A DNA stretch of 64,000 nucleotides from NCBI GenBank assembly GCA_905178155.1, contig CAJINV010000002.1, positions 10,210,146 to 10,274,145 on the forward strand, read 5' to 3'. The position numbers and the translations under genes are program-made. The notes below the pieces were generated by a model. The model saw nothing but the letters and a program-made list of their open reading frames with translations. It was not told the DNA's origin and ran no database searches. This DNA comes from Amoebophrya sp. A120 (lineage: Eukaryota > Protista > Dinoflagellata). Positions 1 through 64,000 of the stretch are shown piece by piece; positions within the stretch are counted from its first letter, which is position 1; the number at the start of each line of letters is the position of its first letter.

Positions 1-458
1 GCTTCAGTACATCACTAAACTTGTCGACGAGAAGAAGTCAGCCTCTCTGAGCCCTCTGTGAAACGTTTTCACGCCATCGGTCCGATGAATTGACGACCTG
101 TTTCAGTACGTTGTCAGGCCTTTTCGCTCGGTAGAATTTTTTTTTGGAGCAACGATACTTGCATACTCGGTTTTTTTGCCATGTAGTCTTTGACTGCCTG
201 TTTCTTGCGAGAATTATATGGAACGTTGAGAGTGGTCTGTCTCTCTTCTGTGAGCGAATTTTTTGTCCTGAGCAATACGAACCTTCCTCCCTCTCCCGCA
301 CAGTGTCCTCCTGGTCATCCTCCCGCATAGCACGGCGAGGTAAAGAGGAACCACGACCACAATAGATCTAGACTGAACATCAGCAGCGTACCGCCCTTTC
401 TTAGGTTAAGACAAAGTAAGTCTACTTTGACGTCGTAGGGAAAGAAATCACTGAGATA

Positions 459-2511
459 ATGAACCGTGCCAACGCGATCGCTAATCAAGTGGTCGCGCCC
501 AATTCGGTGCACGGTGTCCAGGGGCACGCTTCTGCAAAAGTCGGCGAGAAGAATGACAACGACGCTGTAATCTGTTGCACTTTGCGGACGGCCTTGTGCA
601 AAAACAAGAAGGGGAGCTTCAAGGTAGGTTTATCAAAAAGCGATATGCAAAACAAAATGGAAAGAAGTTGGTTGCATTAGTACTTCTAGTTTTTCCACCA
701 TCTACTTCATCATCGATAAAGGATGGATCTCATCAATTTTTCTTAAAACAAATTCTCAGGACACTCCCCCGGAGGAGCTGCTTGCGGCCTGCTACGAGGC
801 CATCGTGCAAAAGACGAAAATCGATCCGGCGTTGATCCAGGATGCGCAGATCGGGAACGTTTTGCAGGGCGGCGCCGGCGCCATGGCCGCCAGGATTGCG
901 CAGTTTATGGCGAAGTACCCGGCCAACACTTCCGCGGTGGCGGTCAACCGACAGTGCTCCAGCGGGTTGCAGTGCATCGCCAACGTGTCCGCCGCCATCA
1001 CGGCGGGACACTACGACGTGGCCATCGCTGGGGGCGTGGAGTCCATGAGCATGAACAGCATGATGGACACGATCAACCCCAAGAATTTGTCGGAGAAAAT
1101 CTTCGACACGGAGGGGGCGCAGGCCTGCCTCATTCCCATGGGCATCACGTCCGAAAACGTCGCGGCAAAGTACAACATCCCCCGCGCGAAGCAGGACGCG
1201 CTCGCCTTGAGCAGTCACCAAAAAGCGTTGAAGGCACAGGCGGAAGGTAATTACTACAACAAGGGATGATTTTGATATATGATCATGTGTTCGGTGAAAT
1301 AGAATCAGTGCGTCGAATAGTGAGAAACACATAATTTTCAGCAACATGTGTGGACCACGACTGCAGCTCTGCAGCATCCATCAGTATGCGTTTACAACGA
1401 TTGCGGAAATTTTCGTGCGTCAAAATCGAGTCCTCTGTCATCATCTTCTTGATCATCGTCTCACAATACTATAAACACTAGGTCTCTACGACGAAGAAAT
1501 TATCCCGGTTACGGTGACACTCAAGGACAAGAAGGCTGGCACGGAAAAGCAGATTACGGTCACCAAGGACGAGGGCCCGAGACCGGGCGTCAAGATCGAG
1601 GACCTGGCAAAGCTCGGACCGGCCTTCCAGAAGGGCGGAACTACAACCGCGGGGAACAGTTCCCAGACGACCGACGGGGCCGCGATGTGCCTCATCGCAT
1701 CAAGAAAAAAGGCGAAAGAGTACTTAGATACAGTTTGAATTTATTGCTGTTTCCCCATCACTCATACTAGGCTCTAACAAAGGTGAGTATTCATACATGG
1801 ATGCAGTTCGTAGTTGTGCTGCGAGTAGCTGCAAATTTATTATTTGCAATTCCGAACGGTACAAAAAAACTGCAGACTCGGACTTCCAATCGTTGGCAAG
1901 ATGATTTCTTTCGCCGTAGAGGGTTGTCCCCCGGACATCATGGGAATCGGCCCAGCTGTTGCTATTCCGTCAGCGCTGAAAAAGGCAGGACTCACCGTGA
2001 ACGATATCGACATTTTCGAAGTCAACGAGGCCTTCGCCAGTCAGGCGACCTACTCTGTCGAACACCTCGGTATTCCGGCCGCAAAACTGAATCCCAAGGT
2101 AAGCACTTCATATACGCTTTGGAATTCGTATATATGATATTGCGGTCCTGGCGCAGCTATATATATATTCATGGTCGGAAAACCAGGAGCTTCTTGCCGT
2201 TGCGTACACGTACTTTGCGTCCTTTATTGTGGATCATCATGATCATACTAGAACTAGATGTGTACACTCAGCAAAAGAACAATACATTCACCAGGTCGAT
2301 GATCACACGTTCAATGATAGATTGATTGGTGCTTCAAAACAAAAAATAGGGCGGCGCGATTGCACTTGGCCACCCATTGGGCGCCACGGGAGCACGAATG
2401 TGTGCGACACTGATGCCAGAGTTGAAGAGACAAAACAAAAAATTGGGCGTAATCTCGATGTGCATCGGCTCTGGCATGGGCGCGGCCGGGGTTTTCGAGC
2501 GTGAATACTAG
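459..2511 (+). CDS. Peroxisomal-type 3-ketoacyl-CoA thiolase; 5 exons (459-623, 760-1246, 1482-1719, 1876-2098, 2350-2511)
   Basis: Thiolase motifs [64 protein letters not shown] and SMCIGSGMG join in frame across four GT-AG introns; the N-terminus RANAIANQV resembles a PTS2 signal. Confidence 0.95.
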
Positions 2512-3759
2512 GGCTTGATTCTGCAAATTCATATGTTGTACCTGCTCCACATCTTTTGTGGCGTTTTTTTGTGGTTTGCAGTGCTACTTTTTAACAAGAA
2601 AAAGCCCCGACTGAAACTTCTTTTCCGCAGAGCACAGACACAATTGCGCATGGGTAACAGAATCGCCATAACCAGGATGGCCTGACTTCATTATCCTGTC
2701 AACTTTGACATCAAGATCAACGTAAAGAAAAAGATAGTGTGAGGGTAGTATCTAAACCCGAAGACATCACAATTTATTTTCAAAGACATTGACATCACCA
2801 ACGGAATTAGTATCAATAACAATCACTCCGGGGAGGGTTTTTTTCATAGCCACGACAGACCTTTTTTTTTTGTGTATCACAACTACTTTTTGCAAAAGTG
2901 AATTTTCCACCTTTTCCCTGTGTGGCCAGAGCCGCACTCTCGATGGGCGCAGCCTTTTGTTACGACCTATTTTTTGCACCGGAGCATGGTTTCAATTTCA
3001 ATTCACAGATTTGACCCCGAGATAGACTTCGCAATTTTTGATGCGACCTTCACCCTGCCCTTGACATGTTATTTATCACTACACGGCGCATGGAAAACTT
3101 CTAGAATGTTTAAGGGAACTAAACAAGTACAGGAATAGCTGGTCGCGTTTCAGTTGAAAAAAACACACCTCACGTCAGCCCGCCCTGTGGGTGGTGCAGC
3201 TTCGTTGCTAGTTCTTACGGGAAATGTGAACACGTAAAACAACTATGGGTCATAAACTACTCGGAGGGCACGACCGAGCATGCTTGCTTGATTTCTTAGC
3301 GGAATCAAGTAAGATGTCGTCTGGAAACGCCGCATTGAATGGCTAGAGGCAAGCGGCAAGAAAAACTTGTTCGCTGGTAGCGTGGTCTTCGGAATCGCAT
3401 TGCTATACATAGGCTTCCACACCCACACATCAATGTAGAGTGCAAGGTTCTTCTGACCGTGCATAGGACGACCCATCGGTACCTCATTGAGTCAGTTTAG
3501 TTGGATGAGAGACACAGACAGAAATGAAGTGTGATTGAGTCGCGTCTTGAAGAGATCGCCGTGATGTCTCTGGTTGTCGCCGGTATGGAGCGTACCTCCT
3601 CATCGATCGACGCTGAAATACGCACATGATCTTTTGAAGACCTACGCACTCTCTAGAGAGAATTCAATCTTCTAGCCTAGTTGCGGTTCGTCTGGTCCCT
3701 CCCCCTCGTCAAGTCCGGTTTGATGTCAACGACACAGTGAAAATCTCAAGAAAAGCAGT

Positions 3760-6164
3760 ATGGCTTCGTTTTTCGCGGAGCTGGTGGAGGGCTTTTCGGC
3801 TGATTATGCCCTGAAGCCCGCCGAATTCAAGCAGGCGGAAAGCATCAAGGAGAAGAAGATCAGCTACGGAAGGGTCTCGGAGCTGGTGAGTCAGTTTGAG
3901 GGACTAAAGGGAAAAAGCGGAAAGAGTAGTGGAAGTACATCTTCTCCGACCGGCGACCTTGCACAGCACCCGACTATAGGAGCGACAGCGGTACTACAAC
4001 TGCGGGAGCAAGAGTCCTCCTCCTGCACGGAATCTGCTAGCAGCACTGCAATATCTCACAGAAAAAAGCTGGCAGGGCATATTTGTAATGCAAAAATAAA
4101 TTTAAATACACAGAAAAACCTGTCATGGGCGACCTCGTAGCATGCTATTTCGGGTATGCAATACAAGTTTTTTTGTCTATTTATTTTTGCATTACAGCCA
4201 GCTTTTTTCTCTGGGATATGCAATCGCTCCAATCACCGGAAACATTTCGAGTTCCAGCTCCTCCTCCGGTGAGGAGCAGGGCACCTCGGCCTGGGGCCCA
4301 TCTTCTCGTGGTGCCGAAAACGGAGCGGCTTATCATGCGCAAGTGCATCTTCAACGGCGCCGGGCGCCGACAACTGCCGAACAGGAAGGAGACAATCCCT
4401 TCCTCGATTTTGCTTCGGGACTGTTCAACAGCTTGGTCAGCGGCGACTTTGAGTGGACGGATGGAGGCAGTAGCAGTAACGCGAACAGGAGACAAAGCAG
4501 ACCACCTGAGCAGCACCACGACCAGGGGTCCGCACTTTTCACGAGGGTCGCGACGAGTGACGAACCGATGACCCACACCAGCGCGCCCGCGCCCCACCCG
4601 GACCCGCTGCGAGCGCAAGGTTTATTTCCAATGCCACCGGAGCGACAGCCTGTTGCACAGGAGGAACCAGATGACATAGCGCACCCGGGAGGTGCGCCGG
4701 AACACTTGCAGTCGCCGAAATTATCCCACTCGTCAAGCTCCTCAGCAGCCACGCCGCCACGCACCGACGCAATGATTGCGTCGCCCGCTGCGGGCCGCGC
4801 TACCTCAACGACCTTTTCACCCGACCCGCCGCCGTCGAGCAACAAGAAGCTCCTTTCATCCGCCCCTGCACCGCCTTCAAACTCGCAGTTCGCTGCCGTG
4901 ATGCGGATAGAAAGAGAGTGGTACGAGAAGGGGGATGAGGAAATAAACGCGACCTGCTCCTCCGGCGCAGATGATGGGGTAACCGGAAGTAGTCAGAATA
5001 GGGTATCAGGCTCCTCGTCGACGAACACCGATATTGACGCCCGCCTGGAGAAGTTTCTCGCGCGTTTTGCTGACTACCAGACGGAAATCGTGAAGTTGCC
5101 GTCGGCGGCGTCGTCTTCGGCCGATGTCGGTAAACTAGTTATCCGGATTTGTCGTTTTTGATTCCTTTTTCGTTTCAAAACGGAATATCTCGTGCTGTGG
5201 AGGTTTGAGTGCTCGTAAAAAAATAGCATGATAATTATTCCAAACGAGTAGAAGAACGGAACCTTGTGCATAGATGCTTTTGGCATCATTATGCGTTACG
5301 ACTTCATCTGCACGATCATGAACAACAGGCTCCAGAGGAGGTCTCGTCACTGACCATCGGGCAACTACCGCACCGGCAGCAAACACGTACCGCATCCGCG
5401 GCCGCGACGTGGTGCTCCACTGGAACACGGACAGCTACTTCCTCGAGGTGATTGACGGGCCGATGCGGCAAAATTTGGAAGATTACCTGGTCACAGGTGA
5501 CGTCTCCACCGCACGGTACGACGAGCTTTCCCCGCTGAAGAAGCTGAACAAGTTCACCGACGCCAGTAGCTCCGCGAAAAAGCAGTTTTCCTTCAACGAC
5601 CACGAGTGTTCCTACAACCGCATCGAGGCGATGCGCGTCGCGAAGGAGCAGGCGAAGCTGCGCGCGAAGATGTCGGCATCGAATAGTTACACCGGAGAAA
5701 GCGGGTTGGGAGGCTCGATAAGCACAAGCAGCGTCCAGGCTTTTAGCAGGTATACTGAATTTTTATGCTAGGCGGGATCGATCTGCTTGTGTTCGTGTTG
5801 ACGTGTTATCGGCGCGTACGAAACCATGACAAAGTCATGCAGGGCTACTAGATAAAAACAGCATCAAGTGAATTTATTTACTCATTTCCGCAAACCGTAA
5901 ATAAACTCAAACTCCAGGTATCGTAAATGGCACGAAGCCGCGCTGAAGAAGGAAGCGCCGATCGACGCTTATGGCAATCGTGTGGAGCAATCGACCGGGC
6001 TTTCGTCGTACTTTGGCAGCATGTTTCAAAGTGACGCGGGGAGCAGCATGGTGACCGAAAGAGAGACCGGTATAGAGCGCCAAGGCACCGAGGTAAACAC
6101 AGACCCGGTAATGTACACCCCACCTGTAATGCTGAATCCTTTAGGAAGTTATGCCGCTCTGTAG
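3760..6164 (+). CDS. Hypothetical Ser/Pro-rich protein; exons ~3760-4051, 4224-5129, 5329-5749, 5918-6164
   Basis: ORFs 3760, 4142, 5409 and 5982 join in frame through one TIR-element intron and two GT-AG introns; no confident family (only a faint GAS2/GAR-like segment YRIRG...LEDYL). Confidence 0.7.
4052..4218. mobile_element. Introner-like TIR element, 167 bp (family C), TSD TGCAA
   Basis: TATCTCACAGAAAAAAGCTGGC...GCCAGCTTTTTTCTCTGGGATA plus inner IR TGTAATGCAAAAATAAAT; TGCAA at 4047-4051 and 4219-4223; removal gives ...STAIAPITGN... Confidence 0.9.
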
Positions 6165-7203
6165 TGCGTGCAGTGTGAAAACGAAAACTCAAGCTCGAAA
6201 CTTTTTCTAGACGAAGAAGCAGCTCGAGCGAAAATCGGTCTGAAGTGTACAAAAATGTAAAGATCTCAAGTATCACATCTTGATCTTCCAAAACCTTCCG
6301 ATATGCGGGCTCTTGTGCGGTGCACCAGGTGCGCAGATCCAAGGATGGAATAAGAAGCAAAAAAAACGAACAAGGCCCCCCGTCGGGGGCTTCTGCTGTG
6401 TCACCCGTAAACAAGGATCGTCGCGATGCAACTCTGCGGAGGTTTCAACACAGGAAACACCAAAAGAAAAATGTCAAAATTTGCAACACCGGAAGTTCTT
6501 TCGGTATGCGACACAACTGACGACAAGGTGATAGAGATGGCGATGTTGTCAGTAAAATTCTTGGAGCGTGGATGTGCGTGATCCGAAAATTCGAAGTTCA
6601 TCGACATCAGTCAATGTAGAAATCAATGCTAAAGCTAAATGACCGTCGCTACGAGTTTTCTGTGCGAAAGTCGGTCGCTTGTGCGCTATTTTTGAAAAAG
6701 ATCTCTCGGAAGATAGCGGAAAATAAATTCTCGGTGCAAGCGCCATGAGGAATCTCTGACTCGGTTTTGAAATTCGGATCAATTGCGACACAACATCCAT
6801 TCGAAATTCGATCACTATGCATCCTCCTCAAAAAAGAGTGCAAAATGACGGGGAGTCCCCTCAACATAATAACCAGCAACCCGACAGCTAGCCTCTTTTG
6901 AACAACTTAGTAGACTTCAACTTAGAAAACTAATTCGGATTTCCAATATCGCTTTCGTGTATTGAATCTAGCCCTGCACATCCGTCGAAAAGTGTTCTTT
7001 ACTTTGCATCATCTGCATCAATTTGAATTTGCAACCACGACCACGCTACAGACATATTTTGACTTCCTGCATATTCTGCTTCAAATTTCGCACTTACCAT
7101 ATCTTTTCCGTCGACGTCCTCAGTTTTTTGCTACTGGAAGACAAACCTGCATAAGTACTCACGTTCTGTTGTTCCTCACTCACAAAAAAGCACGCACGAT
7201 AAA

Positions 7204-9066
7204 ATGACTGTGTTGTCGAAGATGCTTGCTCACACCGCGGTCGCGGTGACTTTGTCCCGTGCCGTCTCGTTGCGATCTGGTACGCAGACCCCCCCGCCGC
7301 ACGGAAATAATAACGCCGCTGCGGCCAGTACGGGTACGACTCCAAGCACTCCCGGCACGAACCTCTCGGGCTCGGAAACGCACGACATCTGGGGGGACAA
7401 TCCTCTGTCGGAGACTGACAGAGCCTTGCTGCTATGGAACCTGATGCGCATGCATGGGCGAGAAGTAGAACCTGAAAACAACTATGTTGCCCCGCCACCA
7501 CCCGAAAATGGTACAACCGGAGGAGCTGCTCCCAGCAATCTTCCGGAGGGCCTCGGTCCCATGACCGCCGCGGACATCCAAAATTTGGTGCGCAACGTAC
7601 AGCCCACGAACAATTTCAATGGCCTGTACAACACCATCACCGACGTGCCGCCGCGCCCCGTGATGGACGCCGCAACTTCGCTCGTGAGTCAGCAACAGAA
7701 TTATGGCGCTTACATTCCGCCCGTCGTCCCCGCGAACCTGCTGCAACCGCAGCCGCAGCGTATTCTCGGACCGTCGAACCTAACCGACCAACCGCAGAAC
7801 TACGGTGCTTACATACCACCAATCGTCGCGGAGCCGGAGTTGCAACAGCCGCAACCACGCCGCATCTTGCAGTTTTTGCCCGAGTCTCCAGAGGACACCA
7901 ACCTGGAGCAGACGCCGCAATCCATGGTGCGGTATGTCAATCCCGCCTTCCAGGCAGTTTACGGAGAGGAGTTGGAAAGGCCTCAAGCGGACCTCATCGC
8001 CGCAAGAGAGCGGGAACAGGCCGAACACTTGTTCGAGACCCCACTGCGGAACGCAAATCCTGGGCCGGGCCGGTGGGCGCAGGACCAGAATGGTCGGGTG
8101 GGCGACACCCCGTGGGCGCTCTTGGGCGTGAACGAGGACCGGATGCGGCGGTTCAGGGAGCGAGAGGCGAGGCGGCAGGACCTTATGCAAAATGGGCGCG
8201 ATGAAGGTGTGGTCCGGAGCCTCTTCGGCGCGGGTGCTGGGACGGAAGAGGAACTACCTGTTCCGGTTGTGGATCATGCGGTCGAGGAAAATGACGACAA
8301 TCTCTCGGTCGCGACCCTGTTGTCTCCCCGCGGTCTGAATGGTGCGGAACATGGCCACGTCAACAGTCCGGCTACTTCGGAAGCAACGTTTGCCGTGCCA
8401 GTTGCCGGGTCGCCGCAGTCTATGGCCGCCGGGTCGCCGCAGTCTATCGCGTCCATGGTGGAATACCCGGCTGCTCGCCCAGATTCTCGTCCTCCGTCCC
8501 CTTCCCGTCTTACCAGGCGAAACGTTGCGCTCTACCTCGAGGACAATACCAACCTTGCCTCCCGTGCGGAAAGCGGCGTTGGCAGCGTCCCGCAGACTCC
8601 GTCCGCCAAACGCGCGCATGGCCGCGCCGCGCGTCGCAGCAGAACAAGCTTGAGTAAGAGACGAGGTGCGACGTCGTCACGGTCCTCGTCCTCCGGCCGC
8701 ACGCCCCGCAGCAGAAGCGTAACGCCGCTGGGTGCGTCTGCCCCGTCCGAGCAAATCGCTGAGGTCGCCAGTCCGATGCGTCGTGGCGTTCTGCGTCGGG
8801 GACAGGAGGTACGTGTCAATCCGCCAGAGAACTCAGGCAAGGCCACCAGAGATATCAGTGCGAGCGCCGCTACCTTGATGCATTCGACCGCAACTTCTAA
8901 TCAGTTCGCGTCGACTCTCAACACCTTGAGCGCCTCGCAGCCGGCTTCCTATTCCACTCGCCCCAATCTGGTGAAGACCCCGGGGGGCAAAATCTGGGAG
9001 AAGCTGGGGCCCAAACCAGGACACGGTTACAGGCTGAAATACATTCCCGCCCAAAAAAAGTTGTAG
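7204..9066 (+). CDS. Hypothetical 620-aa low-complexity protein with a possible N-terminal signal peptide
   Basis: Long intronless ORF with GC-rich codons, hydrophobic N-terminus and internal repeats QNYGAYIPP x2 and AGSPQS x2. Confidence 0.7.
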   Translation: MTVLSKMLAHTAVAVTLSRAVSLRSGTQTPPPHGNNNAAAASTGTTPSTPGTNLSGSETHDIWGDNPLSETDRALLLWNLMRMHGREVEPENNYVAPPPPENGTTGGAAPSNLPEGLGPMTAADIQNLVRNVQPTNNFNGLYNTITDVPPRPVMDAATSLVSQQQNYGAYIPPVVPANLLQPQPQRILGPSNLTDQPQNYGAYIPPIVAEPELQQPQPRRILQFLPESPEDTNLEQTPQSMVRYVNPAFQAVYGEELERPQADLIAAREREQAEHLFETPLRNANPGPGRWAQDQNGRVGDTPWALLGVNEDRMRRFREREARRQDLMQNGRDEGVVRSLFGAGAGTEEELPVPVVDHAVEENDDNLSVATLLSPRGLNGAEHGHVNSPATSEATFAVPVAGSPQSMAAGSPQSIASMVEYPAARPDSRPPSPSRLTRRNVALYLEDNTNLASRAESGVGSVPQTPSAKRAHGRAARRSRTSLSKRRGATSSRSSSSGRTPRSRSVTPLGASAPSEQIAEVASPMRRGVLRRGQEVRVNPPENSGKATRDISASAATLMHSTATSNQFASTLNTLSASQPASYSTRPNLVKTPGGKIWEKLGPKPGHGYRLKYIPAQKKL

Positions 9067-10572
9067 GTGCGTTATGTTGTTGAGTAGAAATCGAAGTTTG
9101 AGAACAAAGTCAAAATTTGGTCTAGTAGCTGCTCTTTGTAGTAGCCATTTCATAATATCTACCTGGCTTCGCGCTAGAGAATAAGTTAAAGAATTAAGTC
9201 TATGATGCTTCTATCGCTACGGCTGCGTAGGTCAATTAAACGTAAACCAGTATGGTGTTGCAAGCTAATTAAAACTTGATGTAAGATACGGCTGCTGTTG
9301 CTGAGCCATTTGTTGTACTCGTCTATCTTTTTTCTGCATTCCCCTGCCTTGGACTTACAAATTAGTAGCAACAGTACCGTCATGTGACTTCTATCTTCCA
9401 GACAAAACGAAGTCGCTCGTCTTGAAACTCCAATGCACAAATTCTATAGCCATTTTTAGCACCGCTCTAGTTTTTCTTTTCTGAAAACCATGCAGAGTTT
9501 TTGCGCAAGGTAAGTAGCGGATTCCTTGCATTCCTTCGTATCTTTCTCAGACAGCAATCTTTCAGCTTAGACATTGCAATACGAGATTGTAGTTCCCTAA
9601 CATGAGTAGAGACGATGACGAAGAAATTCAAAATGAATACAAAAACGCATGCAGAAACAGCCGTTCCTTGCGGAACTTGAATAAAACCAATCGTGGTTCG
9701 GATTCTGTTCTCCTTGTCTTGTCTTTGGATCCGTGATGTCAAATCAAGTTCATCGTTGTTCATCCATCGTGTAGTTGATGTGGCACCGTGCAGCTACATT
9801 GTTCGTCATGTGTGCACCCTCTTGTTGATATATGTGTCCTCATAGCATTTGTCGGGGAAAGGCAGTCCAGTTTTGGTATTAGCACATAGATTTAGTCGCA
9901 GTCCTTTGTGTTGATTGGTTTCGACGAGCATGAAATACGAAAGCTACCGTGTTAGAATTCTTCCGCAGTCGGTTCACATTCATGAAAAGATCCCAAGAGA
10001 AGAACGCAGGAGACCAGTGCAGGCAGATGCAGATCTTATTTGTTTTGAATTATGCATTGAATATAATCGGTTATCCTCGTATCTTCATTCCCCCAGAGGC
10101 AGGAACCATAACGTCTTCGAATCTACTACGGCGCGATTGTCTCGTGAATTTGTACTACCCCTTTGCCTCTCTCAATGTGAATCTCTCAATCCATATTTTC
10201 TGAGCTCTTTGCTCTTTCTTTTCTACATTGTTTGATTTCCGTGAAGTTAAAGCTATCTTTTGGTTTTTAATACTATCTACCCCGTTTAGTACAGACACAG
10301 CAACTTGAGCTTGTCATTGCCGTGCTTCGAAGATTTTCATTTTCTCCTGGGTGGCCGGTCACTGCTAAAACGGGCGGTGAAACGTCACCCGGTGTGCAGA
10401 TGAGATTCATCTTGTTTGCAGATATTCTTACCTTCAGGATTGCTCAATAGTATGCGAGAGGATTTTTCCCGCTCACCTTAAGAAGCGCACACGTCATTCA
10501 TTTTCTCCTGTGACAAAAACTGAATCGATTGAGGCTGAACTACTTATATCAAAACCCTGGAACTACAACATA

Positions 10573-13500
10573 ATGGCCCCTACCACCCCCGCCCCCTCTC
10601 CACCAGCCAAGTTTTCTTTTTTCGTTGACCGCGGGGGTACGTTCACGGATTTCCTGATTTTGAATCACAAGGACAATTCCCTGGATACGTTGAAACTGTT
10701 GTCCGTTGACCCGAAGAACTACGACGATGCCCCCATCGAGGGCATTCGCCGCACCCTGGACACGCATCCGGATTCAGAGCTGCGGGGGAAACTGCCGCGG
10801 GGCAAAAAGATCCCGCCGAGGTACGTCAACTCGATCCGCATGGGCACCACCGTGGCCACGAACGCGTTGTTGGAAAAGGAGGGGGCGCGGGTGCTGTACA
10901 TAACCACCAAGGGACATGAAGACATGCTCAAGATCGGCAACCAGAGCAGGCCGGACATCTTCGACTTGGAAGTGAAAACGCATGGGATGCTGTACGAGAA
11001 TGTCGTCGGAGTGGACGAACGGGTGGTCGTGGGGAGGGACTCCGTCGATTGTGCGAAGAAGAGGATGTCGGAAACATCGCTGGCACGACGGCGAGGAGCA
11101 GTAGAGGAGGTCAAAGCGGAGAAATCTACAGCAGCCAGCACTGTGGTCTCCGAAGATATTTCTGCACCAGCAGAATCTCTTTCGTCGTCCAGTGAAAAAC
11201 AGCTGCCAATCTTTGTTGAGAAGGCACTGCCGTTGGACCTGGAAGACGGTGACCATCGGAAGTTGGAGTTGCAGAAAGAGTTGGAAAGTAAAATATCGGC
11301 CTTGATGTCTTCCGGCAGAGAAGGTGTCGAGAACATCGAGTCCTCTCAAAAATCTCGTGCTGAGATTGAGAATGACGAGGACGCAGGAACCACAGAAAAT
11401 AACACTACGACTACAAGAATACGAAATAAAGATAAATCACCTGCGCGTGCGGCCTCGACATCCACACCAGCTAGGCCAACCAGCATTGCGATAAACCTGC
11501 TTCATTCGTACCTGTACCCGAAGCACGAGAAAAGGCTCGCCGCGTATTTGAAAAAAAATCTGAAACAGAAGTTCATTTCAACTTCCTCGCAACTGTGTCC
11601 GATGAAGAAAGCCGTGCCCCGAGGCTTCACAACCTGCGTAGATGCCTACTTGACGCCGAAAATCCTCGAGTACGTAGAGCAGTTTTGCGACGGGTTCGAC
11701 AAGCAGAACGGGCACGAGTTCCGCGAATTCTACGAGAAGAAGCTGCTGTTCATGCAGTCCGACGGGGGACTCACAAACATCGACAATTTCACCGGTTTTC
11801 GCGCCATCGTCTCCGGCCCGGCGGGCGGATGCGTGGGCTTCTCGCGGACGACACCGAGATTTCAGTTCAGGAGGGACAGCGACCACGACGGCGACGAGGA
11901 GCCTCAAAAAACTCAGGACGATGTGTTGCTGAAAAAAGAAAAATCTGCCCCTCCTCTTGAAAATAACCGCCGGCTCTACCTCCCTATCATCGGTTTCGAC
12001 ATGGGCGGGACTTCTACCGACGTGTCCCGGTTCGATCCGAATAACGGAGAAAACAACTTCGACCAAGTGCTGGAAACCACCATTGCCGGGTACACCATCC
12101 AGGCCCCGCAGCTGGACATCAACACGGTTGCGGCGGGCGGTGGCAGCCGCCTCTGGTTCCGGAACAACATCATGGATGTGGGCCCCGAATCCGCGAAGGC
12201 GCACCCGGGACCGGTCTGCTACAAAAAGCACGGCTACCTCGCGGTCACCGACGCCAACGTAATTCTCGGCCGGGTGTTGCCGATGTACTTTCCGAAAATC
12301 TTCGGGGAAAAGGAGAACGAGGCACTGGACAGGGAGCTCGCGTATGGAGAGCTCGAGAAAATGATAATGATTTCTTCCGGTAATAAGGAGAAACAATCAT
12401 CTATTTCCGCGTACCCCGTCGAGGACGCGGCCGCGGGGTTTCTGAAGATCGCGAACGAGAAGATGTGTCGCCCGATTCGGGAGCTCGCGGAATCGCGGGG
12501 TTTCGACGTTAAAGCGCACGTGCTTGCCTGTTTCGGCGGGGCGGGCCCGCAGCACGTGTGTCAGATCGCGAAGCAGCTTGGCATCGAGAAGGCCTTCGTA
12601 CACAAGCACTCCGGGATTCTGTCCGCGTACGGGATGGGCTTGGCGGACGTCAGCAAGGAGTTTTCGATCGCAGCGGCGACTGTCGAGGGTCTGGATTGCG
12701 TCCTGAAAAAGCAGCCTGGTGATTTTTCCTCCTCGTTGCCGTCGAGAAATCTGCGTGAAAAAAGCAGACCCGCGACACGTGCGACTACTACTCACCACGA
12801 TGCCCCCTATGCGCAGCAAGTCAGCCTCTTTGAGAAAACCTTCGAGCAGCTGGAGCGACAATGCCGCCAGGTGTTGCGCGAAGCGGGATTTGAAAAGGAC
12901 GAAGATTGCCTGTTCCAGTTTTACCTGCACTTGCGCTACCGGGGGAACGACAACCTGCTGATGGTAGAAGCAACTGCACCAGCAGCACCAGGACTGGACA
13001 GAGCTTCGGAGACCATAAACTTGAGTAGCTCGAAAAAATCTTCACCGCGGCCCTGGCTCTTCGATTTCCACGGAGCCTTCAAGCGGTTATTTGCGCAGAC
13101 CTATGGTTTCGCGCTGGCCGACACGCGCGAAATTCTTGTCGAGGATTTCCGCGTCAAGGGAACGGGCAGGATTCAGGACAAGATACTGGTAAGGAAGGAG
13201 GACGCAGCTCATGCTTCCTCGAAAAATAAGGCCGACGTCGAGGATACACTAACGGAACGGAAACAAAACAAGCCTTCATCTTCTCCGAAGCGCATGAAAA
13301 CTGTGAAACAAGAACAACACGACGATCCGTTTCCGCAGCGCAGACACGCCCGCTGTGCCGCGGTCCACAAAATGTACGATGCGGAGGGGAGAAAGTACGT
13401 CAGTGCGCCGGTATTCTTCGTTTCACCGCCCAAGGAAAATCCTCTTGCGACCGGCAGAAACACGACGGGCTTCTTGGGAGAAGTATCTGCACACATGGAC

Positions 13501-16500
13501 ACAGAGCAACCAATTACTGTGTCATCGGACAGAACGGTCGTGACATTTGCTTCTGAAAAGGAGAAATTGATGAAGAATCCGAATCTTCTGTTGGACGAGC
13601 TTCATGCGTCGGGAAGAAGATCGAGTGATACTCATCTGCTTAGTTCCTCCTCGACAAAAACTCCAACTCTTCAGCCGGGCGACCTCATAGCGGGTCCCGC
13701 TTGGATCCTCGATGCTACGACCACGTGCGTCGTCGACGCCGGCTGCTTCGCCAGGATAAACGCCGAGTCGAGCATCGAACTCACGATTCCCCGAGCGGTG
13801 GACTCCACAATCACCCCTGCGGAGCTGAGCAGCTTGCAGACGCTTTCCACCGACTGCGGGAAGAGTATATTGGCATGGGGGGACGACGTCTTGCAGGATC
13901 AGAGGGGAAGGGAAGTGACGGAACAAATAAGCAAGCCAGATGCAGCACCAGCCGCTGGTGCGCGAGAAACAGTGTTGTCAGAGCGTGAACGAGTACAACC
14001 ACTTGGTTGTATGCAAGTAGTACGAACAAAGGAGAAGGCTTCTAAATCACCGCCAACAGCTGCAAAAAGTAGTGAGACACCTTCACCCACTCATGTACTG
14101 CGCCCGGACTCCGCCACCCTCTCAGTTTACGGACACCAATTTATGTCGATTGCGGAGCAGTGTGGTCGGGTGCTGCAACGAACGGCGGTGTCGGTGAACA
14201 TCAAGGAGCGTTTGGATTTCTCGTGTGCGATCTTCGATAAGGACGGGAACCTGGTTGCCAACGCGCCCCACGTGCCCGTGCATTTAGGTGCCATGGCGGA
14301 GACCATTAAGGCGCAGATTTTGCTGCGAAAAAGAGAGCTCGAGGAGTATGCGCGCAACGGTGCGACCACTAGTACCAGCACAGCAGGAGCACCAGAAGGT
14401 CGTTCTACTGCAACAGAATCAGCAGCTGCGGCAAGAAGCAATATTGGGAGCTGCAAAATAAAACCCGACAAGGATAGCACCTTCGCGTGGGTAACCAACG
14501 ACCCCTTTCTCGGTGGTAGCCACTTGCCGGACGTAACGGTGATCACGCCGGTATTTGAGGACGAGGAAACAACAAGCGGTACAACGCGTGAGCATCAAGA
14601 GGCCGAAGTACGAGCACTGTCAACAACAAGAAGTGCGAACGAAAAGGAAGACGCACGAACTTTGGTGAACACACCACGAGCTACAAAACCACATCGTGAA
14701 CTCCTCTTCTTCGTTGCGTGCCGGGGCCACCACGCGGACATCGGGGGCATTACCGCGGGTTCGATGCCCGCGAGGTCTACCAAGATAACGGAGGAGGGGG
14801 CGCTAATCACCTCTGAATTTTTGGTGAAGGGGAACGAATTTCAGGAGCAGAAAATGCGGGCGCTGTTCCGCGAATCCCGCAACCTGGACGACGTCATTTC
14901 CGACCTGAAGGCGCAGGTCGCAGCCAACTTCAGGGGGAAGGGCCTGTTGCTGAGTCTGCTGCGGCAGAACGGGCGGGACACCGTGCTGGCGTATATGAAA
15001 CATGTGCAGCAGTGGGCCAAGGGAGCGGTGCAGCAGATGTTGAAGCAGTTGTGCTCACAGTACGGCAAGAACGAGTTTTCCGCGGAGGAATACATGGACT
15101 GTGGAACGAAAATCCAGTTGAAAATCACCATGGAGGAGAGGAATCGCGAGGTGCATGGTGGTGATGAAGCTGGTTGTGGTTCAGCTTCTCCTTATGAAAA
15201 GATAGCCTCTGTTTATCACAGGGTTAAGCGCTTCATTCTTAAAAAATTCATTTGTCAAAAAAAAAATTTTTTTTAGTAAGGTTTGATGCACAGGAAGCTT
15301 CGCCTTTTCCACGACACCGGTTCCGCAGTTGTGACGAATCCACGGGGCAGATGTACTCCAGGAGAACGGCAGGATGGTTTGTTGATTTTTATGAATGATA
15401 ATACTAACTAGAATGGAGGCACAGCTAGCTAGATAATTCAATAGCATTCAAAAGATGTAAATGAAGGATCAACTCAGCAAACGAGACAGGAAGAACGTGG
15501 CTGTCAGGCAGCTGATGGTCAACGGGGAATCGTGGCTGTGTCTGCGCGTTCCCATTTACTGGAGATACCGGGGCATTCGTGGTGGAGCACAGCTGCTTCG
15601 CCACGATGTAAGTCCGTGGATTCGGGCGAATCCACGGACTTACATCGTGGCGAAGCAGCTGTGCTCCACCACGAATGCCCCTTTGCAGCGTCTGCCGGAG
15701 ATCCACAAGCTCCAATCCGTTTACCGGCCGTCGACTCCGCAGCTCCAGTCGCAGTTGTACACCAGAGCTTACAAAAGGGGTCCGCTATTTCTATTCAAAA
15801 TCAGTGATGTTATTTAATCTAACTAGCTGTGCCTCCATTCTAGTTATTTTACACTTTCATATCAACCAGCAGCAAGGTTCAGTCGTCGTTCCACTGGTCC
15901 AGGAGGTGCAGGTACCGCAATCGCCGTCGTCGACACGTAGCAGATGATGCTGTAAACAACACCATCAAACCTCACTAAAAAAAATTTTTTTTTTGACAAA
16001 TGAATTTTTTAAGAATGAATCATTTAGCCCTGTGATACTGTTGCACCTCCCGGAGACGCGAGCGAAAAGCACGACACCGCGACTTCCAATCACGCACTAC
16101 CAAGCCCAAGAACAGGAAGTCCGCAGCGCAAGGACCTGCAACTTCTTCCCGCCGCGAAGAGACGCAAAGTTAGTCAGGGGTCCCCTGCTGGTGTCGAAAA
16201 GCAGGACCAGAGTCGTGGAGGTCAGGATTTTTTCCAAGCGGTTTTTGATTTCACCGGCACAGGTCCGGAGCGCCCCGACTCGAACATCAACGCGCCGTCG
16301 GCAATCACTTCGGCCGCGATTATGTACTGTCTCCGGTCCCTCGTGAAGCAGGACATACCGCTGAATTCCGGGTGCCTGCTCCCGGTGAAAATTCTTCTGC
16401 CGGAGAAGTCCCTGCTCAACCCGAGCAACAATCTGGCGGTGTGCGCTGGGAACGTCACCACCTCCATGCGCATCGTGGACGTGATTTTGAAAGCGTTTCT

Positions 16501-17212
16501 GTCCCAAGCAGCCAGCCAGGGCTGCATGAACAACGTCACCTTTGGCACGAAAAATTTTGGGTACTACGAAACCATCGCGGGCGGACACGGAGCGGGGCTG
16601 CACTGGCACGGGACCAGCGCAAAGCACGCACACATGACCAACACCCGCATGACGGATGTGGAGGTCATGGAATCGCAGTATCCGGTGGTGATTCGAGAAT
16701 TCGGAATTCGGCCAAACAGCGGGGGCGCGGGCAAGTTTCGCGGCGGGGATGGGGTCGTTCGGGAGTTAGAATTCACCCACGACGACCAAAAGGAAGATTT
16801 GGAAATTTCGGTTTTGACCCAAAGGCGGCTGACGAAACCCTTTGGCCTCCTGGGTGGGGAGAGCGGACAAAGTGGACGCCAGGTTCTGCTGTACCCCGAT
16901 GAATCGGCCGCGATGGGAAGGTCGGAAAGCTCCAAGAGGCATGCAGCGGACGATGATGTTCCGAGTCTGACGCTTCCTACTGTGGTTCAGCTGAAACCTT
17001 CGCAACACGTCGAAAAAGTTCCAAGGGGCACCAGATTGAGGATAGAAACACCGGGAGGTGGCGGCTACGGCGTCAAGTCCACAAGTCGCATTGATGTTGG
17101 CAGGCTGGATGGGACTAGGGGAGGAAAACAGCAGCAAGAAGCCTTCAGCGCGCAGCTACGTCAGCAGATGACGGGCTCTGTTGCTCTGTCTTCGAATAAT
17201 GTAGAATTTTGA
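10573..17212 (+). CDS. OPLAH: 5-oxoprolinase (ATP-hydrolysing, hydantoinase A+B fusion), ~1936 aa, split by one 829-nt non-canonical intron
   Basis: Motifs DRGGTFTD, MGTTVATNALLE, SGPAGG, FDMGGTSTDVSR, INTVAAGGGSRL, NIKERLDFSCA, NAPHVPVHLGAM, GGSHLPD, GHHADIGG, YYETIAGGHGAG, HMTNTRMTD and ETPGGGGYG; exons 10573-15213 and 16043-17212 join in frame. Confidence 0.95.
15214..16037. mobile_element. 824-bp nested fold-back introner-like element, TSD CTGTT
   Basis: 75-bp TIRs (15214-15288 / 15963-16037), inner IR (~15405-15434 / ~15817-15846) and a central perfect hairpin; CTGTT at 15209-15213 and 16038-16042. Confidence 0.92.
15570..15681. repeat. Perfect palindrome: 55-bp arms with a 2-nt (GG) centre
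   Basis: GGGGCATTCGTGG...GGATTCG GG CGAATCC...CCACGAATGCCCC. Confidence 0.95.
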
Positions 17213-17670
17213 AATGTTGGAAATGGAATAAAAGAATTGCGAAGTGACAATTGCTAGTGGCAGGACAATCGCATGCAAAGTGTTCTCAGGAGCACAGAGG
17301 AAACGAAATACCGGAAGTCTGTTCATTTTCTTCATCGACATCATTCTCTCTCTTCATCGCCATTTAACTGCAATGGATGCCACAGCCGGGCAAAAGAGAT
17401 GACTAGTCACGAGGTCTGAGAGTTTCGCAGTTGTAGCTAGAAGGCGACTTCTCCGGGTGATGTGGCGCCGTTCATTTTGGAATGACATGATTGTTTGTGG
17501 CCTCGAGTTTTCTTGTCTGAAGAGCATTCCGCTTAACCTCCAATTGCCTGCGAAGAACGAGAGTCACGTCGCAAGCGACCTGCGTATGTTATGATGTCGG
17601 TCCTCCTGTAAAGGGTAAACCCTCTCTTTTGGAGCACACACAGAATCAGAAAAACAAGTCCTCTTCTAGC

Positions 17671-18234
17671 ATGCTCGGCGCAACAAGTAAAGATGGGGGT
17701 TCCGGCTCCGTGTTTCTGCCCGAATGGGAGGAATCGCTCATCAAGGAACTGGGCCCCACCGTGCTGCTCTCCTCGGCGCTTGCGTTTGCGTTCTTCGGAC
17801 CGAAGGCACAGCAGTACTTTCTGATTGTGATCGGGTTTTTGTTCGGGACCCTGCTGAGCTTTTTTTTCCTCACTACGGAGGTGGCGAAAAGCGTTTTGTC
17901 CACCGCGTCTAGCCCAAATGCGCTGGCCGCAATCCCGGAGCTGCTGCAGAAGTCGCCCGACGCACAGAAGAATCTGCTGCTATCCGTCGTTCCGGGGCTG
18001 GTGTGCTCCTTCTGCTTCTACAAGCTGATTCGGTTCAGCATCTACCTACTGGGACTCATGCTCGGCGCCTTCGTAGCCAAACAGTTCGCTATTTCCTTTT
18101 TCGAGGCCCACGCGGACTCCATCGTCATGAGAGCAGTATATGAGAAGGTGCCTAGTTGGCAATTTAACATCTTCGTCTACTGGATTTTTGCCATGGCAGG
18201 CGCAAAGTTCCTGTCCAGAGGCACGCTAGGCTGA
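17671..18234 (+). CDS. Multi-pass membrane protein (possibly DUF4203/TM7S3-TM198-like); 3' end uncertain
   Basis: Several hydrophobic helices (AFAFFGPK, FLIVIGFLFG, IYLLGLMLGAFVA); may splice onward from ~18220. Confidence 0.55.
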   Translation: MLGATSKDGGSGSVFLPEWEESLIKELGPTVLLSSALAFAFFGPKAQQYFLIVIGFLFGTLLSFFFLTTEVAKSVLSTASSPNALAAIPELLQKSPDAQKNLLLSVVPGLVCSFCFYKLIRFSIYLLGLMLGAFVAKQFAISFFEAHADSIVMRAVYEKVPSWQFNIFVYWIFAMAGAKFLSRGTLG

Positions 18235-18888
18235 GACGCTTCGACGCTGTTTTGACCTTGAACCTTCATATTTGTAGCCTGCTGTGTTTGCTGTGGGTGC
18301 TTGCCCTGCCTGTACTTAACTGCTTTTCAAATTGTCTCAGTACTTAAGTTTTTTGCTGGGATGAACAAGCTACCTCCTGCACTTGGAATTGGACGATTAC
18401 CTAGCAGAACTGTTTTTCGTGAAGGTAAAGCACCACTGCCACTGCCTCTGTGCCCCTCAAGAAGAAAGGCAGTGCGTACTGAAAATCTGCCCTCGGTTCC
18501 TTTTGTTCCTGAAGAAGCCAAGAATCATTGTTGTTGAGCGACGAGAAGTTTTTTGATGTTCTGCTTTTTTTCGTGTTAGTTAGTCTGTCAGGCTTCACCT
18601 CAATTGCTTGCGTATCAAACTTTTCCTTGTTTTGATGAAAAAGGGCACTTGAGCGACAAAGAGTGGTATAAAACGCGGCACTAAGTACGGCTCTGTACCA
18701 TTGTATCGCAAACTGGCCCCACAGGGAAGCAAACAGCGAGAGGCACAAAGTTCAAAGACCAACACGGTAATTTTAGAAAAAAAGACTATCCCCTCTCTAG
18801 CTACTTGTTTCACACGAAAGACTTGGCCGACGAGTTGTTTCAAACTGTACCTTGAACGAGAAGTCATCACAAATCGCACTTGTAAAAG

Positions 18889-19652
18889 ATGAAGCACTTC
18901 TTCCGCACGGTGCTTGCCGTATCGGCACTCTCCACGCATGTTGACGCCAAGGCCCGCAAAGCGAAAATCGGGATGGCGGACACGATTCGAGGTAGAGCTT
19001 CTCACTCCAAAGTCCATGACGGATGTTGCCGCATTCCCTTGTAAGTGTATGTAAATCTGGCATGCCATAGCTCCACTTGAATGACAAAGTCTGAAGTGAC
19101 ATCAAACAATCAACGACGATTTTTTGCAAATCATGATTCGTGGTATAATTGTTCCCACCGCCCCTAGGTACCTGCGTGAACCCCCCGCAAGAGGCCGACC
19201 TGCGCGAGCGTGTGGAGTACGGCGACAAGATCGAAATCAAGCTCTCCGCGTACACCGACAATCCGGAGAGTAAGGATGGTTTGGAGTACTCCGTGGACAA
19301 AGCCCTGCAGACCATCACCGTCGGCCGGGCGAACGTGCCGGTCCTCAACGAGATGACGCTGGGCATGTGCCCCAACGAGATCCGCCGCATCATGACCTGG
19401 ATCAACCCCAAGCACAAAATCGGCCCGCTGGCGTACAAAGACTTTTACTAAATTTACGAAATATTTGCTTCTTTTCGTTTCGTGATGCAAAATGTGTACA
19501 GTACTCGGAGAAACCGCATTGTTTTTGATGTCAGATTGGATCATTTTGTGCATGATTTGTATCCAAGAAGAACATACTGCAGGTACATGGTGGAGGTGGT
19601 GAAAATCGTGGCAAAAAAGGCAATATCCTTTGCAAAAGTATCGCTCACGTAA
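18889..19652 (+). CDS. Secreted/ER FKBP-type PPIase-like protein; exons 18889-18991, 19168-19432, 19583-~19652
   Basis: Signal peptide MKHFFRTVLAVSALS; FKBP-like VEYGDKIEI, LGMCPNEIRRI and LAYMVEVVKI; two GT-AG introns in phase. Confidence 0.65.
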
Positions 19653-20590
19653 ATGCGGCCATTTGATTTTGTAGCGTTTCGCGTTCGAAAACGCGCCCCA
19701 TGCATAATGTTGAGCTCCTACGCTTTGCTTTTGAAAAAAGCTGTCCCACGACGTATGGATCATTCCTGAGCGATACATCTTTTGCACTGCATAGACGCTG
19801 CAGGCCGGTGGCCCGGGCGGATTTGATGAGTTGTAGAATGTTTCTGTTATGACGCGACGTTGATTGACGTCACGTTGTTGACGCATGGCAATGTCAATCT
19901 TTCATTTGTTTTTCGTTTCATCTGTTTCTTTCTGTTTGTGAATGAATTTGCTTTCCTCTCTTTTTAAACTCAAGTTTTTCGCTCGTGGCGGTGACCTAGA
20001 ATTTCATTGGACAAAACTTTTGGAAAGGCGAGTAAGACTTGAGAATTTTTCTCCATGTAATGAACCACGACCAGACTGAAGTTTTTCTCTTTTTGACTTT
20101 GTGTCTACGAGGACGATTTTGTAAAATGAAAAAACATGATATTGGGTGATTGCAACGGGGGTATCCGCCTCACAAGTTTCTTTGTGCTTCGTTACAACCG
20201 TCCGGAAAAACAAAACTTTCTTGCCACTCAAAAACCGTCTTTGTTTCTCGATTTTTTTATGAACTAGTTGCGAACTTACTTTTTTCGAGATATTATGACA
20301 GGAAGGTGGAATTCAATTACTACACCCCCAGTTTTATGCTCGGGACCTCGCACTGAAAGGCAAAGGTTGCGTGTTCTACTTCCTGGGGCGATCATGCAAC
20401 GGATTCATGGTAGGCCGCCAACGCCTCAACCTCAAGTACTTAAAGATCCCGTATACCGGATGTTGAACAGCACTTGAAAAAGATCTCTTGAAAACGTACA
20501 GCTTGAGTTTGTACCTCCTCTGCTGAAGTATCTACACGTCGATCGATCGAGACGCAAGCGGAGCATCAATCACATATCGCCGAAAAAAAG

Positions 20591-22400
20591 ATGGGGACTT
20601 CCGATCTCCCGACACATCGCCAGCACCTGGGCCCAACGCTCGACCAGGCGGTGCTTCCCGATCGCGAGCCACCCGTCTGCGTCTTCCACGTGCGCCTATA
20701 TTTCGTCGGGATCGGGACCCTGAATACGGCCTTGGTCGAGGGCTTCATGGCAAGATATCTCCGATACCGAAACGGTGAAGACCGAGCGCATCTGCACGTT
20801 GATGATAATGATGAACAAAAAACAAAAGCCAAGCAGGATTGTAAGACTCCCGGCAGCTGCCGTGCGAAAGAGCGAGTTTCTCGCCTCATCGTCGACAAGG
20901 ACGCCGGTTTGGTCATTCGCGCGCCTCTGTTTCTCTCAGACCGTGGGAACGCAATTCACTTGGAGAAAAAATACGACTCTGAAGGCGAAGGGGATAAGCT
21001 TTTGAGAATTTGTTCGCACCTTGAAGACGAACAAGTGGCTGGTACACAACCTGCTGCAGAAGGCGGGGAAGTGGACACGACGAGATGCGGTCGTGGTGTT
21101 CTTCCAGGGCTAGCAAGCGTCTTCTCCACCATTTCCGAACACGCCATCAGGGCCACACACGACGAAGAACAGGATAATACCACAAAGACGACTTCCACCA
21201 GAGGCCATGGAAGTACCCCGGCGCCGTGCACTGGGGGCGATGTTGAATCTCTTTTCAGTCATGCAAAGGTCCACCCCGAAGTCGGGCAGAGGATGGAACG
21301 GCAAGTGCTCTTCTTCGCCGTGCGCCCGCCTCAGGTTGACGAAGCATTGGCGCAGTTCTTCACGGAAAAGCGCAACGGCCTCTCCAGCGCCGACGTGCCG
21401 CTGGTTTTTGTCAACCTAGTCGCGACATTGACCAACGAGGAACTGCGTGACAAAATGGCCCTGTATTGGAAACTTGCGAAGCCATCGAATCCTGAAAAGT
21501 ATTTTTGGCATCTCGCTTTCGCGTTCATTCAAAGGCACATTTCGCTTTCGCGCACGCGACGATGATCTTCTGTCTCGGTTCGATGCTTTTCGTTCAGGGG
21601 CTCGGTTCGTCCATCTCACGGGATGAGATGGGCTGGCTTTTTGTCACGCCCGTGGGGGTTACAATTCTGAAAATAGCGTAAAAAGGGCCTGAACTAAAAA
21701 ACGCTTGAAGGATGAATGTGCCAACGCATCATACAGGCGCCGCGATGAAGTACGAAGACAACTCGAGCTTGACCTTCACATCCCATCGACAAATCAGGTA
21801 TCCATCGACAAGCCTCGGGATGATGACAGGAAAAATTTGCATCGTCAAGGCCGTCCCCCTACCTCCGGCGCGGTACCTTCAGGGCTGCACAGTTGTTTGC
21901 AGGGAGGCAACAACTTTCTGTCTGGACGCATCCGCGAATATTGAGCAGCAAGAACAGAACGATAACGCTACCTGCGGCCCGACCGACGGGGATACGGAAA
22001 TGGTAAAGCTTGTCGAAAAGCTGTTTGGGCTTTTGGGCACAGTGACGATGTGTGAAAACACGGTAGACTTGCCCGTCTTTCAAACGATGACGGGCCTCAT
22101 GGGTCAGTTTTATCAGCAAATGGACTGGCTCAGCGACTGGATGGTTGAGCACTCTGCTTGCCGTGGTGCGGACGAAGTTACAACGGGCACAACAATCACA
22201 CAAGAGGAGGGAAAACTTTCATGTTCATCCCGCATCACGAAGGCAAACGCGACAGAATACGTGGCAAGCTTTTACAAAAGCATTCTGGCCGATGTCATAG
22301 AGAAATTACCGGCGCGCGAAGAGGTCTCAGACCAGGTCGAGCCCGCGAAAGCAAGCCAACACGTCCTGAAGCACCTGATGGACGAACAGACCCGAGGTGG
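20591..22400 (+). CDS. Pyrroline-5-carboxylate reductase-like protein; intron 21499-21797; ends uncertain
   Basis: Rossmann motif LYFVGIGTLNTALVEG, FFAVRPPQV, IVKAVPLPP, KLFGLLGTV, TMTGLMGQFY and EQTRGG in ProC order; the GT-AG intron joins in frame. Confidence 0.7.
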
Positions 22401-22849
22401 TATGACTGTGAACAATCCACAGAAAGTAGTAATCGACAGAGTAGATGGAGATGGTGATGCACGGTATTTCGTCGCAGAAATGGTATGTTGCATGCTAACA
22501 AAGGTGTGGAGGCCTCGATATCGTCTGGTGCACGAGCATACAGATACAAACACCATCATGCGCACTTGTACTATTCACATTTTTTTCCATCCTCATGCTC
22601 TTTGCAACTTGCGTGCGCGCTTTCTGATGGAAACGCGGTCTCAACGAACAGGCGATGCAACACATGATGGAGACAAAACGGCAAACGGTAGACACATGCG
22701 ATCAACTGCTGAACAGATTGCGTGGCATCAAAACATGACACTTGACGGACAGAAACACGATAACCACACACAAAAGAATTCCACGAACAGAAAAACAGAA
22801 AACTATTCAAGATAACTCTTCCACGAATGCCGAATTAAGCATAAACTCT

Positions 22850-24215
22850 ACCTACATGATTCCAATCCCGATCACAATATCCACGAAAATCAAATTGGAG
22901 AATCCAATCCGATCATGATTTGGTCATTCTTCCATCCTCAATCGAATTTGATTTCTTTGTCAGAATTCATCGACAAAAAAGACATTGCAATTTTTGTCAT
23001 TTTCACGATTCTGTTGGTTTCTTTATTGAAAATTCTGAAGTCTGGATTGATGTGGGATCCCAAAAAATTCTTTTCATAGATAAGGATAATCTGATGTGAA
23101 TATATTATCGTATCTTTCCCAAAAAAAAAACCAAAGTTTTTGTTTCTCATAAAATTTGCATGATTCTGTATTAATTTGGAAAAATTTGAGAGAATAATTT
23201 GGTGATCGGGATCTGGATCGATTGATGAATGTCAGGACAGGAATAAATCTCGATAATAAGCATAGTTCTAGAATAATTTTGGGAAAATTTTCCATGATAA
23301 TTTAATGGATTTTATCTGGATTGATTTCGGAAGATGAAGATGAAGAGTGGGGTAAGAAATGCTGATGAGTTGTGGTCATCTCATTTCTCATTCATCCGGT
23401 CGGGTGCAGGGATGATTAATGGGATGGAAGAAGAAAAGCAAGATCCGATCGATCAATTGGCTCAGATTCTATCCCATTAATCAGGCATCCGATCGGATGG
23501 ATGAGAAATTAATAGGACACCCACAACTCATTGGAATTTGTTATCCCACTGAAATTTTTAATATTTATTTCTTGGAAGATTAAATAAGAGATTTGGGGAA
23601 ATTTCTGCAAAAGATAATAAATTTGTTAGGAATAAATTTGAAGATTTATTCTATGTGTCATATTACATTATTGAGATCGAATCGAGAAATGAAGAAGAAT
23701 TACCGGATCAAAGATTGAAACGAAACAATAAATTTTTCAGAAATCGATGAAAATATTCGAGAAATAGGATTCCTATCATTTTTCGGAATCAATCTATAGA
23801 AAATTTTACAGAATTTCAATCGAATGAACTAAATAACAATCTGATCGATCCACGAACACACAGATGAAAAAAAAAAAAATTATCGACCAATCTCGAAAAA
23901 TTTCAGAGAAAACAGGACATTGAATTTTTTTTGGAAGAATCAGAGAGAGAAGAAATCATTTTTCCAACAATCAATTTCATATCGAATCATTTCCTCATCG
24001 ATCTGAGAAATATCCTAAGAAACATAGGAAGAATCCTTTTTTTTTTCAAATCGAATTGATTCATCCATGGATATATGTAATTTTCTCTTTGTATTTCTGA
24101 GAAATGATGATGATAATTCAGAAATCATGATTCGATTTGAATATGCCTGATTTTGATTCGCAAAAATGAATCATGATGGTATCCATGGATGTGGATTTTT
24201 CCTTAAATTCTAAGG
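22850..24215. other. AT-rich, GAT/ATC-rich non-coding block with an internal imperfect inverted repeat (~23346-23426 / ~23471-23550)
   Basis: Abrupt compositional shift and no credible ORF; GATGAGTTGTGG/CCACAACTCAT and TGATTAATGGGAT/ATCCCATTAATCA pair. Confidence 0.6.
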
Positions 24216-24433
24216 AAGTGCCGGTCATTTTCGTTGGTCGGAGTTTCGTTTTCTGTGTAGGAGAAAAGTTTTGAGCAAGCAATGTTCAGGTTCATCATCA
24301 GCCCAGCCAACTATGCGAAAAGTCCTCAGGTATTGAACAATGCATGTGTTCTCGTTTTTGTAGTTCTCGTGGTTTCTTTGCCGGTACCTTCTACATTATG
24401 AGAAAAAAAACACAATTTCATTTAGTTCAAGTG

Positions 24434-26083
24434 CTACAGAAAGGATGCATTCGGGTCTAGTTGCAGCGCGTGTTGGAGGCTCAAAGCAGCTTCTTTCATC
24501 CCTTTTTTCGATTCCTCGACCTGTGTGAAAAAATCTTCGGCTTCAACGTCTGGACGCCGGTACCTATTTCTGTACTCGTCTAGGGGAGCAAGATCTGCGT
24601 CTTCGCTAAGTTTTTCTTTCGAAACCGTGCGACTTTCGAGCGCCTTTTGAATTTCCATTTGGGCGTGCTCTAGGTTGCCGCGATTCTCAGTTGTGAAGGT
24701 ACGCATTTCTGCCAGAGCGCGCTGCAGTACTTCGGCGTTGTGGTTCTTCGCGACCTCGTATCAACATGAAAAGCGTCCTCATCCTGGATCCAATCAAAGT
24801 TTGCGTGGCTGATATTAATGCATCAAGGGTCTGCGTTCATGTCTTAATTTGCAATGCTTCGCAGGGCAATAAACAGGTTGTCACCCGGAGCCGCGCCCTG
24901 CGGGGCTTTTGCTAAAAAACGCCTAAAAATTTTACGGGTCGCGCCAAAAGCCGGGACCCAGGCAGCCGGATCACCACATGGCGAGAGCGGCCACAAAGTT
25001 GGCCTCAGGGCGCGCCTACCCGCCCGGGGGTCGGCATCGAAGCAGAACGACGGCCGCTATCCGGCAAAGGCCAAGCGGGCAGGCACGCCCGCCCCGGACA
25101 AAGAGGTGGGCGCGGCACCGGACACAATTAGCGAAATCCGCGGCCGCCTTGAAGGGGGAAAAGGCAACACACCCCGCCAAGGGTCAGGGCGGTGTTCCGG
25201 GGCGTGGTCCACGCGAACGCGCCATCCTTCACCCGGGCCTCGCGAAATTAAGAGTCGGGGAAAAATAAGACGGCGCCAAGGAGCCGGGCCGCGGGCCCTT
25301 GAGGCCGCCTATTCGCCCCACTATCGGCGGGCTTATTTTCACGGCCCGAAAGTTGGCGGGCGCCTTTTTTGCGATTTCGTGTGCGATTTCAGTGTGCAAA
25401 AAAATAAAAGAAAAAATAAGCAAAAAAATAAGACCCCCCGGCCCGTGGCCGGGCGCGCAATAGGTGGGGGAATAAGAGAAAAAATAAGCGTTATTTTAGG
25501 CGAAAAAAATAAAAGAAAAAAATAAGACTTAAAAATAAGAAACAAAAGTAAGACCAAAAAGTAAGACCAAAAAATAAAACCAAAAAGTAAGACCAAAAAG
25601 TAAGACCAAAAAATAAGACCAAAAAGTAAGACCGAAAAGTAAGACCAAAAAGTAAGACCAAAAAGTAAGACGCAAAAACGGGCCAAAAAAATAAGAGCTT
25701 GGGCGCGGCCCTTAATTAGAGCGCAGCAAAGGTCTCGCGCACAAGGATGACACCCCGCCAGCTTTCTCCCAATTCCGGAAGTGCCTCAGGTGGGCGGCCG
25801 CAATGCAGCAGAGACCCGCGAAGAGCAAAAGGGGGCGAAGCCAGAAGCGAAAGCCTGTGCCGGAAAGGGCGAAGGCCATAAATTTTTTAGGCTTTAAATA
25901 GGGCCGCCACCGCAAGGCGCGGCGCAGGGTGAAGGTTGTTTCTTATTTTGGTATCATGCTTCATCTACCTGGGGAGGACTTCTCTTTTCAGGATGGTAAC
26001 TCGTATGCGGCTAGGTGCTGATCCAGACTCTTCGCTGCTTCTTCCACGACGACGCGCGCAGACGACGCAAGAGAGGTGCTCAT
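24434..26083 (-). CDS. Hypothetical ~134-aa helical protein split by a 1245-nt non-canonical intron
   Basis: MSTSLASSARVVVEEAAKSLDQHLAAYE joins in frame to (V/F)AKNHNAEVLQRALAEMRTFTTENR... once 24759-25998 plus 5 bp is removed. Confidence 0.7.
24759..25998. mobile_element. 1240-bp introner-like element with GC-rich cargo and a tandem array; TSD CCTCG/ACTCG
   Basis: Left end TATCAACATGAAAAGCGTCCTC; reverse complement of right end TACCATCCTGAAAAGAGAAGTCCTC; 4/5 TSD; removal restores the host frame. Confidence 0.75.
25517..25671. repeat. Tandem repeat, 13-bp unit AAAAAGTAAGACC, about 12 copies
   Basis: Directly visible array. Confidence 0.9.
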
Positions 26084-26567
26084 CTTGTCTTCGTTCTTCT
26101 ATTTTCACTCGTTAAATGTTTTTTCAAACTTCATCATTACGGCTAGACAAGAAAATGACTTGAGTCAAAAGCAAGGCTGCGCTAATGAGGCGTAAAAACA
26201 AATCCACCGCTGCGAACGAGACTTCCATCTTGTAGCGTAGGAGTTGCATGCGGGGCGAGAACGAGAAATTCAACTGCTCATGATTTCTGTGATGCCCTTG
26301 ATCACACGAGCGACCACAAATACTCTCACGGTGCCCTCCTCACGATCTGCTCTCTCCATCCGGTACATTCATATGCAAAAAAAAAAACGACTGCACGAAC
26401 ATCAACACCACGGCGGGAACAGAAGTCTTTAATGCTTGCGACTATCTCTTTTTGTTGCGATCATATTAGGTGGCGCACCTGCACTTGCATTCTTTCAGTC
26501 TGCATTATGATGAAATGGAAACGATATAAGAAAGCTGTCGCGTAACAAGTGAAGTAGAAGTTTTGGT

Positions 26568-28736
26568 TCATTTTTTCTGTCGTTTTTGTTCGTGGGCAAG
26601 GCCTCCATCCCCGTTTTTCAGATACTTTTCCCACTTCTTGTGATTTAAGAACTTGAAGCTGGGCAGGTCCTTGATCTTCAGCAGGTAGTCTTTCAGTTTC
26701 AGCAGCTCAGTGTCGGTCCTCCCGTCTGTGAGTGCGTTCTTGAAGGGCCGGATCTTGAGTCCTTGCTGGGGGTTCAGCAGAAAATTCCGGCCCAAATCGT
26801 CAAACATGATCGTGTTCTCGGGATTGAAGTTTGCGCCGTAGTTCATCTGCTTGGCGTAGCGCCAAATCACCTCCAAAGGCTTGACTTTCACCACCGTTTG
26901 CTTTTTCGCGGACCAGGTGCTGATCATGGCCCGCGCGTCGAGCACGATGCAAAGGTTGAACGCGGTCGCTGGGGCGGCCAGAATTTCCAGCTGCTGCAGC
27001 TTCAAATCGATCCACTGCTTCCCGGTCGCGGACCAGATATGCTACGGAAAAACTACGCCATCAACTCCCTACGTGGTCTCAAGGTGCTAATATAATCATG
27101 TGAGTATTGAGCAAAATCTTATACAAAATTGTTCCAGCATAATTGCCTCGGTCTTTCTTATAGTTCTTTACTCCCTCACACTTACTTCACGCATTGAGAT
27201 GAAGAAATAGGCGACTCATTTCCGTTGGATACCAAATGCCAATGTCGTAATGCGGGTACACGGCGGTGAGGAACTCCATGAGGTACGGTCGGCGAAGCTG
27301 CAGCGCACTTTCTGCCGGGGTGCGGTGGTCGAAAAAGGTGTAGTCAATGTCGAGCATGAGCAGCTTCTTCCCCGGCCGCGGCGGGTTCACGATTTCGATG
27401 TAGTCCTTGCCGCGCGCCACGCGCTTGGCAATCTTGGCGTCGTCGGTTTCTGACAACACCGGTTGAAACACCGTGGACGAGCTGTAGTTGTTATTTGCCT
27501 CGTCGTCAAAGTCGTCGTCCTCGAAATCGTCCAGCGTGTCGGGGTATGCAGCGGGCAAGAGTACTCATACGTATTGACGATACGCGTTTTTGATAGGATC
27601 ATACGCACGACATCGGAAGACTTGTTCTCCGCTTTCAGAATCACAAGGCCACGAGACAGATTTAGAAATAGTGAAGTAGAGTAGAACGCTGTAAATATTA
27701 AACGATGTCTCATCTCTGGCTGGCAAGCTTCCTTCGTGGTGCAAAAAGACCACGACTCAAAACCGCATATGATCGTCGTGCCAAGGACTTTTGCGCAGGA
27801 TACGGTGGAACTGGCCAGGTCGTTAAACACGTCCATCATGGCATTGATCTCTGTTTCCGGCGACCCTAGAAGCATGACCGGAGAGCTCGGGTTTAGGATC
27901 TTCGCCCCCGCTGCAGTTTCTCCTCCTGGTGTTCCATCGGTTTTCATCTCTTCTTTCGGAACCAAGCTGAGGAAGTAGACCGCCAGTGATAGCGGTTTCT
28001 TCCGTGGACCGCTTTGCAGGGAGGCCGCCGGTTCGAGCTCCTCCTCCTTGATCGTTTTACCCTTGTACACGAGTTTCTGGCGGTGCGGCAGAATCTCGGT
28101 GAGGGAAAAGTATTACAGTGAAAAATGCCCCCCACCCCTGAAATTGCAAAAATTTGTGATGCGAAGTTTCCAAATGAAAACTTTTTGTCATGCATGAAAG
28201 GAGTATGAATCTTTCTGTTGCAGAGTCTAGGCGTGTATCGCATCGCTTGCATGACAAGCGCCGCTTTTGCTGGGGTCTTTTGCAAGACAAATTCTTGCTA
28301 TTCACGATTGGAAACTTGTGATGCTGATAGATGCAAGAGGGCGAAGGAATGTTTCATTTGGAAAGGTTTGCAATACAACTGCTCCCAAGTTCGGGGGTGG
28401 GGGCATTTTTCCTTTTGATAAAAAGAGCTCGTGCTTCAGCTCCTCCACCATGTAAACATGGAGGTCGTGCCCGATTTCGATGTCATAGACCTCTTTTTTC
28501 CATTTTACCTGCAGGATGAAGCTCTGCTGCTGTTTCTGCTGGGTTGAAACATCGGGATCTGATGTCGGCGCTCCAGTAGAGAGATCAATTTTATTTCCCT
28601 CCACTATCTGGGCGGGCGTAGGCTCGCTCGAGGACACGGACATTTCCTTGGAATCTTTTGTTACGTCGGCTGCTCGCGGGAGCTCGGCTGCAGCGGGTTG
28701 CGTCACTTCGGCCTGGTCCGTTGGCAGCATCGGCAT
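26568..28736 (-). CDS. UBLCP1: Ubiquitin-like domain-containing CTD phosphatase 1
   Basis: UBL segment (LQVKWKKEVYDI...ELFSLTEILPHRQKLVYKG) plus FCP/HAD motifs LDIDYTFFDHR, RPYLMEFL, YDIGIWSAT and NTIMFDDLGRNFLLNPQQGLKIRPFK; three non-canonical introns. Confidence 0.92.
27038..27231. mobile_element. Introner-like element, 194 bp, TSD CCAGA/CCAAA
   Basis: Ends TATGCTACGGAAAAA and (rc) TATCCAACGGAAATG; removal with 5 bp rebuilds the conserved DIGIWSATG. Confidence 0.8.
28111..28420. mobile_element. Introner-like element, 310 bp (family D), TSD AAAAG
   Basis: TATTACAGTGAAAAATGCCCCC... and (rc) TATCAAAAGGAAAAATGCCCCC...; perfect TSD; removal gives ELFSLTEILP. Confidence 0.9.
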
Positions 28737-29712
28737 GATGAGTTCTCTGTGACAACTTTGGAAATGCAGGTGCTTTTTACGATACTTTCCTTTTCTTCAT
28801 CCTGCAAAAATCACAAAAAACCTCAGGGCCGGTGTCGCTGCTGGGATCACAATGTGTCGCCGTAGGCCTACTAGGACCGAAAGGTAGAGGAGCAATCGCG
28901 ACGTAGATAGCTGCCCTACGTTCTTCATCTTCTATTTTGGTCAAGTGAAGAATAAGAACGTAGCTCTGGCACAACGGGATCGGATCCTCTTCGGTTTGCA
29001 AACACGAACATAGCAGCTTTGCGAACAGGAACAAGTGTCTCTCGCGCGTGAGCAAATGCCTGCAATAAAAGCAGAGTCACTGACTGCACTACTTTTTTAA
29101 ACCAAATTCGTATAAAATTCACACTTTTGTTCAACGGGGCGGTCAATGACCAATTTTTGGTTAAAAGGCTTTTCAAAACAGCGGCTTTTGCTTGTGCTCA
29201 TCTTTACCACAATGGGTGCTCTATGTATTCGGCTTTCTCTGGAACGAGAGAATGCGCGGCGATCGGACTAAAGTAAATTACTGTCTCGGTTTTCCTACTT
29301 TTCATATTTCACTTAAACGTAGAATTGCGTCGGCACCCTACAGCGTCAAAATTCAGCGGAGAGAAAAGCTTATCTTCATATTTGTGGCTGCAAAACGACA
29401 AGCTCCGGATCTGGCAATCATATGCATATGCGGTTGGGGCATTTAAAAGTGAAAGAACAAGCTAAAGCTATGAACATCAAAGCAGACTATCATTTGTAGA
29501 GGGGGCATTGTCCCGGGACCATCAAGAGTTCGCAAAATTTCGAATAACATGAGTGAATGTGTAGTCGGCGCATGGGTGTAAGTAGACGTACAGAAGTCGA
29601 TATCCAGAAAGAGAAACCGCGGCGAGTAGACATAAAGTATCAATCGAATCTGCAATCGTAGTCGACGCAGCATGTTGTGCGACAAAAAAGGTTCATTTGG
29701 TTTGTGAATAAA

Positions 29713-32700
29713 TCATTCGTCTTTACGCCTCGTGGCTGTGCGGCGGACGAAAGAGATGTGTCCACGCGTTATCAAATGTAAAAATGTCTGGGTCTGGAAG
29801 AGTGTTATACTGTTTTTGCATGACACAGAATGTCTGTCATGGAAGCCCTAGCATCACAGATCTTTAGAGGCCTTCCTGATACCTATTCCGCATGACAAAT
29901 GCCCTCCACGAGTAGCACAAACCGGACTCCTTTTGCTGGTCATGCAATACAGAATTTTTTAGAGTCCAAAGTTAGCATCACATCGTCGATCGATTGTGCC
30001 ACTAGGGCCTTGTGTTCCGGCTACTCCGGATCGCAATCGATGGAGGGCGGGACCTGCACCGGCGACAGGCGCCACCCAACCAACCAACCAACCACAAGTT
30101 CCAACCTTCCAGACCCAGACACTTTTGCAATCCATACGCGTGTCCCCGATCGCCAGGACCGTTTCCATCGCGTTCACAGCCAGGCACAGGGCGTAGCTGT
30201 CTACCTTACTCGGAAGCGCATCCGGGACGTTATCGTGCACTCCAGCTCCTTCGTGTAGCTCGTCCCTTGTTGCAGGCTCCTCCTCTACTGGCGTGCATGC
30301 TGCCGTCGTCAGACAAGCAGGGGAGAGTACTATTGTAGTTGTGGTCTTCTGTTCATCTTCACCCAATAATTTGTTTCGGCTGCTGATGTTGTAATTTTGC
30401 CCTTCCTTCCCTTTCGAAAAATGATCATTCGCGTGTTGAGTCGTGAATCCTTCATCGGTGCATTGTTCCGCCGGCGCGTTCGCCCTACTCACGATCTCTC
30501 CGTCATCATCAACCGGCGAGAGCAGACGTTCTTGCGGCGAGGGACGCTGCACGACCTTCGCCTCCATCGAGCTGGAGGTGCTTCTACTGCTGCAGCTTAG
30601 ACTTTCGCGCGCGTCATCGCGGTGACCAGTCGGTACACTGTCTTCTGTGCGGCGTCGCGCTGGTGATCTTTCGTCGTGTTCTCGTTCCTGATTGTCGACG
30701 GCGGAACTTTTCTCATACGCAAGCAACCGGGTCGCTGAGGAAGCAGCGGCAGCACCAGACAAGCCATTATTGTTTTGGTGACATAACTGGGTCGCAGAAG
30801 ACGACTTGTTTTGCTCATGTAGCACCATCGCACTTTTTTTCCCTGCTACCACAGACGAAGGCTCGTCCTCATTTTTAGCGCAAAGATTACTGTTATCAAA
30901 TGTAAAAATGTCTGGGTCTGGAAGGGTTGGAACTTGTGATGCAAACTCTGGAACACACAAAAATTTGTGTTGCATGAGCGCCAAAAGCTGTCCACTTCTT
31001 GGCACGCAAGTAGGAAGTTTCTCATGCGGGAGAGGCATCATGAGGCGTGCTCAAAACCTGTGATGCTTTTGCCTGCATCAGACGCCATTTTTTTGCGTGA
31101 TCCGAAATATGCATGAGAAATCTCGCAATCTTCCAGACCCAGACATTTTTACATTTGATAACTGTGCACATCGGACGACCCCATCGTCAAGTCGTGCACG
31201 ACCACCGTGCCCGTGTGCTCCTCCGTGCCTGTGACGGCGAAGTACTCGCAACAAAACGTGCTCATCAGGGGGAGGTACTGGTTGGGAGTGACGATTGTGT
31301 AGAGCAAATTAAGCATCAGTAGGGTATTGTGCTTGAACACCAATTCGATAATGCCCACTGCGTCCACACCGAGCGCGTTCACCAAGCAGAGCTGGGAAAA
31401 GGCCGCGGTGTTGTAGCTGCCCATATTACAACCTCCGCCCATCGCTGTCGCGAAAGAACTGGCGTTCGCGCTCGTCAAGCCGCCTGTTGCAGCGGTTGCG
31501 TTTATCGACGCTGCGGAGGCGTACGTAGCCGAGCCGTTTGTATTCCCAGCCGCGGCCGAGGATGCGACTGCGCTCTTCCGCGGCTGCAGGCTCAGACTGG
31601 TGATGGGGTTTTTCGCACCCGCATACTGCAGGGTAGACAGCAGCGGCCTCAGACGGATTTTGCTTGTCGTGATCGAAGTCGCCGTTGCAAAGGTGCGACC
31701 ACGCGCCGGACTGGAAATGCAGCTTGTAGCGTAGTGATTTCCCTTGCTCGAAATGCTCCTGGTTGCAGCTGCCGACCCGGATCGCTGCACGTTCGTAGTA
31801 TGTGCTCTACTGCTACTCGTCGTGGAATTCACCTTACTTGCCGTGGGCGTTGCGGCGGAGGAGGCCGCTGGGCCGCCCGTGCCTATGCCACTGGCTTCCC
31901 ACGCTTCCACTACGTAGATGCACCCGTTTCCGGCGCCGCAGAGGCCAAACCTGCCCGTCTCATCAAACGCCAGGCATCGGATCTCGGCATCCATCTTCAG
32001 TTTCTGAGCCACCTTGTGGTCCTTCGTGGTGATCAATCGCAGCGCTGGCGCGGTGGTGGCGTAGATAAGGTAGCGAGCAGAAGTCGCAGTAGACACGACT
32101 GGGGCTCCTGACAAAGAAGGATTACTGTAGAAATTTACAATGGGCTCAATGTAACAGGCGCAGCTGATGGCGTGCTTGTCCTCGTAGCAAACCAGCAGTT
32201 CCCCCGTTTCGACGTCCCACAACTTTGCTTCGCCGGACAGTGAAGCGGAAAACAGCTGCAGCTTCGGAAAACTGGTACTCGTCTTCGAGGCATGAGGATC
32301 CTGCCTCTGCTCGATACTATTATTTCTTCTCTGGCCGGCCCTTTTTCGACCGCTCCTTCCGGAGACCAGGGACTGTTGTTGCGAGACTGTTGATGCAGGT
32401 GAAGATTCTTGGTAGAGCAAACACAAAGCTGTCACAAGCTGCCCCGCAGTGTGGCCTTGCCACTGCCGTACGAGCGAGGGCCTCATTGCATCCTTGTTTA
32501 TTTCCGCGGTTCTTCCACCGACTTCGGTTGAGCTCACCGACCCTTTTGCTTCGCTGTCCGCCTCAGTATCGCTCCCGCCTGGCGCCCCGTCCGAGATGTC
32601 ACCTGCACCACCAGATCGTTCCTCATCTTGCCCACTGGCTTCAGAAGTTCGCAAGATCTTCTGCTGCTTTCGCTCCAGCTCCGTCCAGGGCAGGTGATAG

Positions 32701-35700
32701 ATAAACAGCTCTCCCTGATCGTTGGCCGCCGCGAGCACGGTTTTTCCTGTTTCCATTCGGTTTCGTTCCCCGTTCATCTTGTTCAACCCCTTCAATCTCT
32801 GCTGCTCATCTCGTCGCTCGTTTTCCCCGCTCCTGTTTCGCGATGCAGGCGCGAAAGAAGAGCAACTGTGGAGAGGTCCGTATTCATTCGTTTTCATTTC
32901 CGGCTGGAAGCACAGCAGTACCAAGGGGTGAGTTCCAGTTTCTTCTTCCGCTTTGATCGCGTAGTCCGCTCCCACGTTCGCCAGGTGCTTGCTCTTTCGC
33001 TCCCGAATGTCCAAAACCCTCGGGGACACGTTGTATTCCTCAAGCGAAGGCTTCAGAAACTGCCGCTGTTCCATCTCTATCCAGGTGCGCCGGTACTGTC
33101 GTAGTGTTTGCTGCTGCTGCTGCTGCTGTCGAAAGGAACCTACACCAAGCGCGGTTAACGATGAGGAGAAACCTACGTTTTCAAGGTCCGGTGAGCTGCT
33201 CGAGAAGTCTTTCTCGGCAGGAACACTTCTACGACCAGGTGGACTGTTGAAATTTTCGAAGCTTCTCCTCCTGCTTTCAGTCTCGCCGCTTGTTTTGCTG
33301 GGATGAGCACCCGGTTTGTTTGGTGGCATCGCAACAAGTTGTCCATCCGCTGGCCCGGTGTCGGACACAGGCGTGGTCATCGGCACCGCAGCTGGGGCGT
33401 CTTCCGCAACGGAGAAAGTTGACGATTTGCTAGGCACCTGCGAGTGCCCCATACCATGCGGACGCATTGCAGGCATTGTAGGGGAGGATGAAGAGGAAGT
33501 GCTATTGCTTGCGGCCTCGCGAAGATACTGACGCGCAGGAGAACCGCCCGTGCCATTTTTGGCCGCTGCTCGGCCGGCATAGTCATCGACTCCATTCGCG
33601 TCTGCAACAGGTTCCTCGTGAAAAAAGTCGAAGTCCCTGGTCAGCATGCGGAACGCCTCTGCTAGACTGGTCGCTTCCACACTGAGACAGCCCAACGCCG
33701 CGGCCTTGGACTTTGCTTCGAACAGGTTGACGCAGCTTTTTCTTCGGATTTTCTTGGAAAAGGAATTATTGTTCTGACCGCTAGTACATAGATGTCCTCC
33801 CGCCTCCCCCCGATGGTTCGAGTCCACGAAGCCCTCCAGGTTTCCAAACAAGAGCCCGTGGCACTTTTTCTGTTTCGCCAACTCCAGTCTCTCCAGTGCG
33901 GTGTCTAAACTTTGCTGGTTTTCAAAGTCATAGTATTCTATGTAAAAACGTCCCCACCCCATAGTCAAGATGGGGTCTCGGCTAGACAAATCCACAAGCT
34001 TTGGCTGTTTTGCATGACAGATCTCAGCTTGTAGTGTAGTGCTGTTTGAGCTATTTCGGCAGCATCACAGATCTAGTGCATCATGCTGATTGGAGCATGG
34101 CAAATTCCAAAACACGACTGGAAAACCCTTCTCATGGGGCTCCGCATGAGAAACATTTTCAGCATGCAGACCTGCATGACAACTCTGGGGTGGGGACGTT
34201 TTTACACAGGATACATAGATGGCGATCACGTACTGGCAGTGGCTCATCTTCGTATCGAGCTCCTGCAAGCTGCAGTCCAGGACGCGCAAATACTTGGCTT
34301 TATGCTGCTGCTGCTTCGAAGGCGAAGACGTGGCGGCCGCGGAAGAGGAAGTACTATTGAAGCCTAAGTTTGCGCTGTTCGTAATTTTGCTTGACGAGAA
34401 GGTCCCGCCGCCCACCAGCGTGTTTATGTTTGTCTCGGGCACGGCAATTTCGTAGTAGCAGGAGTCTGCGTGGTCGCCGATGAAGTTGCAATTGCGTCTT
34501 CGACTGGATGAGGAAACGATTGGCTGCTGAATGACTTTTCGTTTCGTCCCGTTCACTCTACTCCGGCTGGACGAGGCCGATTGCTTGATGTTGCTGTTCA
34601 TCCCATTGTTCAACATTTTGCCCCCGGCGCGATTTTTATTGACATTGTGGTGTGTGGACGAGGGGCCGCTGGTTGCCATCTGCATTTTCTCTTCGATCCT
34701 CTGTCGGTTGTACTGGAAAAGCGCATACTGGTCTGGCGCCAGGTCTCGAATGCACCGCTCAAGCAGCGCCAGTTTCCCGACGTTTTCGCCGACAATGAGC
34801 ACATCCAACATCGCATCCGGCTTCAACAGGTTCTTCACGCTGCTGCGCATCGTCATCTGCGGACTTCGAGCGAAATTCGTAGTACCAGGGCAGGAATTTC
34901 CATCTTGGTCCTCAGTGGTCGCAAGTTGATCTTGCGCCGCATGGCGCGGTGTGCCGCGGACGTATTCGAAGTTATTTTCCTCCACGTCTTCGACACCAGC
35001 CTCAAGTGCAGGAACATCTTCCTCGACAGCTCTTATTCCTCCAGCTTTACGATGACAATTATCCGATTCTTCTTTATCGCCTTTAGCACCGTCGGGTCCA
35101 CCGCGCTCGAGCGACACAAGATGTTTCACCTCGGGGTATCTTTCCAGCGACTGCAAGACCGCGTTGCGCAGCAGCTTACACTGGAACGCGTCCAGCTTGA
35201 GCTGCATCTGGTGGAAGTTCTCCACCTGGGCCTGGAATTTCGCGACGGCGCGGTTCTTCTCCGTTTCCATCTGCAGCTTCAAGAGCGTTTGCTCCTTTTC
35301 CGTCCGCTGCGCCTCCAGGAGCTGCTTGTCCTTTTCCTTCATTTTCTCGTCCGCGGTCCGCACGCCTTCCAATAATCTTTCCTTCTCGGCCAGCCATTCC
35401 TGTTGCTTCACCTGCATCTCCAGGTGCACGACCTCCGCTTTCTCCTGCGCAATGGTCGCGTTCTTCGTGGCCTCCTCGAGCTGCTGCATGTAGTTCTCCT
35501 CTAAACGTCTCGTCGTTTCCTCCTCCTTCTGTTTTACCGCCCGCTCCATCTCCTGCTCCAAATTCCGAACCGCTTCCTCGGAGCCGAGCAGCGTCTGCTT
35601 GAGCTCTTCGATGGATATTTCCTTCGCTTTCAGCTCCTGATCAAATTTATGCTGCTGCTGCAGTTGTTCGGTTTCGTGTTTCTCTTTCAAATCGTGCACG

Positions 35701-38700
35701 TCTTTCAGATGCTGTGCGGTTTTCTTTTCCAAACTAGCCTCCCACTGCTCTCTCTTCTCCACCAGCAAAGCTCGCTCGACAATCAGCTCGTTCATGAGTT
35801 CCTGCTTCTCGTCGTTCAGCTGCTTCAGCTGCCGAATCAGCTGCTCCTCGGTTTTCCGCATCTGGTCGACCGTTTCCTTCGATTCGGAGGCGCGGAAATC
35901 GAGCTGCTTCTGCAGCTGCTGTTTCTCATCCTGCTCTGTCGCCAGTTTCGATTCCAGCTGCGTGTTTGTCGTTTGCTGCTTCAGCAGTTTCTTCTCCAGG
36001 TCGCTGATATTCGCTTCTTTCGCCTGCAACGTGGTTTGCAGCTCGGCGGTCTGCACGATTTGGTTTCGAATCAAACTTTTGTTTTTTCTCTTCTAGGGAG
36101 CACTTCTACAGGCTAGTAAAGGAAACGGGAAGCCAACCCTGCACTATGAAATACTAAGTCTCTTGCTCATCTTTCGCTACACATCAGCGAAATCGTTTCG
36201 TTCACAAGACACCAAGACACACACACCGACGTTCTTGGCATTCACTCGAATAGACAGATTTGAGATACACACTTTGCTTTCTTCCTACTGAAACCAGAAT
36301 CAGACACGGATATTATAAAACTTCAGTACTGTGGCAATTTGCGCCTCCAGCTTTTCCTTTTCGCAGACCATTTGCGCTTTAAGTTCGCTCACATTCAGTT
36401 CCACGCTTTCCTTCTCCTGTCTGACTTTCTCCATGATCCGCAGTCGCGTCTTTGCGACCCACTGGTGCGCAAACGTGTGTGCCTTCGCGATGGCTCTCTC
36501 TTTCCGCATTTTGATCATGATTTCCTGCACCTTTTTCACCTGCAGGTCCCGCTTGAACCGCTGTTTCGCCAGCAGCGTCCTCAGAAATGCCTGCAGCAAA
36601 ACCGCTGCCTTCAGTTTTCGCAAAAACTGCTTTCGCGCGAGACAGTGCCGCCAGAAGTTTTGCAGCTTCTTGATTGCGGTTTGCTTGAGTTCGGATTCTA
36701 GATCGCGGTTGTACGCTAGCTTCTTCAAAAACTTGCGCATGAGGTACTGAATTTTGGTCGCCTGTACCGACCGCTTGATCTGCTCCATGCGCCGCTTCGT
36801 TTCTTCGCGCTTTTGCTTTTGCCGCACCATCTCCTGTGCCTCGCGGAGGCCGTACACGTACTTTCGGGCGAGAACGCCGCGGACCAGTGCCTGGATCTTG
36901 TTCACCTTGAACCGCATGGAGAGGAAGTGTTTGCGGCATTTCCGCATCTTGCGGTAGGCGACGATAACTTTCTGCCCCCGGTCCTGCACTTTGAACGACA
37001 GCTGCCGGATCTGCTCGTACAAATTCTGCTTCAAGAAAACCAAGGATTTCCCGACGGCGTAGGGACAGACCTGTTTTGGAAACAATTTTTCTGGTCGAAG
37101 CAAGTGAATAAATCTTCCTGCGTGTCACGAGCGCTGAAAAATGAAAATCTTACGATCGGAAATCACGAAAAAGGACTCGTGGTATTGTTTGACGCGGCAA
37201 TCACGCCCGGAGACACCAATAGAAACTCGAGGCGCGTAAAACGCGACAACTTTTTTTTCTTTGCACTACTAGCGCTACTATCGCATAAAACTGAAGTTTA
37301 TTCCAGTAGGGCGAAAATAGCGACTCTGTAGGGCAGAAGCGTTTCGTGTCACAATGAATTCGTGAGTACCATTTAATGGCTACGACAGGATTCAGAACCA
37401 TCTGAAGAATGAACTTCGCATGTCTGAACGCGGCAATCACGCCCAGGGCAATGTAGTCAGAGACCCGAGGCGCGTAAATAACGCGACAATTTGCTTTTTG
37501 CACTACTAGCGCTACAATCGCATGAGAGAAAAAGCGAGAATAGCGACTCTGTAGGGCAGTGGGCTAATGTTTGTTCTCAAGAGATAGCTGACAGACTTTC
37601 AGAGGGTAGAAATGAAACGCGAAAGTGAACGCACTTATCTCCTGCTTGAATTAGAAACAGCGACAAGAACGTACCTCTCCGCCCTTCTGCGATTTGGATT
37701 TCTTCAGATTTCCCGGCGACGAGGTGATGGCGTGACCGCTACTATTTGTCCCGGAATTTCGATTTTTCATCATGCCTGTGCTATTCTTACCCGTCACTGC
37801 TCCCACACTTGCACTTCCCGTTCCCTTCATCAACTCCAGGCCACTGAATTCGTAGTGGTCCCCAATGTACGCCAGCAGCAGCTGCGACAGCTGATTCTGG
37901 TCCCGCAGCGTCTGCTTCAACGTGACGCGAATCTGTTTCCGCAGCTCCAAAGTGACCAGGCACCGAATCTGGCGCCAGAAATCCTCGTGCGACAAGCGGA
38001 TCGGATACCCGGCGCGCTGCGCTTCCACCACGGCCAGGACCCCCTGGTACCGCAGCTGTTCGCACACGAACTTCCTATCGTACTTGTCCGCCTTCTTCTC
38101 CAGGTTGGGCTTGATGCAGCGGATGAAGTGCGGCTCCGCGGCCGACAGGGTTTTGAGCAAATCGTCGAGCTGCTGTTTGAAAATGTGGCACAGCGTCGCC
38201 TGCTTCTTCCCGAACCGGGCGTTCCGGGACACGTCCAGCTGGGTTTTGTTACTGCCCCCGGTAGCGCTTTTATTAACATTCGTGCTACTGCCGGCGCCCC
38301 CGCTAGTACTGTCGTGGCTTTGGGGTTGGAACAGATTCCAGACGTACTTGTTCTGGCTGGTGGCCATGAGGTTCCAGACGTCCTGCGGGATCCCGTCCTT
38401 GTTTTTCTGCACGAACCCAGTGGAGGTGTAGTTCACCGGGCCGGCGTAGTGGTTCACGATGAAGCACTCCGGCTTGTGCTTGATCTCCCCGAAGTGGGCG
38501 TTCTTCTGCTCCTGGAGGAAGTTTTTCTTCAGCTTGTGCACAAAGCTGCGGTCGTTGCCGGTGGCCATCGAGCACTCGTCGTTCAGGACCGCAAAAATCC
38601 CGCTCCCGCGCTCCTCTATCAAATGTAAAAATGTCTGGGTCTGGAAGGTTGGAACTTGTCATGCAGATTTTACATGACCCGTGACGTCTGTGATGTATTC

Positions 38701-41700
38701 CCTAGCATCACAGATTTTCTGACTACGTCTTGATGCTTCTTCCGCATGACAAATGCACTCCCCGCGTAGCACCAACTGGACTCCTCTTGCTGGTCATGCA
38801 ATACAGATTTTTTTGGAATCCAAAGTTAGCATCACAAGTTCCAACTTTCCAGACCCAGACATTTTTACATTTGATACCTTCGATGAGCGCGCAACTGGCG
38901 GAGTTGTCCGGGAAGTCCAGGCTGCGCCAGTCGACGCCCTCGCGGTTGTACATCTTTGCCTCCTCCTGGAACACGTAGTTGTTGAAGTGCTTCTGCAGCC
39001 GCTCGTTGGCGTAATTGATGCACAGCTGCTCAAAGTGGTTGTCCTGGAAGCACTCGAAGCCGAAGATGTCCAGCACACCGATAAAAGTGGACACGGAGGG
39101 CACGTACCCGATGCTGCTGTTGGCCTGCTGCACCATCTTGTTGAACAGCAGCGAGTAAAAGTGCCGCGCAAAACTGTCCATGGTCTCCTTCGCCTTCTGG
39201 ACGCTGTTGCGCTTCGTGAACTGGTCGTTGGGCGTGACCACGTACTGGGAAGTGATCGCCGCCTCAAAGTCCTCCGCTTTCAGCCCCAAACACTTTTCCG
39301 CGATGTAGTCGCCGTGCTTCTTCGTTTCCTTCGAAAAGGAACTGTCGTCGGCCCCGCCTGTCGTGTGATGCTTTTGCTCCGTCCATAAACGAGAGGATAC
39401 AAATCGATTTTTTTGTTTATTGATCTCGTCGAGGTTATAAATTCTGAAAGGAAGATGGTATTCGTGGAGCATCATGTAAGCCATGTAAGTGGGAACTTTT
39501 GCATGCGTTCTTTGTTTCATCAGTCGAAAGATGGTGATTTTTTTCTCCGCAACCACGAACCTTGCGGACAAGGCGCATGTCAGCAAGAGGGTTAAATGTT
39601 TGTCCATCATTTTAAGGGAAGAACCTACTACTAGCTCCTTTCTCGATCATCTTACCTTGCCGACGGAAGTCGTTTACGGCGGAGCTCTTAGCGCGATCCA
39701 TCATGTGAAGTGTCTACATCTTTAGATCGCATCTTACATCTTGAACCTCGACAGCACAGATGTCAGTCGTGATCGTTCTCCAATTGCTGCGGATTTTTAT
39801 TCTTGTCCACGATGCCTAGCCAGCGAAATCGACTTTCTTCGAGCTCTTCATCACTTTGTGGTGACGCATCAACAGATCGGTTCTACTAGTACCTTCAAAC
39901 TCCACGAGCCCGAGGCGTAGAACTGCCCCAATGCAGCGCAGCAAATCTTCGAGCTCGCCTTGGTCGAGGCCGATCGTTTGCAGGGCAAACACCGTGTGCT
40001 CGAAGTCCACCAGGTCTGTGCTGCTGTAGCCCTCGTTCGAACTGGTCATGGCCTGCAGGTCAACCCCGACGAACGGCGTCAAATCGATTTCCCACGCTTG
40101 CGTGTCCGACGTGCAAATGTCCATGCCGCTGGCCAGCGCCCCGCTGTTGCCCCCGCTGGTGCTGTCCTGCAGCTGCGACAGCTTTTGTGGAAACTTGTAC
40201 ACGTGCTTGGTCGTGGTCGAGGCCTCTTCGGATTGTATCTCCACGGTTTCCGTCGCCGCCCGCGCGCACTGGTACATGATGTGAAACGTGCGCTCGCCCG
40301 GCATCTGCTTGGTCACGCGCACCTTCTCCAGTAGGTAGGTCAGGATGCGGGCGCCGCTCAGCCGCGTGTGGCGGAACTGCAGCTCGATGAACTTCCCGAA
40401 CCGGCTGCTGTTGTCGTTCCGGAGAGTCTTCGCGTTGCCGAAGGCTTCCAGCAGGGGGTTGGTCTGCAGCACCTGGTTGTCCACGTGCGAGCCCAGGCTC
40501 TGGACCGCGCGCCGCACCTTGTCCCAGTTCGTCTTTCGCCGGTTGCTGTTGTGGATCGAGTCCATCAACGTCGCGTTCTGCGTGATGTCCGAGGGCGGGA
40601 TGATGCCCGACTTGTTGTCCGGAATGGTGGGCAGCTGCTGCTGCACGGACCCCGCGATGGACATGGTGTGCAGCCCGCCGAAAAAGTTCCCGCTTGACGC
40701 CACGGTCGGCACGACGTTGCACTGCAACAAAGGGCCGGCCTGCACCAAGAACCGCATCACGTACTTGGTCGTCTCGGTCTTGCCGCTTCCCGACTCGCCA
40801 CTGATCAGAATCACCTGCGACTGTTTGTTGTCCAGGATGCCCTTGTAGGCACGCGCCGCCGTGGCGTAGGCAGACGGAACCCAGGCTGTTCAGTAGATGT
40901 TGATCGTCGATCAGGGAGGTGGTGCATGCATGACTTGATAACGATATTACCATTGAACGATATAATGAAGTCGTAGAAGTCGAAATGAAGTCAGTATTAC
41001 AGTTGATATATTCGCAGCAGTGTTTTCGCCGAAATTAGTAGCCGTAGGTGCGCAAAGAAAAAACTTCTTCTCGAGCAAAGCTATACGAAAAACTCGCCAC
41101 CGTCTTACCCTTCTTCGACATGCACGCCCGTATGTTGATGGGCCCGCCCCCACCGTTTCCGGCGTTCCCGGAGGTCAGATGGTGGTGCTTCAGGTCGCCG
41201 CAGCCCGCGGCCGATCCGGCCAGCATCGACTGCACGGAAGACAGGTCGTCCATCTTGATCGACACCCGTCCGCTGATATCGTAAGCAAAAATCCCTCCTC
41301 CCCATATTCAACAAAAGGTTTTTGATGCGCGACTTGTGTACACAAATCGACGTGCATTGCTGGTGGAAGCCAAAGGGACACACCTGCGCCCTAGTTTTCA
41401 CGCAGTGCAGTCGCTCCCTGTCATCCTGACGACTTAAGTCCTTCCACGCCAGACAGCACTCAAGTCCGCATCTCTACTTCCCAGGACACGTTGATGTGTG
41501 ATTACGAATCATGCTAGTAAAACAAGTTCTACTTTACCGAATATCATGGGGAAGAGGGTTTTTTCACTTCGATACCTGACCCGGGGCACGTCGGAGGACC
41601 CGTGCGAGCCCAGGTGCGATGGCTCCACCTCGACCACGTAGGGCTCGTAGGTCAGGTAGGAGTGCATCAGCTCGGGTGAGTACAGGTTCGGGATCTGCTT

Positions 41701-42108
41701 GAAGGGGTTCACCGCGAGCAGAATCGCACCCGTGAAGGTGTAGATCTGGTCATTGGCAAACCGTTCCTGCAGCACGTGCAGCAGCGCGGGCTCGTGCAGG
41801 TGCGACAAGTGCACCAGGTCCTCAATGTCGGACGAGTCAATGTCCCGCTGGGGCTCCTTCGGGTCAATGTTGCGCAGGTGGACGATCTCGTTTCGCTTCA
41901 AGACCCGCGGCTCGTCGCTCTTCTCCCCGATGCGAACGGACAGCGTGAGCTGCTGCTCACTCGCGGCGCCGCCGGAGACATTACTACCGCCTCCAGCCGC
42001 ACCTCCCGTAGAGGAGGTGTTTTCGCACACCTCGCCGGCAACCCAGACCTCCTCGGCGTCCGGAACCCAGACGAGGGTGCCCGGGGTCAGCTGGTCAATC
42101 ACGGTCAT
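29713..42108 (-). CDS. Myosin with SH3-like N-terminus, motor, IQ motifs, coiled coil, Ras/Rab-like domain and WD40 tail (alveolate myosin F / class XXII-like); multi-exon
   Basis: Motor motifs IYTFTGAILLAVNPFK, GESGSGKTE, LEAFGNAKTLRNDNSSRFGKF, VLDIFGFE, FEQLCINYANERLQ and PHFIRCIKPN; IQ repeats; Ras-like and WD40 segments fuse in frame after removing five TIR elements; ends LAIGDTRGHISFVRR...KDE*; some internal exons near 39400-39890 are unresolved. Confidence 0.88.
29770..30136. mobile_element. Family A introner-like element, 367 bp with a ~114-bp internal insert, TSD CGCGT
   Basis: TATCAAATGTAAAAATGTCTGGGTCTGGAAG...CTTCCAGACCCAGACACTTTTGCAATCCATA; perfect TSD. Confidence 0.9.
30894..31160. 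mobile_element. Family A introner-like element, 267 bp, TSD ACTGT
   Basis: Perfect 31-bp TIRs; removal gives DVHSNLCAKNEDE. Confidence 0.95.
33934..34213. mobile_element. Family B introner-like element, 280 bp, TSD CATAG
   Basis: TATTCTATGTAAAAACGTCCCCACCCC...GGGGTGGGGACGTTTTTACACAGGATA; removal gives VIAIYDFENQQSL; inverted homologue of 44691-44970. Confidence 0.93.
37192..37559. repeat. Imperfect direct duplication (~37192-37337 and ~37428-37559) inside a GT-AG myosin intron
   Basis: Blocks ACGCGGCAATCACGCCC, GAGGCGCGTAAA, TTTGCACTACTAGCGCTAC and ATAGCGACTCTGTAGGGCAG each occur twice in the same order. Confidence 0.85.
38617..38876. mobile_element. Family A introner-like element, 260 bp, degenerate TSD TCCTC/CCTTC
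   Basis: Family A TIRs; sits between ALIE and RGSGIFAVLNDEC of the myosin motor. Confidence 0.92.
41277..41574. mobile_element. Introner-like element, 298 bp, TSD GCTGA/CCTGA
   Basis: TATCGTAAGCAAAAATCCCTCCTCCCCAT versus (rc) TATCGAAGTGAAAAAACCCTCTTCCCCAT; removal gives VPRVSGRVSIKMDD. Confidence 0.85.
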
Positions 42109-42923
42109 GGTGATATGACTGCAACAGGGCTACTTACTGCGATGCCGCCGCGTGGCTGTTTTCAAGTAGTGGCAGTTGTGCACCAGCTGGTTCTGCAAAG
42201 CGTGCTGCACGTGGAGCAGGTGGAGGTATCGCCAGGTCGTTGCGCCTGTTGTTGTTCTTGGTTTTGTGGCATCTTGCGTACGAGCGCAGCTTCCTGCTAC
42301 TGTCTTTTCGGAAAGAAGCCCGACCTAAGACGTCGTCATGAACGCGAAGAACGACCCGTCTACGACGGACTGACACGGTTCTTTTGCCAACTTATTTCTA
42401 CCAGACCAACCACAACCAGTAGCAGACGGGAGAACCGGGCACAACTGAGTTAAATGTGGCGGCCACACCACACCAGGGTGACACAACGACTAGCCAGAAA
42501 TCTCTTCAAGTTTCTTGCAGCGATCTTGAGTGCGGTTCTCCTCGGAGCGACATGCAGCTCAGCTCGCAAAATAGGATCTACTGGGCAACAAGTTCGTGTT
42601 CTAGCTGCAGAAGCAGCAGTGGCGACGTGTAAAAATGTTTGCGAGAGAACACCGACGAGAAGTGTATTGTCTCTCGTTTGATCACTACTTCGAGTTTTCG
42701 CCAAACGCGACATTGACGTTCAGGTCAGAATGAAATGGGCGACACGCTTTATCTTCATTGACACGAGCGTGGAAGTGTACCTTTATTGTGGGCTGCAGTG
42801 ATGAACAACGAACAGTCCAGATCTTCCTCCGCAGACGAATTTTCGCACTGTCTTTGGTAAAATAATTGCCATTATTTCTCATCTTGTTCCTAGCCTATGC
42901 AGGGCGTCTGAGTCTTTCTCTTT

Positions 42924-45327
42924 TCAGTACCTTCCTTGCGAATTATCCTGGGGTGGGGTTGTACTATCAATGTCCCCATCTGCTCCTCGCCTCCTGCAAG
43001 AACTGGGACAACATGCACAACAGCACCTTTCGAGTGCCGGAAACCTACGTAAACATCGCACCAACAAGGAATTTTGTATCCATCTTGGCCAGCTGTTGGG
43101 GGGCGGGCGGAGCCGCTTGTAGTCGGTGCACACGAGCAGCACGGTGGACAGGAAGGCGCACCCTGTGATGGCAAACCAGATCAGGTACATGGGCATAATG
43201 AAGGACTCGTCTCGATCTTCGACCACCGCGCTGAACACGTTGCTCACCGCCGAAAAGAGCCAAAGAAACACGCACAGCACGGGCCCCTTCTCGTTGAACC
43301 ACCGGCTGCTCGTCTCCACTTTCCTGCGTCCCGGGTACATCGCCTTTTTGAAGCACACGAACACGCCGAACAGGAAAATTGGCACCATGCGCCGACTATC
43401 CCGGGAAAAAGGAACCTCGCACCTCTAACAATTCCACGTTCGCCACTGCATCTAAGTACTCATCTGTTACTCTTGATAGTACTAGAAGATCCCTACTTGA
43501 TGCAGCAGCCTTCGATGATTTTGTTAATTGTTAATCGCGATTTGCATGATGTAAGCCCATGACGAAATGTTGCCTGCGTGAGGACAAAAATACTTACTTA
43601 TTATAGAAAGCATGGTTTGAGCGGTTGGTCACTGTATGTAATGCATTGTGAATGAGGGCGAGGTTCTTTCACAGCTGCGTAGACACTTGCATCGGAGGGG
43701 TCCGTCAGCTGTGTGTGGTCTACGTAAAGGAACCAGTTTCCGAAGACGATCCAGGCGTGGAGAAAGCGGTCCGTCTGGCGCTCGAGGTTGCTCATGCAGG
43801 CCAGGAGCAGGTGGCAGAAGGAGACGGACAGCAGGTACAGGGTCATCGCGCGCCACTGGTACACGTCCAATCCGTACAGCTTTCGGTGCGTCAGGTCGTG
43901 CAGCGCCCGGCGCGCGTCCAGATCTCTCTGCCCGGGGTTACGGGAATACAGATCCTCAATGTAGTAGGCCGTGTCGTTTGCGATGTCATACTTGATGCTC
44001 GCAATCGTGCAGAGCAGCATCGGCGTATCAGGGTGCACAATTTTTCCCCAAATCCCCTTCTTGTTCAAACTCGAAAGAGGAACTATGATTATCAATCACA
44101 ATATGAGGCACGGAAAATAACCGTACTGTTTTGTTGATAGATACCACTACAGGCTCTACGGGAATAGAAGTGCGGTTACGTAAAAAACGCAGCAGAAGGG
44201 AGAGTTGAAAAATGGCCAAAAAGTCAGGTGGGGGGGTTGTGCACGCTGATACAAAGAAGAAAACCCGAAGGCGAACGTGAAGACATGCTCCCACCTATCA
44301 TATTGAGAGGCGCCCCCCCGCTCCAAGAAGTTGTTGTTTTGTACTATTTGATGTATGCGCCGCTTTTTGCTTTATTATTATATATCCAGCCTTGACATGC
44401 TCGACGTCACCTTTACTTTATGTCGTTCTCTTTTTCCAAGATAATGCAGTGAAATCTTGCAAGAGTTGTGTTGCTGATACAAACTCTCACGTTCAAGTGC
44501 CACATGCTTCATTTGTGTTTCATGTTTATCCAAATCAATCGCGAAGCTTTACGAATACAAAGATAGATCGACATCCCATTCTTGGGGCGGTAGGGACGCA
44601 TTTCATCTGGATACCACCCGTAGCCGCGCCGCAGGTAGACTCCGGCCTGCCCAAAGTAGGGACAATGCGCAAGGATGATGAGCAGCATGTTATCCTGAGT
44701 AAAAACGTACCCACACCAGAGTTGTAATGCAAATCTGCATGCTGAAAATGTTTCTCATGCGGAGCCCCATGAGAAGCATTTTCTAGTCGTGTTTTGCAAT
44801 TTGTCATGCTCCAATCAGCATGGTATGCTAGATCTGTGATGCTGCTGAGCTAGCTCAAACAGCACTACACTACGAATCCAAATTTGTCATGCAAAACAGC
44901 CAAAACTTGTGGATTTGTCTAGCCGATTCCCCATCTTGACTATGGTGTGGGTACGTTTTTACTCAGGATACATGTTAAACCAGAACAAACCCTCCGTTAC
45001 CAAATGTAAAAATGTCTGGGTCTGGAAGAATGCAACTTGTAATGCGTATTTCAGAACACAGAAAAGTCTCTCATGCATACGCAGCAAAAGCTCCCACTTT
45101 TTGCCAGCAAAATAGGGGACCTGTCATGCGGATTCGGCATTGCGGAAGGTTCTCGAAACCTGTGATGCTAGAGCTTCCATGCCAGACCTTCTGTGTCATG
45201 CAAAAACAGCATGACTCTTCCAGACCCAGACATTTTTACATTTGATATCCGTCGGACCGGAACCATTTTCGGCTTCGGTTTTCGGTGCGGTTTTATGCGC
45301 ACAGAGAGGGAACTCAACAAGCATCAT
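42924..45327 (-). CDS. Multi-exon multi-pass membrane protein (weakly TMEM8/DUF3522-like); boundaries approximate
   Basis: Removing the two elements gives PTEGLFWFNMLLIILAHCPYFGQAGVYLRRGYG; further hydrophobic exons at ~43690-44050 and ~43000-43420. Confidence 0.55.
44691..44970. mobile_element. Family B introner-like element, 280 bp, TSD CATGT
   Basis: Perfect TIR TATCCTGAGTAAAAACGTACCCACACCA; perfect TSD. Confidence 0.95.
44998..45247. mobile_element. Family A introner-like element, 250 bp, TSD TCCGT
   Basis: TACCAAATGTAAAAATGTCTGGGTCTGGAAG...CATTTTTACATTTGATA; perfect TSD. Confidence 0.93.
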
Positions 45328-46471
45328 CTTGAAAAGAGTTTCAATTTCAACCGCTTCGACATAAAAGTGGAGAACGAGTCATCGAGCGCAATAATGCAGA
45401 TGAGGAAAGAAACGAAAAAAACCCGATACAGCGAGAAAACGGCCATGTGTTGATGTAGTCACACAGAATTAGCCTTATTGCTACCAGTTAAGCGTCAGAC
45501 AAGGTTGCGTAATGCAGGGCGTAACAAGGAAGTAAAGTCGCTATGCTGTGCCAATGTTCTAAATAGTCAGATGCAGGACTACGAATGGGTACTGTTTTGA
45601 TATCGAAAGGAAGGAGAAAAAAGTTGCTTCGCAGGCATCATTGTTCTTTACGACGTCAGGATCCTAGGCATATTTCATTCCGGTTGCTATACCATACGAA
45701 AAAAACTTTCACTCACGCTCCTGTTTCTCTCTACAAATGTGGAGCAAGACTGTGCTATGTACTACTTTCTCAGACAGCGGATCCAGATGCACGACATCCA
45801 CGAATACTTACTGACCGATACTTACACGGCGGGTGCAATCGCGAGAGCCAACTGCTGCCCCTTCCGCTGAATGGTTTGAAGAAGCATGAGAACACATTGT
45901 TTCGTGAACTGCTGGAACACTTCCCATGACGAGCACTGCGTGTCCAATGGCCGGCGTGAAGATAGAAGGCAAGAAAACTGAAACATCAGGTAAAGCAAAG
46001 AAATTATGTTCAGAATCGATCCTGGGTGACTTCTAGGTCTCCAGATCAAGGTGAGATCTGTGTATGTGGGTGTCTTGTTGATGGTGCAAAATTATATGTA
46101 AATGTATGTAAACTCAAGTATGGGTTGCATGTGGGTAGTCCTTGCTGCATGATGATTTATGCGACTTTTGAAATCGGTGAACGGGAAAGGTGCGTGACGG
46201 AAAGAAGTTACGACAGGGTACGTCTGTGATGCGAGTTTAAGCTGCTAAAAATCTTGTAGAATGATAGATGCGGTTGTTCAAAAGAAAAAAGGTGATGTTT
46301 AGTTCGATTCCATGATACTACGTTGATGTTGAACTACTCCATGAACTATGTATTGTGTAGCGCTGCATTCACTACAGGGTTATTCTGCGTAGAGCACTCA
46401 TGTGGTTCATCATCTTCACGAGGCGGCTTCCGAACTTTTTCCGAAAAAAAACCCTTCATCGACATATACTT

Positions 46472-47353
46472 TTACACTTCTGCAACCACCGGCGTGGGGG
46501 GCTTCATCGAGTCGGCAAAGTGCGTCACCAGGGAGTGGCTGCGCTTCAAGGCGGCGTCGCGCTCGAGAATGAGATCCCGATCCTTGCGAAACATCGTGCT
46601 CGCGATGAAGTGCAGCTCCGATTTCGTGGAATGGTGCGCGTTTTTGCAGTATTGGTACCTGTTTTGGAATCGTGCGAACTCGGTCTGAGTACACTTAGCT
46701 ACTTTCCATCTAATGAATTGATAAATCATTGGTCTCTGTCTCACTTTTGCTTGCTCTTTTCATGGTCCGCCATACTAGTTTGGCTTCGCAATAATTCGAT
46801 GTTCTATAGCAAACTGTAGTTTTTTCACTTTATAGTAATTGTAGTTTATGAAAAAAAGACATGAATACGGTTTTGCGTCGGCCTCGACCTGTCGTCCGAG
46901 CGCGTCCGTGTATTTCCCGCCTAGCACGGAGTGGAAGGTGATCGGGCGCTGCTTGACCTCCTTCGGTTTCTCCGCGACCAGCACGTCGTCGCGCAGCTTC
47001 TCGGCCAAATCAAAGACCCCGGACAGGTCCACGGGGTCGTTCTTGCGGCCGTACCGCTTCAGCGCCACCTGGTCGGCCTCGTCGAACACCTCCTTCAGGG
47101 CCTCGCCCTTGTAGTAGTACCGCTTCCAGTACTGCGGCGGGTTGGTCAGCGAGCACACATTGGAGCTGTCGTTGCCGCAGGGGCGGCCCACATACAGCTC
47201 CCCCTGGAACCCGAGGAACCGGCGGTCGCGGGCCTGCACGAACGCCGAAAAGTCCACGGTCCCCGGATGAATCTTCGCGGCAATTCGCTCGTACTCTGCC
47301 ATGCGGGAACGCATGGCCGTGCCCTTCTTCTCAAACTGCGGATCAACGGACAT
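46472..47353 (-). CDS. Hypothetical protein, at least two exons; may extend to ~45800
   Basis: ORFs 46775-47353 and 46472-46744 with strongly GC3-biased codons; junction unresolved. Confidence 0.55.
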
Positions 47354-48416
47354 TTTGATTTAAGTACTTGTTCTTTTCGCGAGATTACTGCAAGTGGCGG
47401 AGCTGTGCGACGGTTTTTTTTTGTCCCGCAACACTTATCTCGTCGTACTGCGAGCGCTGATGTTTAAGTCTTCACAGGGGAGCGTGAGGTAGTATCAAAC
47501 TCGGCTGCGCGGCGCTGTAGGGCCTTCTTCTTGGCGGGGGTGCTTACGTCTAGCTTTGAAAAAGAACTGTCTGGAGTTGATAAGATGTGGAAGAGGATCA
47601 TGATACAGGCTATTGATTGTGTACGCAGGAAGCAAGTCTAATTCCGCAAGCCGTAGGCTTGCTCCGTGCTTCTTTAATTCTTTCTTTTGCAGAATTGCTC
47701 TTTCGTGCGTGGTACGAAAATGGGTATGAACATTGGACGAAACACACCGATCAACTTTTCGATGAATGATTGGACGACACGAATGCCATTTTCATCACTA
47801 GGAAGGGTATTGCTGAGCTCTATCACCTCGAGGCTCTGGCACGGACGACGCACATAATGGTCGCTGATGAAACCAACATCAAGTAGAAGGACGATTACAC
47901 ACAAAACCTGACAGAATTCAATTTCAACACTTGCGCGTCACGGGAAGCGCATATCAACCAAGTACCAGGGCATCCGCATCGCTTCCAACTGATACCTTCA
48001 TAATAGAAATAAGTACAAATACTTGGGCGGATTGCGCTACGATTAACATTCAATTTCAATCGGAAATGGGAGGAAATCCCTCAAGAAGTGGACAAAACGA
48101 AAACCCACGCGCAGGACTTCGGCGGGCCCAAATCTTGGGCTGTCTTTTCGATTTTCCACCGCATAACCAAGCAGTGGCCGTGAAGGTAGCTCTCCACCTC
48201 CCTTCTACCGCGTTTATTCGGTCCCTGCTTCCACCGTGGCAGCCCACACACAAGGTGGGGTCCGGTCGTGGTAATCCCAACCCGCGAGTTCTCTGGGCTC
48301 GGCCTTCCGCGCTGCTGCCACGCGTGGGGCAGCTTTTCGAGCGGGAATCCAGTTCCCCGGGCAGGCGCCGCCTCTACTATAATCTTGCCCGCACCGCCAT
48401 GGCAAGCACCGCGCTC

Positions 48417-49124
48417 CTACGCTCTGTGTCGAACGGCGGTGAGCGGCGATGACCCTCTTCCGTCGCTAGCCGCCATCAGGTTCCCATCCAGAATATCCGC
48501 CGCCTCCTCAGACAGCAGCGATCCCCCCGAGGCTGCGTGCCTCTGCAGGTGGGGCCCGGCCTCGTTTTCATCGTCGGGGCGCCGCCGGAAAAGGGCGGCG
48601 AAGTTCTCCAGATACACGCGTCCTATGCCACGCGGATCGGCGATGTTCATCAGGGACTCCATCTCGCGCCGCGAAATCTTCTCGCCCATGCTCTTCGGCT
48701 GCAACAGTTCCCGGACCCGCTCGGTGAGCAGAAATTTTTGGGACAGCGGCAGTTCCCGCTGGGATTCCGGGCAAAGCAATTCAAACGTGTCCAGCATCTC
48801 GTTGTCCTCGTCTTTAGGACCGTGCTGCCGACGCATAATCATGGACAGAAACTCCGCAAATCCGATGCCGACTTCCCCGGTGCCGAAGGAGGGATCTTCG
48901 CGGAGCTTGCGCATCTCCCCCTCCGAGGTTCGGTCCCCGACCTCCTTGATCACCGTGTCCACGTCCGATTTGTGGATGACACCGTCCCCATCGCGGTCGA
49001 AAAATGAGAAAGCCTCCTTGTAGTCGGCTATTTGCTCCTCTGTGAGCTCCCCTTCTATCTTCTTGGACCCAACGCGACGCAGGGTTCGCGCCTCATCTTG
49101 CACATACCGCTGTCGGGCCTCCAT
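48417..49124 (-). CDS. Calmodulin-like EF-hand protein
   Basis: LTEEQIADYKEAFSFFDRDGDGVI, IGFAEFLSMIMRR, MGEKISRREMESLMNIADPRGIGRV. Confidence 0.85.
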   Translation of the reverse strand: MEARQRYVQDEARTLRRVGSKKIEGELTEEQIADYKEAFSFFDRDGDGVIHKSDVDTVIKEVGDRTSEGEMRKLREDPSFGTGEVGIGFAEFLSMIMRRQHGPKDEDNEMLDTFELLCPESQRELPLSQKFLLTERVRELLQPKSMGEKISRREMESLMNIADPRGIGRVYLENFAALFRRRPDDENEAGPHLQRHAASGGSLLSEEAADILDGNLMAASDGRGSSPLTAVRHRA

Positions 49125-50388
49125 TTGATATAATTTTCTGTGCGTGCAGCTCCTGTGCGCTATGTATGTACCTCTGTTGCTGGATCGATCTCCTCAACGA
49201 AATTAATATTCACGAGTGCAATCGCTGCAAACTATTAATTCATATCAGAAACTTTGACACCTTGACCTTGTACGCATTCGAGATACAACAAGGCAACAAG
49301 AATTACAAAAAGAGGGGGCCACGGGGTATGAATAGATACACTTGTCGTGTCGAGTCCTGACTCAAATGTACGATATTCATTGAAGAGGTAGTCTCTTTGC
49401 CTGAACTTGGACACGAGGGAAGAAATGACTCAAGGTCAAGCGCACTACATGTACGACCACGATATCACGAACGAGGACGACGACAGATGCTGTACTCGTC
49501 TTTGAGTACTTTTTCTTTCAAATGTTTTTTACCACGAGCCTTTGCACAACGAACTTGCTTCACAAAGTTGAAGAGATGTATCTTTGGTCCAGCGCGCACG
49601 AATACACGAAGAAACGATGAAAATTTTTCACGTACCATAATATCCAAACCGATATAGTGTCAGTCAGTTGAGATTCAAAACTTACTTTTCTTTCCATTGC
49701 ATCATGAAAACCGACAACACAAATGCAGTTTCTTTTTCTTCTTCTGGCAGACGTGTTCTGCTCCGTCCTCTTGAAGCAAGACGTTGTTGATGAGGTCTTC
49801 CAGCACCAGCTGGAGGTTCCTTTTTACACTACGAAACAGAGACAGTTAAGACTGACGCTAGGCCTATGCATCACGAAAGACGCGAAAGACGGAACGTGGT
49901 GCAGTCCAGCGCACACATTTGAGTGTTACGGTCGGCGAAAACGACGAATCACGGTGGGTATTGGTTCACGGACGGAAACCCCGGCCACGTTTCCAACTAA
50001 GTCTTGTCCCTGCAGTAGAAAATCTGTCTTCACAAGTCGTCATCCATATCGTCCAGGTCAATGTCCAAATTGCTCCCTATGCTGATGAAAAAATCTAGCG
50101 GAAGTAAGTAGCCCCCTGCATGCTGGTCGCGGAATGCCTAGTACGCCTGTTGTAAACTGTTTCTTGTTACTTAATATCGTCAAACAGAGCAGAGAGGCAA
50201 ACCCGATAATGTTCCAAAGTAAGCGTCTGCGTCACCACCACCAGGCTGCACTTTCCAATGCAGAAACATTCGTTGATGAAGATCATGCCTTCTATACTTC
50301 AACAACAAGAAGACACTGGCTCCAGCAATCAGTTTCAATGCAATTAAACACATGCAACAGTACGTAGCAGGAGAGGACTTCTACGACT

Positions 50389-50847
50389 CTATTCATCATA
50401 TTTCATTTTTGTACTAGAAGGATCCTGCAGACTATCCTCGTCTTCGTCTAAGTCGTCGTCGTCTTCCTCCAAGTCATCTGCTGTTGCGGCGCCGGCCGCT
50501 TTGGCCCTCGCTGCCCGCGCTTTCGCCTTCGCTGCCGCCACGGCGCTGCGTCGTTTGGCCAGCTCCACCTGCCGCTTGTCGAGCCCGTACTTTTGTTTCT
50601 GTTGCCGCAACTTCGCCGCCTCGCGGTTTTTCCGGATCCTTTCGCGGTTCTCGTGCTCTTCCTTCTTCTTCGCCCGGGCCGCTTTTCGCTCCTCCGGGGT
50701 CATCTCGGACCACGGTTTCTCGGAGTCGGCCGCAGAGACAAATAAAACCGCAGCGTCCTGCCTTGTACTGTCCAGCTGGTGCCGCGCCCCGCCTAGCAAC
50801 GCAGCAGCGTTGAGAAGGAAAGAGAAAGGCTTGCTGAGCGCCGCCAT
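50389..50847 (-). CDS. Hypothetical protein with signal-peptide-like N-terminus and a charged helix; may have further 3' exons
   Basis: 152-aa ORF with a basic helix followed by an acidic tract. Confidence 0.55.
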   Translation of the reverse strand: MAALSKPFSFLLNAAALLGGARHQLDSTRQDAAVLFVSAADSEKPWSEMTPEERKAARAKKKEEHENRERIRKNREAAKLRQQKQKYGLDKRQVELAKRRSAVAAAKAKARAARAKAAGAATADDLEEDDDDLDEDEDSLQDPSSTKMKYDE

Positions 50848-51678
50848 TTACGACTTGTGTGCGAGTGCTGGTTGTTCCACCTCGCTTTCGTCCTACGTAC
50901 TCGAAGGAAGCGCTGGTCTAGCAGAAAGTAGTTACTAAGTTATGTAGGTAAGGCAACGAATAAAAAACGGATGGGGCCGAGAAGTGCTGTGCTCGTGTTA
51001 CTTATTTGGCACGGCACGTCAACTCGTTGGAGGGTGTAAGTAGGGAGACTTCTTGGTTGATGGAATTTCAAGAATTATCGTAGAGATTCCTTTTTGTTGC
51101 AATATGCTCAACCTATCAACTTCTACTTAGATGCGCGACCTAATCACGCAGGACAGCGAAAAGATGAAACATGAGACGGACGAAAACGGCAAAGGGTGAG
51201 AGTACTAGTAGTCATTCGAATTCGTGTATACAACGCATAATCCCAACGAAAAGTAGAAACGACTTCCCTCTTCAGAAAACCGACAAATGCCTGCCTCTGT
51301 GCAAGAAGATGACAAGAAGGAACGACACATAAAAAGGGGACGGTTGAGGGGACAAACCGTGGCAGAAAACGTAATTTTCTGATTGGCACGTGGCTCAAAA
51401 GCAAGTTCTGCAGATGTGCATACTTCTCGTTCTCAAGTCTGGATATTAATATGATCAAGCGACTCACTCACTCACGAGATAGAGATAGCGCAACAACATA
51501 ATTAAATCACGTCAAAAACACCTGTCGCCGTCTCCAGCAGTGTAGACGACACGAGGGAGGGAAAGGGATTGAGCCTGAGGGCTTCCACCGGCATTGTCGT
51601 GTTTTTCTTTTCTTCTGGTCGTGCATGACTCTTTGCATAAGTGGGCAAAGCCGTGGTGCGGCCACTTGTGCCAGTGCT

Positions 51679-53189
51679 TCACGTCGAGCCAGAGGAACGC
51701 AGACAGCTCCCGCAGAGCATTTTTATGCCTGAATAGACCATGGAAAAAATGAGGTTCAGAAACCGCGTGCCGCCGGGTACGTAGGACAGCAGAATGTAGG
51801 CTAAGGAGACGAGCTCGCCGACCACACAGAACAGTGTGAGAAAGTACGACTTCAGGACCAGCGAAGCATACAGTACGCCGAGGAAGCTCAGGCAGTAACC
51901 AACCGCGAAAGCGGCGCGCTCCGACGCAAACGCGAAGGACAGAAAGGCGCTCTGTTTTGATAATTTTAATTTGAATTAGGTGGCGCTGCATTCGTTCTAC
52001 CTTCACACCAGCCAGTATTCGTTCTTCAAACTACTAACAGTAAATACGCATAGCGTGAAACAAGAACTACTCGCGAGAGCTAAGCCTTAGCGCTAGCATA
52101 ATTCAAACGAGTGCATCACGTGAACCGGCCCAAGACGAAGTAGTACTTACCATTCCCCGCAGCGAGACGTTCGCACTGACGATGCTGAGCGAGCCCATGG
52201 AGAAGAGAAGCGCAAATTTTTGCGGCGCTAGGACCACCACAGGCAGAAACATCATGGACATGCCGACCATTTATCAAATGTAAAAATGTCTGGGTCTGGA
52301 AGATTGCCAGGTTTGTCATGCTCTTTTTGGATTCTAAAAAAATCTGCATTGCATGAGCAGCAAAGAGAGTCCAAGTTTTGCTACACGGAAAGAGCATTTG
52401 TCATGCGATATAGGCATCAGGAAGCCCTCACAAAATCTGTGATGCTAGGGCATGCATCACAGACATCAGGAGTCATGCAAAATGTGCATGACAAACCTGG
52501 CAATCTTCCAGACCCAGACATTTTTACATTTGATACCATTATCATTCCGACCACCAGCAATATCGCAAACCACTGCATGCGCTCAGCGCTGGGTGGAGCA
52601 ACAGATTCGACGGAAGTCCTTATGCTGGAGCCAGTGGATTCGAGCGCACCTGAAGATTTGTAGTTGGCGAAGTTCACTCTGATGAAGTGTAGCCGTCGTC
52701 GTGCGTTAACAATTACGCTATCAATCTCTGTGGTGCGATGCACCGCAGTATTCCTCCATCACAGAAGGCTGTAGAAGCAGTTCTTATTCACAACATCGCA
52801 AGCGCAGAATGAGGGGACGAATACGAATCACAATCGAACTAGAAGAGGCTGCAGCCCCGCCGTCCTGCGTTCGAGACAGCGGGAGTATGATGCAGCACTA
52901 GCTCTGTTAACTGAGTAAGGAAGTAGGTACCCGCAACGCGATCCACTGGCGCATACTCCCGGGCGGACTGTGCCGTGGTTGATATTTTTTCCTTGAACGA
53001 CCCGGCTACACTGCCAAAAAACCTTCCCGCTTGTTGTGCGGCCTGCTGCGCCTTCTGTGCAGCATTTTGTGGTTGCGAACTCGAGGATTGCGAGGTGCCA
53101 GACTCCAGATCTACAAAGTCTTGCGTTCCGCCGAACACGCCCCATTGCTTCTGCTTATGCTGCTGCGAAAACGCTGATAAAGCGGACAT
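51679..53189 (-). CDS. SFT2: SFT2/Got1-family vesicle transport membrane protein; multi-exon
   Basis: After element removal: ERMQWFAILLVVGMIMVGMSMMFLPVVVLAPQKFALLFSMGSL...LRG; last exon ...LKSYFLTL...YILLSYVPGG. Confidence 0.85.
52272..52535. mobile_element. Family A introner-like element, 264 bp, perfect 50-bp TIRs, TSD CCATT
   Basis: TATCAAATGTAAAAATGTCTGGGTCTGGAAGATTGCCAGGTTTGTCATGC at both ends. Confidence 0.96.
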
Positions 53190-54470
53190 ACTTCGACGTC
53201 TTCGTGCGAAATGCTGCTGCTTGCGACAACAAAATGTATGATGCTGCCGGTGCCTTTGTCACCTCGAATCGTTCTCCTCCGCGAAGCGAAACGAAAGCAG
53301 GCACTTGCTGAACTATGCACTACGATAATCACAACGTTCCCAAGAACTTCTATGTTCCGCTGAGACAAACATGCATGTGCCTGTCCTAATCGAGACAACT
53401 ACGTCACCCTGCTAACGTAACGCTAAATAAGCACCTCCACGAGGTTACTTTAGCTGTTTAGAAACGACAAAAGAAAGGAAGGGCTTTCAACAACGGATGG
53501 ACGAAAAAGACTCCCGGAGGGCTTCGTGTCTGTGATCTACCTCGCACTTTCACAGTGTAGAAGTATGCGCTGCACACTTAGAAGAATTATGGGAACCTGA
53601 CATCTATCACGAAAAGGCGCAAAGGCTTTTCGTCACGAGGAGGCTGATCAATCATGGCGAACGTCATGGTCACGACGATCATCCATGTCGAAAATTATGT
53701 AAAATACCACATGTAAACACAATCCGCCGCCTTCAGTTGACCGACACGACCGCGTACCTGCACCAATGCGGCCGCGAAACGGCCACCAGATAATTTCTGC
53801 TGAAACTACTTCTAGGGCCATTATTTTTTAACTCCCCGCCAACTAGTGGCTGCATTCTGAAGAAGATTCTTTTGGTTTTACTCCGCTCCCGTTTCTTGTC
53901 ATCATACTGTCGCTCCTCCACGTTGATCTTCATCGTCGTTTTCGGTTCATTATATACGTTTACTACGAAAAAATTTGCATAAAAACCATTTTGCACTAAA
54001 TTGAAAGTTCAAGCAGCGCACTTAGAAGTTGCATCGACGTTGAAACAATCTGACTGCACCTAATGGTAGCGATAGATAAAAACGAAACGAAACTTCTGAT
54101 CAGGACAACGCCGGAAACTGCGTTCTATCATTGTCAAACGGACTAGCTACTGTACTGCTCATCTTGCTAAAAAACTGCATTGGGATAGAATTCTGATTCA
54201 CCGTCAGGAAGTAAGCCGGGCACCCAAAAATGCATAGGATGCATTCGGGGACATAATAAACATGCTGGGGCGGTCATCGCGATCATGATGACCGTCCTAC
54301 CTTGTACATACTTCAAACTAACTATGGCATAGGCAGAGCAAGTGCTTCTAGAACTTACGTTTATTTAATCATGGAGTGTTGAAATTGATGCAAATGGAAA
54401 AATGACGAAACCTGCTTGTACTTCGGTCCTTCTACTATTGCTACTTTTTACAAAAAAATGTCATTTTCTA

Positions 54471-57400
54471 TCACCGGTCCCCTCGTGCGGACCAAGCGCG
54501 ATGCTTCATCGCTTTGGCCTCATTGGCGAGGCCTTGCATCCACGAGACGTGCTGGCCGAGCTTATCCTTGAACAGTTGCCGGCTGTCTCGCCAGTGTTCG
54601 ATGGATTTACGGTCTCGGGGACTCATGCTTCCGACTGGATGCATGTGGTGCTGGTACGAAGTCCCAATACCTGACAACGTCGCAGAAGATGCACCGGCCA
54701 AAGCCGATTGGGTTGTTGCGCCCGCATGCGGGCCTCCTGCAAAGCCTGACATATTACCGGTCAGGGAATCCTTAAACCATACCGGCGGCTCCCGCTCGCG
54801 CTCGGAAGCTGTCGTGAAAGGAGATATGATCCTAATCATTCCCATTCGTAGTAAAACTGTGCTGCATGACTAGCGACGCAGCGCGTCCATTCTCTCCTAC
54901 GCGGGCTTTTCAATTTAGTTTTACGTGCGAAGCGAAGCGCATTTTGCTTCAGCCTCCTGTCATATTCCAAAAATAACTGCAAAAGCGAATACCGGCACTC
55001 CGCATGGACTCCTTGAGCCTGTTTTCTGCGACGCGAATTTCGTGCCTCTCGGTCTTGGCAAGGAGCTCGGAGTGATGGGCGGAATTATCCCAGCGGCTCC
55101 CGGGTGCTGCGAAATTCTCGTACTCTAGCTTTTGTTCCAGGGCGTGCCGCAATGCCGTCGCTCGTTCGTACGATCGTGCGGTCGCGAAGCTCTTCGTGCG
55201 AAACGAAGAATTTGACGTTTTGTTGTTGCTGTTCCGGTCTAGTACTCTTCGAGCACTTCTAGCTTCCACCCCGGCCGTCGCCGCTCCGCCCCGTCCATTG
55301 GACGACGACGAAGTTCCGCCCTCTCTACTTGGCGGCTCGAAGGTCTTCATTTTCTTGCCGTTACTGGTGCGAGTAGATGAACTAGGCGCTTGGGCGTAGA
55401 ATTTCTCTGTCAGGTCAATCTCAAACTCCGACTCTCCTGGTTCCTGGACCGTTTCGTCTTCCAGCACGGGCAACTGAATTAAGTCTTGGTCGACCGTTAT
55501 CTCTTCCGCGTCGGCCGTTGCTATCTCGGAGATGGAGGTCGCATAATTCTCCTGCTCGATAACTTTATTGCTGTAGTTTAGCAACATCCCACCTTGGTCA
55601 AAGTCGAACTGTGCGCCTGGAGCAGGTCTTCTTGCCAAATTTGCGTCGTCTCGGTAGTGGTGGTTATTTGTCAGTTTCTGCACCTCAGAAAGTACCTGCT
55701 GCCTCTGTTGCTCATACCGCTTCTCCTGCTCCCGGGTTTGCTTCAAATTCGAATTCAGTTCCTGATTCCTCTCGTTCCAGATTTGTTTCTGCGTTTGCAG
55801 CTTCTGCATCCGCTCCTCCTTGTCCTCGCGGGTGGCTTGCAAAACTTTAACTTCCTCCGAGGTCTTTTGTTGCTGGTCCTTTTCTCCTGGTCCGTTCAGC
55901 GCGCTCCAGTTCCTTCGCCATTCGTCCCGCTCTCGTTCCAGTTCCTGCTTGGTTTGCTTCAGCTTTTGCTTTTCCTTCGCGACCGCGTGGAGCTTGTTCT
56001 GCAGAAGCGCCATTCTGTCGGTCAGGGACTTCTTCAGCACAGCCGTAGTTTGGAGAGTTTTTTTCTGTTGCTGGAAGTTGTTCTTCTTCGTCGTTGTTAC
56101 GTCACCCTGATGCTCTTCGCTGTGCAATAACGGTCTACTGCGACTGCTGGACGATTGGAAATGCGTCGTAAACACCTCTTCCTTGGCACCAGCACGACCA
56201 AGCGCACCACTGCTCTGGCTGCGCGGACTCAGAAAGTTGTCGGGGTCCGTGATTACGTTGCCCGCCGCGATCGCGTGGTCTCCTGACACGACCATCGCGG
56301 AGGACGCGACAAGCCCAGCGGTAGAAGATGACACGCCGTCTAGTCTTCGGAAATCCTTCTCGATCTCGGTCAGTTTCGCGATTTCGAGCTTCAGCTCCCG
56401 GATTTGCTTCTCCTTGTCCCGGACCTTGTCTGCGAGAAGCTGTTCCAGTCGCCGCACTTCGTCCGCCTTCTCCTCGAAGGCCTCTTCCAACACCTTCTTT
56501 TCGGTTTGCAGTGCCACCTTCTCCGTTTGGAACTTTTGCTGCTGCTGCTCCAGTAGCTTCTCCCGCTGCTTCTCGGATTGTTTCACTTGACTTTCGCTCG
56601 CCTGTTTCGCAGTTGCCAGATCGTGCTCGAGCTGCAAAATTTTCGAGTTCTTCTCCTTGTTCTGCTCGTACAACACGTCGACTTCGGACTGCAACGTCTC
56701 GACTTCCGTCTCTAAGTGCTGTTTCTTCATCTTCAGCGTAATCACCTCGGCAGATGTTGAGGTGGACGAGGACCCATCGGCTCCTCCAAGCTCGTCCCCG
56801 TTAGCTGCTGCACGCGAACCCGCAAGACCAGATGCATTTTCCTTCCTATCACTCGCGCTAGTCGTGCCCGGGGGAACCCCTGCCATGGCTGCCAGCTCTT
56901 GTCTCCGCCGGTCTTTCTCCAGGTGAATCTTGCGCAACCGCTCGTGCGCCTCTTCCAGTTCCGCGACCTGCGACCGCCACTTCTGCTCGTTCTGCTGCAC
57001 GCACCGCTTCAAATCCAGCCGCGCCTCCTCGCGTACGCTGTTCAACTCCTCCTCGTGCTCGGCGGTCAACCGGCGGAGTTTGGACAGATGCTTCGTCTCC
57101 TCGATGTTGAATTTTGATTGCGCTTCCGCCCTCGTTTCTTCCAAATCAATGACGGACTTCGTGCTCTGTTCCTTCAGGACTGCATTACTCGCTTCAAGCT
57201 TCTTCACCTTCCGCTGCAAGTCCGCACGTTTGTGGAACTGCAAAACTTCTACTCCCCCCTCCTATCAGTACATTTGGCTGGTGTAGTCCGCAGCAACAGA
57301 AGTGCCGGCGGTTCGCAGAGGATTCTGGTCGTGCTGTTCCTGTTTCTTCTTTTTCCAGAATTGTTGGCATGCAAGCACTGTCAACAGGCAAAGAATGCAC

Positions 57401-60400
57401 TTTGTGTTTGTAATTGTATCCTACAGTTACTACATGACAAATGAGGGGGAGAGACACGAGCCGTGCAGTTTCATAGCGCTCCTCCAGTGTTTTAAACAGT
57501 TGCTCGTCCTTCACGTCAAATTGCGCCTTCACGTCGAGCAGTTTCTTGTCCACATCGAGCTTCTCGGTTTTCAGCGTCTGATACTTGTCGATCTGCTGCT
57601 GCAGCAGGGTCTCCGCACTTAGTCGGGAAGTTGATGCTTTCTCGTGGCCAGCAGCTCCGTTGGTGTTCTCATCTCTACTCGGCGCCTTTGCTTTCAGTGC
57701 AGCCACCTCATCCCTCAGCTCGTCCGCCTCGTCTGCGGTCTTCTGAAGGAGTACGACCTGTTTCTGCAAATCCGCAATCTCTCTCTCCAACTTTTCCGTT
57801 GCGGTTTTCTTTTCGGCCTCCGCCTGCTTCAACCTCTCTGCCATCAAGTCGCGCACTTCAACATCTTGTGGTATTTGTATGTGTGCCTTTTTGCCACCTT
57901 CTGCGTCCTTCAGTTTTGACTTCATCTCCACCACCAACAGTTCGGATTTCCCGAGTTGGTCCTTCAGGGACAAGACGTGCTGTTCCAAAGACTCGCGTTC
58001 TTCGTTTAGCTGCAACTGCAGGGCTTGCTTCTGCATTTGGAGCTCCACCTGCATCAACTGCAGCTTCTGCTCCAGCTCGGCTTCCTTTCGCTGCAACTTT
58101 TCCTCATGCTGGGCCTTGCTTTTCTGCAGCAGATTCTCCAGGATCTTTACGTCCGCTCTCGTCTCTTCGTCTACTACGTCCGTGCTTGTTGTTCCTGTCT
58201 TCTTCGCCTGTTGTACTAGCTGGTCTGTCTCGGACGTTGAAGAAGGCTCCTGGGATTCGAATTTCACAGGAGGCGACGACGTGTTGGTCGCTGCGTTCGC
58301 TTTCTGCTTTTGGTTATCGCCTTCCGTCTCGGTTCCGGTTGCGGCGTCGGACGTAGAAAACGCGTCTTCCTTTGCGTCCTCTCCATCCGCCAATGTGCCG
58401 ACGTCCTTCAACTGCCTGCCGTTCTTCCACCGCCGGGGCGAACTCTCCTCGGACTTTTTCGGAGTCATTTGCTTCTGCAGCTTCGCCTCCCTGGCGATGG
58501 CCGTCTGGATGCTTGCGAGCTCCGTCTTCGTAGTTGCCAGTTCCCTCTCTAGACCTTCCTTCGAAGCTTGCATCTTTTCGAACTGCAGACCGGATTCGGT
58601 AATCTTCACCGTGGCCGTCACCAGCTGCTGCTGCGACTCTTGCTATGCATTGCAAATATGTCTGGGTCTGGAAGGATGCAATTTGTGATGCTGCCTCTGA
58701 ATTCTACAAAAATCTGTATTGCATGAACAGGAAAAGAGGTCCAGTTTTTGCCAGGGGGAGAGGGCATTTCTCATGCGATATAGGCATCAGGAAGCCCTCA
58801 CAAAATCTGTGATGCTAGGGCATACATCACAGACATCAGGAGTCATGCAAAATGTGCATGACAGACCTTGCATCCTTTCAGACCCAGACATTTTTACGGT
58901 TGATACTTGCAGTTGCTGCACGAAATTCAGTCGCTGCTTCTCCACCTCCTGGTTGATGCTCAAAATTTCGTTGTGCAACTGTTCATTCTCTCTTTCGAGC
59001 TCGCGCACCTTGCTGCTCGTGGAAGGCGAGAGCGTATCGGCTTTCGTCGCTTGAGGTGGGCTTCGCGCTAGGATGTCCCTTGGAATGGCCTTGAAAAACT
59101 GTGGACCCGCACTCTCCTGTTGAATCGCGGGAGGTTCGTCTGCTGGCAGTTGCTCTTCGGTGGTCGAAGGGTGGTCAGCATTGCGACGTGAGGTTTGCGC
59201 AGCTGTATCAGACACTTCTGCCTCCACCTGTCGCTCTCTACTTCGCTTCATCAGCTGTTCGCGTTGCTCTTTGACCCGCTGTTTCAAAAAGTCCAGTTCG
59301 GCGTCTTTCGCTTCGATTTCGTTCTCAAACTCGACCTGCTTCAGGTCTAACTCGCGCGTTTTGCTCTGTATCTCCCGGTCGTAATTCAGCAGCTCCTGCG
59401 TTTTCAAATTCAGCTCAAATGCGTGCTTCTCCTTACTCTGCTCTGCAGACTTTTCGTACTCCGAAAGCCGGGCTTCGTAGTCCGTGGCGAGCGCCTTTGC
59501 CTCTTCCTCCTTGGTCCGCTTTTCCTCCGTCAATTTCACCCGCAGTTCGTTTAGTTCCTCTCTCAGCTTTTGCTTCTCCACCCGTAACTCCATGACCTCG
59601 GATCGGTCAATCTCCTGCTCGCCCTCGAAAAACTTTATGCCCGCGGATTTATCCGAGACGGCATACGTTCCGTCGTCTGACGCGTTGGGCTCGGGGCTGC
59701 TGAGCATCGGGAGAACCCCCGGTTGGTGATGCGACTGCTGCGACGAGGGATTTTCGTTTTCTTGATGCCCCTTCGAGGAAAGATTGGACTGCTGGTCGTT
59801 GAATATCGTGTCGTTCGAGGATTTTTTGGTGCTCTCTCGGTCTACCTCCACTTGATGCCGGCGCGAAAGTGATGAAACCCCGGCGTCCTGCGGCCTTCGT
59901 TGTTCGTCCTCGGGGGTGGATGAAGGCGAGGCTTCGGCTTCGGTCCTTTTGTTCATCGCAGCCCTCTCCGCGAGAAGCTCCTCGCGCTCGGCCAAGATTT
60001 TTTTCTCCGCCTCAATGGCCCTGGTTTCCGCTTGGAACAGCCGGGACTCGATTTCCTGGATCCGGTCGTTTTTCTGCTCTTCAATCTCCTGTTTTCTGGC
60101 CTTTTCAATTTGTAGCAGACTCTCCATCGCATTCTGCTTGTTCTGCAACTCCTGCTTTTGCAACTCCAGAAGCTCGACTTTCTGCTGCGCTTCCCGCACT
60201 TCTGCGTCGGCGTTCCGTTTTGTTGTACTTGCGGGCCCATTTTGTAGTTGTAGTTCCGCGTCTTGTTCTTTGGTTTTCGCAGATAGCTTTTCGTTTTCCT
60301 TTTCAAACTTCGTGTTTTCGAGCTGCAGTGCGTCCACGAGCGCCCGCAACCGGTCCACCTCATCGCGGTTTTGTTCCTTCATTTCCAGAATGACCTCCGA

Positions 60401-62841
60401 CTTCTCGGTGAGCAGTGCGTTTTTCTCTCTCGTTGCCTCCTCGAACTTTTGCTCCCACTCCGTCTTTTCCACCTCGGCGAACCGGAGCGAGTTTTTCAGC
60501 GAGTCGACCGCCTGCTCCTGTCGGATCTTCACGAGCTCCAGCTCATCGGCCCTGGCCATGGCCGTTTTGTGTCTGGATTCCCACAAATCAACCTGTTTCT
60601 GCAACTCCTGCTTGGTCTGCTTGAACTCCGCCAGCTCGTCCTGCTTCTGCTGCTCGAGAAGCTGCACTTTCTGTTCCAGCACCGCGATGTCTTGTCTTGC
60701 GGTTTGTAGTTCCACTTCGGCAGATGCTGAACTGCTTTGAACAGCTTGTTCTTCAAGACCAAGATTCATTTGGTCCTGCTCCTTTTCTTTTTTATCTGGT
60801 AAAAGTTCCCCGCTTGACGCCGAGCCCGTTACTAGCATCTTTCCTCGCGAGGTGGCGACGAGCATCGTGTTTTCGCTTTGCAGCTTTTCGCACTTTTTCT
60901 CCAAATCTTGAAGCATCTTCTCGTAGTGCATCTTCAGGTAGTCCTTTTCTTCGTTGGTTTGGTTGCTCACCCGCCGGAGCCGCTCCTCGAGCGCCTGCTT
61001 CTGCCGCGAAGAGAGTGCATCCGCCGCGTCCAGTGCCTGCTTCTTCTCCTCCCGCAATTTCTGTTCGATGGACTTCACCTTAGCGTCCAGCTTTTCCTTC
61101 TCGGTAAGCAGTTTTTTCTCAAACTCGTTTCTTTCCTCCGCCAGTTTCCGTTCCAGTAAAGCCGCCGCGCTTTTCTTCTCCTCCACTTCCGCGGCGAGCT
61201 CCTGCGCTTTTTGCTTCTCCGCAGCCGCTTCTTCCTGCGCGGCCCTCGTTTCGCGCTGCAGTGCTTCCTGTTTTTCTTGGATCAAGGCGAAGTCCTCCGC
61301 TAACTGCTTCTCCTGCAGCACTTTGCTCTTGTACTGCGCCAGCGTGCGCTCTTCCTTCTCCTCGAATGCCTGGCGCTCGTGAGCGAAATCTTTCTCGATC
61401 TGCTGCTTCATTTCGACCAGTTTCAGTTCCAGATCCTGCTTCATCTTCTGTTCCAGTTCCCGTTCCTTCTCCTTGCGACGCTTCCTGCAAGATCATGCGT
61501 TCAGCTATCGTTATGTTATAGTATCGTTGAAGATAAGTACTACAAACTGAGAGACTTCAAACTACAGACATAATTCGCATTAATTTTCCACACTGAATTT
61601 AGAACGTGCAATAAAGCGAATCGATTCTTTATAAGAGCAAAAAGCAGGCACAGCATGCGAGTGGGAGTATTCTTGAGTACGAAAAAATACTTGAATTCGG
61701 TCTCCATCTTCAGTTCTTTGTCCTTAAACTCCATTTCTCGTTGTTGAAATCGTAGGTCTGCCTCGCTTAGCTCGAGACTCGGGCTGATTCTTGGTGTGGC
61801 CAGCTCGGCAGCTGGTGTGGTTCGTTTTTTGCTTCCGTTGTCGGAAAAATTCTTCAGAATCCATGCTGCAACTCAACTATGCATAACATAATTCACACGT
61901 AAGTTACTTATCATAGTGTGTTAGACACGTACTGACCATGGTGGTTGAACCGAAAACGAAAAGCAAATAAACCTTCTTCCCTCGCAGAGTTCAATCGGCT
62001 TCGACTGGACGAGGGTCGGCCAGCAGAACTTCCCGTAGTCGTCGCGGCCATAGCTCGGGGCGTGGGCATTGGCGGGGCTAGTTCGGTCGCGACAGAGGAC
62101 TTTCGTTTCTTTTTCTTTTCCTTTTTGTCCTTCGCGTCAGAACTGCTGTCCTGAGCGGCCGAGGAGCTGTGTAGAGTTGTTGCACAGATGGACAACTACC
62201 GTGGAAACTCAAATTTTTACTTCAGAAAGCACATACGTGTCACAGTCAGAATCCTGGCCACGATTTCGCACGAGGACGCAGTGCCTCTGCTACGCGTTTG
62301 TTCACTTCTCTATTTCTTTTTTTGCCATGAATTATGCTACTTAACAATCCATGCATCTATTTTTTGTATCTATTGGTTCGTCTTCGACCCGTTTATTGCA
62401 GTTGCACTACTAAAAACCGTCGCCCAAACTACAGCAGTACTACCGCTTCCCTGCCTGTGCCTGAATGGCGATCTGGTCCCGCTTCTTCTTTTCCTCGTCG
62501 AAGACTTTCCGGTAGTGTTCGTCGCACGGGTGGTCCCAGACCGAGTCGCCGGTCTCGAAATTGAAGTAGAAGATCTCCCCCTCCTGCGTCTGGCAAGGTT
62601 TCCACGGGTTGGGAAGCGGAGCTTTCAGGCCTTCCTTCGCGATCCAGAGGAGGTCCTTGTCCTTTTCCAGATCCATTCCCAGCCACGCGGCGTACTCGGC
62701 AATTTCTTCCTCCGTAGGTTCGTAGTTCTCGTCCATTTCCTCTTCGAGAACAAGGTTGTTGTTCTGTTGTTGCTGCGGTTGCCCGGCACCAGCACCCCCA
62801 TTCTGGTGCAGCGGCCCGCCCAACTGCTGTTGCGACTGCAT
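54471..62841 (-). CDS. CEP164: CEP164-like centriolar distal appendage protein (N-terminal WW domain, very long coiled coil); multi-exon
   Basis: Signature LEEEMDENYEPTEEEIAEYAAWLGMD...LLWIAKEGLKAPLPNPWKPCQ...IFYFNFETGDSVWDHPCDEHYR, followed by collinear coiled-coil ORFs; 3' extent inferred. Confidence 0.8.
58644..58905. mobile_element. Family A introner-like element, 262 bp, TSD CTTGC
   Basis: TATGCATTGCAAATATGTCTGGGTCTGGAAG...CAGACATTTTTACGGTTGATA; removal gives QQLQESQQQLVTATVK. Confidence 0.93.
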
Positions 62842-64000
62842 CTTATTTCCCCTTGCAGACCGCAGGAGCCCCGGCAGCTTCCCTTCTGTTCCAACTAGCT
62901 ATATGGTTTTCGTAGTTCCAGGTCCTCAACCTTGACGATCATACAAGACGGCTTGTCGATATTCATTGTTCATCTCGGCAGAAAATCATCTTCGGATCGT
63001 CGTCCATGGATGGATTTGAACCACGTCGCTCCTCGTTTCTTGATGCGACTCTGCATAAAGATGAAAGTCGCGATTACTGCTCCGCTGCGTAGGTTGGGTC
63101 ACGCGGCAACTCCTTGCATCTTGCGCCCTTTATTCGCTGCGCGATTGGTGAGAGAACCTCCTTTTACGAAGTGGTGCAAGATCCTTCTTTTTTTTGACAC
63201 AGCCACAGATCAGAGTTGTTTAACAAAGGAAAAAGATGAAAGACCGAAGAAAAGCAGACGAAGACTTCTTGTACACTGGAATTCTGTACTCGATGCAAGG
63301 TAGCTTCTCGTTTTCTCATGTGCAAGTGAGCTAACAGTACCCGCGCCGCCTCAATTTATCTGTCTCATCTCACGAGTTCCATTTCCAACATTGCCATGCA
63401 TTGCTGGACATAGTTCTTGTGTACGAAAACGCATAATGGTCGGCTGAAAAATACCGCAGAACCACCTCCCACGGCTGGGGGAGCTGTACATTGTGCTCCT
63501 GCTAAAAGTAACCCTACACTTTTAGTGTGCTTCGGGACTGAAACAAGGAATGACTTTGCATGCTTAGATTTCAGGTGCAATGTTCTGTTTCGGTGACGTT
63601 GGAACCGTCAACATCAAGGAAAGTTGTATAGGGAATTGGGGAATCGGGATCGCATCCTCCCTGGGATCGATCATACTCATACGCAAGGTAATTCTAACTC
63701 CACATGAAGATGAACGGATGAAACGGATGAAGCAAGAGCTTGGTAGTAATACTAGTTGAGTGAATAGTCTAAATCTACTTTAGAAACAGAATGCACAACG
63801 AAAGCCTTCTGATTCCGAAGAAGCGCAAGAGAAACGCAGAGTCAAAAAAAAAACAAAGTTCTCCCCTGCCGGCAACTCGATTGAGCACGAAGCCTTCGAA
63901 TTATTTCGCCCCATCCGCATCGCGTTTTTTCATTTTTTGCGCGGCTTGCTCTCGTATTTTTTTCCTTCTGTCTTCCTTGGCGTCCCCGATCATTCCGGAG

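What the first reader, a model, noticed from the sequence alone, without database searches (positions are those of the whole stretch)
4047..58910. 14 TIR elements with 5-bp TSDs sit in exons and must be removed as element plus one TSD copy: a non-canonical intron system
Seen: elements start at 4052, 15214, 24759, 27038, 28111, 29770, 30894, 33934, 38617, 41277, 44691, 44998, 52272 and 58644. All interrupt reading frames and I noticed none between genes. Ten have perfect but different 5-bp flanking duplications (TGCAA, CTGTT, AAAAG, CGCGT, ACTGT, CATAG, CATGT, TCCGT, CCATT, CTTGC). Deleting the element plus 5 bp rebuilds the frame in all 14, including conserved motifs (DIGIWSAT in UBLCP1, VIAIYDFE and LAIGDTRGHI in the myosin). 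Known: IR/DR non-canonical introner elements are reported in Amoebophrya, so the class itself is not new. Inference: these are MITE-like DNA transposons removed scarlessly at RNA (or DNA) level by a mechanism that reads the TIR stem rather than GT-AG.
Basis: partly seen in the sequence, partly recalled or inferred. Interest (0 to 1): 0.9.

Follow-up and report, generated by a model that had tools for sequence, protein, structure and literature searches.

The report
Known transposon introns, fixed cut site
These are the already-described transposon-derived introns of the marine parasite Amoebophrya A120; assembled transcript-like sequences lack them without a scar, and the few informative junctions put the cut one base before and four bases after the element, likely measured from the element's ends rather than at the usual GT-AG signals.

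Summary
Real, but already published for this organism. Three window proteins are 100% identical to records named Amoebophrya sp. A120, and the element ends (TAT-N7-AAA, 5-bp direct repeats) are the A120 introner signature of Farhat 2021 (PMC7789003). All 14 elements exist; 10 have perfect 5-bp TSDs; I found 4 more. Contigs from probable RNA runs skip element+5 nt directly at 6 of 9 reader elements laid, indirectly at 2; one had no cover. They also skip GT-AG introns, while a DNA-like run keeps the elements. 206 of 254 further copies have perfect 5-bp TSDs, sit in both orientations, and rarely allow GT-AG. New detail: where the two TSD copies differ, three RNA joints and three deposited proteins agree on one cut only: intron = 1 TSD base + element + 4 TSD bases (N-TAY...RTA-NNNN). 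The paper called this border variable or unknown. Old copies with eroded stems and 2/5 TSDs still splice this way, so the tips matter more than the stem or the repeat. The machinery is untested; a relaxed spliceosome is my best guess.

The parts
4052..4218 (+). introner, 167 nt, perfect TSD; predicted intron 4051-4222 (AT..CA)
   Evidence: no RNA laid
15214..16037 (+). introner, 824 nt, perfect TSD, inner inverted repeats; in a 5-oxoprolinase/hydantoinase gene; predicted intron 15213-16041
   Evidence: no RNA laid
24759..25998 (-). old introner, TSD 4/5, 182-nt core plus nested element; intron 24755-25999 fits deposited P0001
24882..25931 (.). nested GC-rich TIR element (CA..TG ends, 8-bp flanks matching 7/8, 13-bp tandem array); hAT-like by ends and TSD length (family traits recalled)
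27038..27231 (-). introner in UBLCP1-like gene, TSD 4/5; intron 27034-27232
   Evidence: (contigs of X1, X2 stop at 27031)
27545..27802 (-). missed old introner in UBLCP1-like gene, TSD 4/5; intron 27541-27803
   Evidence: deposited P0002; X1 contig middle length 612 fits
28111..28420 (-). introner in UBLCP1-like gene, perfect TSD
   Evidence: (contig resumes at 28421)
29770..30136 (-). introner near the 3' end of the myosin gene, perfect TSD
   Evidence: X1 and X2 contigs skip 372 nt = 367+5
30894..31160 (-). introner in myosin tail, perfect TSD
   Evidence: skip of 272 nt = 267+5
33934..34213 (-). introner in myosin tail, perfect TSD
   Evidence: skip of 285 nt = 280+5
38617..38876 (-). introner in myosin head, TSD 3/5; RNA cut after TSD base 3 or 4
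   Evidence: joint 38612>38878 (one contig of X1), 1 ambiguous base
41277..41574 (-). introner in myosin head, TSD 4/5; GT-AG in the 1+4 register
   Evidence: no RNA cover
43397..43681 (-). missed old introner, TSD 2/5; intron 43393-43682 (CT..CG), unambiguous 1+4 cut
   Evidence: joint 43392>43683 in 4 of 4 runs, 0 ambiguous bases
44026..44251 (-). missed old introner, TSD 2/5; RNA cut after TSD base 4 or 5
   Evidence: joint 44020>44252 in 4 of 4 runs
44296..44613 (-). missed old introner, perfect TSD, eroded arms
   Evidence: skip of 323 nt = 318+5 in 4 of 4 runs
44691..44970 (-). introner, perfect TSD; same family as 33934 in the opposite orientation
   Evidence: skip of 285 nt in 4 of 4 runs
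44998..45247 (-). introner, perfect TSD; deposited model P0011 starts inside it
   Evidence: skip of 255 nt in 4 of 4 runs
52272..52535 (-). introner in Got1/Sft2-like gene, perfect TSD
   Evidence: no RNA laid
58644..58905 (-). introner in a long gene without Pfam hits, perfect TSD
   Evidence: no RNA laid
36051..36329 (-). canonical GT-AG intron, control (others near 39358-39892, 40886-41108, 46659-46868)

Best explanation
These are Amoebophrya A120 introner elements, short TIR elements flanked by 5-bp duplications and absent from transcript-like contigs, likely non-autonomous DNA transposons that are cut from pre-mRNA at a fixed place (one base before the element, four bases after it) by what is predicted to be a spliceosome tolerant of non-GT-AG ends. 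Shown: anatomy, 5-bp TSD with no sequence preference, both orientations in genes, removal of element+5 nt, and a 1+4 cut at the informative junctions. Inferred: a transposase supplied in trans made a 5-nt staggered cut. Because 1+4 = 5 and the copies are identical at insertion, the cut restores the exon exactly, so any exonic insertion is tolerated. The symmetric tips supply the signals in either orientation: the 5' end reads N-TAY, sharing +2 T and +3 A with the host's canonical donors (GTAC, GTAA, GTAT), and the 3' site lies 4 nt past RTA, with the arms probably helping to bring the ends together. The machinery is untested.
For: Organism. Published motif and 5-bp DR. RNA skips. Canonical introns skipped in the same runs, and DNA-like run X5 running through four elements in one 5.9-kb contig. 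Register (TSD bases kept upstream): RNA joints allow 3-4 (38617), exactly 4 (43397), 4-5 (44026); deposited proteins allow 0-4, 2-5 and 4-5; only 4 fits all. The nine commonest A120 non-canonical sites in the paper's Table S4 all start NT. TSD 206/254 perfect at 5 bp, at most 1 at lengths 4 and 6-10. Orientation 31:34, 15:19, 5:10, 7:5 in the four largest families. In loci of 1.5 kb or more, removing element+5 gives an exonic call in 136/185 versus 28 and 29 for +3 and +4. Canonical donor comparison. The paper reports a near-complete spliceosome with U1 undetected.
Against: The register rests on three RNA joints from one sample (the 38617 joint from a single contig) and three deposited models that are not independent of RNA evidence; all are in minus-strand genes. 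X1-X4 are only guessed to be RNA and are contigs, so minor alternative cuts are invisible. No drift towards GT or AG: G at +1 in 56/160 (p=0.27), AG at the 3' end in 14/160. Nothing here shows a lariat or spliceosome contact. No transposase was found. [quoted passage not shown]
Confidence: 0.62

Rival explanations
1. Same elements and same 1+4 cut, but removal is by a non-spliceosomal, structure-guided endonuclease/ligase route that reads the terminal stem with its 1-nt 5' and 4-nt 3' overhangs, as suggested for euglenid nonconventional introns.
For: No GT or AG requirement; works in both orientations; young elements fold into long end-to-end stems (38617: z = -12.2); U1 not detected in A120; euglenid TIR introns leave as circles without lariats (review PMC11282704).
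Against: Old elements splice with weak stems (43397: z = -2.3; positions 8-20 identical at 29/52). Positions 4-7 are often unpaired even in young copies. The cut puts TA at +2/+3 like the canonical donors.
Confidence: 0.27
2. The cut slides within the TSD (several registers are used), as the published figure legend suggests, and the agreement on 1+4 here is a small-sample effect.
For: Fig. 3 legend of PMC7789003. TSD mismatches fall at third codon positions in 20/32 (p=0.002 against 36%, 0.06 against a model with free intronic copies), which could mean both copies are constrained. Contigs hide minor forms.
Against: Six constraints intersect at one register, one with zero ambiguity in 4 runs. 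Table S4's top sites are all NT. Perfect TSDs make aligners place junctions arbitrarily, which would by itself give apparent variability.
Confidence: 0.15
3. The skips are reverse-transcriptase template switching across a hairpin between direct repeats.
For: Hairpin plus short direct repeat is the classic setting for this artefact (own knowledge); all RNA evidence here is presumably cDNA-based.
Against: The joints at 43397 and 44026 have 0 and 1 shared base and weak stems, yet are the assembled form in 4 of 4 runs. Conserved UBLCP1 and myosin-head frames need the removal.
Confidence: 0.03
4. The elements are excised from DNA in expressing cells, like ciliate IESs.
For: The ends are transposon ends; X5's joint table was truncated (487 rows not shown), so rare empty sites are not excluded.
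Against: X5 contigs run from unique flanks into or through the elements. The cut is asymmetric in the direction of transcription at five insertions although element orientation is random.
Confidence: 0.03

Closest known systems
Amoebophrya A120 introner elements (Farhat et al. 2021, PMC7789003; Gozashti et al. 2025, PMC12130899)
   Same: Same organism; TAT + 7 variable nt + AAA ends; 5-bp direct repeats (Fig. S19 legend); about 250 nt; non-canonical sites; RNA-supported; classed mostly as TIR DNA elements of unknown superfamily in the 21 of 58 dataset rows seen.
   Different: No difference in kind. Added here: one fixed 1+4 cut, where the Fig. 3 legend says the border is variable or unknown and the dataset rows give mixed TSD lengths (2-5) and mixed co-opt/carry calls.
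Euglenid nonconventional introns (review PMC11282704)
   Same: TIR-paired ends, TSD-like repeats at the junctions, no GT-AG, probable MITE origin.
   Different: Euglenid pairing uses +4..+6 with -8..-6; here +2 pairs with -5. Circular excision products are shown there and untested here.
Micromonas, Aureococcus and Polarella introners
   Same: TIR+TSD transposons that become introns by using part of the TSD.
   Different: Those create or co-opt GT/GC and AG sites; here neither dinucleotide is needed or enriched.
Fritillaria non-canonical introns (PMC11282704, PMC13326754)
   Same: Mass non-GT-AG introns of transposon origin, handled by a changed major spliceosome.
   Different: Fritillaria keeps preferred dinucleotides (AG-AC, AG-AT) and U1; A120 has any base at +1 and any 3' dinucleotide, and U1 was not detected.
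IS3EU/GingerRoot DNA transposons (PMC10045372)
   Same: TA..TA termini with TIRs.
   Different: TSD usually 6 bp there, 5 bp here (206/254 versus 0/254 at 6 bp); no transposase available to compare.

Membership tests
Amoebophrya A120 introner elements | Host is Amoebophrya A120 | tested here: met
   P0001, P0002, P0011 100% identical and named A120 by their sources; window GC 50.9% versus 51.2% published
Amoebophrya A120 introner elements | Inverted repeat beginning TAT, seven variable nt, then at least three A | tested here: met
   End profile of 28 window ends against the paper's text; some old copies have lost the A-run
Amoebophrya A120 introner elements | 3-5 nt direct repeat overlapping the exon/intron border | tested here: met
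   11 of 18 perfect 5-bp in the window; 206 of 254 in L001-L150
Amoebophrya A120 introner elements | Spliced out of transcripts at non-GT-AG sites | tested here: met
   9 direct skips in RNA-like contigs, including CT..CG at 43393-43682
Amoebophrya A120 introner elements | Repeated at unrelated loci | tested here: met
   9 of 18 have relatives among the 254 copies, 9 have none in that sample; 148 of 160 called copies fall in families
MITE / non-autonomous TIR DNA transposon | TIRs, fixed-length TSD, no coding capacity | tested here: met
MITE / non-autonomous TIR DNA transposon | Cognate autonomous element or transposase | tested here: inconclusive
   No transposase family in 103 of 116 long ORFs of the loci that were scanned or in 3 ORFs inside window elements; no whole genome held
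IS3EU/GingerRoot | TA..TA termini | tested here: met
   note the search itself required TA
IS3EU/GingerRoot | 6-bp TSD | tested here: not met
   0 of 254 at 6 bp
Spliceosomal (U2-type) intron | GT/GC..AG ends | tested here: not met
   5 of 160 are G[TCA]-AG in the 1+4 register, 21 of 160 in any register
Spliceosomal (U2-type) intron | Lariat intermediate, U2/U6 dependence | not testable with these tools
   Only contigs were available for this strain; raw-read run X9 did not align to exons
Euglenid-type nonconventional intron | Excised as full-length circle | not testable with these tools
   needs intron-product sequencing

The most novel reading that the evidence does not exclude
A120 has a ruler-type splicing route: it recognises the transposon tip (TAY..RTA) and cuts exactly 1 nt before and 4 nt after it, whatever the flanking bases, the TSD match or the element's orientation, possibly with no GT/AG chemistry or spliceosome at all. 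The 1+4 spacing equals the transposase's 5-nt stagger, so tens of thousands of random exonic insertions are silent.
Probability: 0.3. Interest if true: 0.75.

Novelty: already known. Interest (0 to 1): 0.32.

Why it matters
The elements themselves are in print for this strain (about 29,850 copies). What could matter is the fixed cut. It turns an apparently patternless set of splice sites into one rule (N-TAY ... RTA-NNNN), explains why insertion anywhere in an exon is harmless, gives exact substrates for asking how an organism with no detected U1 snRNA splices them, and would correct gene models (one deposited model here starts inside an element).

Tried and rejected
No whole genome was held, so genome-wide tests used 150 loci from one collection scan, a partial sample picked by one family's 20-mer. 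No holder was listed as RNA on record; raw-read run X9 laid only on element ends and told nothing about splicing. 41277 had no cover. A GT bias at +1 seen in the window (8 of 14, 10 of the 17) vanished in 160 copies (56/160): rejected. Using stop codons to fix the register in 26 imperfect-TSD copies excluded only one register in one copy. Sense and antisense end-stems fold equally (67 versus 79). A position-4 orientation bias (34 versus 17, p=0.024) is one of 12 tests and is not claimed. A relaxed scan for more old elements gave 3 new candidates against 2.65 expected: not counted. 23111-23616 was called by the profile but lies in an AT-rich repeat stretch and was dropped from the window set. 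No transposase in the ORFs scanned. No Rfam match. No earlier findings. The idea that the 3' tip (TTGATA) is a branch site at -7 is untested; the T two places before the A is present in only 57%, and a search for a fixed-distance precedent returned nothing.
Full report
Observation. The 14 elements are at the stated starts, begin TAT (TAC at one end of two of them) and end in the complement. Ten have the perfect 5-bp flanks listed; 24759, 27038, 38617 and 41277 match 4/5, 4/5, 3/5 and 4/5. A strict signature occurs 10 times in the window and never in 30 shuffles. Removing element+5 clearly gives the best open frame in 9 of 14; the other five are supported by RNA joints, a deposited protein or a domain hit. 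Pfam supports the host genes: oxoprolinase, NIF phosphatase (UBLCP1-like), myosin head and Got1/Sft2. The Myosin_head profile runs 291-431 before and 438-644 after the 38617 element. The UBLCP1 junction lies in a motif shared with 6 homologues.

Identity. Three window proteins are 100% identical to records named Amoebophrya sp. A120. Farhat et al. 2021 (PMC7789003; seen: abstract, passages, Results parts 1 and 3 of 3, sections 10, 16 and 32, supplement parts 1-2 and table rows; figures not seen) describe A120 introner ends as TAT, seven less conserved bases, then at least three A, with 3-5 nt direct repeats, a 5-bp example and 29,850 copies. The window's end profile matches. Gozashti et al. 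2025 (PMC12130899; passages and 21 of 58 A120 dataset rows; two supplement files not searched) class most of the families seen as TIR DNA elements of unknown superfamily. So these are the published elements in the published strain.

RNA test. Four runs guessed to be RNA (X1-X4, one sample, contigs only) were laid on 26.3-47.6 kb in two calls (X3 and X4 only on 37.6-47.6 kb). Of the nine reader elements in range, six are skipped directly by exactly element+5 (29770, 30894, 33934; 38617, 44691, 44998). Two are supported indirectly: contig pieces stop at 27031 and resume at 28421, and the unseen middle is 612 nt as predicted. The same runs skip four GT-AG introns, so they behave as spliced transcripts. 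The DNA-like run X5 has contigs running from unique flanks into elements, and one 5.9-kb contig through four of them. These runs may share a source with the window and are not independent support.

More copies. A collection scan with one family's 20-mer gave 150 stored loci, 406 kb, none overlapping the window beyond element matches. Calling elements without using the flanks gave 254 copies: 206 with perfect 5-bp TSDs, 28 at 4/5, 10 at 3/5, 10 lower; perfect matches at other lengths were 25 (2 bp), 5 (3 bp) and at most 1. Five had flanks too short, 165 got a coding strand and 160 of those had TSD of 3/5 or better. In these the TSD has no base preference, families sit in both orientations, and GT-AG is possible in any register in only 11. 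Removing +5 gives an exonic call in 136 of 185 versus 28 and 29 for +3 and +4, and 264 of 600 random positions.

The cut. With identical TSD copies the junction cannot be placed, which probably explains why the paper's Fig. 3 legend calls the sites variable and the border unknown. Unequal copies place it. Counting TSD bases kept in the upstream exon: RNA joints allow 3-4 at 38617, exactly 4 at 43397 (no ambiguous base, 4 of 4 runs) and 4-5 at 44026; the contig end at 27031 implies at least 2 at 27038; deposited proteins allow 0-4 (P0001), 2-5 (P0002) and 4-5 (P0011). Only 4 fits all. The intron is therefore one TSD base, the element and four TSD bases. [quoted passage not shown] I found no paper stating it in searches; subscription papers, figures and unseen supplements could hold it. 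The sample is small and all informative junctions are in minus-strand genes.

What is read. Not GT or AG. Not a perfect repeat: two elements with 2/5 TSDs splice in all four runs. Probably not a perfect stem: positions 4-7 pair in 51-86% of young copies while 11-13 pair in 97-99%, and the four old elements found by RNA or annotation keep 11 of 12 tip positions but only 29 of 52 at positions 8-20; 43397 folds weakly (z -2.3) against 38617 (z -12.2). The cut puts the element's TA at +2/+3, as in the four canonical donors seen. I infer that the tips are the signal, with arm pairing as an aid, and that a spliceosome relaxed at G+1 and AG does the work: the paper finds most spliceosomal parts but no U1, and a changed major spliceosome handles non-canonical transposon introns in Fritillaria (PMC11282704 section 6; PMC13326754 listing and passages). 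A euglenid-like non-spliceosomal route remains open. The asymmetry follows transcription although element orientation is random, which argues for RNA-level over DNA-level removal; joints with 0-1 shared base argue against template switching.

Mobility. A fixed 5-bp TSD implies a staggered cut by a transposase in trans (established transposon biology). TA..TA ends resemble IS3EU/GingerRoot, but those usually make 6-bp TSDs (PMC10045372 passages), so membership is not met. No transposase family was found in 103 of 116 long ORFs of the loci; the paper reports none in A120, and Gozashti 2025 reports one family with ORFs homologous to Copia/Gypsy elements inside TIRs. A review repeats the A120 figures without a mechanism (PMC11453091 passages).

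Verdict. Observation confirmed and extended to 18 elements; interpretation right in outline; novelty low because these are the published A120 introners. The fixed 1+4 cut is a modest, testable addition. My odds: identity about 0.97, RNA-level removal 0.93, fixed register 0.8, spliceosome as the machinery about 0.65. Interest 0.32.

Noticed in passing
window 24882-25931: A 1050-nt GC-rich element with its own TIRs (CACCC..GGGTG), 8-bp flanks matching 7/8 and a 13-bp tandem array is nested inside the 24759 introner; hAT-like by recalled traits. Introners can shelter other transposons inside genes.
   Followed up: partly
window 15380-15871 and 15570-15681: The 824-nt introner holds an inner inverted repeat and a perfect 55-bp hairpin, perhaps nested insertions; no relatives among the 150 loci.
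   Followed up: partly
window 42.7-45.6 kb: All five introns of this gene seen in RNA-like contigs are introners of different ages. Deposited model P0011 starts inside element 44998 (45078-45004), whereas contigs of 4 runs remove it, leaving a 339-aa frame from the first Met.
   Followed up: yes
L001-L150: Insertion phase is uneven in 160 called copies: in the 1+4 register, phase 0/1/2 = 78/33/49 (p=6e-5), with no obvious TSD sequence preference. Unexplained.
   Followed up: partly
L001-L150: Elements are called exonic more often (136/185) than random positions in the same loci (264/600); 49 were uncalled and 10 of these have 13 or fewer open codons on one side, so some may be non-coding.
   Followed up: partly
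window 29.7-42.1 kb: Large myosin with N-terminal SH3-like domain, head, IQ motifs and weak beta-propeller hits in the tail; resembles alveolate myosin F by architecture (recalled, not tested).
   Followed up: no
window 57194-57261: Frame change between two long ORFs, probably an ordinary intron; no introner signature found and no RNA laid.
   Followed up: partly
window 22.8-24.2 kb: AT-rich stretch with loose inverted repeats (GC 39% in the 22-24 kb bin); not an introner.
   Followed up: no
window 19624-19651: 21-28 nt match to introner families outside any called element; possibly a remnant.
   Followed up: no

Follow-up and report, generated by a model that had tools for sequence, protein, structure and literature searches.

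The stretch of DNA analysed here (the window) comprises 64,000 nucleotides of contig CAJINV010000002.1 of Amoebophrya sp. A120 and contains, among others, a 5-oxoprolinase and a myosin gene, both of which harbour members of a set of repeated elements (table 1; elements are named below by their first position). Five of the listed elements (19624, 27545, 43397, 44026 and 44296) were missing from the initial annotation. The elements are short, carry terminal inverted repeats (TIRs), are flanked by a target-site duplication (TSD) of fixed length and have no coding capacity, i.e. they have the characteristics of MITEs. They are also cut from transcripts at non-canonical sites, as seen in contigs from a single sample with a guessed RNA status, and short direct repeats span their exon/intron borders. 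The window elements are Amoebophrya introners of the A120 type. As to the host, the highest-scoring match is to Amoebophrya, at 1158 bits (46% over 80% of the query), ahead of a runner-up with 754 bits. The portions of Farhat et al. 2021 (PMC7789003) covered here describe A120 introners with TAT, seven variable bases and at least three As, as found in the window, with 3- to 5-nt direct repeats (given as 5 bp in the legend of Fig. S19), with non-canonical splice sites and without an internal transposase, all in the same genus, and nothing in these portions separates them from the window elements. The end motif itself is real, but adds nothing beyond the published literature. Absent from the same portions of text and supplement are the uniform 5-bp TSD, the removal of the element plus five bases, the candidate 1+4 splicing register, families lacking an A-tract and an internal box; this box, TGTVATGC, was not found in print.

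Table 1. Introners and a nested element in the window (TSD as sequence or as number of matching positions; skipped, nucleotides left out in transcript contigs).
Positions	Strand	Element	Length (bp)	TSD	Skipped (nt)	Remarks
4052..4218	+	family C introner	167	TGCAA/TGCAA		frame kept when element+5 removed
15214..16037	+	nested-palindromic introner, 5-oxoprolinase gene	824	CTGTT		TIR ~75 bp; no A-tract
19624..19793	+	old introner, family-1-like ends		degenerate		element+5 removal would give frame ending FDEL-stop
24759..25998	-	old TAT/TAC introner		4/5		holds nested element; predicted
24881..25932	.	nested element, other type	1052	6-bp repeat AGGTTG		TCACCC ends; 13-bp tandem array; outside TAT code
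27038..27231	-	old introner	194	4/5	199	
27545..27802	-	old introner	258	4/5	263	
28111..28420	-	family D	310	AAAAG	315	
29770..30136	-	family A	367	CGCGT	372	
30894..31160	-	family A	267	ACTGT	272	
33934..34213	-	family B	280	CATAG	285	
38617..38876	-	family A, myosin gene	260	3/5		
41277..41574	-	old introner	298	4/5		1+4 register would give GT-AG
43397..43681	-	old introner	285		290	TAC + TGAAA at donor end
44026..44251	-	old introner without A-tract (CACAA)	226		231	register 0+5 or 1+4
44296..44613	-	introner, degenerate A-tract	318	CCACC	323	
44691..44970	-	family B	280	CATGT	285	
44998..45247	-	family A, one TAC end	250	TCCGT	255	
52272..52535	-	family A	264	CCATT		
58644..58905	-	family A	262	CTTGC		ends differ at positions 4-10

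All eight termini quoted in the initial annotation were found where it had placed them, and TAT-N7-AAAAA is indeed enriched, with 27 matches on both strands against a mean of 4.7 and a maximum of 11 in 100 Markov simulations. Twenty of these matches are element ends and the other seven correspond to background; at each of the 26 other offsets after TAT, the A-tract occurs 0-11 times in the window (both strands). A tally of 18 tabulated elements (36 ends) gave TAT at 33 ends and TAC at three, at least four As in positions 11-15 at 27 ends, and YG in positions 16-17 at 23 ends, 16 of which belong to families A and B; the 5-bp duplication is perfect in 11 of the 18. A larger sample came from a close relative, i.e. 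130 loci of one metagenome assembly picked by their family A end (from an estimated ~230 stretches). Outside family A, ends in this relative mostly have the A-tract (at least four As at 192 of 242), whereas only 56 of the 242 show YG, which is family-specific. The proposal of one code in all families did not hold up either: both ends of 44026 carry CACAA, 44296 has AGAGG/AAATG and 15214 TTAAG/CTAAA, and the A-tract is present in nine of the relative's 13 multi-copy families and missing from four. Calling the families unrelated was right in so far as the interiors of the window families do not align with each other, but is too strong for 13 families that all share an internal box. Short similarities across families are also seen among consensus sequences. 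The drift of positions 4-10 between the two ends of a single copy is borne out by 58644, the ends of which have diverged there.

More constant than the A-tract are the TA ends and the 5-bp target duplication, which are nearly invariant. In a scan that did not require the motif, 249 of 254 elements starting with TA had a TSD of exactly 5 bp, in line with the fixed length previously assumed. The target bases themselves hardly depart from background (position 5 is G in 81 of 241 and positions 3-4 are AG in 25 of 241), a search for target preferences that would create GT or AG found none, and insertion occurs in both orientations (family A, 61 versus 46).

The internal TGTVATGC box occurs in 13 of 13 families at 7.4-15.3 per kb, compared with 1.15 per kb in the background and none in 12.2 kb of exon. 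It is roughly helically phased to the element ends (R=0.55 at 10.5 bp, permutation p=0.016, 20 sites), with the families counted here being non-independent. The box is also commoner on the sense strand (483 versus 387), an excess not expected of a signal acting purely at the DNA level.

How the elements leave the transcripts can be seen between window positions 26800 and 46000, where the transcript contigs lie. At 11 of 11 element joints, the element plus exactly 5 nt is skipped, which restores the sequence present before insertion; an alternative '+3 nt' model, in which cuts fall 1 nt outside each end, was rejected on these joints. The sole register compatible with all 11 adds 1 nt on the 5' side of the element and 4 nt on its 3' side; it hinges on a single non-slidable junction, CT-CG in 43397, which is flagged 'between: not known' and comes from the same sample with guessed RNA status. 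In the raw-read runs X9 and X10, matches were to pieces of elements only, with no junction. Copies in which the A-tract or TAT is not intact are spliced as well, namely 44026, 44296, 43397 and 44998. For 4052, 15214, 19624, 24759, 52272 and 58644, splicing is predicted from reading frames: the match to Pfam PF02538 passes from position 256 directly to 257 across 15214..16037, and removal of 24759..25998 plus five bases would yield an open frame of 135 amino acids.

The mobilizing enzyme was sought in the window and beyond. The earlier statement that no transposase is encoded in the window agrees with the lack of transposase or integrase Pfam matches among the 34 searched of 86 ORFs of at least 150 aa and among seven element ORFs. 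In the relative, neither Pfam (123 of 272 ORFs of at least 200 aa) nor motif regular expressions (794 kb, overlapping loci) revealed such an enzyme. Viral contigs (two patterns) and prokaryote genomes gave no match. The multi-kb element with a DDE transposase ORF for which a search had been suggested turned out, in the candidate L064:11261-14200 (2940 bp), to be a nested non-coding composite with a perfect 43-bp TIR, the TSD GCCGT and no Pfam match in its 10 ORFs. The covered portions of Farhat et al. 2021 (PMC7789003) report no transposase in A120 and argue against transposase-mediated mobility.

Taken together, these are short non-coding inverted-repeat introners that are removed with exactly five flanking bases, and we consider it probable that their end motif represents the recognition code of a putative transposase. 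The motif probably acts at the DNA level, and splicing likely reuses no more than its first two bases (TA). Of the single transposase and/or splicing factor initially proposed to recognize the motif in all families, a shared recognizer at the DNA level is supported because TA ends are invariant, the duplication is fixed at 5 bp, the roughly phased box is shared and elements insert in either direction; there is no support for a splicing factor that requires the complete bipartite motif, because copies with CACAA, AGAGG/AAATG, TGAAA or TAC ends are spliced. A putative DDE transposase acting in trans would cut at TA, bind the internal boxes, which are spaced from the end in steps of about 10.5 bp, and would in most families also bind the A-tract one turn in. 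Splicing would then read the outer TA alone, with one cut 1 nt ahead of the 5' TA and the other 4 nt past the 3' TA. Here N|TAT resembles the GTA of a donor site; such 1+4 cutting would make insertion in either direction harmless to the protein. One observation against this reading is that G precedes the 5' TAT in 11 of 17 window elements, unlike in the relative.

Alternatively, the whole bipartite motif could be an RNA splicing signal for a modified spliceosome, with only its carriers being tolerated in exons. U1 snRNA has not been detected in the genus Amoebophrya, the box excess on the sense strand would fit, and in five old RNA-defined copies TA persists at 10 of 10 ends, with 8 of 25 positions mismatched between their TSD copies. 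This persistence of TA also counts in favour of the transposase reading. Families that were not sampled may be the source of these five 'old' copies. In favour of the transposase reading, rates of rare variants are similar throughout (TAT 3.0%, A-tract 4.4%, interior 4.0%), with inherited variation concentrated at positions 4-10; under a TSD filter, however, variation is lower at TAT (1.65%) and A11-13 (2.2%) than in interior A/T columns (6.4%, a figure that includes inherited variants), which counts against a transposase code and could also be host selection. TSD mismatches (13 of 380) suggest a neutral rate below this interior figure. Conversely, A-tract-less copies are spliced, four of 13 families have no A-tract, 33 copies with non-coding-like flanks keep the motif at least as well (1/198 and 2/198 changes), and conservation does not differ between 5' and 3' ends. 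The transposase reading is further favoured by G-U and A-C mismatches between the two ends being about equally frequent (116:115, 40:33 and 177:154), so there is no RNA-wobble preference. We regard an RNA signal as quite improbable.

Only marginally easier to credit, and still improbable, is an RNA intermediate, in which the hairpin intron, once excised, would undergo reverse transcription and be integrated with 5-bp duplications by a TA-accepting LTR-retrotransposon integrase. LTR integrases do generate TSDs of 3-6 bp, family A copies look mosaic, no classical transposase is reported for A120 in the published portions covered, and introner family 38 combines Copia/Gypsy-like homology with a 5-bp TSD and TA/TA termini (PMC12130899). 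Yet the elements examined contain neither an LTR nor a primer site nor a retroelement ORF, the phasing of the box resembles that of a DNA-binding site, and the 2.9-kb nested element has perfect ends; also, the orthologue in the relative (L091) of the gene containing 52272 has an almost identical copy displaced by 19 nt, a shift resembling a local hop. Descent from a single ancestral element, with ends and box as inherited leftovers and several enzymes perhaps now mobilizing the families, would agree with the short consensus similarities and the four families without an A-tract. Interiors and positions 4-10 have diverged, however, and TA, the 5-bp TSD and the box were nevertheless kept, and therefore continuing constraint is needed; mere inheritance thus seems to us the least credible of these readings.

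As to the type of enzyme behind the putative transposase code, a hAT5 assignment, raised initially, is possible: the 5-bp TSD agrees and hAT elements typically carry repeated subterminal binding boxes, but no hAT transposase was found. Transib, the other initial candidate, has CAC..GTG termini, in contrast to the TAT/TAC ends here. Ginger1 and Ginger2 were rejected, as their TGTNR termini are not seen. IS3EU/GingerRoot elements would match the ends at least as well as hAT5, despite duplications of usually 6 bp compared with 5 bp here (249 of 254): their termini are TA..TA (TAY), like those of the window elements, and two families here begin with TATGG, comparable to the TAYGG of fungal families. 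That a single IS3EU/GingerRoot-related, integrase-like transposase, one generating 5-bp TSDs and recognizing TA ends together with helically phased boxes, moves thousands of introns, with a host 1+4 ruler making the insertions seamless, is a tentative and rather unlikely extension. The splicing of these introns does without GT-AG and apparently without U1 snRNA. The internal box provides a bait for the mobilizing protein, and the element+5 and 1+4 rules make a precise splicing prediction; if box code and 1+4 rule are both true, they would explain how this genome tolerates tens of thousands of exonic transposon insertions.

Among known systems, A120 introner family 38 comes close, being an ~810-bp TIR element with '5-bp TSD, TA/TA Termini' (Gozashti et al. 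2025, PMC12130899); it is reported with Copia/Gypsy-homologous ORFs, whereas the window's 824-bp element has no such ORF. The nonconventional introns of Euglena (PMC12501133) use CAG/CTG with spacers of 3 and 5-6 nt, which have been tested genetically, in contrast to TA(T) with inferred spacers of 1 and 4 nt in the introners. Both share complementary terminal triplets, fixed unequal spacers to the cut sites and slidable direct repeats, and for the Euglena introns, too, an origin from MITEs has been proposed.

The window is gene-dense eukaryotic DNA, in which a Pfam profile search finds 5-oxoprolinase, NIF phosphatase, myosin, EF-hand and WW proteins; the top protein match of the 5-oxoprolinase is from Amoebophrya (1158 bits versus 754 for the next). 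The initial annotation had proposed TAT-N7-AAAAA-YG as one terminal code for unrelated element families, and all termini that it quoted are found in the window; the elements are introners (short inverted-repeat mobile introns). TAT-N7-AAAAA matches 27 times, against a mean of 4.7 and a maximum of 11 across 100 simulations, and 20 of these matches are element ends. We counted 19 elements; among 36 tabulated ends, 33 begin with TAT and three with TAC, 27 have at least four A at positions 11-15 (the A-tract), and 23 carry YG, 16 of the 23 in just two families. This is the already known motif that Farhat et al. (PMC7789003) describe for A120 introners, i.e. TAT, seven variable nucleotides and at least three A; they give direct repeats of 3-5 nt, and of 5 bp in their S19 legend. 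The observation is real, previously described and overstated as universal.

Features of the window and of two loci from a close relative's metagenome assembly (L064, L091)
Position	Feature	Details
10573-17212	5-oxoprolinase gene	enlarged by long low-complexity insertions; first exon >1500 codons
15214-16037	824-bp intron	nested palindromes; perfect 55-bp hairpin at 15570-15681
22800-24200	AT-rich stretch (GC ~39%)	many ATC/GAT words and weak inverted repeats; differs from neighbours
24881-25932	nested GC-rich element of other type	TCACCC ends; 6-bp repeat AGGTTG; 13-bp tandem array at ~25465-25711
37071-37675	canonical intron	internal ~100-nt duplication (near 37190 and 37430), spotted by eye
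43392-43683	splice junction	sole possible register 1 nt upstream + 4 nt downstream (CT-CG)
44020-44252	splice junction	register 0+5 or 1+4
52272-52535; L091:66-327	family A copies in orthologous gene	95% identical; relative's copy 19 nt away with own TSD
L064:11261-14200	2940-bp TAT-N7-AAAAA element in a gene	perfect 43-bp TIR; TSD GCCGT

A wider sample was provided by 130 loci (794 kb, partly overlapping) of the relative's assembly, baited with a family A end. A motif-free search for inverted repeats flanked by exact repeats of at least 4 yielded 395 pairs, 254 of which begin with TA; in 249 of the 254 the target site duplication (TSD) is exactly 5 bp. Of the 141 non-TA pairs, 107 have palindromic 'repeats' and are artefacts that nested inverted repeats produce. 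After 16 small clusters without a perfect TSD, 58 singletons and one cluster made up of a window element and its own inner palindrome were left out, the clustering comprised 13 multi-copy families judged credible. All 13 families start with TAT; the A-tract is present in nine, the other four having TCAAA, TCAGG, CACAA and TCAGG, and outside family A the ends carry it in 192 of 242 cases and YG in 56 of 242. The universal part is TA plus the 5-bp duplication, the A-tract is common, and YG lies outside the code.

Runs X3 and X5, from a single sample presumed to be RNA, provided contigs that skip two canonical GT-AG introns, with long exon pieces identical to the window. Among the 15 joints listed of 19, 11 are at TA elements, and at 11/11 the element plus 5 nt is skipped, which restores the pre-insertion sequence where the TSD is intact. 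Most element joints are slidable; 1+4 is the candidate register that fits 11/11, and it depends on a single junction, which carries the flag 'between: not known'. In Table S4 of Farhat et al. (PMC7789003), the predominant A120 splice-site types are NT-AN in 8/9 and have T second in 9/9, which is compatible with N|TAT donors on either strand, short of proof. Splicing also removes elements whose ends read CACAA, AGAGG/AAATG, TGAAA or TAC, so the full motif is unnecessary for splicing, and the idea of a splicing factor recognizing it in all families is not supported.

In the relative, target-site bases are close to background, and elements use both insertion orientations (the strand model agrees with the manually read gene strand for 16/17 window elements, the one miss falling under the margin used). 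Mismatches between paired ends have no G-U preference, and the motif is conserved also in copies with non-coding-like flanks. Inherited variation gathers at positions 4-10 (23%). Rare variants reach 3.0% in TAT and 4.4% in the A-tract, comparable to 4.0% in the interior; when elements are filtered by TSD, these values become 1.65% and 2.2% versus 6.4% in interior A/T columns, but since the 6.4% takes in inherited variants and TSD copies differ from each other at 13/380 sites, the filtered rates neither demonstrate nor rule out host selection. Five RNA-defined window copies, without a blastn match in the relative, keep TA at 10/10 ends, whereas their TSDs differ at 8/25 sites and A11-13 at 5/24 (the element at 44026 excluded); this suggests that the host retains TA, not the A-tract, in these copies, which may represent unsampled families.

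Inside the elements, the box TGTVATGC (wider form WWWYYTGTVATGC) has a density of 7.4-15.3 per kb in 13/13 families, including those lacking the A-tract, compared with 1.15 per kb elsewhere and none in 12.2 kb of exon. Family-level sites gather ~33, 43-45, 55, 64 and 75 nt from the element end, and phasing at 10.5 bp gives R=0.55 (p=0.016 by permutation; 20 sites, families non-independent). Such phasing would fit a protein that binds a single helical face of the DNA; a strand bias (sense 483 versus 387) counts against this reading. The box is gone from most of the old copies in the window, which are spliced all the same. We found no mention of it in the available text on Amoebophrya introners; Farhat figures S19-S25, 8/58 Gozashti A120 rows or Roy et al. 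2023 may contain it.

With respect to mobility, the two family A copies in the orthologous gene differ at a single position over the right ~190 nt and have a different left ~60 nt, with no footprint at the other strain's insertion site in either. This may be a local hop with precise excision or, since other copies reach 93-94%, independent insertion. Pfam profiles revealed no transposase or integrase in 34 of the 86 window ORFs of at least 150 aa, in agreement with the initial annotation, nor in 7 element ORFs or in 123 of 272 ORFs of at least 200 aa in the relative's loci, and motif patterns gave none either. The lone long perfect-ended element in the relative is non-coding: it contains nested palindromes together with an inner inverted-repeat unit and one tandem array, with 0 Pfam matches, which suggests that the ends can accommodate several kb of cargo.

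Overall, the added details (TSD, splicing register, internal box) sharpen two open questions and fall short of proof. Transib elements end in CAC, in contrast to TA(T) here. Ginger ends are given as TGTNR (PMC2836005), likewise different. IS3EU/GingerRoot elements share the TA..TA ends but are reported with 6-bp rather than 5-bp TSDs (PMC10045372, PMC12730594), and hAT5 elements share the 5-bp TSD; none of these superfamilies passes every test. In the 50 of 58 A120 rows covered here, Gozashti et al. 2025 (PMC12130899) assign most families to TIR DNA elements whose superfamily is unknown, and they list family 38 with '5-bp TSD, TA/TA Termini' and Copia/Gypsy-like homology; the 824-bp intron resembles families 38 and 196 in size, without a coding match. 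A review counts Amoebophrya among nonconventional-intron cases (PMC11282704), and the nonconventional introns of Euglena offer a parallel for triplet-plus-spacer splicing, reported as tested there (PMC12501133).

What the first reader, a model, noticed from the sequence alone, without database searches (positions are those of the whole stretch)
15209..16042. Exactly mirror-symmetric 824-bp element: three nested stems separated by unrelated spacers of matched length
Seen: the outer 75-bp TIR (15214-15288 / 15963-16037, about 5 mismatches, no indels), the ~30-bp inner IR (starts 15405 / ends 15846) and the perfect 55-bp central hairpin (15570-15624 / 15627-15681) share one axis, since paired coordinates always sum to 31251. 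The GC-rich spacers between them show no recognisable complementarity yet keep the same length on both sides. Block centres are spaced roughly 170-205 bp apart. Inference: a rod-like RNA/ssDNA fold-back with symmetric internal loops under selection for geometry, or a head-to-head dimer whose nucleosome-sized cores diverged or were swapped. The spacers could be captured cargo. The element interrupts an otherwise intact 5-oxoprolinase.
Basis: partly seen in the sequence, partly recalled or inferred. Interest (0 to 1): 0.85.

Follow-up and report, generated by a model that had tools for sequence, protein, structure and literature searches.

The report
Triple-stem mirror intron in marine parasite
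An 824-base transposon-like insert in a gene of the marine parasite Amoebophrya is likely cut out cleanly as an intron, a known habit of this organism, but it carries three paired stretches centred on exactly one axis, likely the remains of two long mirror-image arms.

Summary
The geometry is real. Stems of 75 bp (70 paired), 30 bp (29 paired) and 55 bp (perfect) share one axis; the spacers pair only at chance level. Contigs of a DNA run cover both spacer arms at single-copy depth, and the hairpin tip, so a fold-back artefact is unlikely.

The host is Amoebophrya sp. A120. The element has TA..TA ends and a 5-bp target duplication. Two runs guessed to be RNA skip exactly 829 nt, and the deposited protein reads through the junction. 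It is therefore a non-canonical intron of the TIR-introner kind described in this species, and the 5-oxoprolinase is not broken. No second copy was seen.

The inner symmetry is unexplained. Chance placement gives 25 in 2,000,000, and none of 12 other inverted-repeat elements in the window keeps register deeper than 84 bp. Best reading, about 45%: two long arms fused head to head, blocks refreshed by arm-to-arm copying, spacers decayed at fixed length. Nested insertion lacks target duplications; captured host exons are not supported. Known kind, unusual variant, one example.

The parts
15209..15213 (+). left target-site duplication (5 bp)
   Evidence: identical to 16038-16042; the joint can slide over 5 letters
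15214..15288 (+). left terminal inverted repeat, 75 bp, AT-rich, starts TAT
   Evidence: 70 of 75 paired with 15963-16037; longest perfect run 46 bp
15289..15379 (.). outer left spacer, 91 bp, 57% GC; holds an 11-mer (15335-15345) equal to the tip-proximal 11 nt of the right hairpin arm, and a weak 15-bp motif at 15347
   Evidence: 12 of 91 paired with its mirror
15380..15434 (+). middle stem, left arm: core 15405-15434 plus a decayed outer part 15380-15404
   Evidence: 29 of 30 and 15 of 25 paired
15435..15569 (.). inner left spacer, 135 bp, AT-rich next to the middle stem, then GC-rich
   Evidence: 42 of 135 paired with its mirror, P=0.08
15570..15681 (.). central perfect hairpin: 55-bp arms 15570-15624 and 15627-15681, 2-nt loop
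   Evidence: 55 of 55; 55-nt arm contig and 62-nt tip-spanning contig in run X1
15682..15816 (.). inner right spacer, 135 bp; weak motif copy at 15751
15817..15871 (-). middle stem, right arm (core 15817-15846)
15872..15962 (.). outer right spacer, 91 bp, 56% GC
15963..16037 (-). right terminal inverted repeat, 75 bp
16038..16042 (+). right target-site duplication (5 bp)
10381..15213 (+). open frame upstream of the element: 5-oxoprolinase coding sequence (stop-to-stop frame start given; the true start codon was not determined)
   Evidence: stop-to-stop frame 10381-15276; the last 20 codons before the element match deposited protein P0001
16043..17212 (+). downstream exon of 5-oxoprolinase (Hydantoinase_B/oxoprolinase domain)
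   Evidence: Pfam PF02538, E 2.9e-90; 100% identical to P0001 of Amoebophrya sp. A120

Best explanation
This is a transposon-like insert with terminal inverted repeats and a 5-bp target duplication in the 5-oxoprolinase gene of Amoebophrya sp. A120, likely removed exactly from the RNA as a non-canonical intron, whose three co-axial stems are likely the remains of two long (about 411-bp) mirror-image arms fused head to head. Shown: the ends, the duplication, the exact 829-nt skip, the read-through protein, the symmetry. Inferred, about 90%: it arrived by cut-and-paste transposition driven by an enzyme encoded elsewhere, and the 75-bp terminal stem brings the exon ends together for splicing, as proposed for this species' introners. 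Inferred, about 45%: the interior began as one arm copied in mirror image. Three blocks were then kept alike by arm-to-arm copying (template switching or conversion), while the stretches between them drifted to randomness with their length held fixed, most likely because a protein dimer acting on both arms needs its sites at equal distances from the ends. The 2-nt loop would be the point where the two arms were joined.
For: Intron identity: joint 15208->16038 skipping 829 nt in X3 and X6, absent from X1; P0001 runs across the junction; none of the 6 possible cuts is GT-AG; 10 of 13 inverted-repeat elements examined in the window have TA..TA ends and a perfect 5-bp duplication; this matches PMC7789003 section 11. 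Long-arm origin: the middle stem fades outward (15 of 25, P=0.003); both arms turn AT-rich just inside it; the window holds intermediates, with a second on-axis stem in 3 of 12 other elements (23346, 24881, 28111); pooled over 10 elements, register persists 33-60 bp from the ends (rank 1 of 25 offsets); Dataset S2 of PMC12130899 marks A120 families fam14 and fam15 'palindromic'; arm homogenisation by template switching is documented (PMC8604942), as is TIR extension in Galileo (PMC3573991); the innermost stem, whose arms are closest, is the perfect one.
Against: The spacers keep no trace of complementarity in four orientations, gapped or not, yet show no net indel, while 3 moderately diverged elements in the window already show shifted stems (4052: +10, +16; 23346: -4; 28111: +1). 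Register is not kept at 61-110 bp in the other elements (rank 23 of 25), so neutral decay alone does not explain it, and the length constraint is assumed, not shown. The terminal and central stems end abruptly. Arm-to-arm homogenisation in the 260-bp family was not significant (702 of 10,000 pairings), nor was the mirrored GC profile of the spacers (rho 0.39, P=0.16). The three blocks share only a weak likeness (middle vs central stem P=0.0065, one of 42 tests). X3 and X6 are RNA by the tool's guess only.
Confidence: 0.45

Rival explanations
1. Fixed-geometry scaffold with exchangeable spacers: the element belongs to a family in which the three blocks are constant and the 91- and 135-bp stretches are swapped or captured at set lengths by a protein ruler, or by in-register conversion from paralogues.
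For: Explains in one step the abrupt stem edges, zero residual pairing and zero indels. Weak same-sense likeness among the GC-rich parts (7 of 42 pair tests at P<0.03, best 0.002; a 14-16-bp motif at P<0.05 in 17 of 18 settings) could mean they come from one pool.
Against: No other copy of any block among the contigs of DNA run X1 laid at 85% (6 laid, all 99% or more alike, none running on unlike), in the window, in metagenome contigs or viral contigs. No source for a spacer was found. The motif is not significant at k=12 (0 of 6 settings) and the best pair test does not survive correction for 42 tests.
Confidence: 0.2
2. Russian-doll insertion: a 112-bp palindromic element inserted at the exact centre of a 380-bp one, which inserted at the exact centre of a 332-bp one, by a process that targets the symmetry axis.
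For: The shell sizes resemble A120 families in Dataset S2 of PMC12130899: about 305-340 bp with TIRs of 75-98 bp (fam53, fam50, fam160), 386 bp (fam23) and 106 bp palindromic (fam14). Nested insertion is common among transposons (own knowledge).
Against: No on-axis direct repeat of 4 bp or more at the outer border of either inner stem; the central stem does not start with TA; no other copy of the inner blocks; two exact-centre hits need an unknown targeting rule (25 of 2,000,000 by chance). Size resemblance is weak where family sizes are so varied.
Confidence: 0.15
3. The symmetry is selected at the RNA level: the intron folds as a rod needed for splicing without U1, or the 55-bp hairpin feeds a small-RNA pathway.
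For: All three stems form in the predicted fold, z -17.5; U1 snRNA was not detected in A120 (PMC7789003 section 10); a perfect 55-bp duplex is a plausible Dicer substrate (own knowledge).
Against: The spacers fold as branched or open loops, not as symmetric internal loops. Other elements of the same kind have only a terminal stem. All 10 Rfam matches are below the gathering score. It may explain why stems persist, but not the base-exact register.
Confidence: 0.12
4. The inner stems arose independently by template switching in an ordinary interior and share the axis by chance, or the structure is an assembly artefact.
For: Template switching can create perfect hairpins in one step (listings of PMC5453318 and 10.1101/2023.04.19.537475); the genome has some 66,000 introns, so rare coincidences occur; X1 may be the source of the assembly; no contig spans the whole element.
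Against: 25 of 2,000,000 for position alone, before the rarity of having two inner stems at all. X1 contigs join each spacer to its stems at depth 45-49, equal to the flanks (41-43), and a separate contig spans the tip.
Confidence: 0.08

Closest known systems
Amoebophrya A120 introner elements, singleton class (Farhat et al. 2021, PMC7789003; passages and sections 10-11 read)
   Same: Non-canonical intron with terminal inverted repeats starting TAT, a 3-5-nt direct repeat over the exon borders, no transposase, same organism.
   Different: The terminal repeat is 75 bp (8-20-nt motifs described); the A-run after TAT+7 is displaced; length 829 nt against a 240-nt mean for A120 non-canonical introns; two further co-axial stems, which the passages and sections read do not describe.
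A120 introner families fam38 and fam196 (Gozashti et al. 2025, PMC12130899; passages and 56 of 58 A120 rows of Dataset S2 read)
   Same: About 810 bp with TIRs of 49-57 bp; fam38 is noted as 5-bp TSD with TA/TA termini, as here.
   Different: These have 5 and 4 copies, and fam38 has Copia/Gypsy-like reading frames; here one copy was seen and no protein match was found. Their sequences and figures were not available, so kinship is untested.
Whole-length palindromic introners (A120 fam14, fam15 in the same dataset) and long-TIR fold-back elements such as Galileo 2-TIR copies (PMC3573991, passages)
   Same: Non-autonomous elements made largely of two mirror arms.
   Different: Here only 160-185 of 411 positions lie in stems; the rest is unrelated yet in exact register.
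IR/DR Tc1-like ends (Bari, Sleeping Beauty; PMC4120734 section 3 read; conserved spacing with diverged spacers in Bari1 is recalled, not read)
   Same: Several blocks per end at matched distances from the termini.
   Different: There the blocks are short repeats of one transposase site; here they are 30-75 bp, mostly unlike each other, and the target duplication is 5 bp.
Hairpin-telomere resolution sites such as N15 telRL (PMC13236599, passages; flanking nested repeats recalled, not read)
   Same: A long perfect central palindrome on a symmetry axis.
   Different: No resolvase was looked for or found; this element has a target duplication and behaves as an intron. An architectural likeness only.

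Membership tests
Amoebophrya A120 introner element (Farhat 2021) | removed from the transcript as an intron | tested here: met
   exact 829-nt skip in X3 and X6, which are RNA by the tool's guess; deposited protein reads through
Amoebophrya A120 introner element (Farhat 2021) | non-canonical splice sites | tested here: met
   0 of 6 possible cuts is GT-AG
Amoebophrya A120 introner element (Farhat 2021) | inverted repeat joining the two intron ends | tested here: met
   70 of 75 paired; longer than the 8-20 nt described
Amoebophrya A120 introner element (Farhat 2021) | 3-5-nt direct repeat over the exon/intron borders | tested here: met
   5 of 5
Amoebophrya A120 introner element (Farhat 2021) | A120 family motif: TAT, seven bases, then three or more A | tested here: inconclusive
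   TAT start on both arms; the A-run is two bases late on the right arm and only two A long on the left
Amoebophrya A120 introner, repeated family | several copies in the genome | tested here: not met
   no other-locus contig laid from DNA run X1 at 85%; sensitivity was not controlled, so diverged copies are not excluded; filed as singleton class, not as a family member
A120 fam38-type TIR element (Gozashti 2025) | 5-bp TSD and TA/TA termini | tested here: met
   description
A120 fam38-type TIR element (Gozashti 2025) | reading frames with Copia/Gypsy-like homology | tested here: not met
   0 Pfam families for 7 of 7 frames scanned; no relative for the two frames searched; RepBase was not available
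A120 fam38-type TIR element (Gozashti 2025) | sequence similarity to the family consensus | not testable with these tools
   a 10-nt end motif was not found in the 12 of 14 supplement files searched; consensus sequences not seen
IR/DR Tc1-like transposon ends | the same binding motif repeated in each block of an end | tested here: inconclusive
   middle vs central stem P=0.0065 uncorrected; terminal vs central stem not significant
Nested transposon insertion | target duplications at the inner element borders | tested here: not met
Pack-type element carrying host exon fragments | interior derived from host coding sequence | tested here: not met
   best-frame codon scores -3.6 to -0.3, against a 10th percentile of 0.6 for 184 coding 91-mers; no partial donor contig
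microRNA / siRNA precursor | match to a curated family, or small-RNA reads from the stem | tested here: inconclusive
   all 10 Rfam matches are below gathering; no small-RNA data available

The most novel reading that the evidence does not exclude
The element is the first seen member of a class of introner whose skeleton (75-bp end, 30-55-bp middle block, 55-bp central hairpin) is fixed while 91- and 135-bp modules are loaded or exchanged at set lengths by a protein ruler. Such a process could also generate part of the roughly 25,000 mutually unrelated 'singleton' TIR introns of A120.
Probability: 0.12. Interest if true: 0.82.

Novelty: new variant of a known kind. Interest (0 to 1): 0.42.

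Why it matters
How Amoebophrya's TIR introns move, diversify and get spliced without a detected U1 is an open question (PMC7789003). This copy shows that an 829-nt, strongly structured element is still removed to the base. Its base-exact inner register is also a measurable trace of whatever process builds these elements. A genome-wide count of stem offsets would tell decay of long arms from a length-measuring mechanism. On its own it is a single odd intron in a genome with tens of thousands of related ones.

Tried and rejected

Spacers as inverted, direct, reversed or complemented copies of their mirrors: not significant, apart from a weak same-sense score for the outer pair (local P=0.04, global P=0.12). 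The below-chance pairing of the outer spacers (12 of 91) is not meaningful: neighbouring offsets range from 12 to 33. A hint of 3-base periodicity there led to a codon-model test, which was negative (the 184 coding controls were part of the training set, which favours them).

Reading frames of 118-120 codons across the hairpin: no Pfam family, no word-sharing candidate of 64-207 residues, 0 phmmer hits among 1.84 billion representatives. Exact-motif scans: 0 in metagenome contigs, 0 in viral contigs. Phage blastn: 5 short matches, E 0.06-0.7, taken as chance. Rfam: shape matches only.

No RNA holder was listed on record; raw-read run X9 laid 0 reads, which is no test. Only 4 of the 11 listed runs were laid. 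The planned control was not obtained: whether X3 and X6 lack intergenic DNA, and whether multi-copy introners show up as partial contigs, stay open.

Earlier findings of this scan: nothing by sequence or place; two unrelated bacterial notes by words. Literature searches for this layout: 'nested inverted repeats' + transposon + symmetric + spacer gave 1 software paper; 'internal inverted repeats', MITE, equidistant, foldback gave 0; introner/dinoflagellate/hairpin/nested gave nothing on it among the 20 of 42 listed.

Full report
1. Observation. The repeat finder and an ungapped mirror comparison confirm three stems on the axis 31251: 15214-15288/15963-16037 (70 of 75), 15405-15434/15817-15846 (29 of 30) and 15570-15624/15627-15681 (55 of 55, 2-nt loop). 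The middle stem fades outward to 15380/15871 (15 of 25, P=0.003). The spacers are then 91+91 and 135+135 bp and pair at 12 of 91 and 42 of 135, against 23 and 34 expected. No orientation aligns them convincingly. Equal spacer length and a common axis are the same fact. Uniform placement of the two inner stems puts both on the axis in 25 of 2,000,000 trials. A 5-bp duplication flanks TA..TA ends.

2. Artefact check. Contigs of run X1 cover all 30 bins. Two contigs run from the terminal repeat through both spacers and the middle stem into the hairpin at depth 45 and 49, like the flanks (43 and 41). A 55-nt contig is the collapsed arm and a 62-nt contig spans the tip. All 6 records laid are 99% or more alike, and none runs on into unlike sequence. 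This argues against a fold-back artefact and for a single copy. Limits: X1 may be the assembly's own source, no contig spans the whole element, some records are filtered out, and the sensitivity to diverged copies was not controlled.

3. What it is. The downstream exon is 100% identical to a protein of Amoebophrya sp. A120, with A25 next at 61%, and carries the oxoprolinase domain. Skipping the element plus one duplication copy (829 nt) restores the frame, and the deposited protein reads straight across that junction. Runs X3 and X6 show the joint 15208->16038 with zero depth inside the element; X1 does not. These runs are RNA by the tool's guess. In favour: X3-X5 hold 0.68-0.70 of the sampled words against 0.71 expected for a spliced transcript, X3 totals 41 million letters against 105 for X1, and its flanks show no differing letters. 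None of the 6 possible cuts is GT-AG. Of 13 inverted-repeat elements examined in the window, 10 have TA..TA ends and a perfect 5-bp duplication; for 7 of 11 tested, skipping them leaves a frame open across the whole 160-codon test stretch (no null computed). Farhat et al. describe this in A120: non-canonical introns with terminal inverted repeats starting TAT, 3-5-nt direct repeats, 29,850 repeated and 24,976 singleton elements, and no U1 detected (PMC7789003, sections 10 and 11 read whole; passages). Gozashti et al. list A120 families of about 810 bp with TIRs of 49-57 bp, one noted as 5-bp TSD with TA/TA termini, and families marked palindromic (PMC12130899, passages; 56 of 58 A120 rows of Dataset S2). 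So the gene is likely intact and the element works like a singleton A120 introner.

4. What is unusual. Three of the 12 other elements have a second on-axis stem, but none deeper than 84 bp from the end; here the inner stems begin 192 and 357 bp in. Pooled over the TSD-flanked elements, register holds at 33-60 bp (rank 1 of 25 offsets, 10 elements) and is lost at 61-110 bp (rank 23 of 25, 9 elements; one was too short). Deep exact register is therefore not the general rule here.

5. Mechanism. Insertion by a transposase encoded elsewhere and hairpin-assisted splicing are inferred from the ends and from the papers above (about 90%). For the interior I favour two long mirror arms fused at the 2-nt loop, with three blocks refreshed by arm-to-arm copying and spacers decayed at fixed length (about 45%). 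For it: the fading edge of the middle stem, the AT-rich zone just inside it on both arms, the intermediates in the window, palindromic families in A120, and documented arm homogenisation and TIR extension (PMC8604942 and PMC3573991, passages). Against it: no residual pairing together with no net indel; shifted stems in three less diverged neighbours; abrupt edges of two stems; and two tests that did not reach significance (arm-to-arm likeness, 702 of 10,000; mirrored GC, P=0.16). The length constraint is assumed, by analogy with IR/DR transposon ends (PMC4120734 section 3; the spacing detail is recalled). Rivals: a fixed scaffold with exchangeable spacers (20%), nested insertion at the centre (15%; no target duplication at the inner borders), selection on RNA shape or small RNA (12%), chance or artefact (8%).

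6. Spacers. They score like introner interiors, not like host exons, and no source was found. There is a weak internal signal: 7 of 42 pairwise tests reach P<0.03, an 11-mer in the outer left spacer equals the tip-proximal end of the hairpin arm, and a 14-16-bp motif recurs at 15347, 15655 and 15751 (P<0.05 in 17 of 18 settings at k=14-16, in 0 of 6 at k=12; 150 shuffles). None of this is corrected for multiple testing; it is a lead only.

7. Novelty. The kind is known. I did not find this layout described in searches, in the parts of the two A120 papers that I read, or in passages of the Roy et al. preprint. The library lacks most subscription papers, figures are not held, the first supplement search left out 2 of 14 files, and the supplement of PMC9860276 was cut when stored; any of these could hold a description or the family sequences. 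Internally symmetrical fungal introns exist but lack target duplications (PMC8469720, abstract only).

8. Verdict. A real, likely spliced, apparently single-copy introner with a base-exact inner symmetry that no test here explains. New variant of a known kind; interest 0.42. It would rise to about 0.8 if a genome-wide scan showed a fixed scaffold with exchangeable spacers.

Noticed in passing
window 29770-30136, 30894-31160, 38617-38876, 44998-45247, 52272-52535, 58644-58905: Six related elements of 250-367 bp with a shared 31-bp terminal repeat and 5-bp duplications (one imperfect). In 52272 and 38617 the two arms match each other out to 58 and 48 bp while differing between copies, which suggests arm-to-arm copying; the test over all six gave P=0.07.
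   Followed up: partly
window 33934-34213 and 44691-44970: A second family: two 280-bp elements, 88% alike, in opposite orientation, each with a perfect 5-bp duplication.
   Followed up: partly
window 28111-28420: A 310-bp TSD-flanked element with a second 13-bp stem on its own axis, 57-69 bp from the end: a small version of the same layout.
   Followed up: partly
window 23346-23550: A 205-bp near-whole-length palindrome without TA..TA ends or a detected duplication; stems at offsets 0, -4, 0.
   Followed up: no
window 24881-25932: A 1052-bp stretch with about 70 bp of degenerate inverted ends, a GC-rich left half and a tandem array near 25400-25700; no duplication was found by the TA-anchored test.
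   Followed up: no
window 4052-4218: A 167-bp TSD-flanked element whose three stems step off the axis (0, +10, +16), showing that indels do accumulate between arms.
   Followed up: partly
window 15405-15431 and 15820-15846: Each arm of the middle stem is itself a 7-bp inverted pair around 13 bases, so the two cores can also be read as direct repeats with the 13 bases flipped (seen in the sequence).
   Followed up: no
window 15595-15656: Short-read depth falls to 8 across the hairpin tip against about 45 elsewhere, as expected for a perfect hairpin.
   Followed up: no
window 16227: One contig of run X6 carries a one-base insertion in the downstream exon at depth 4.5; it may be an error.
   Followed up: no
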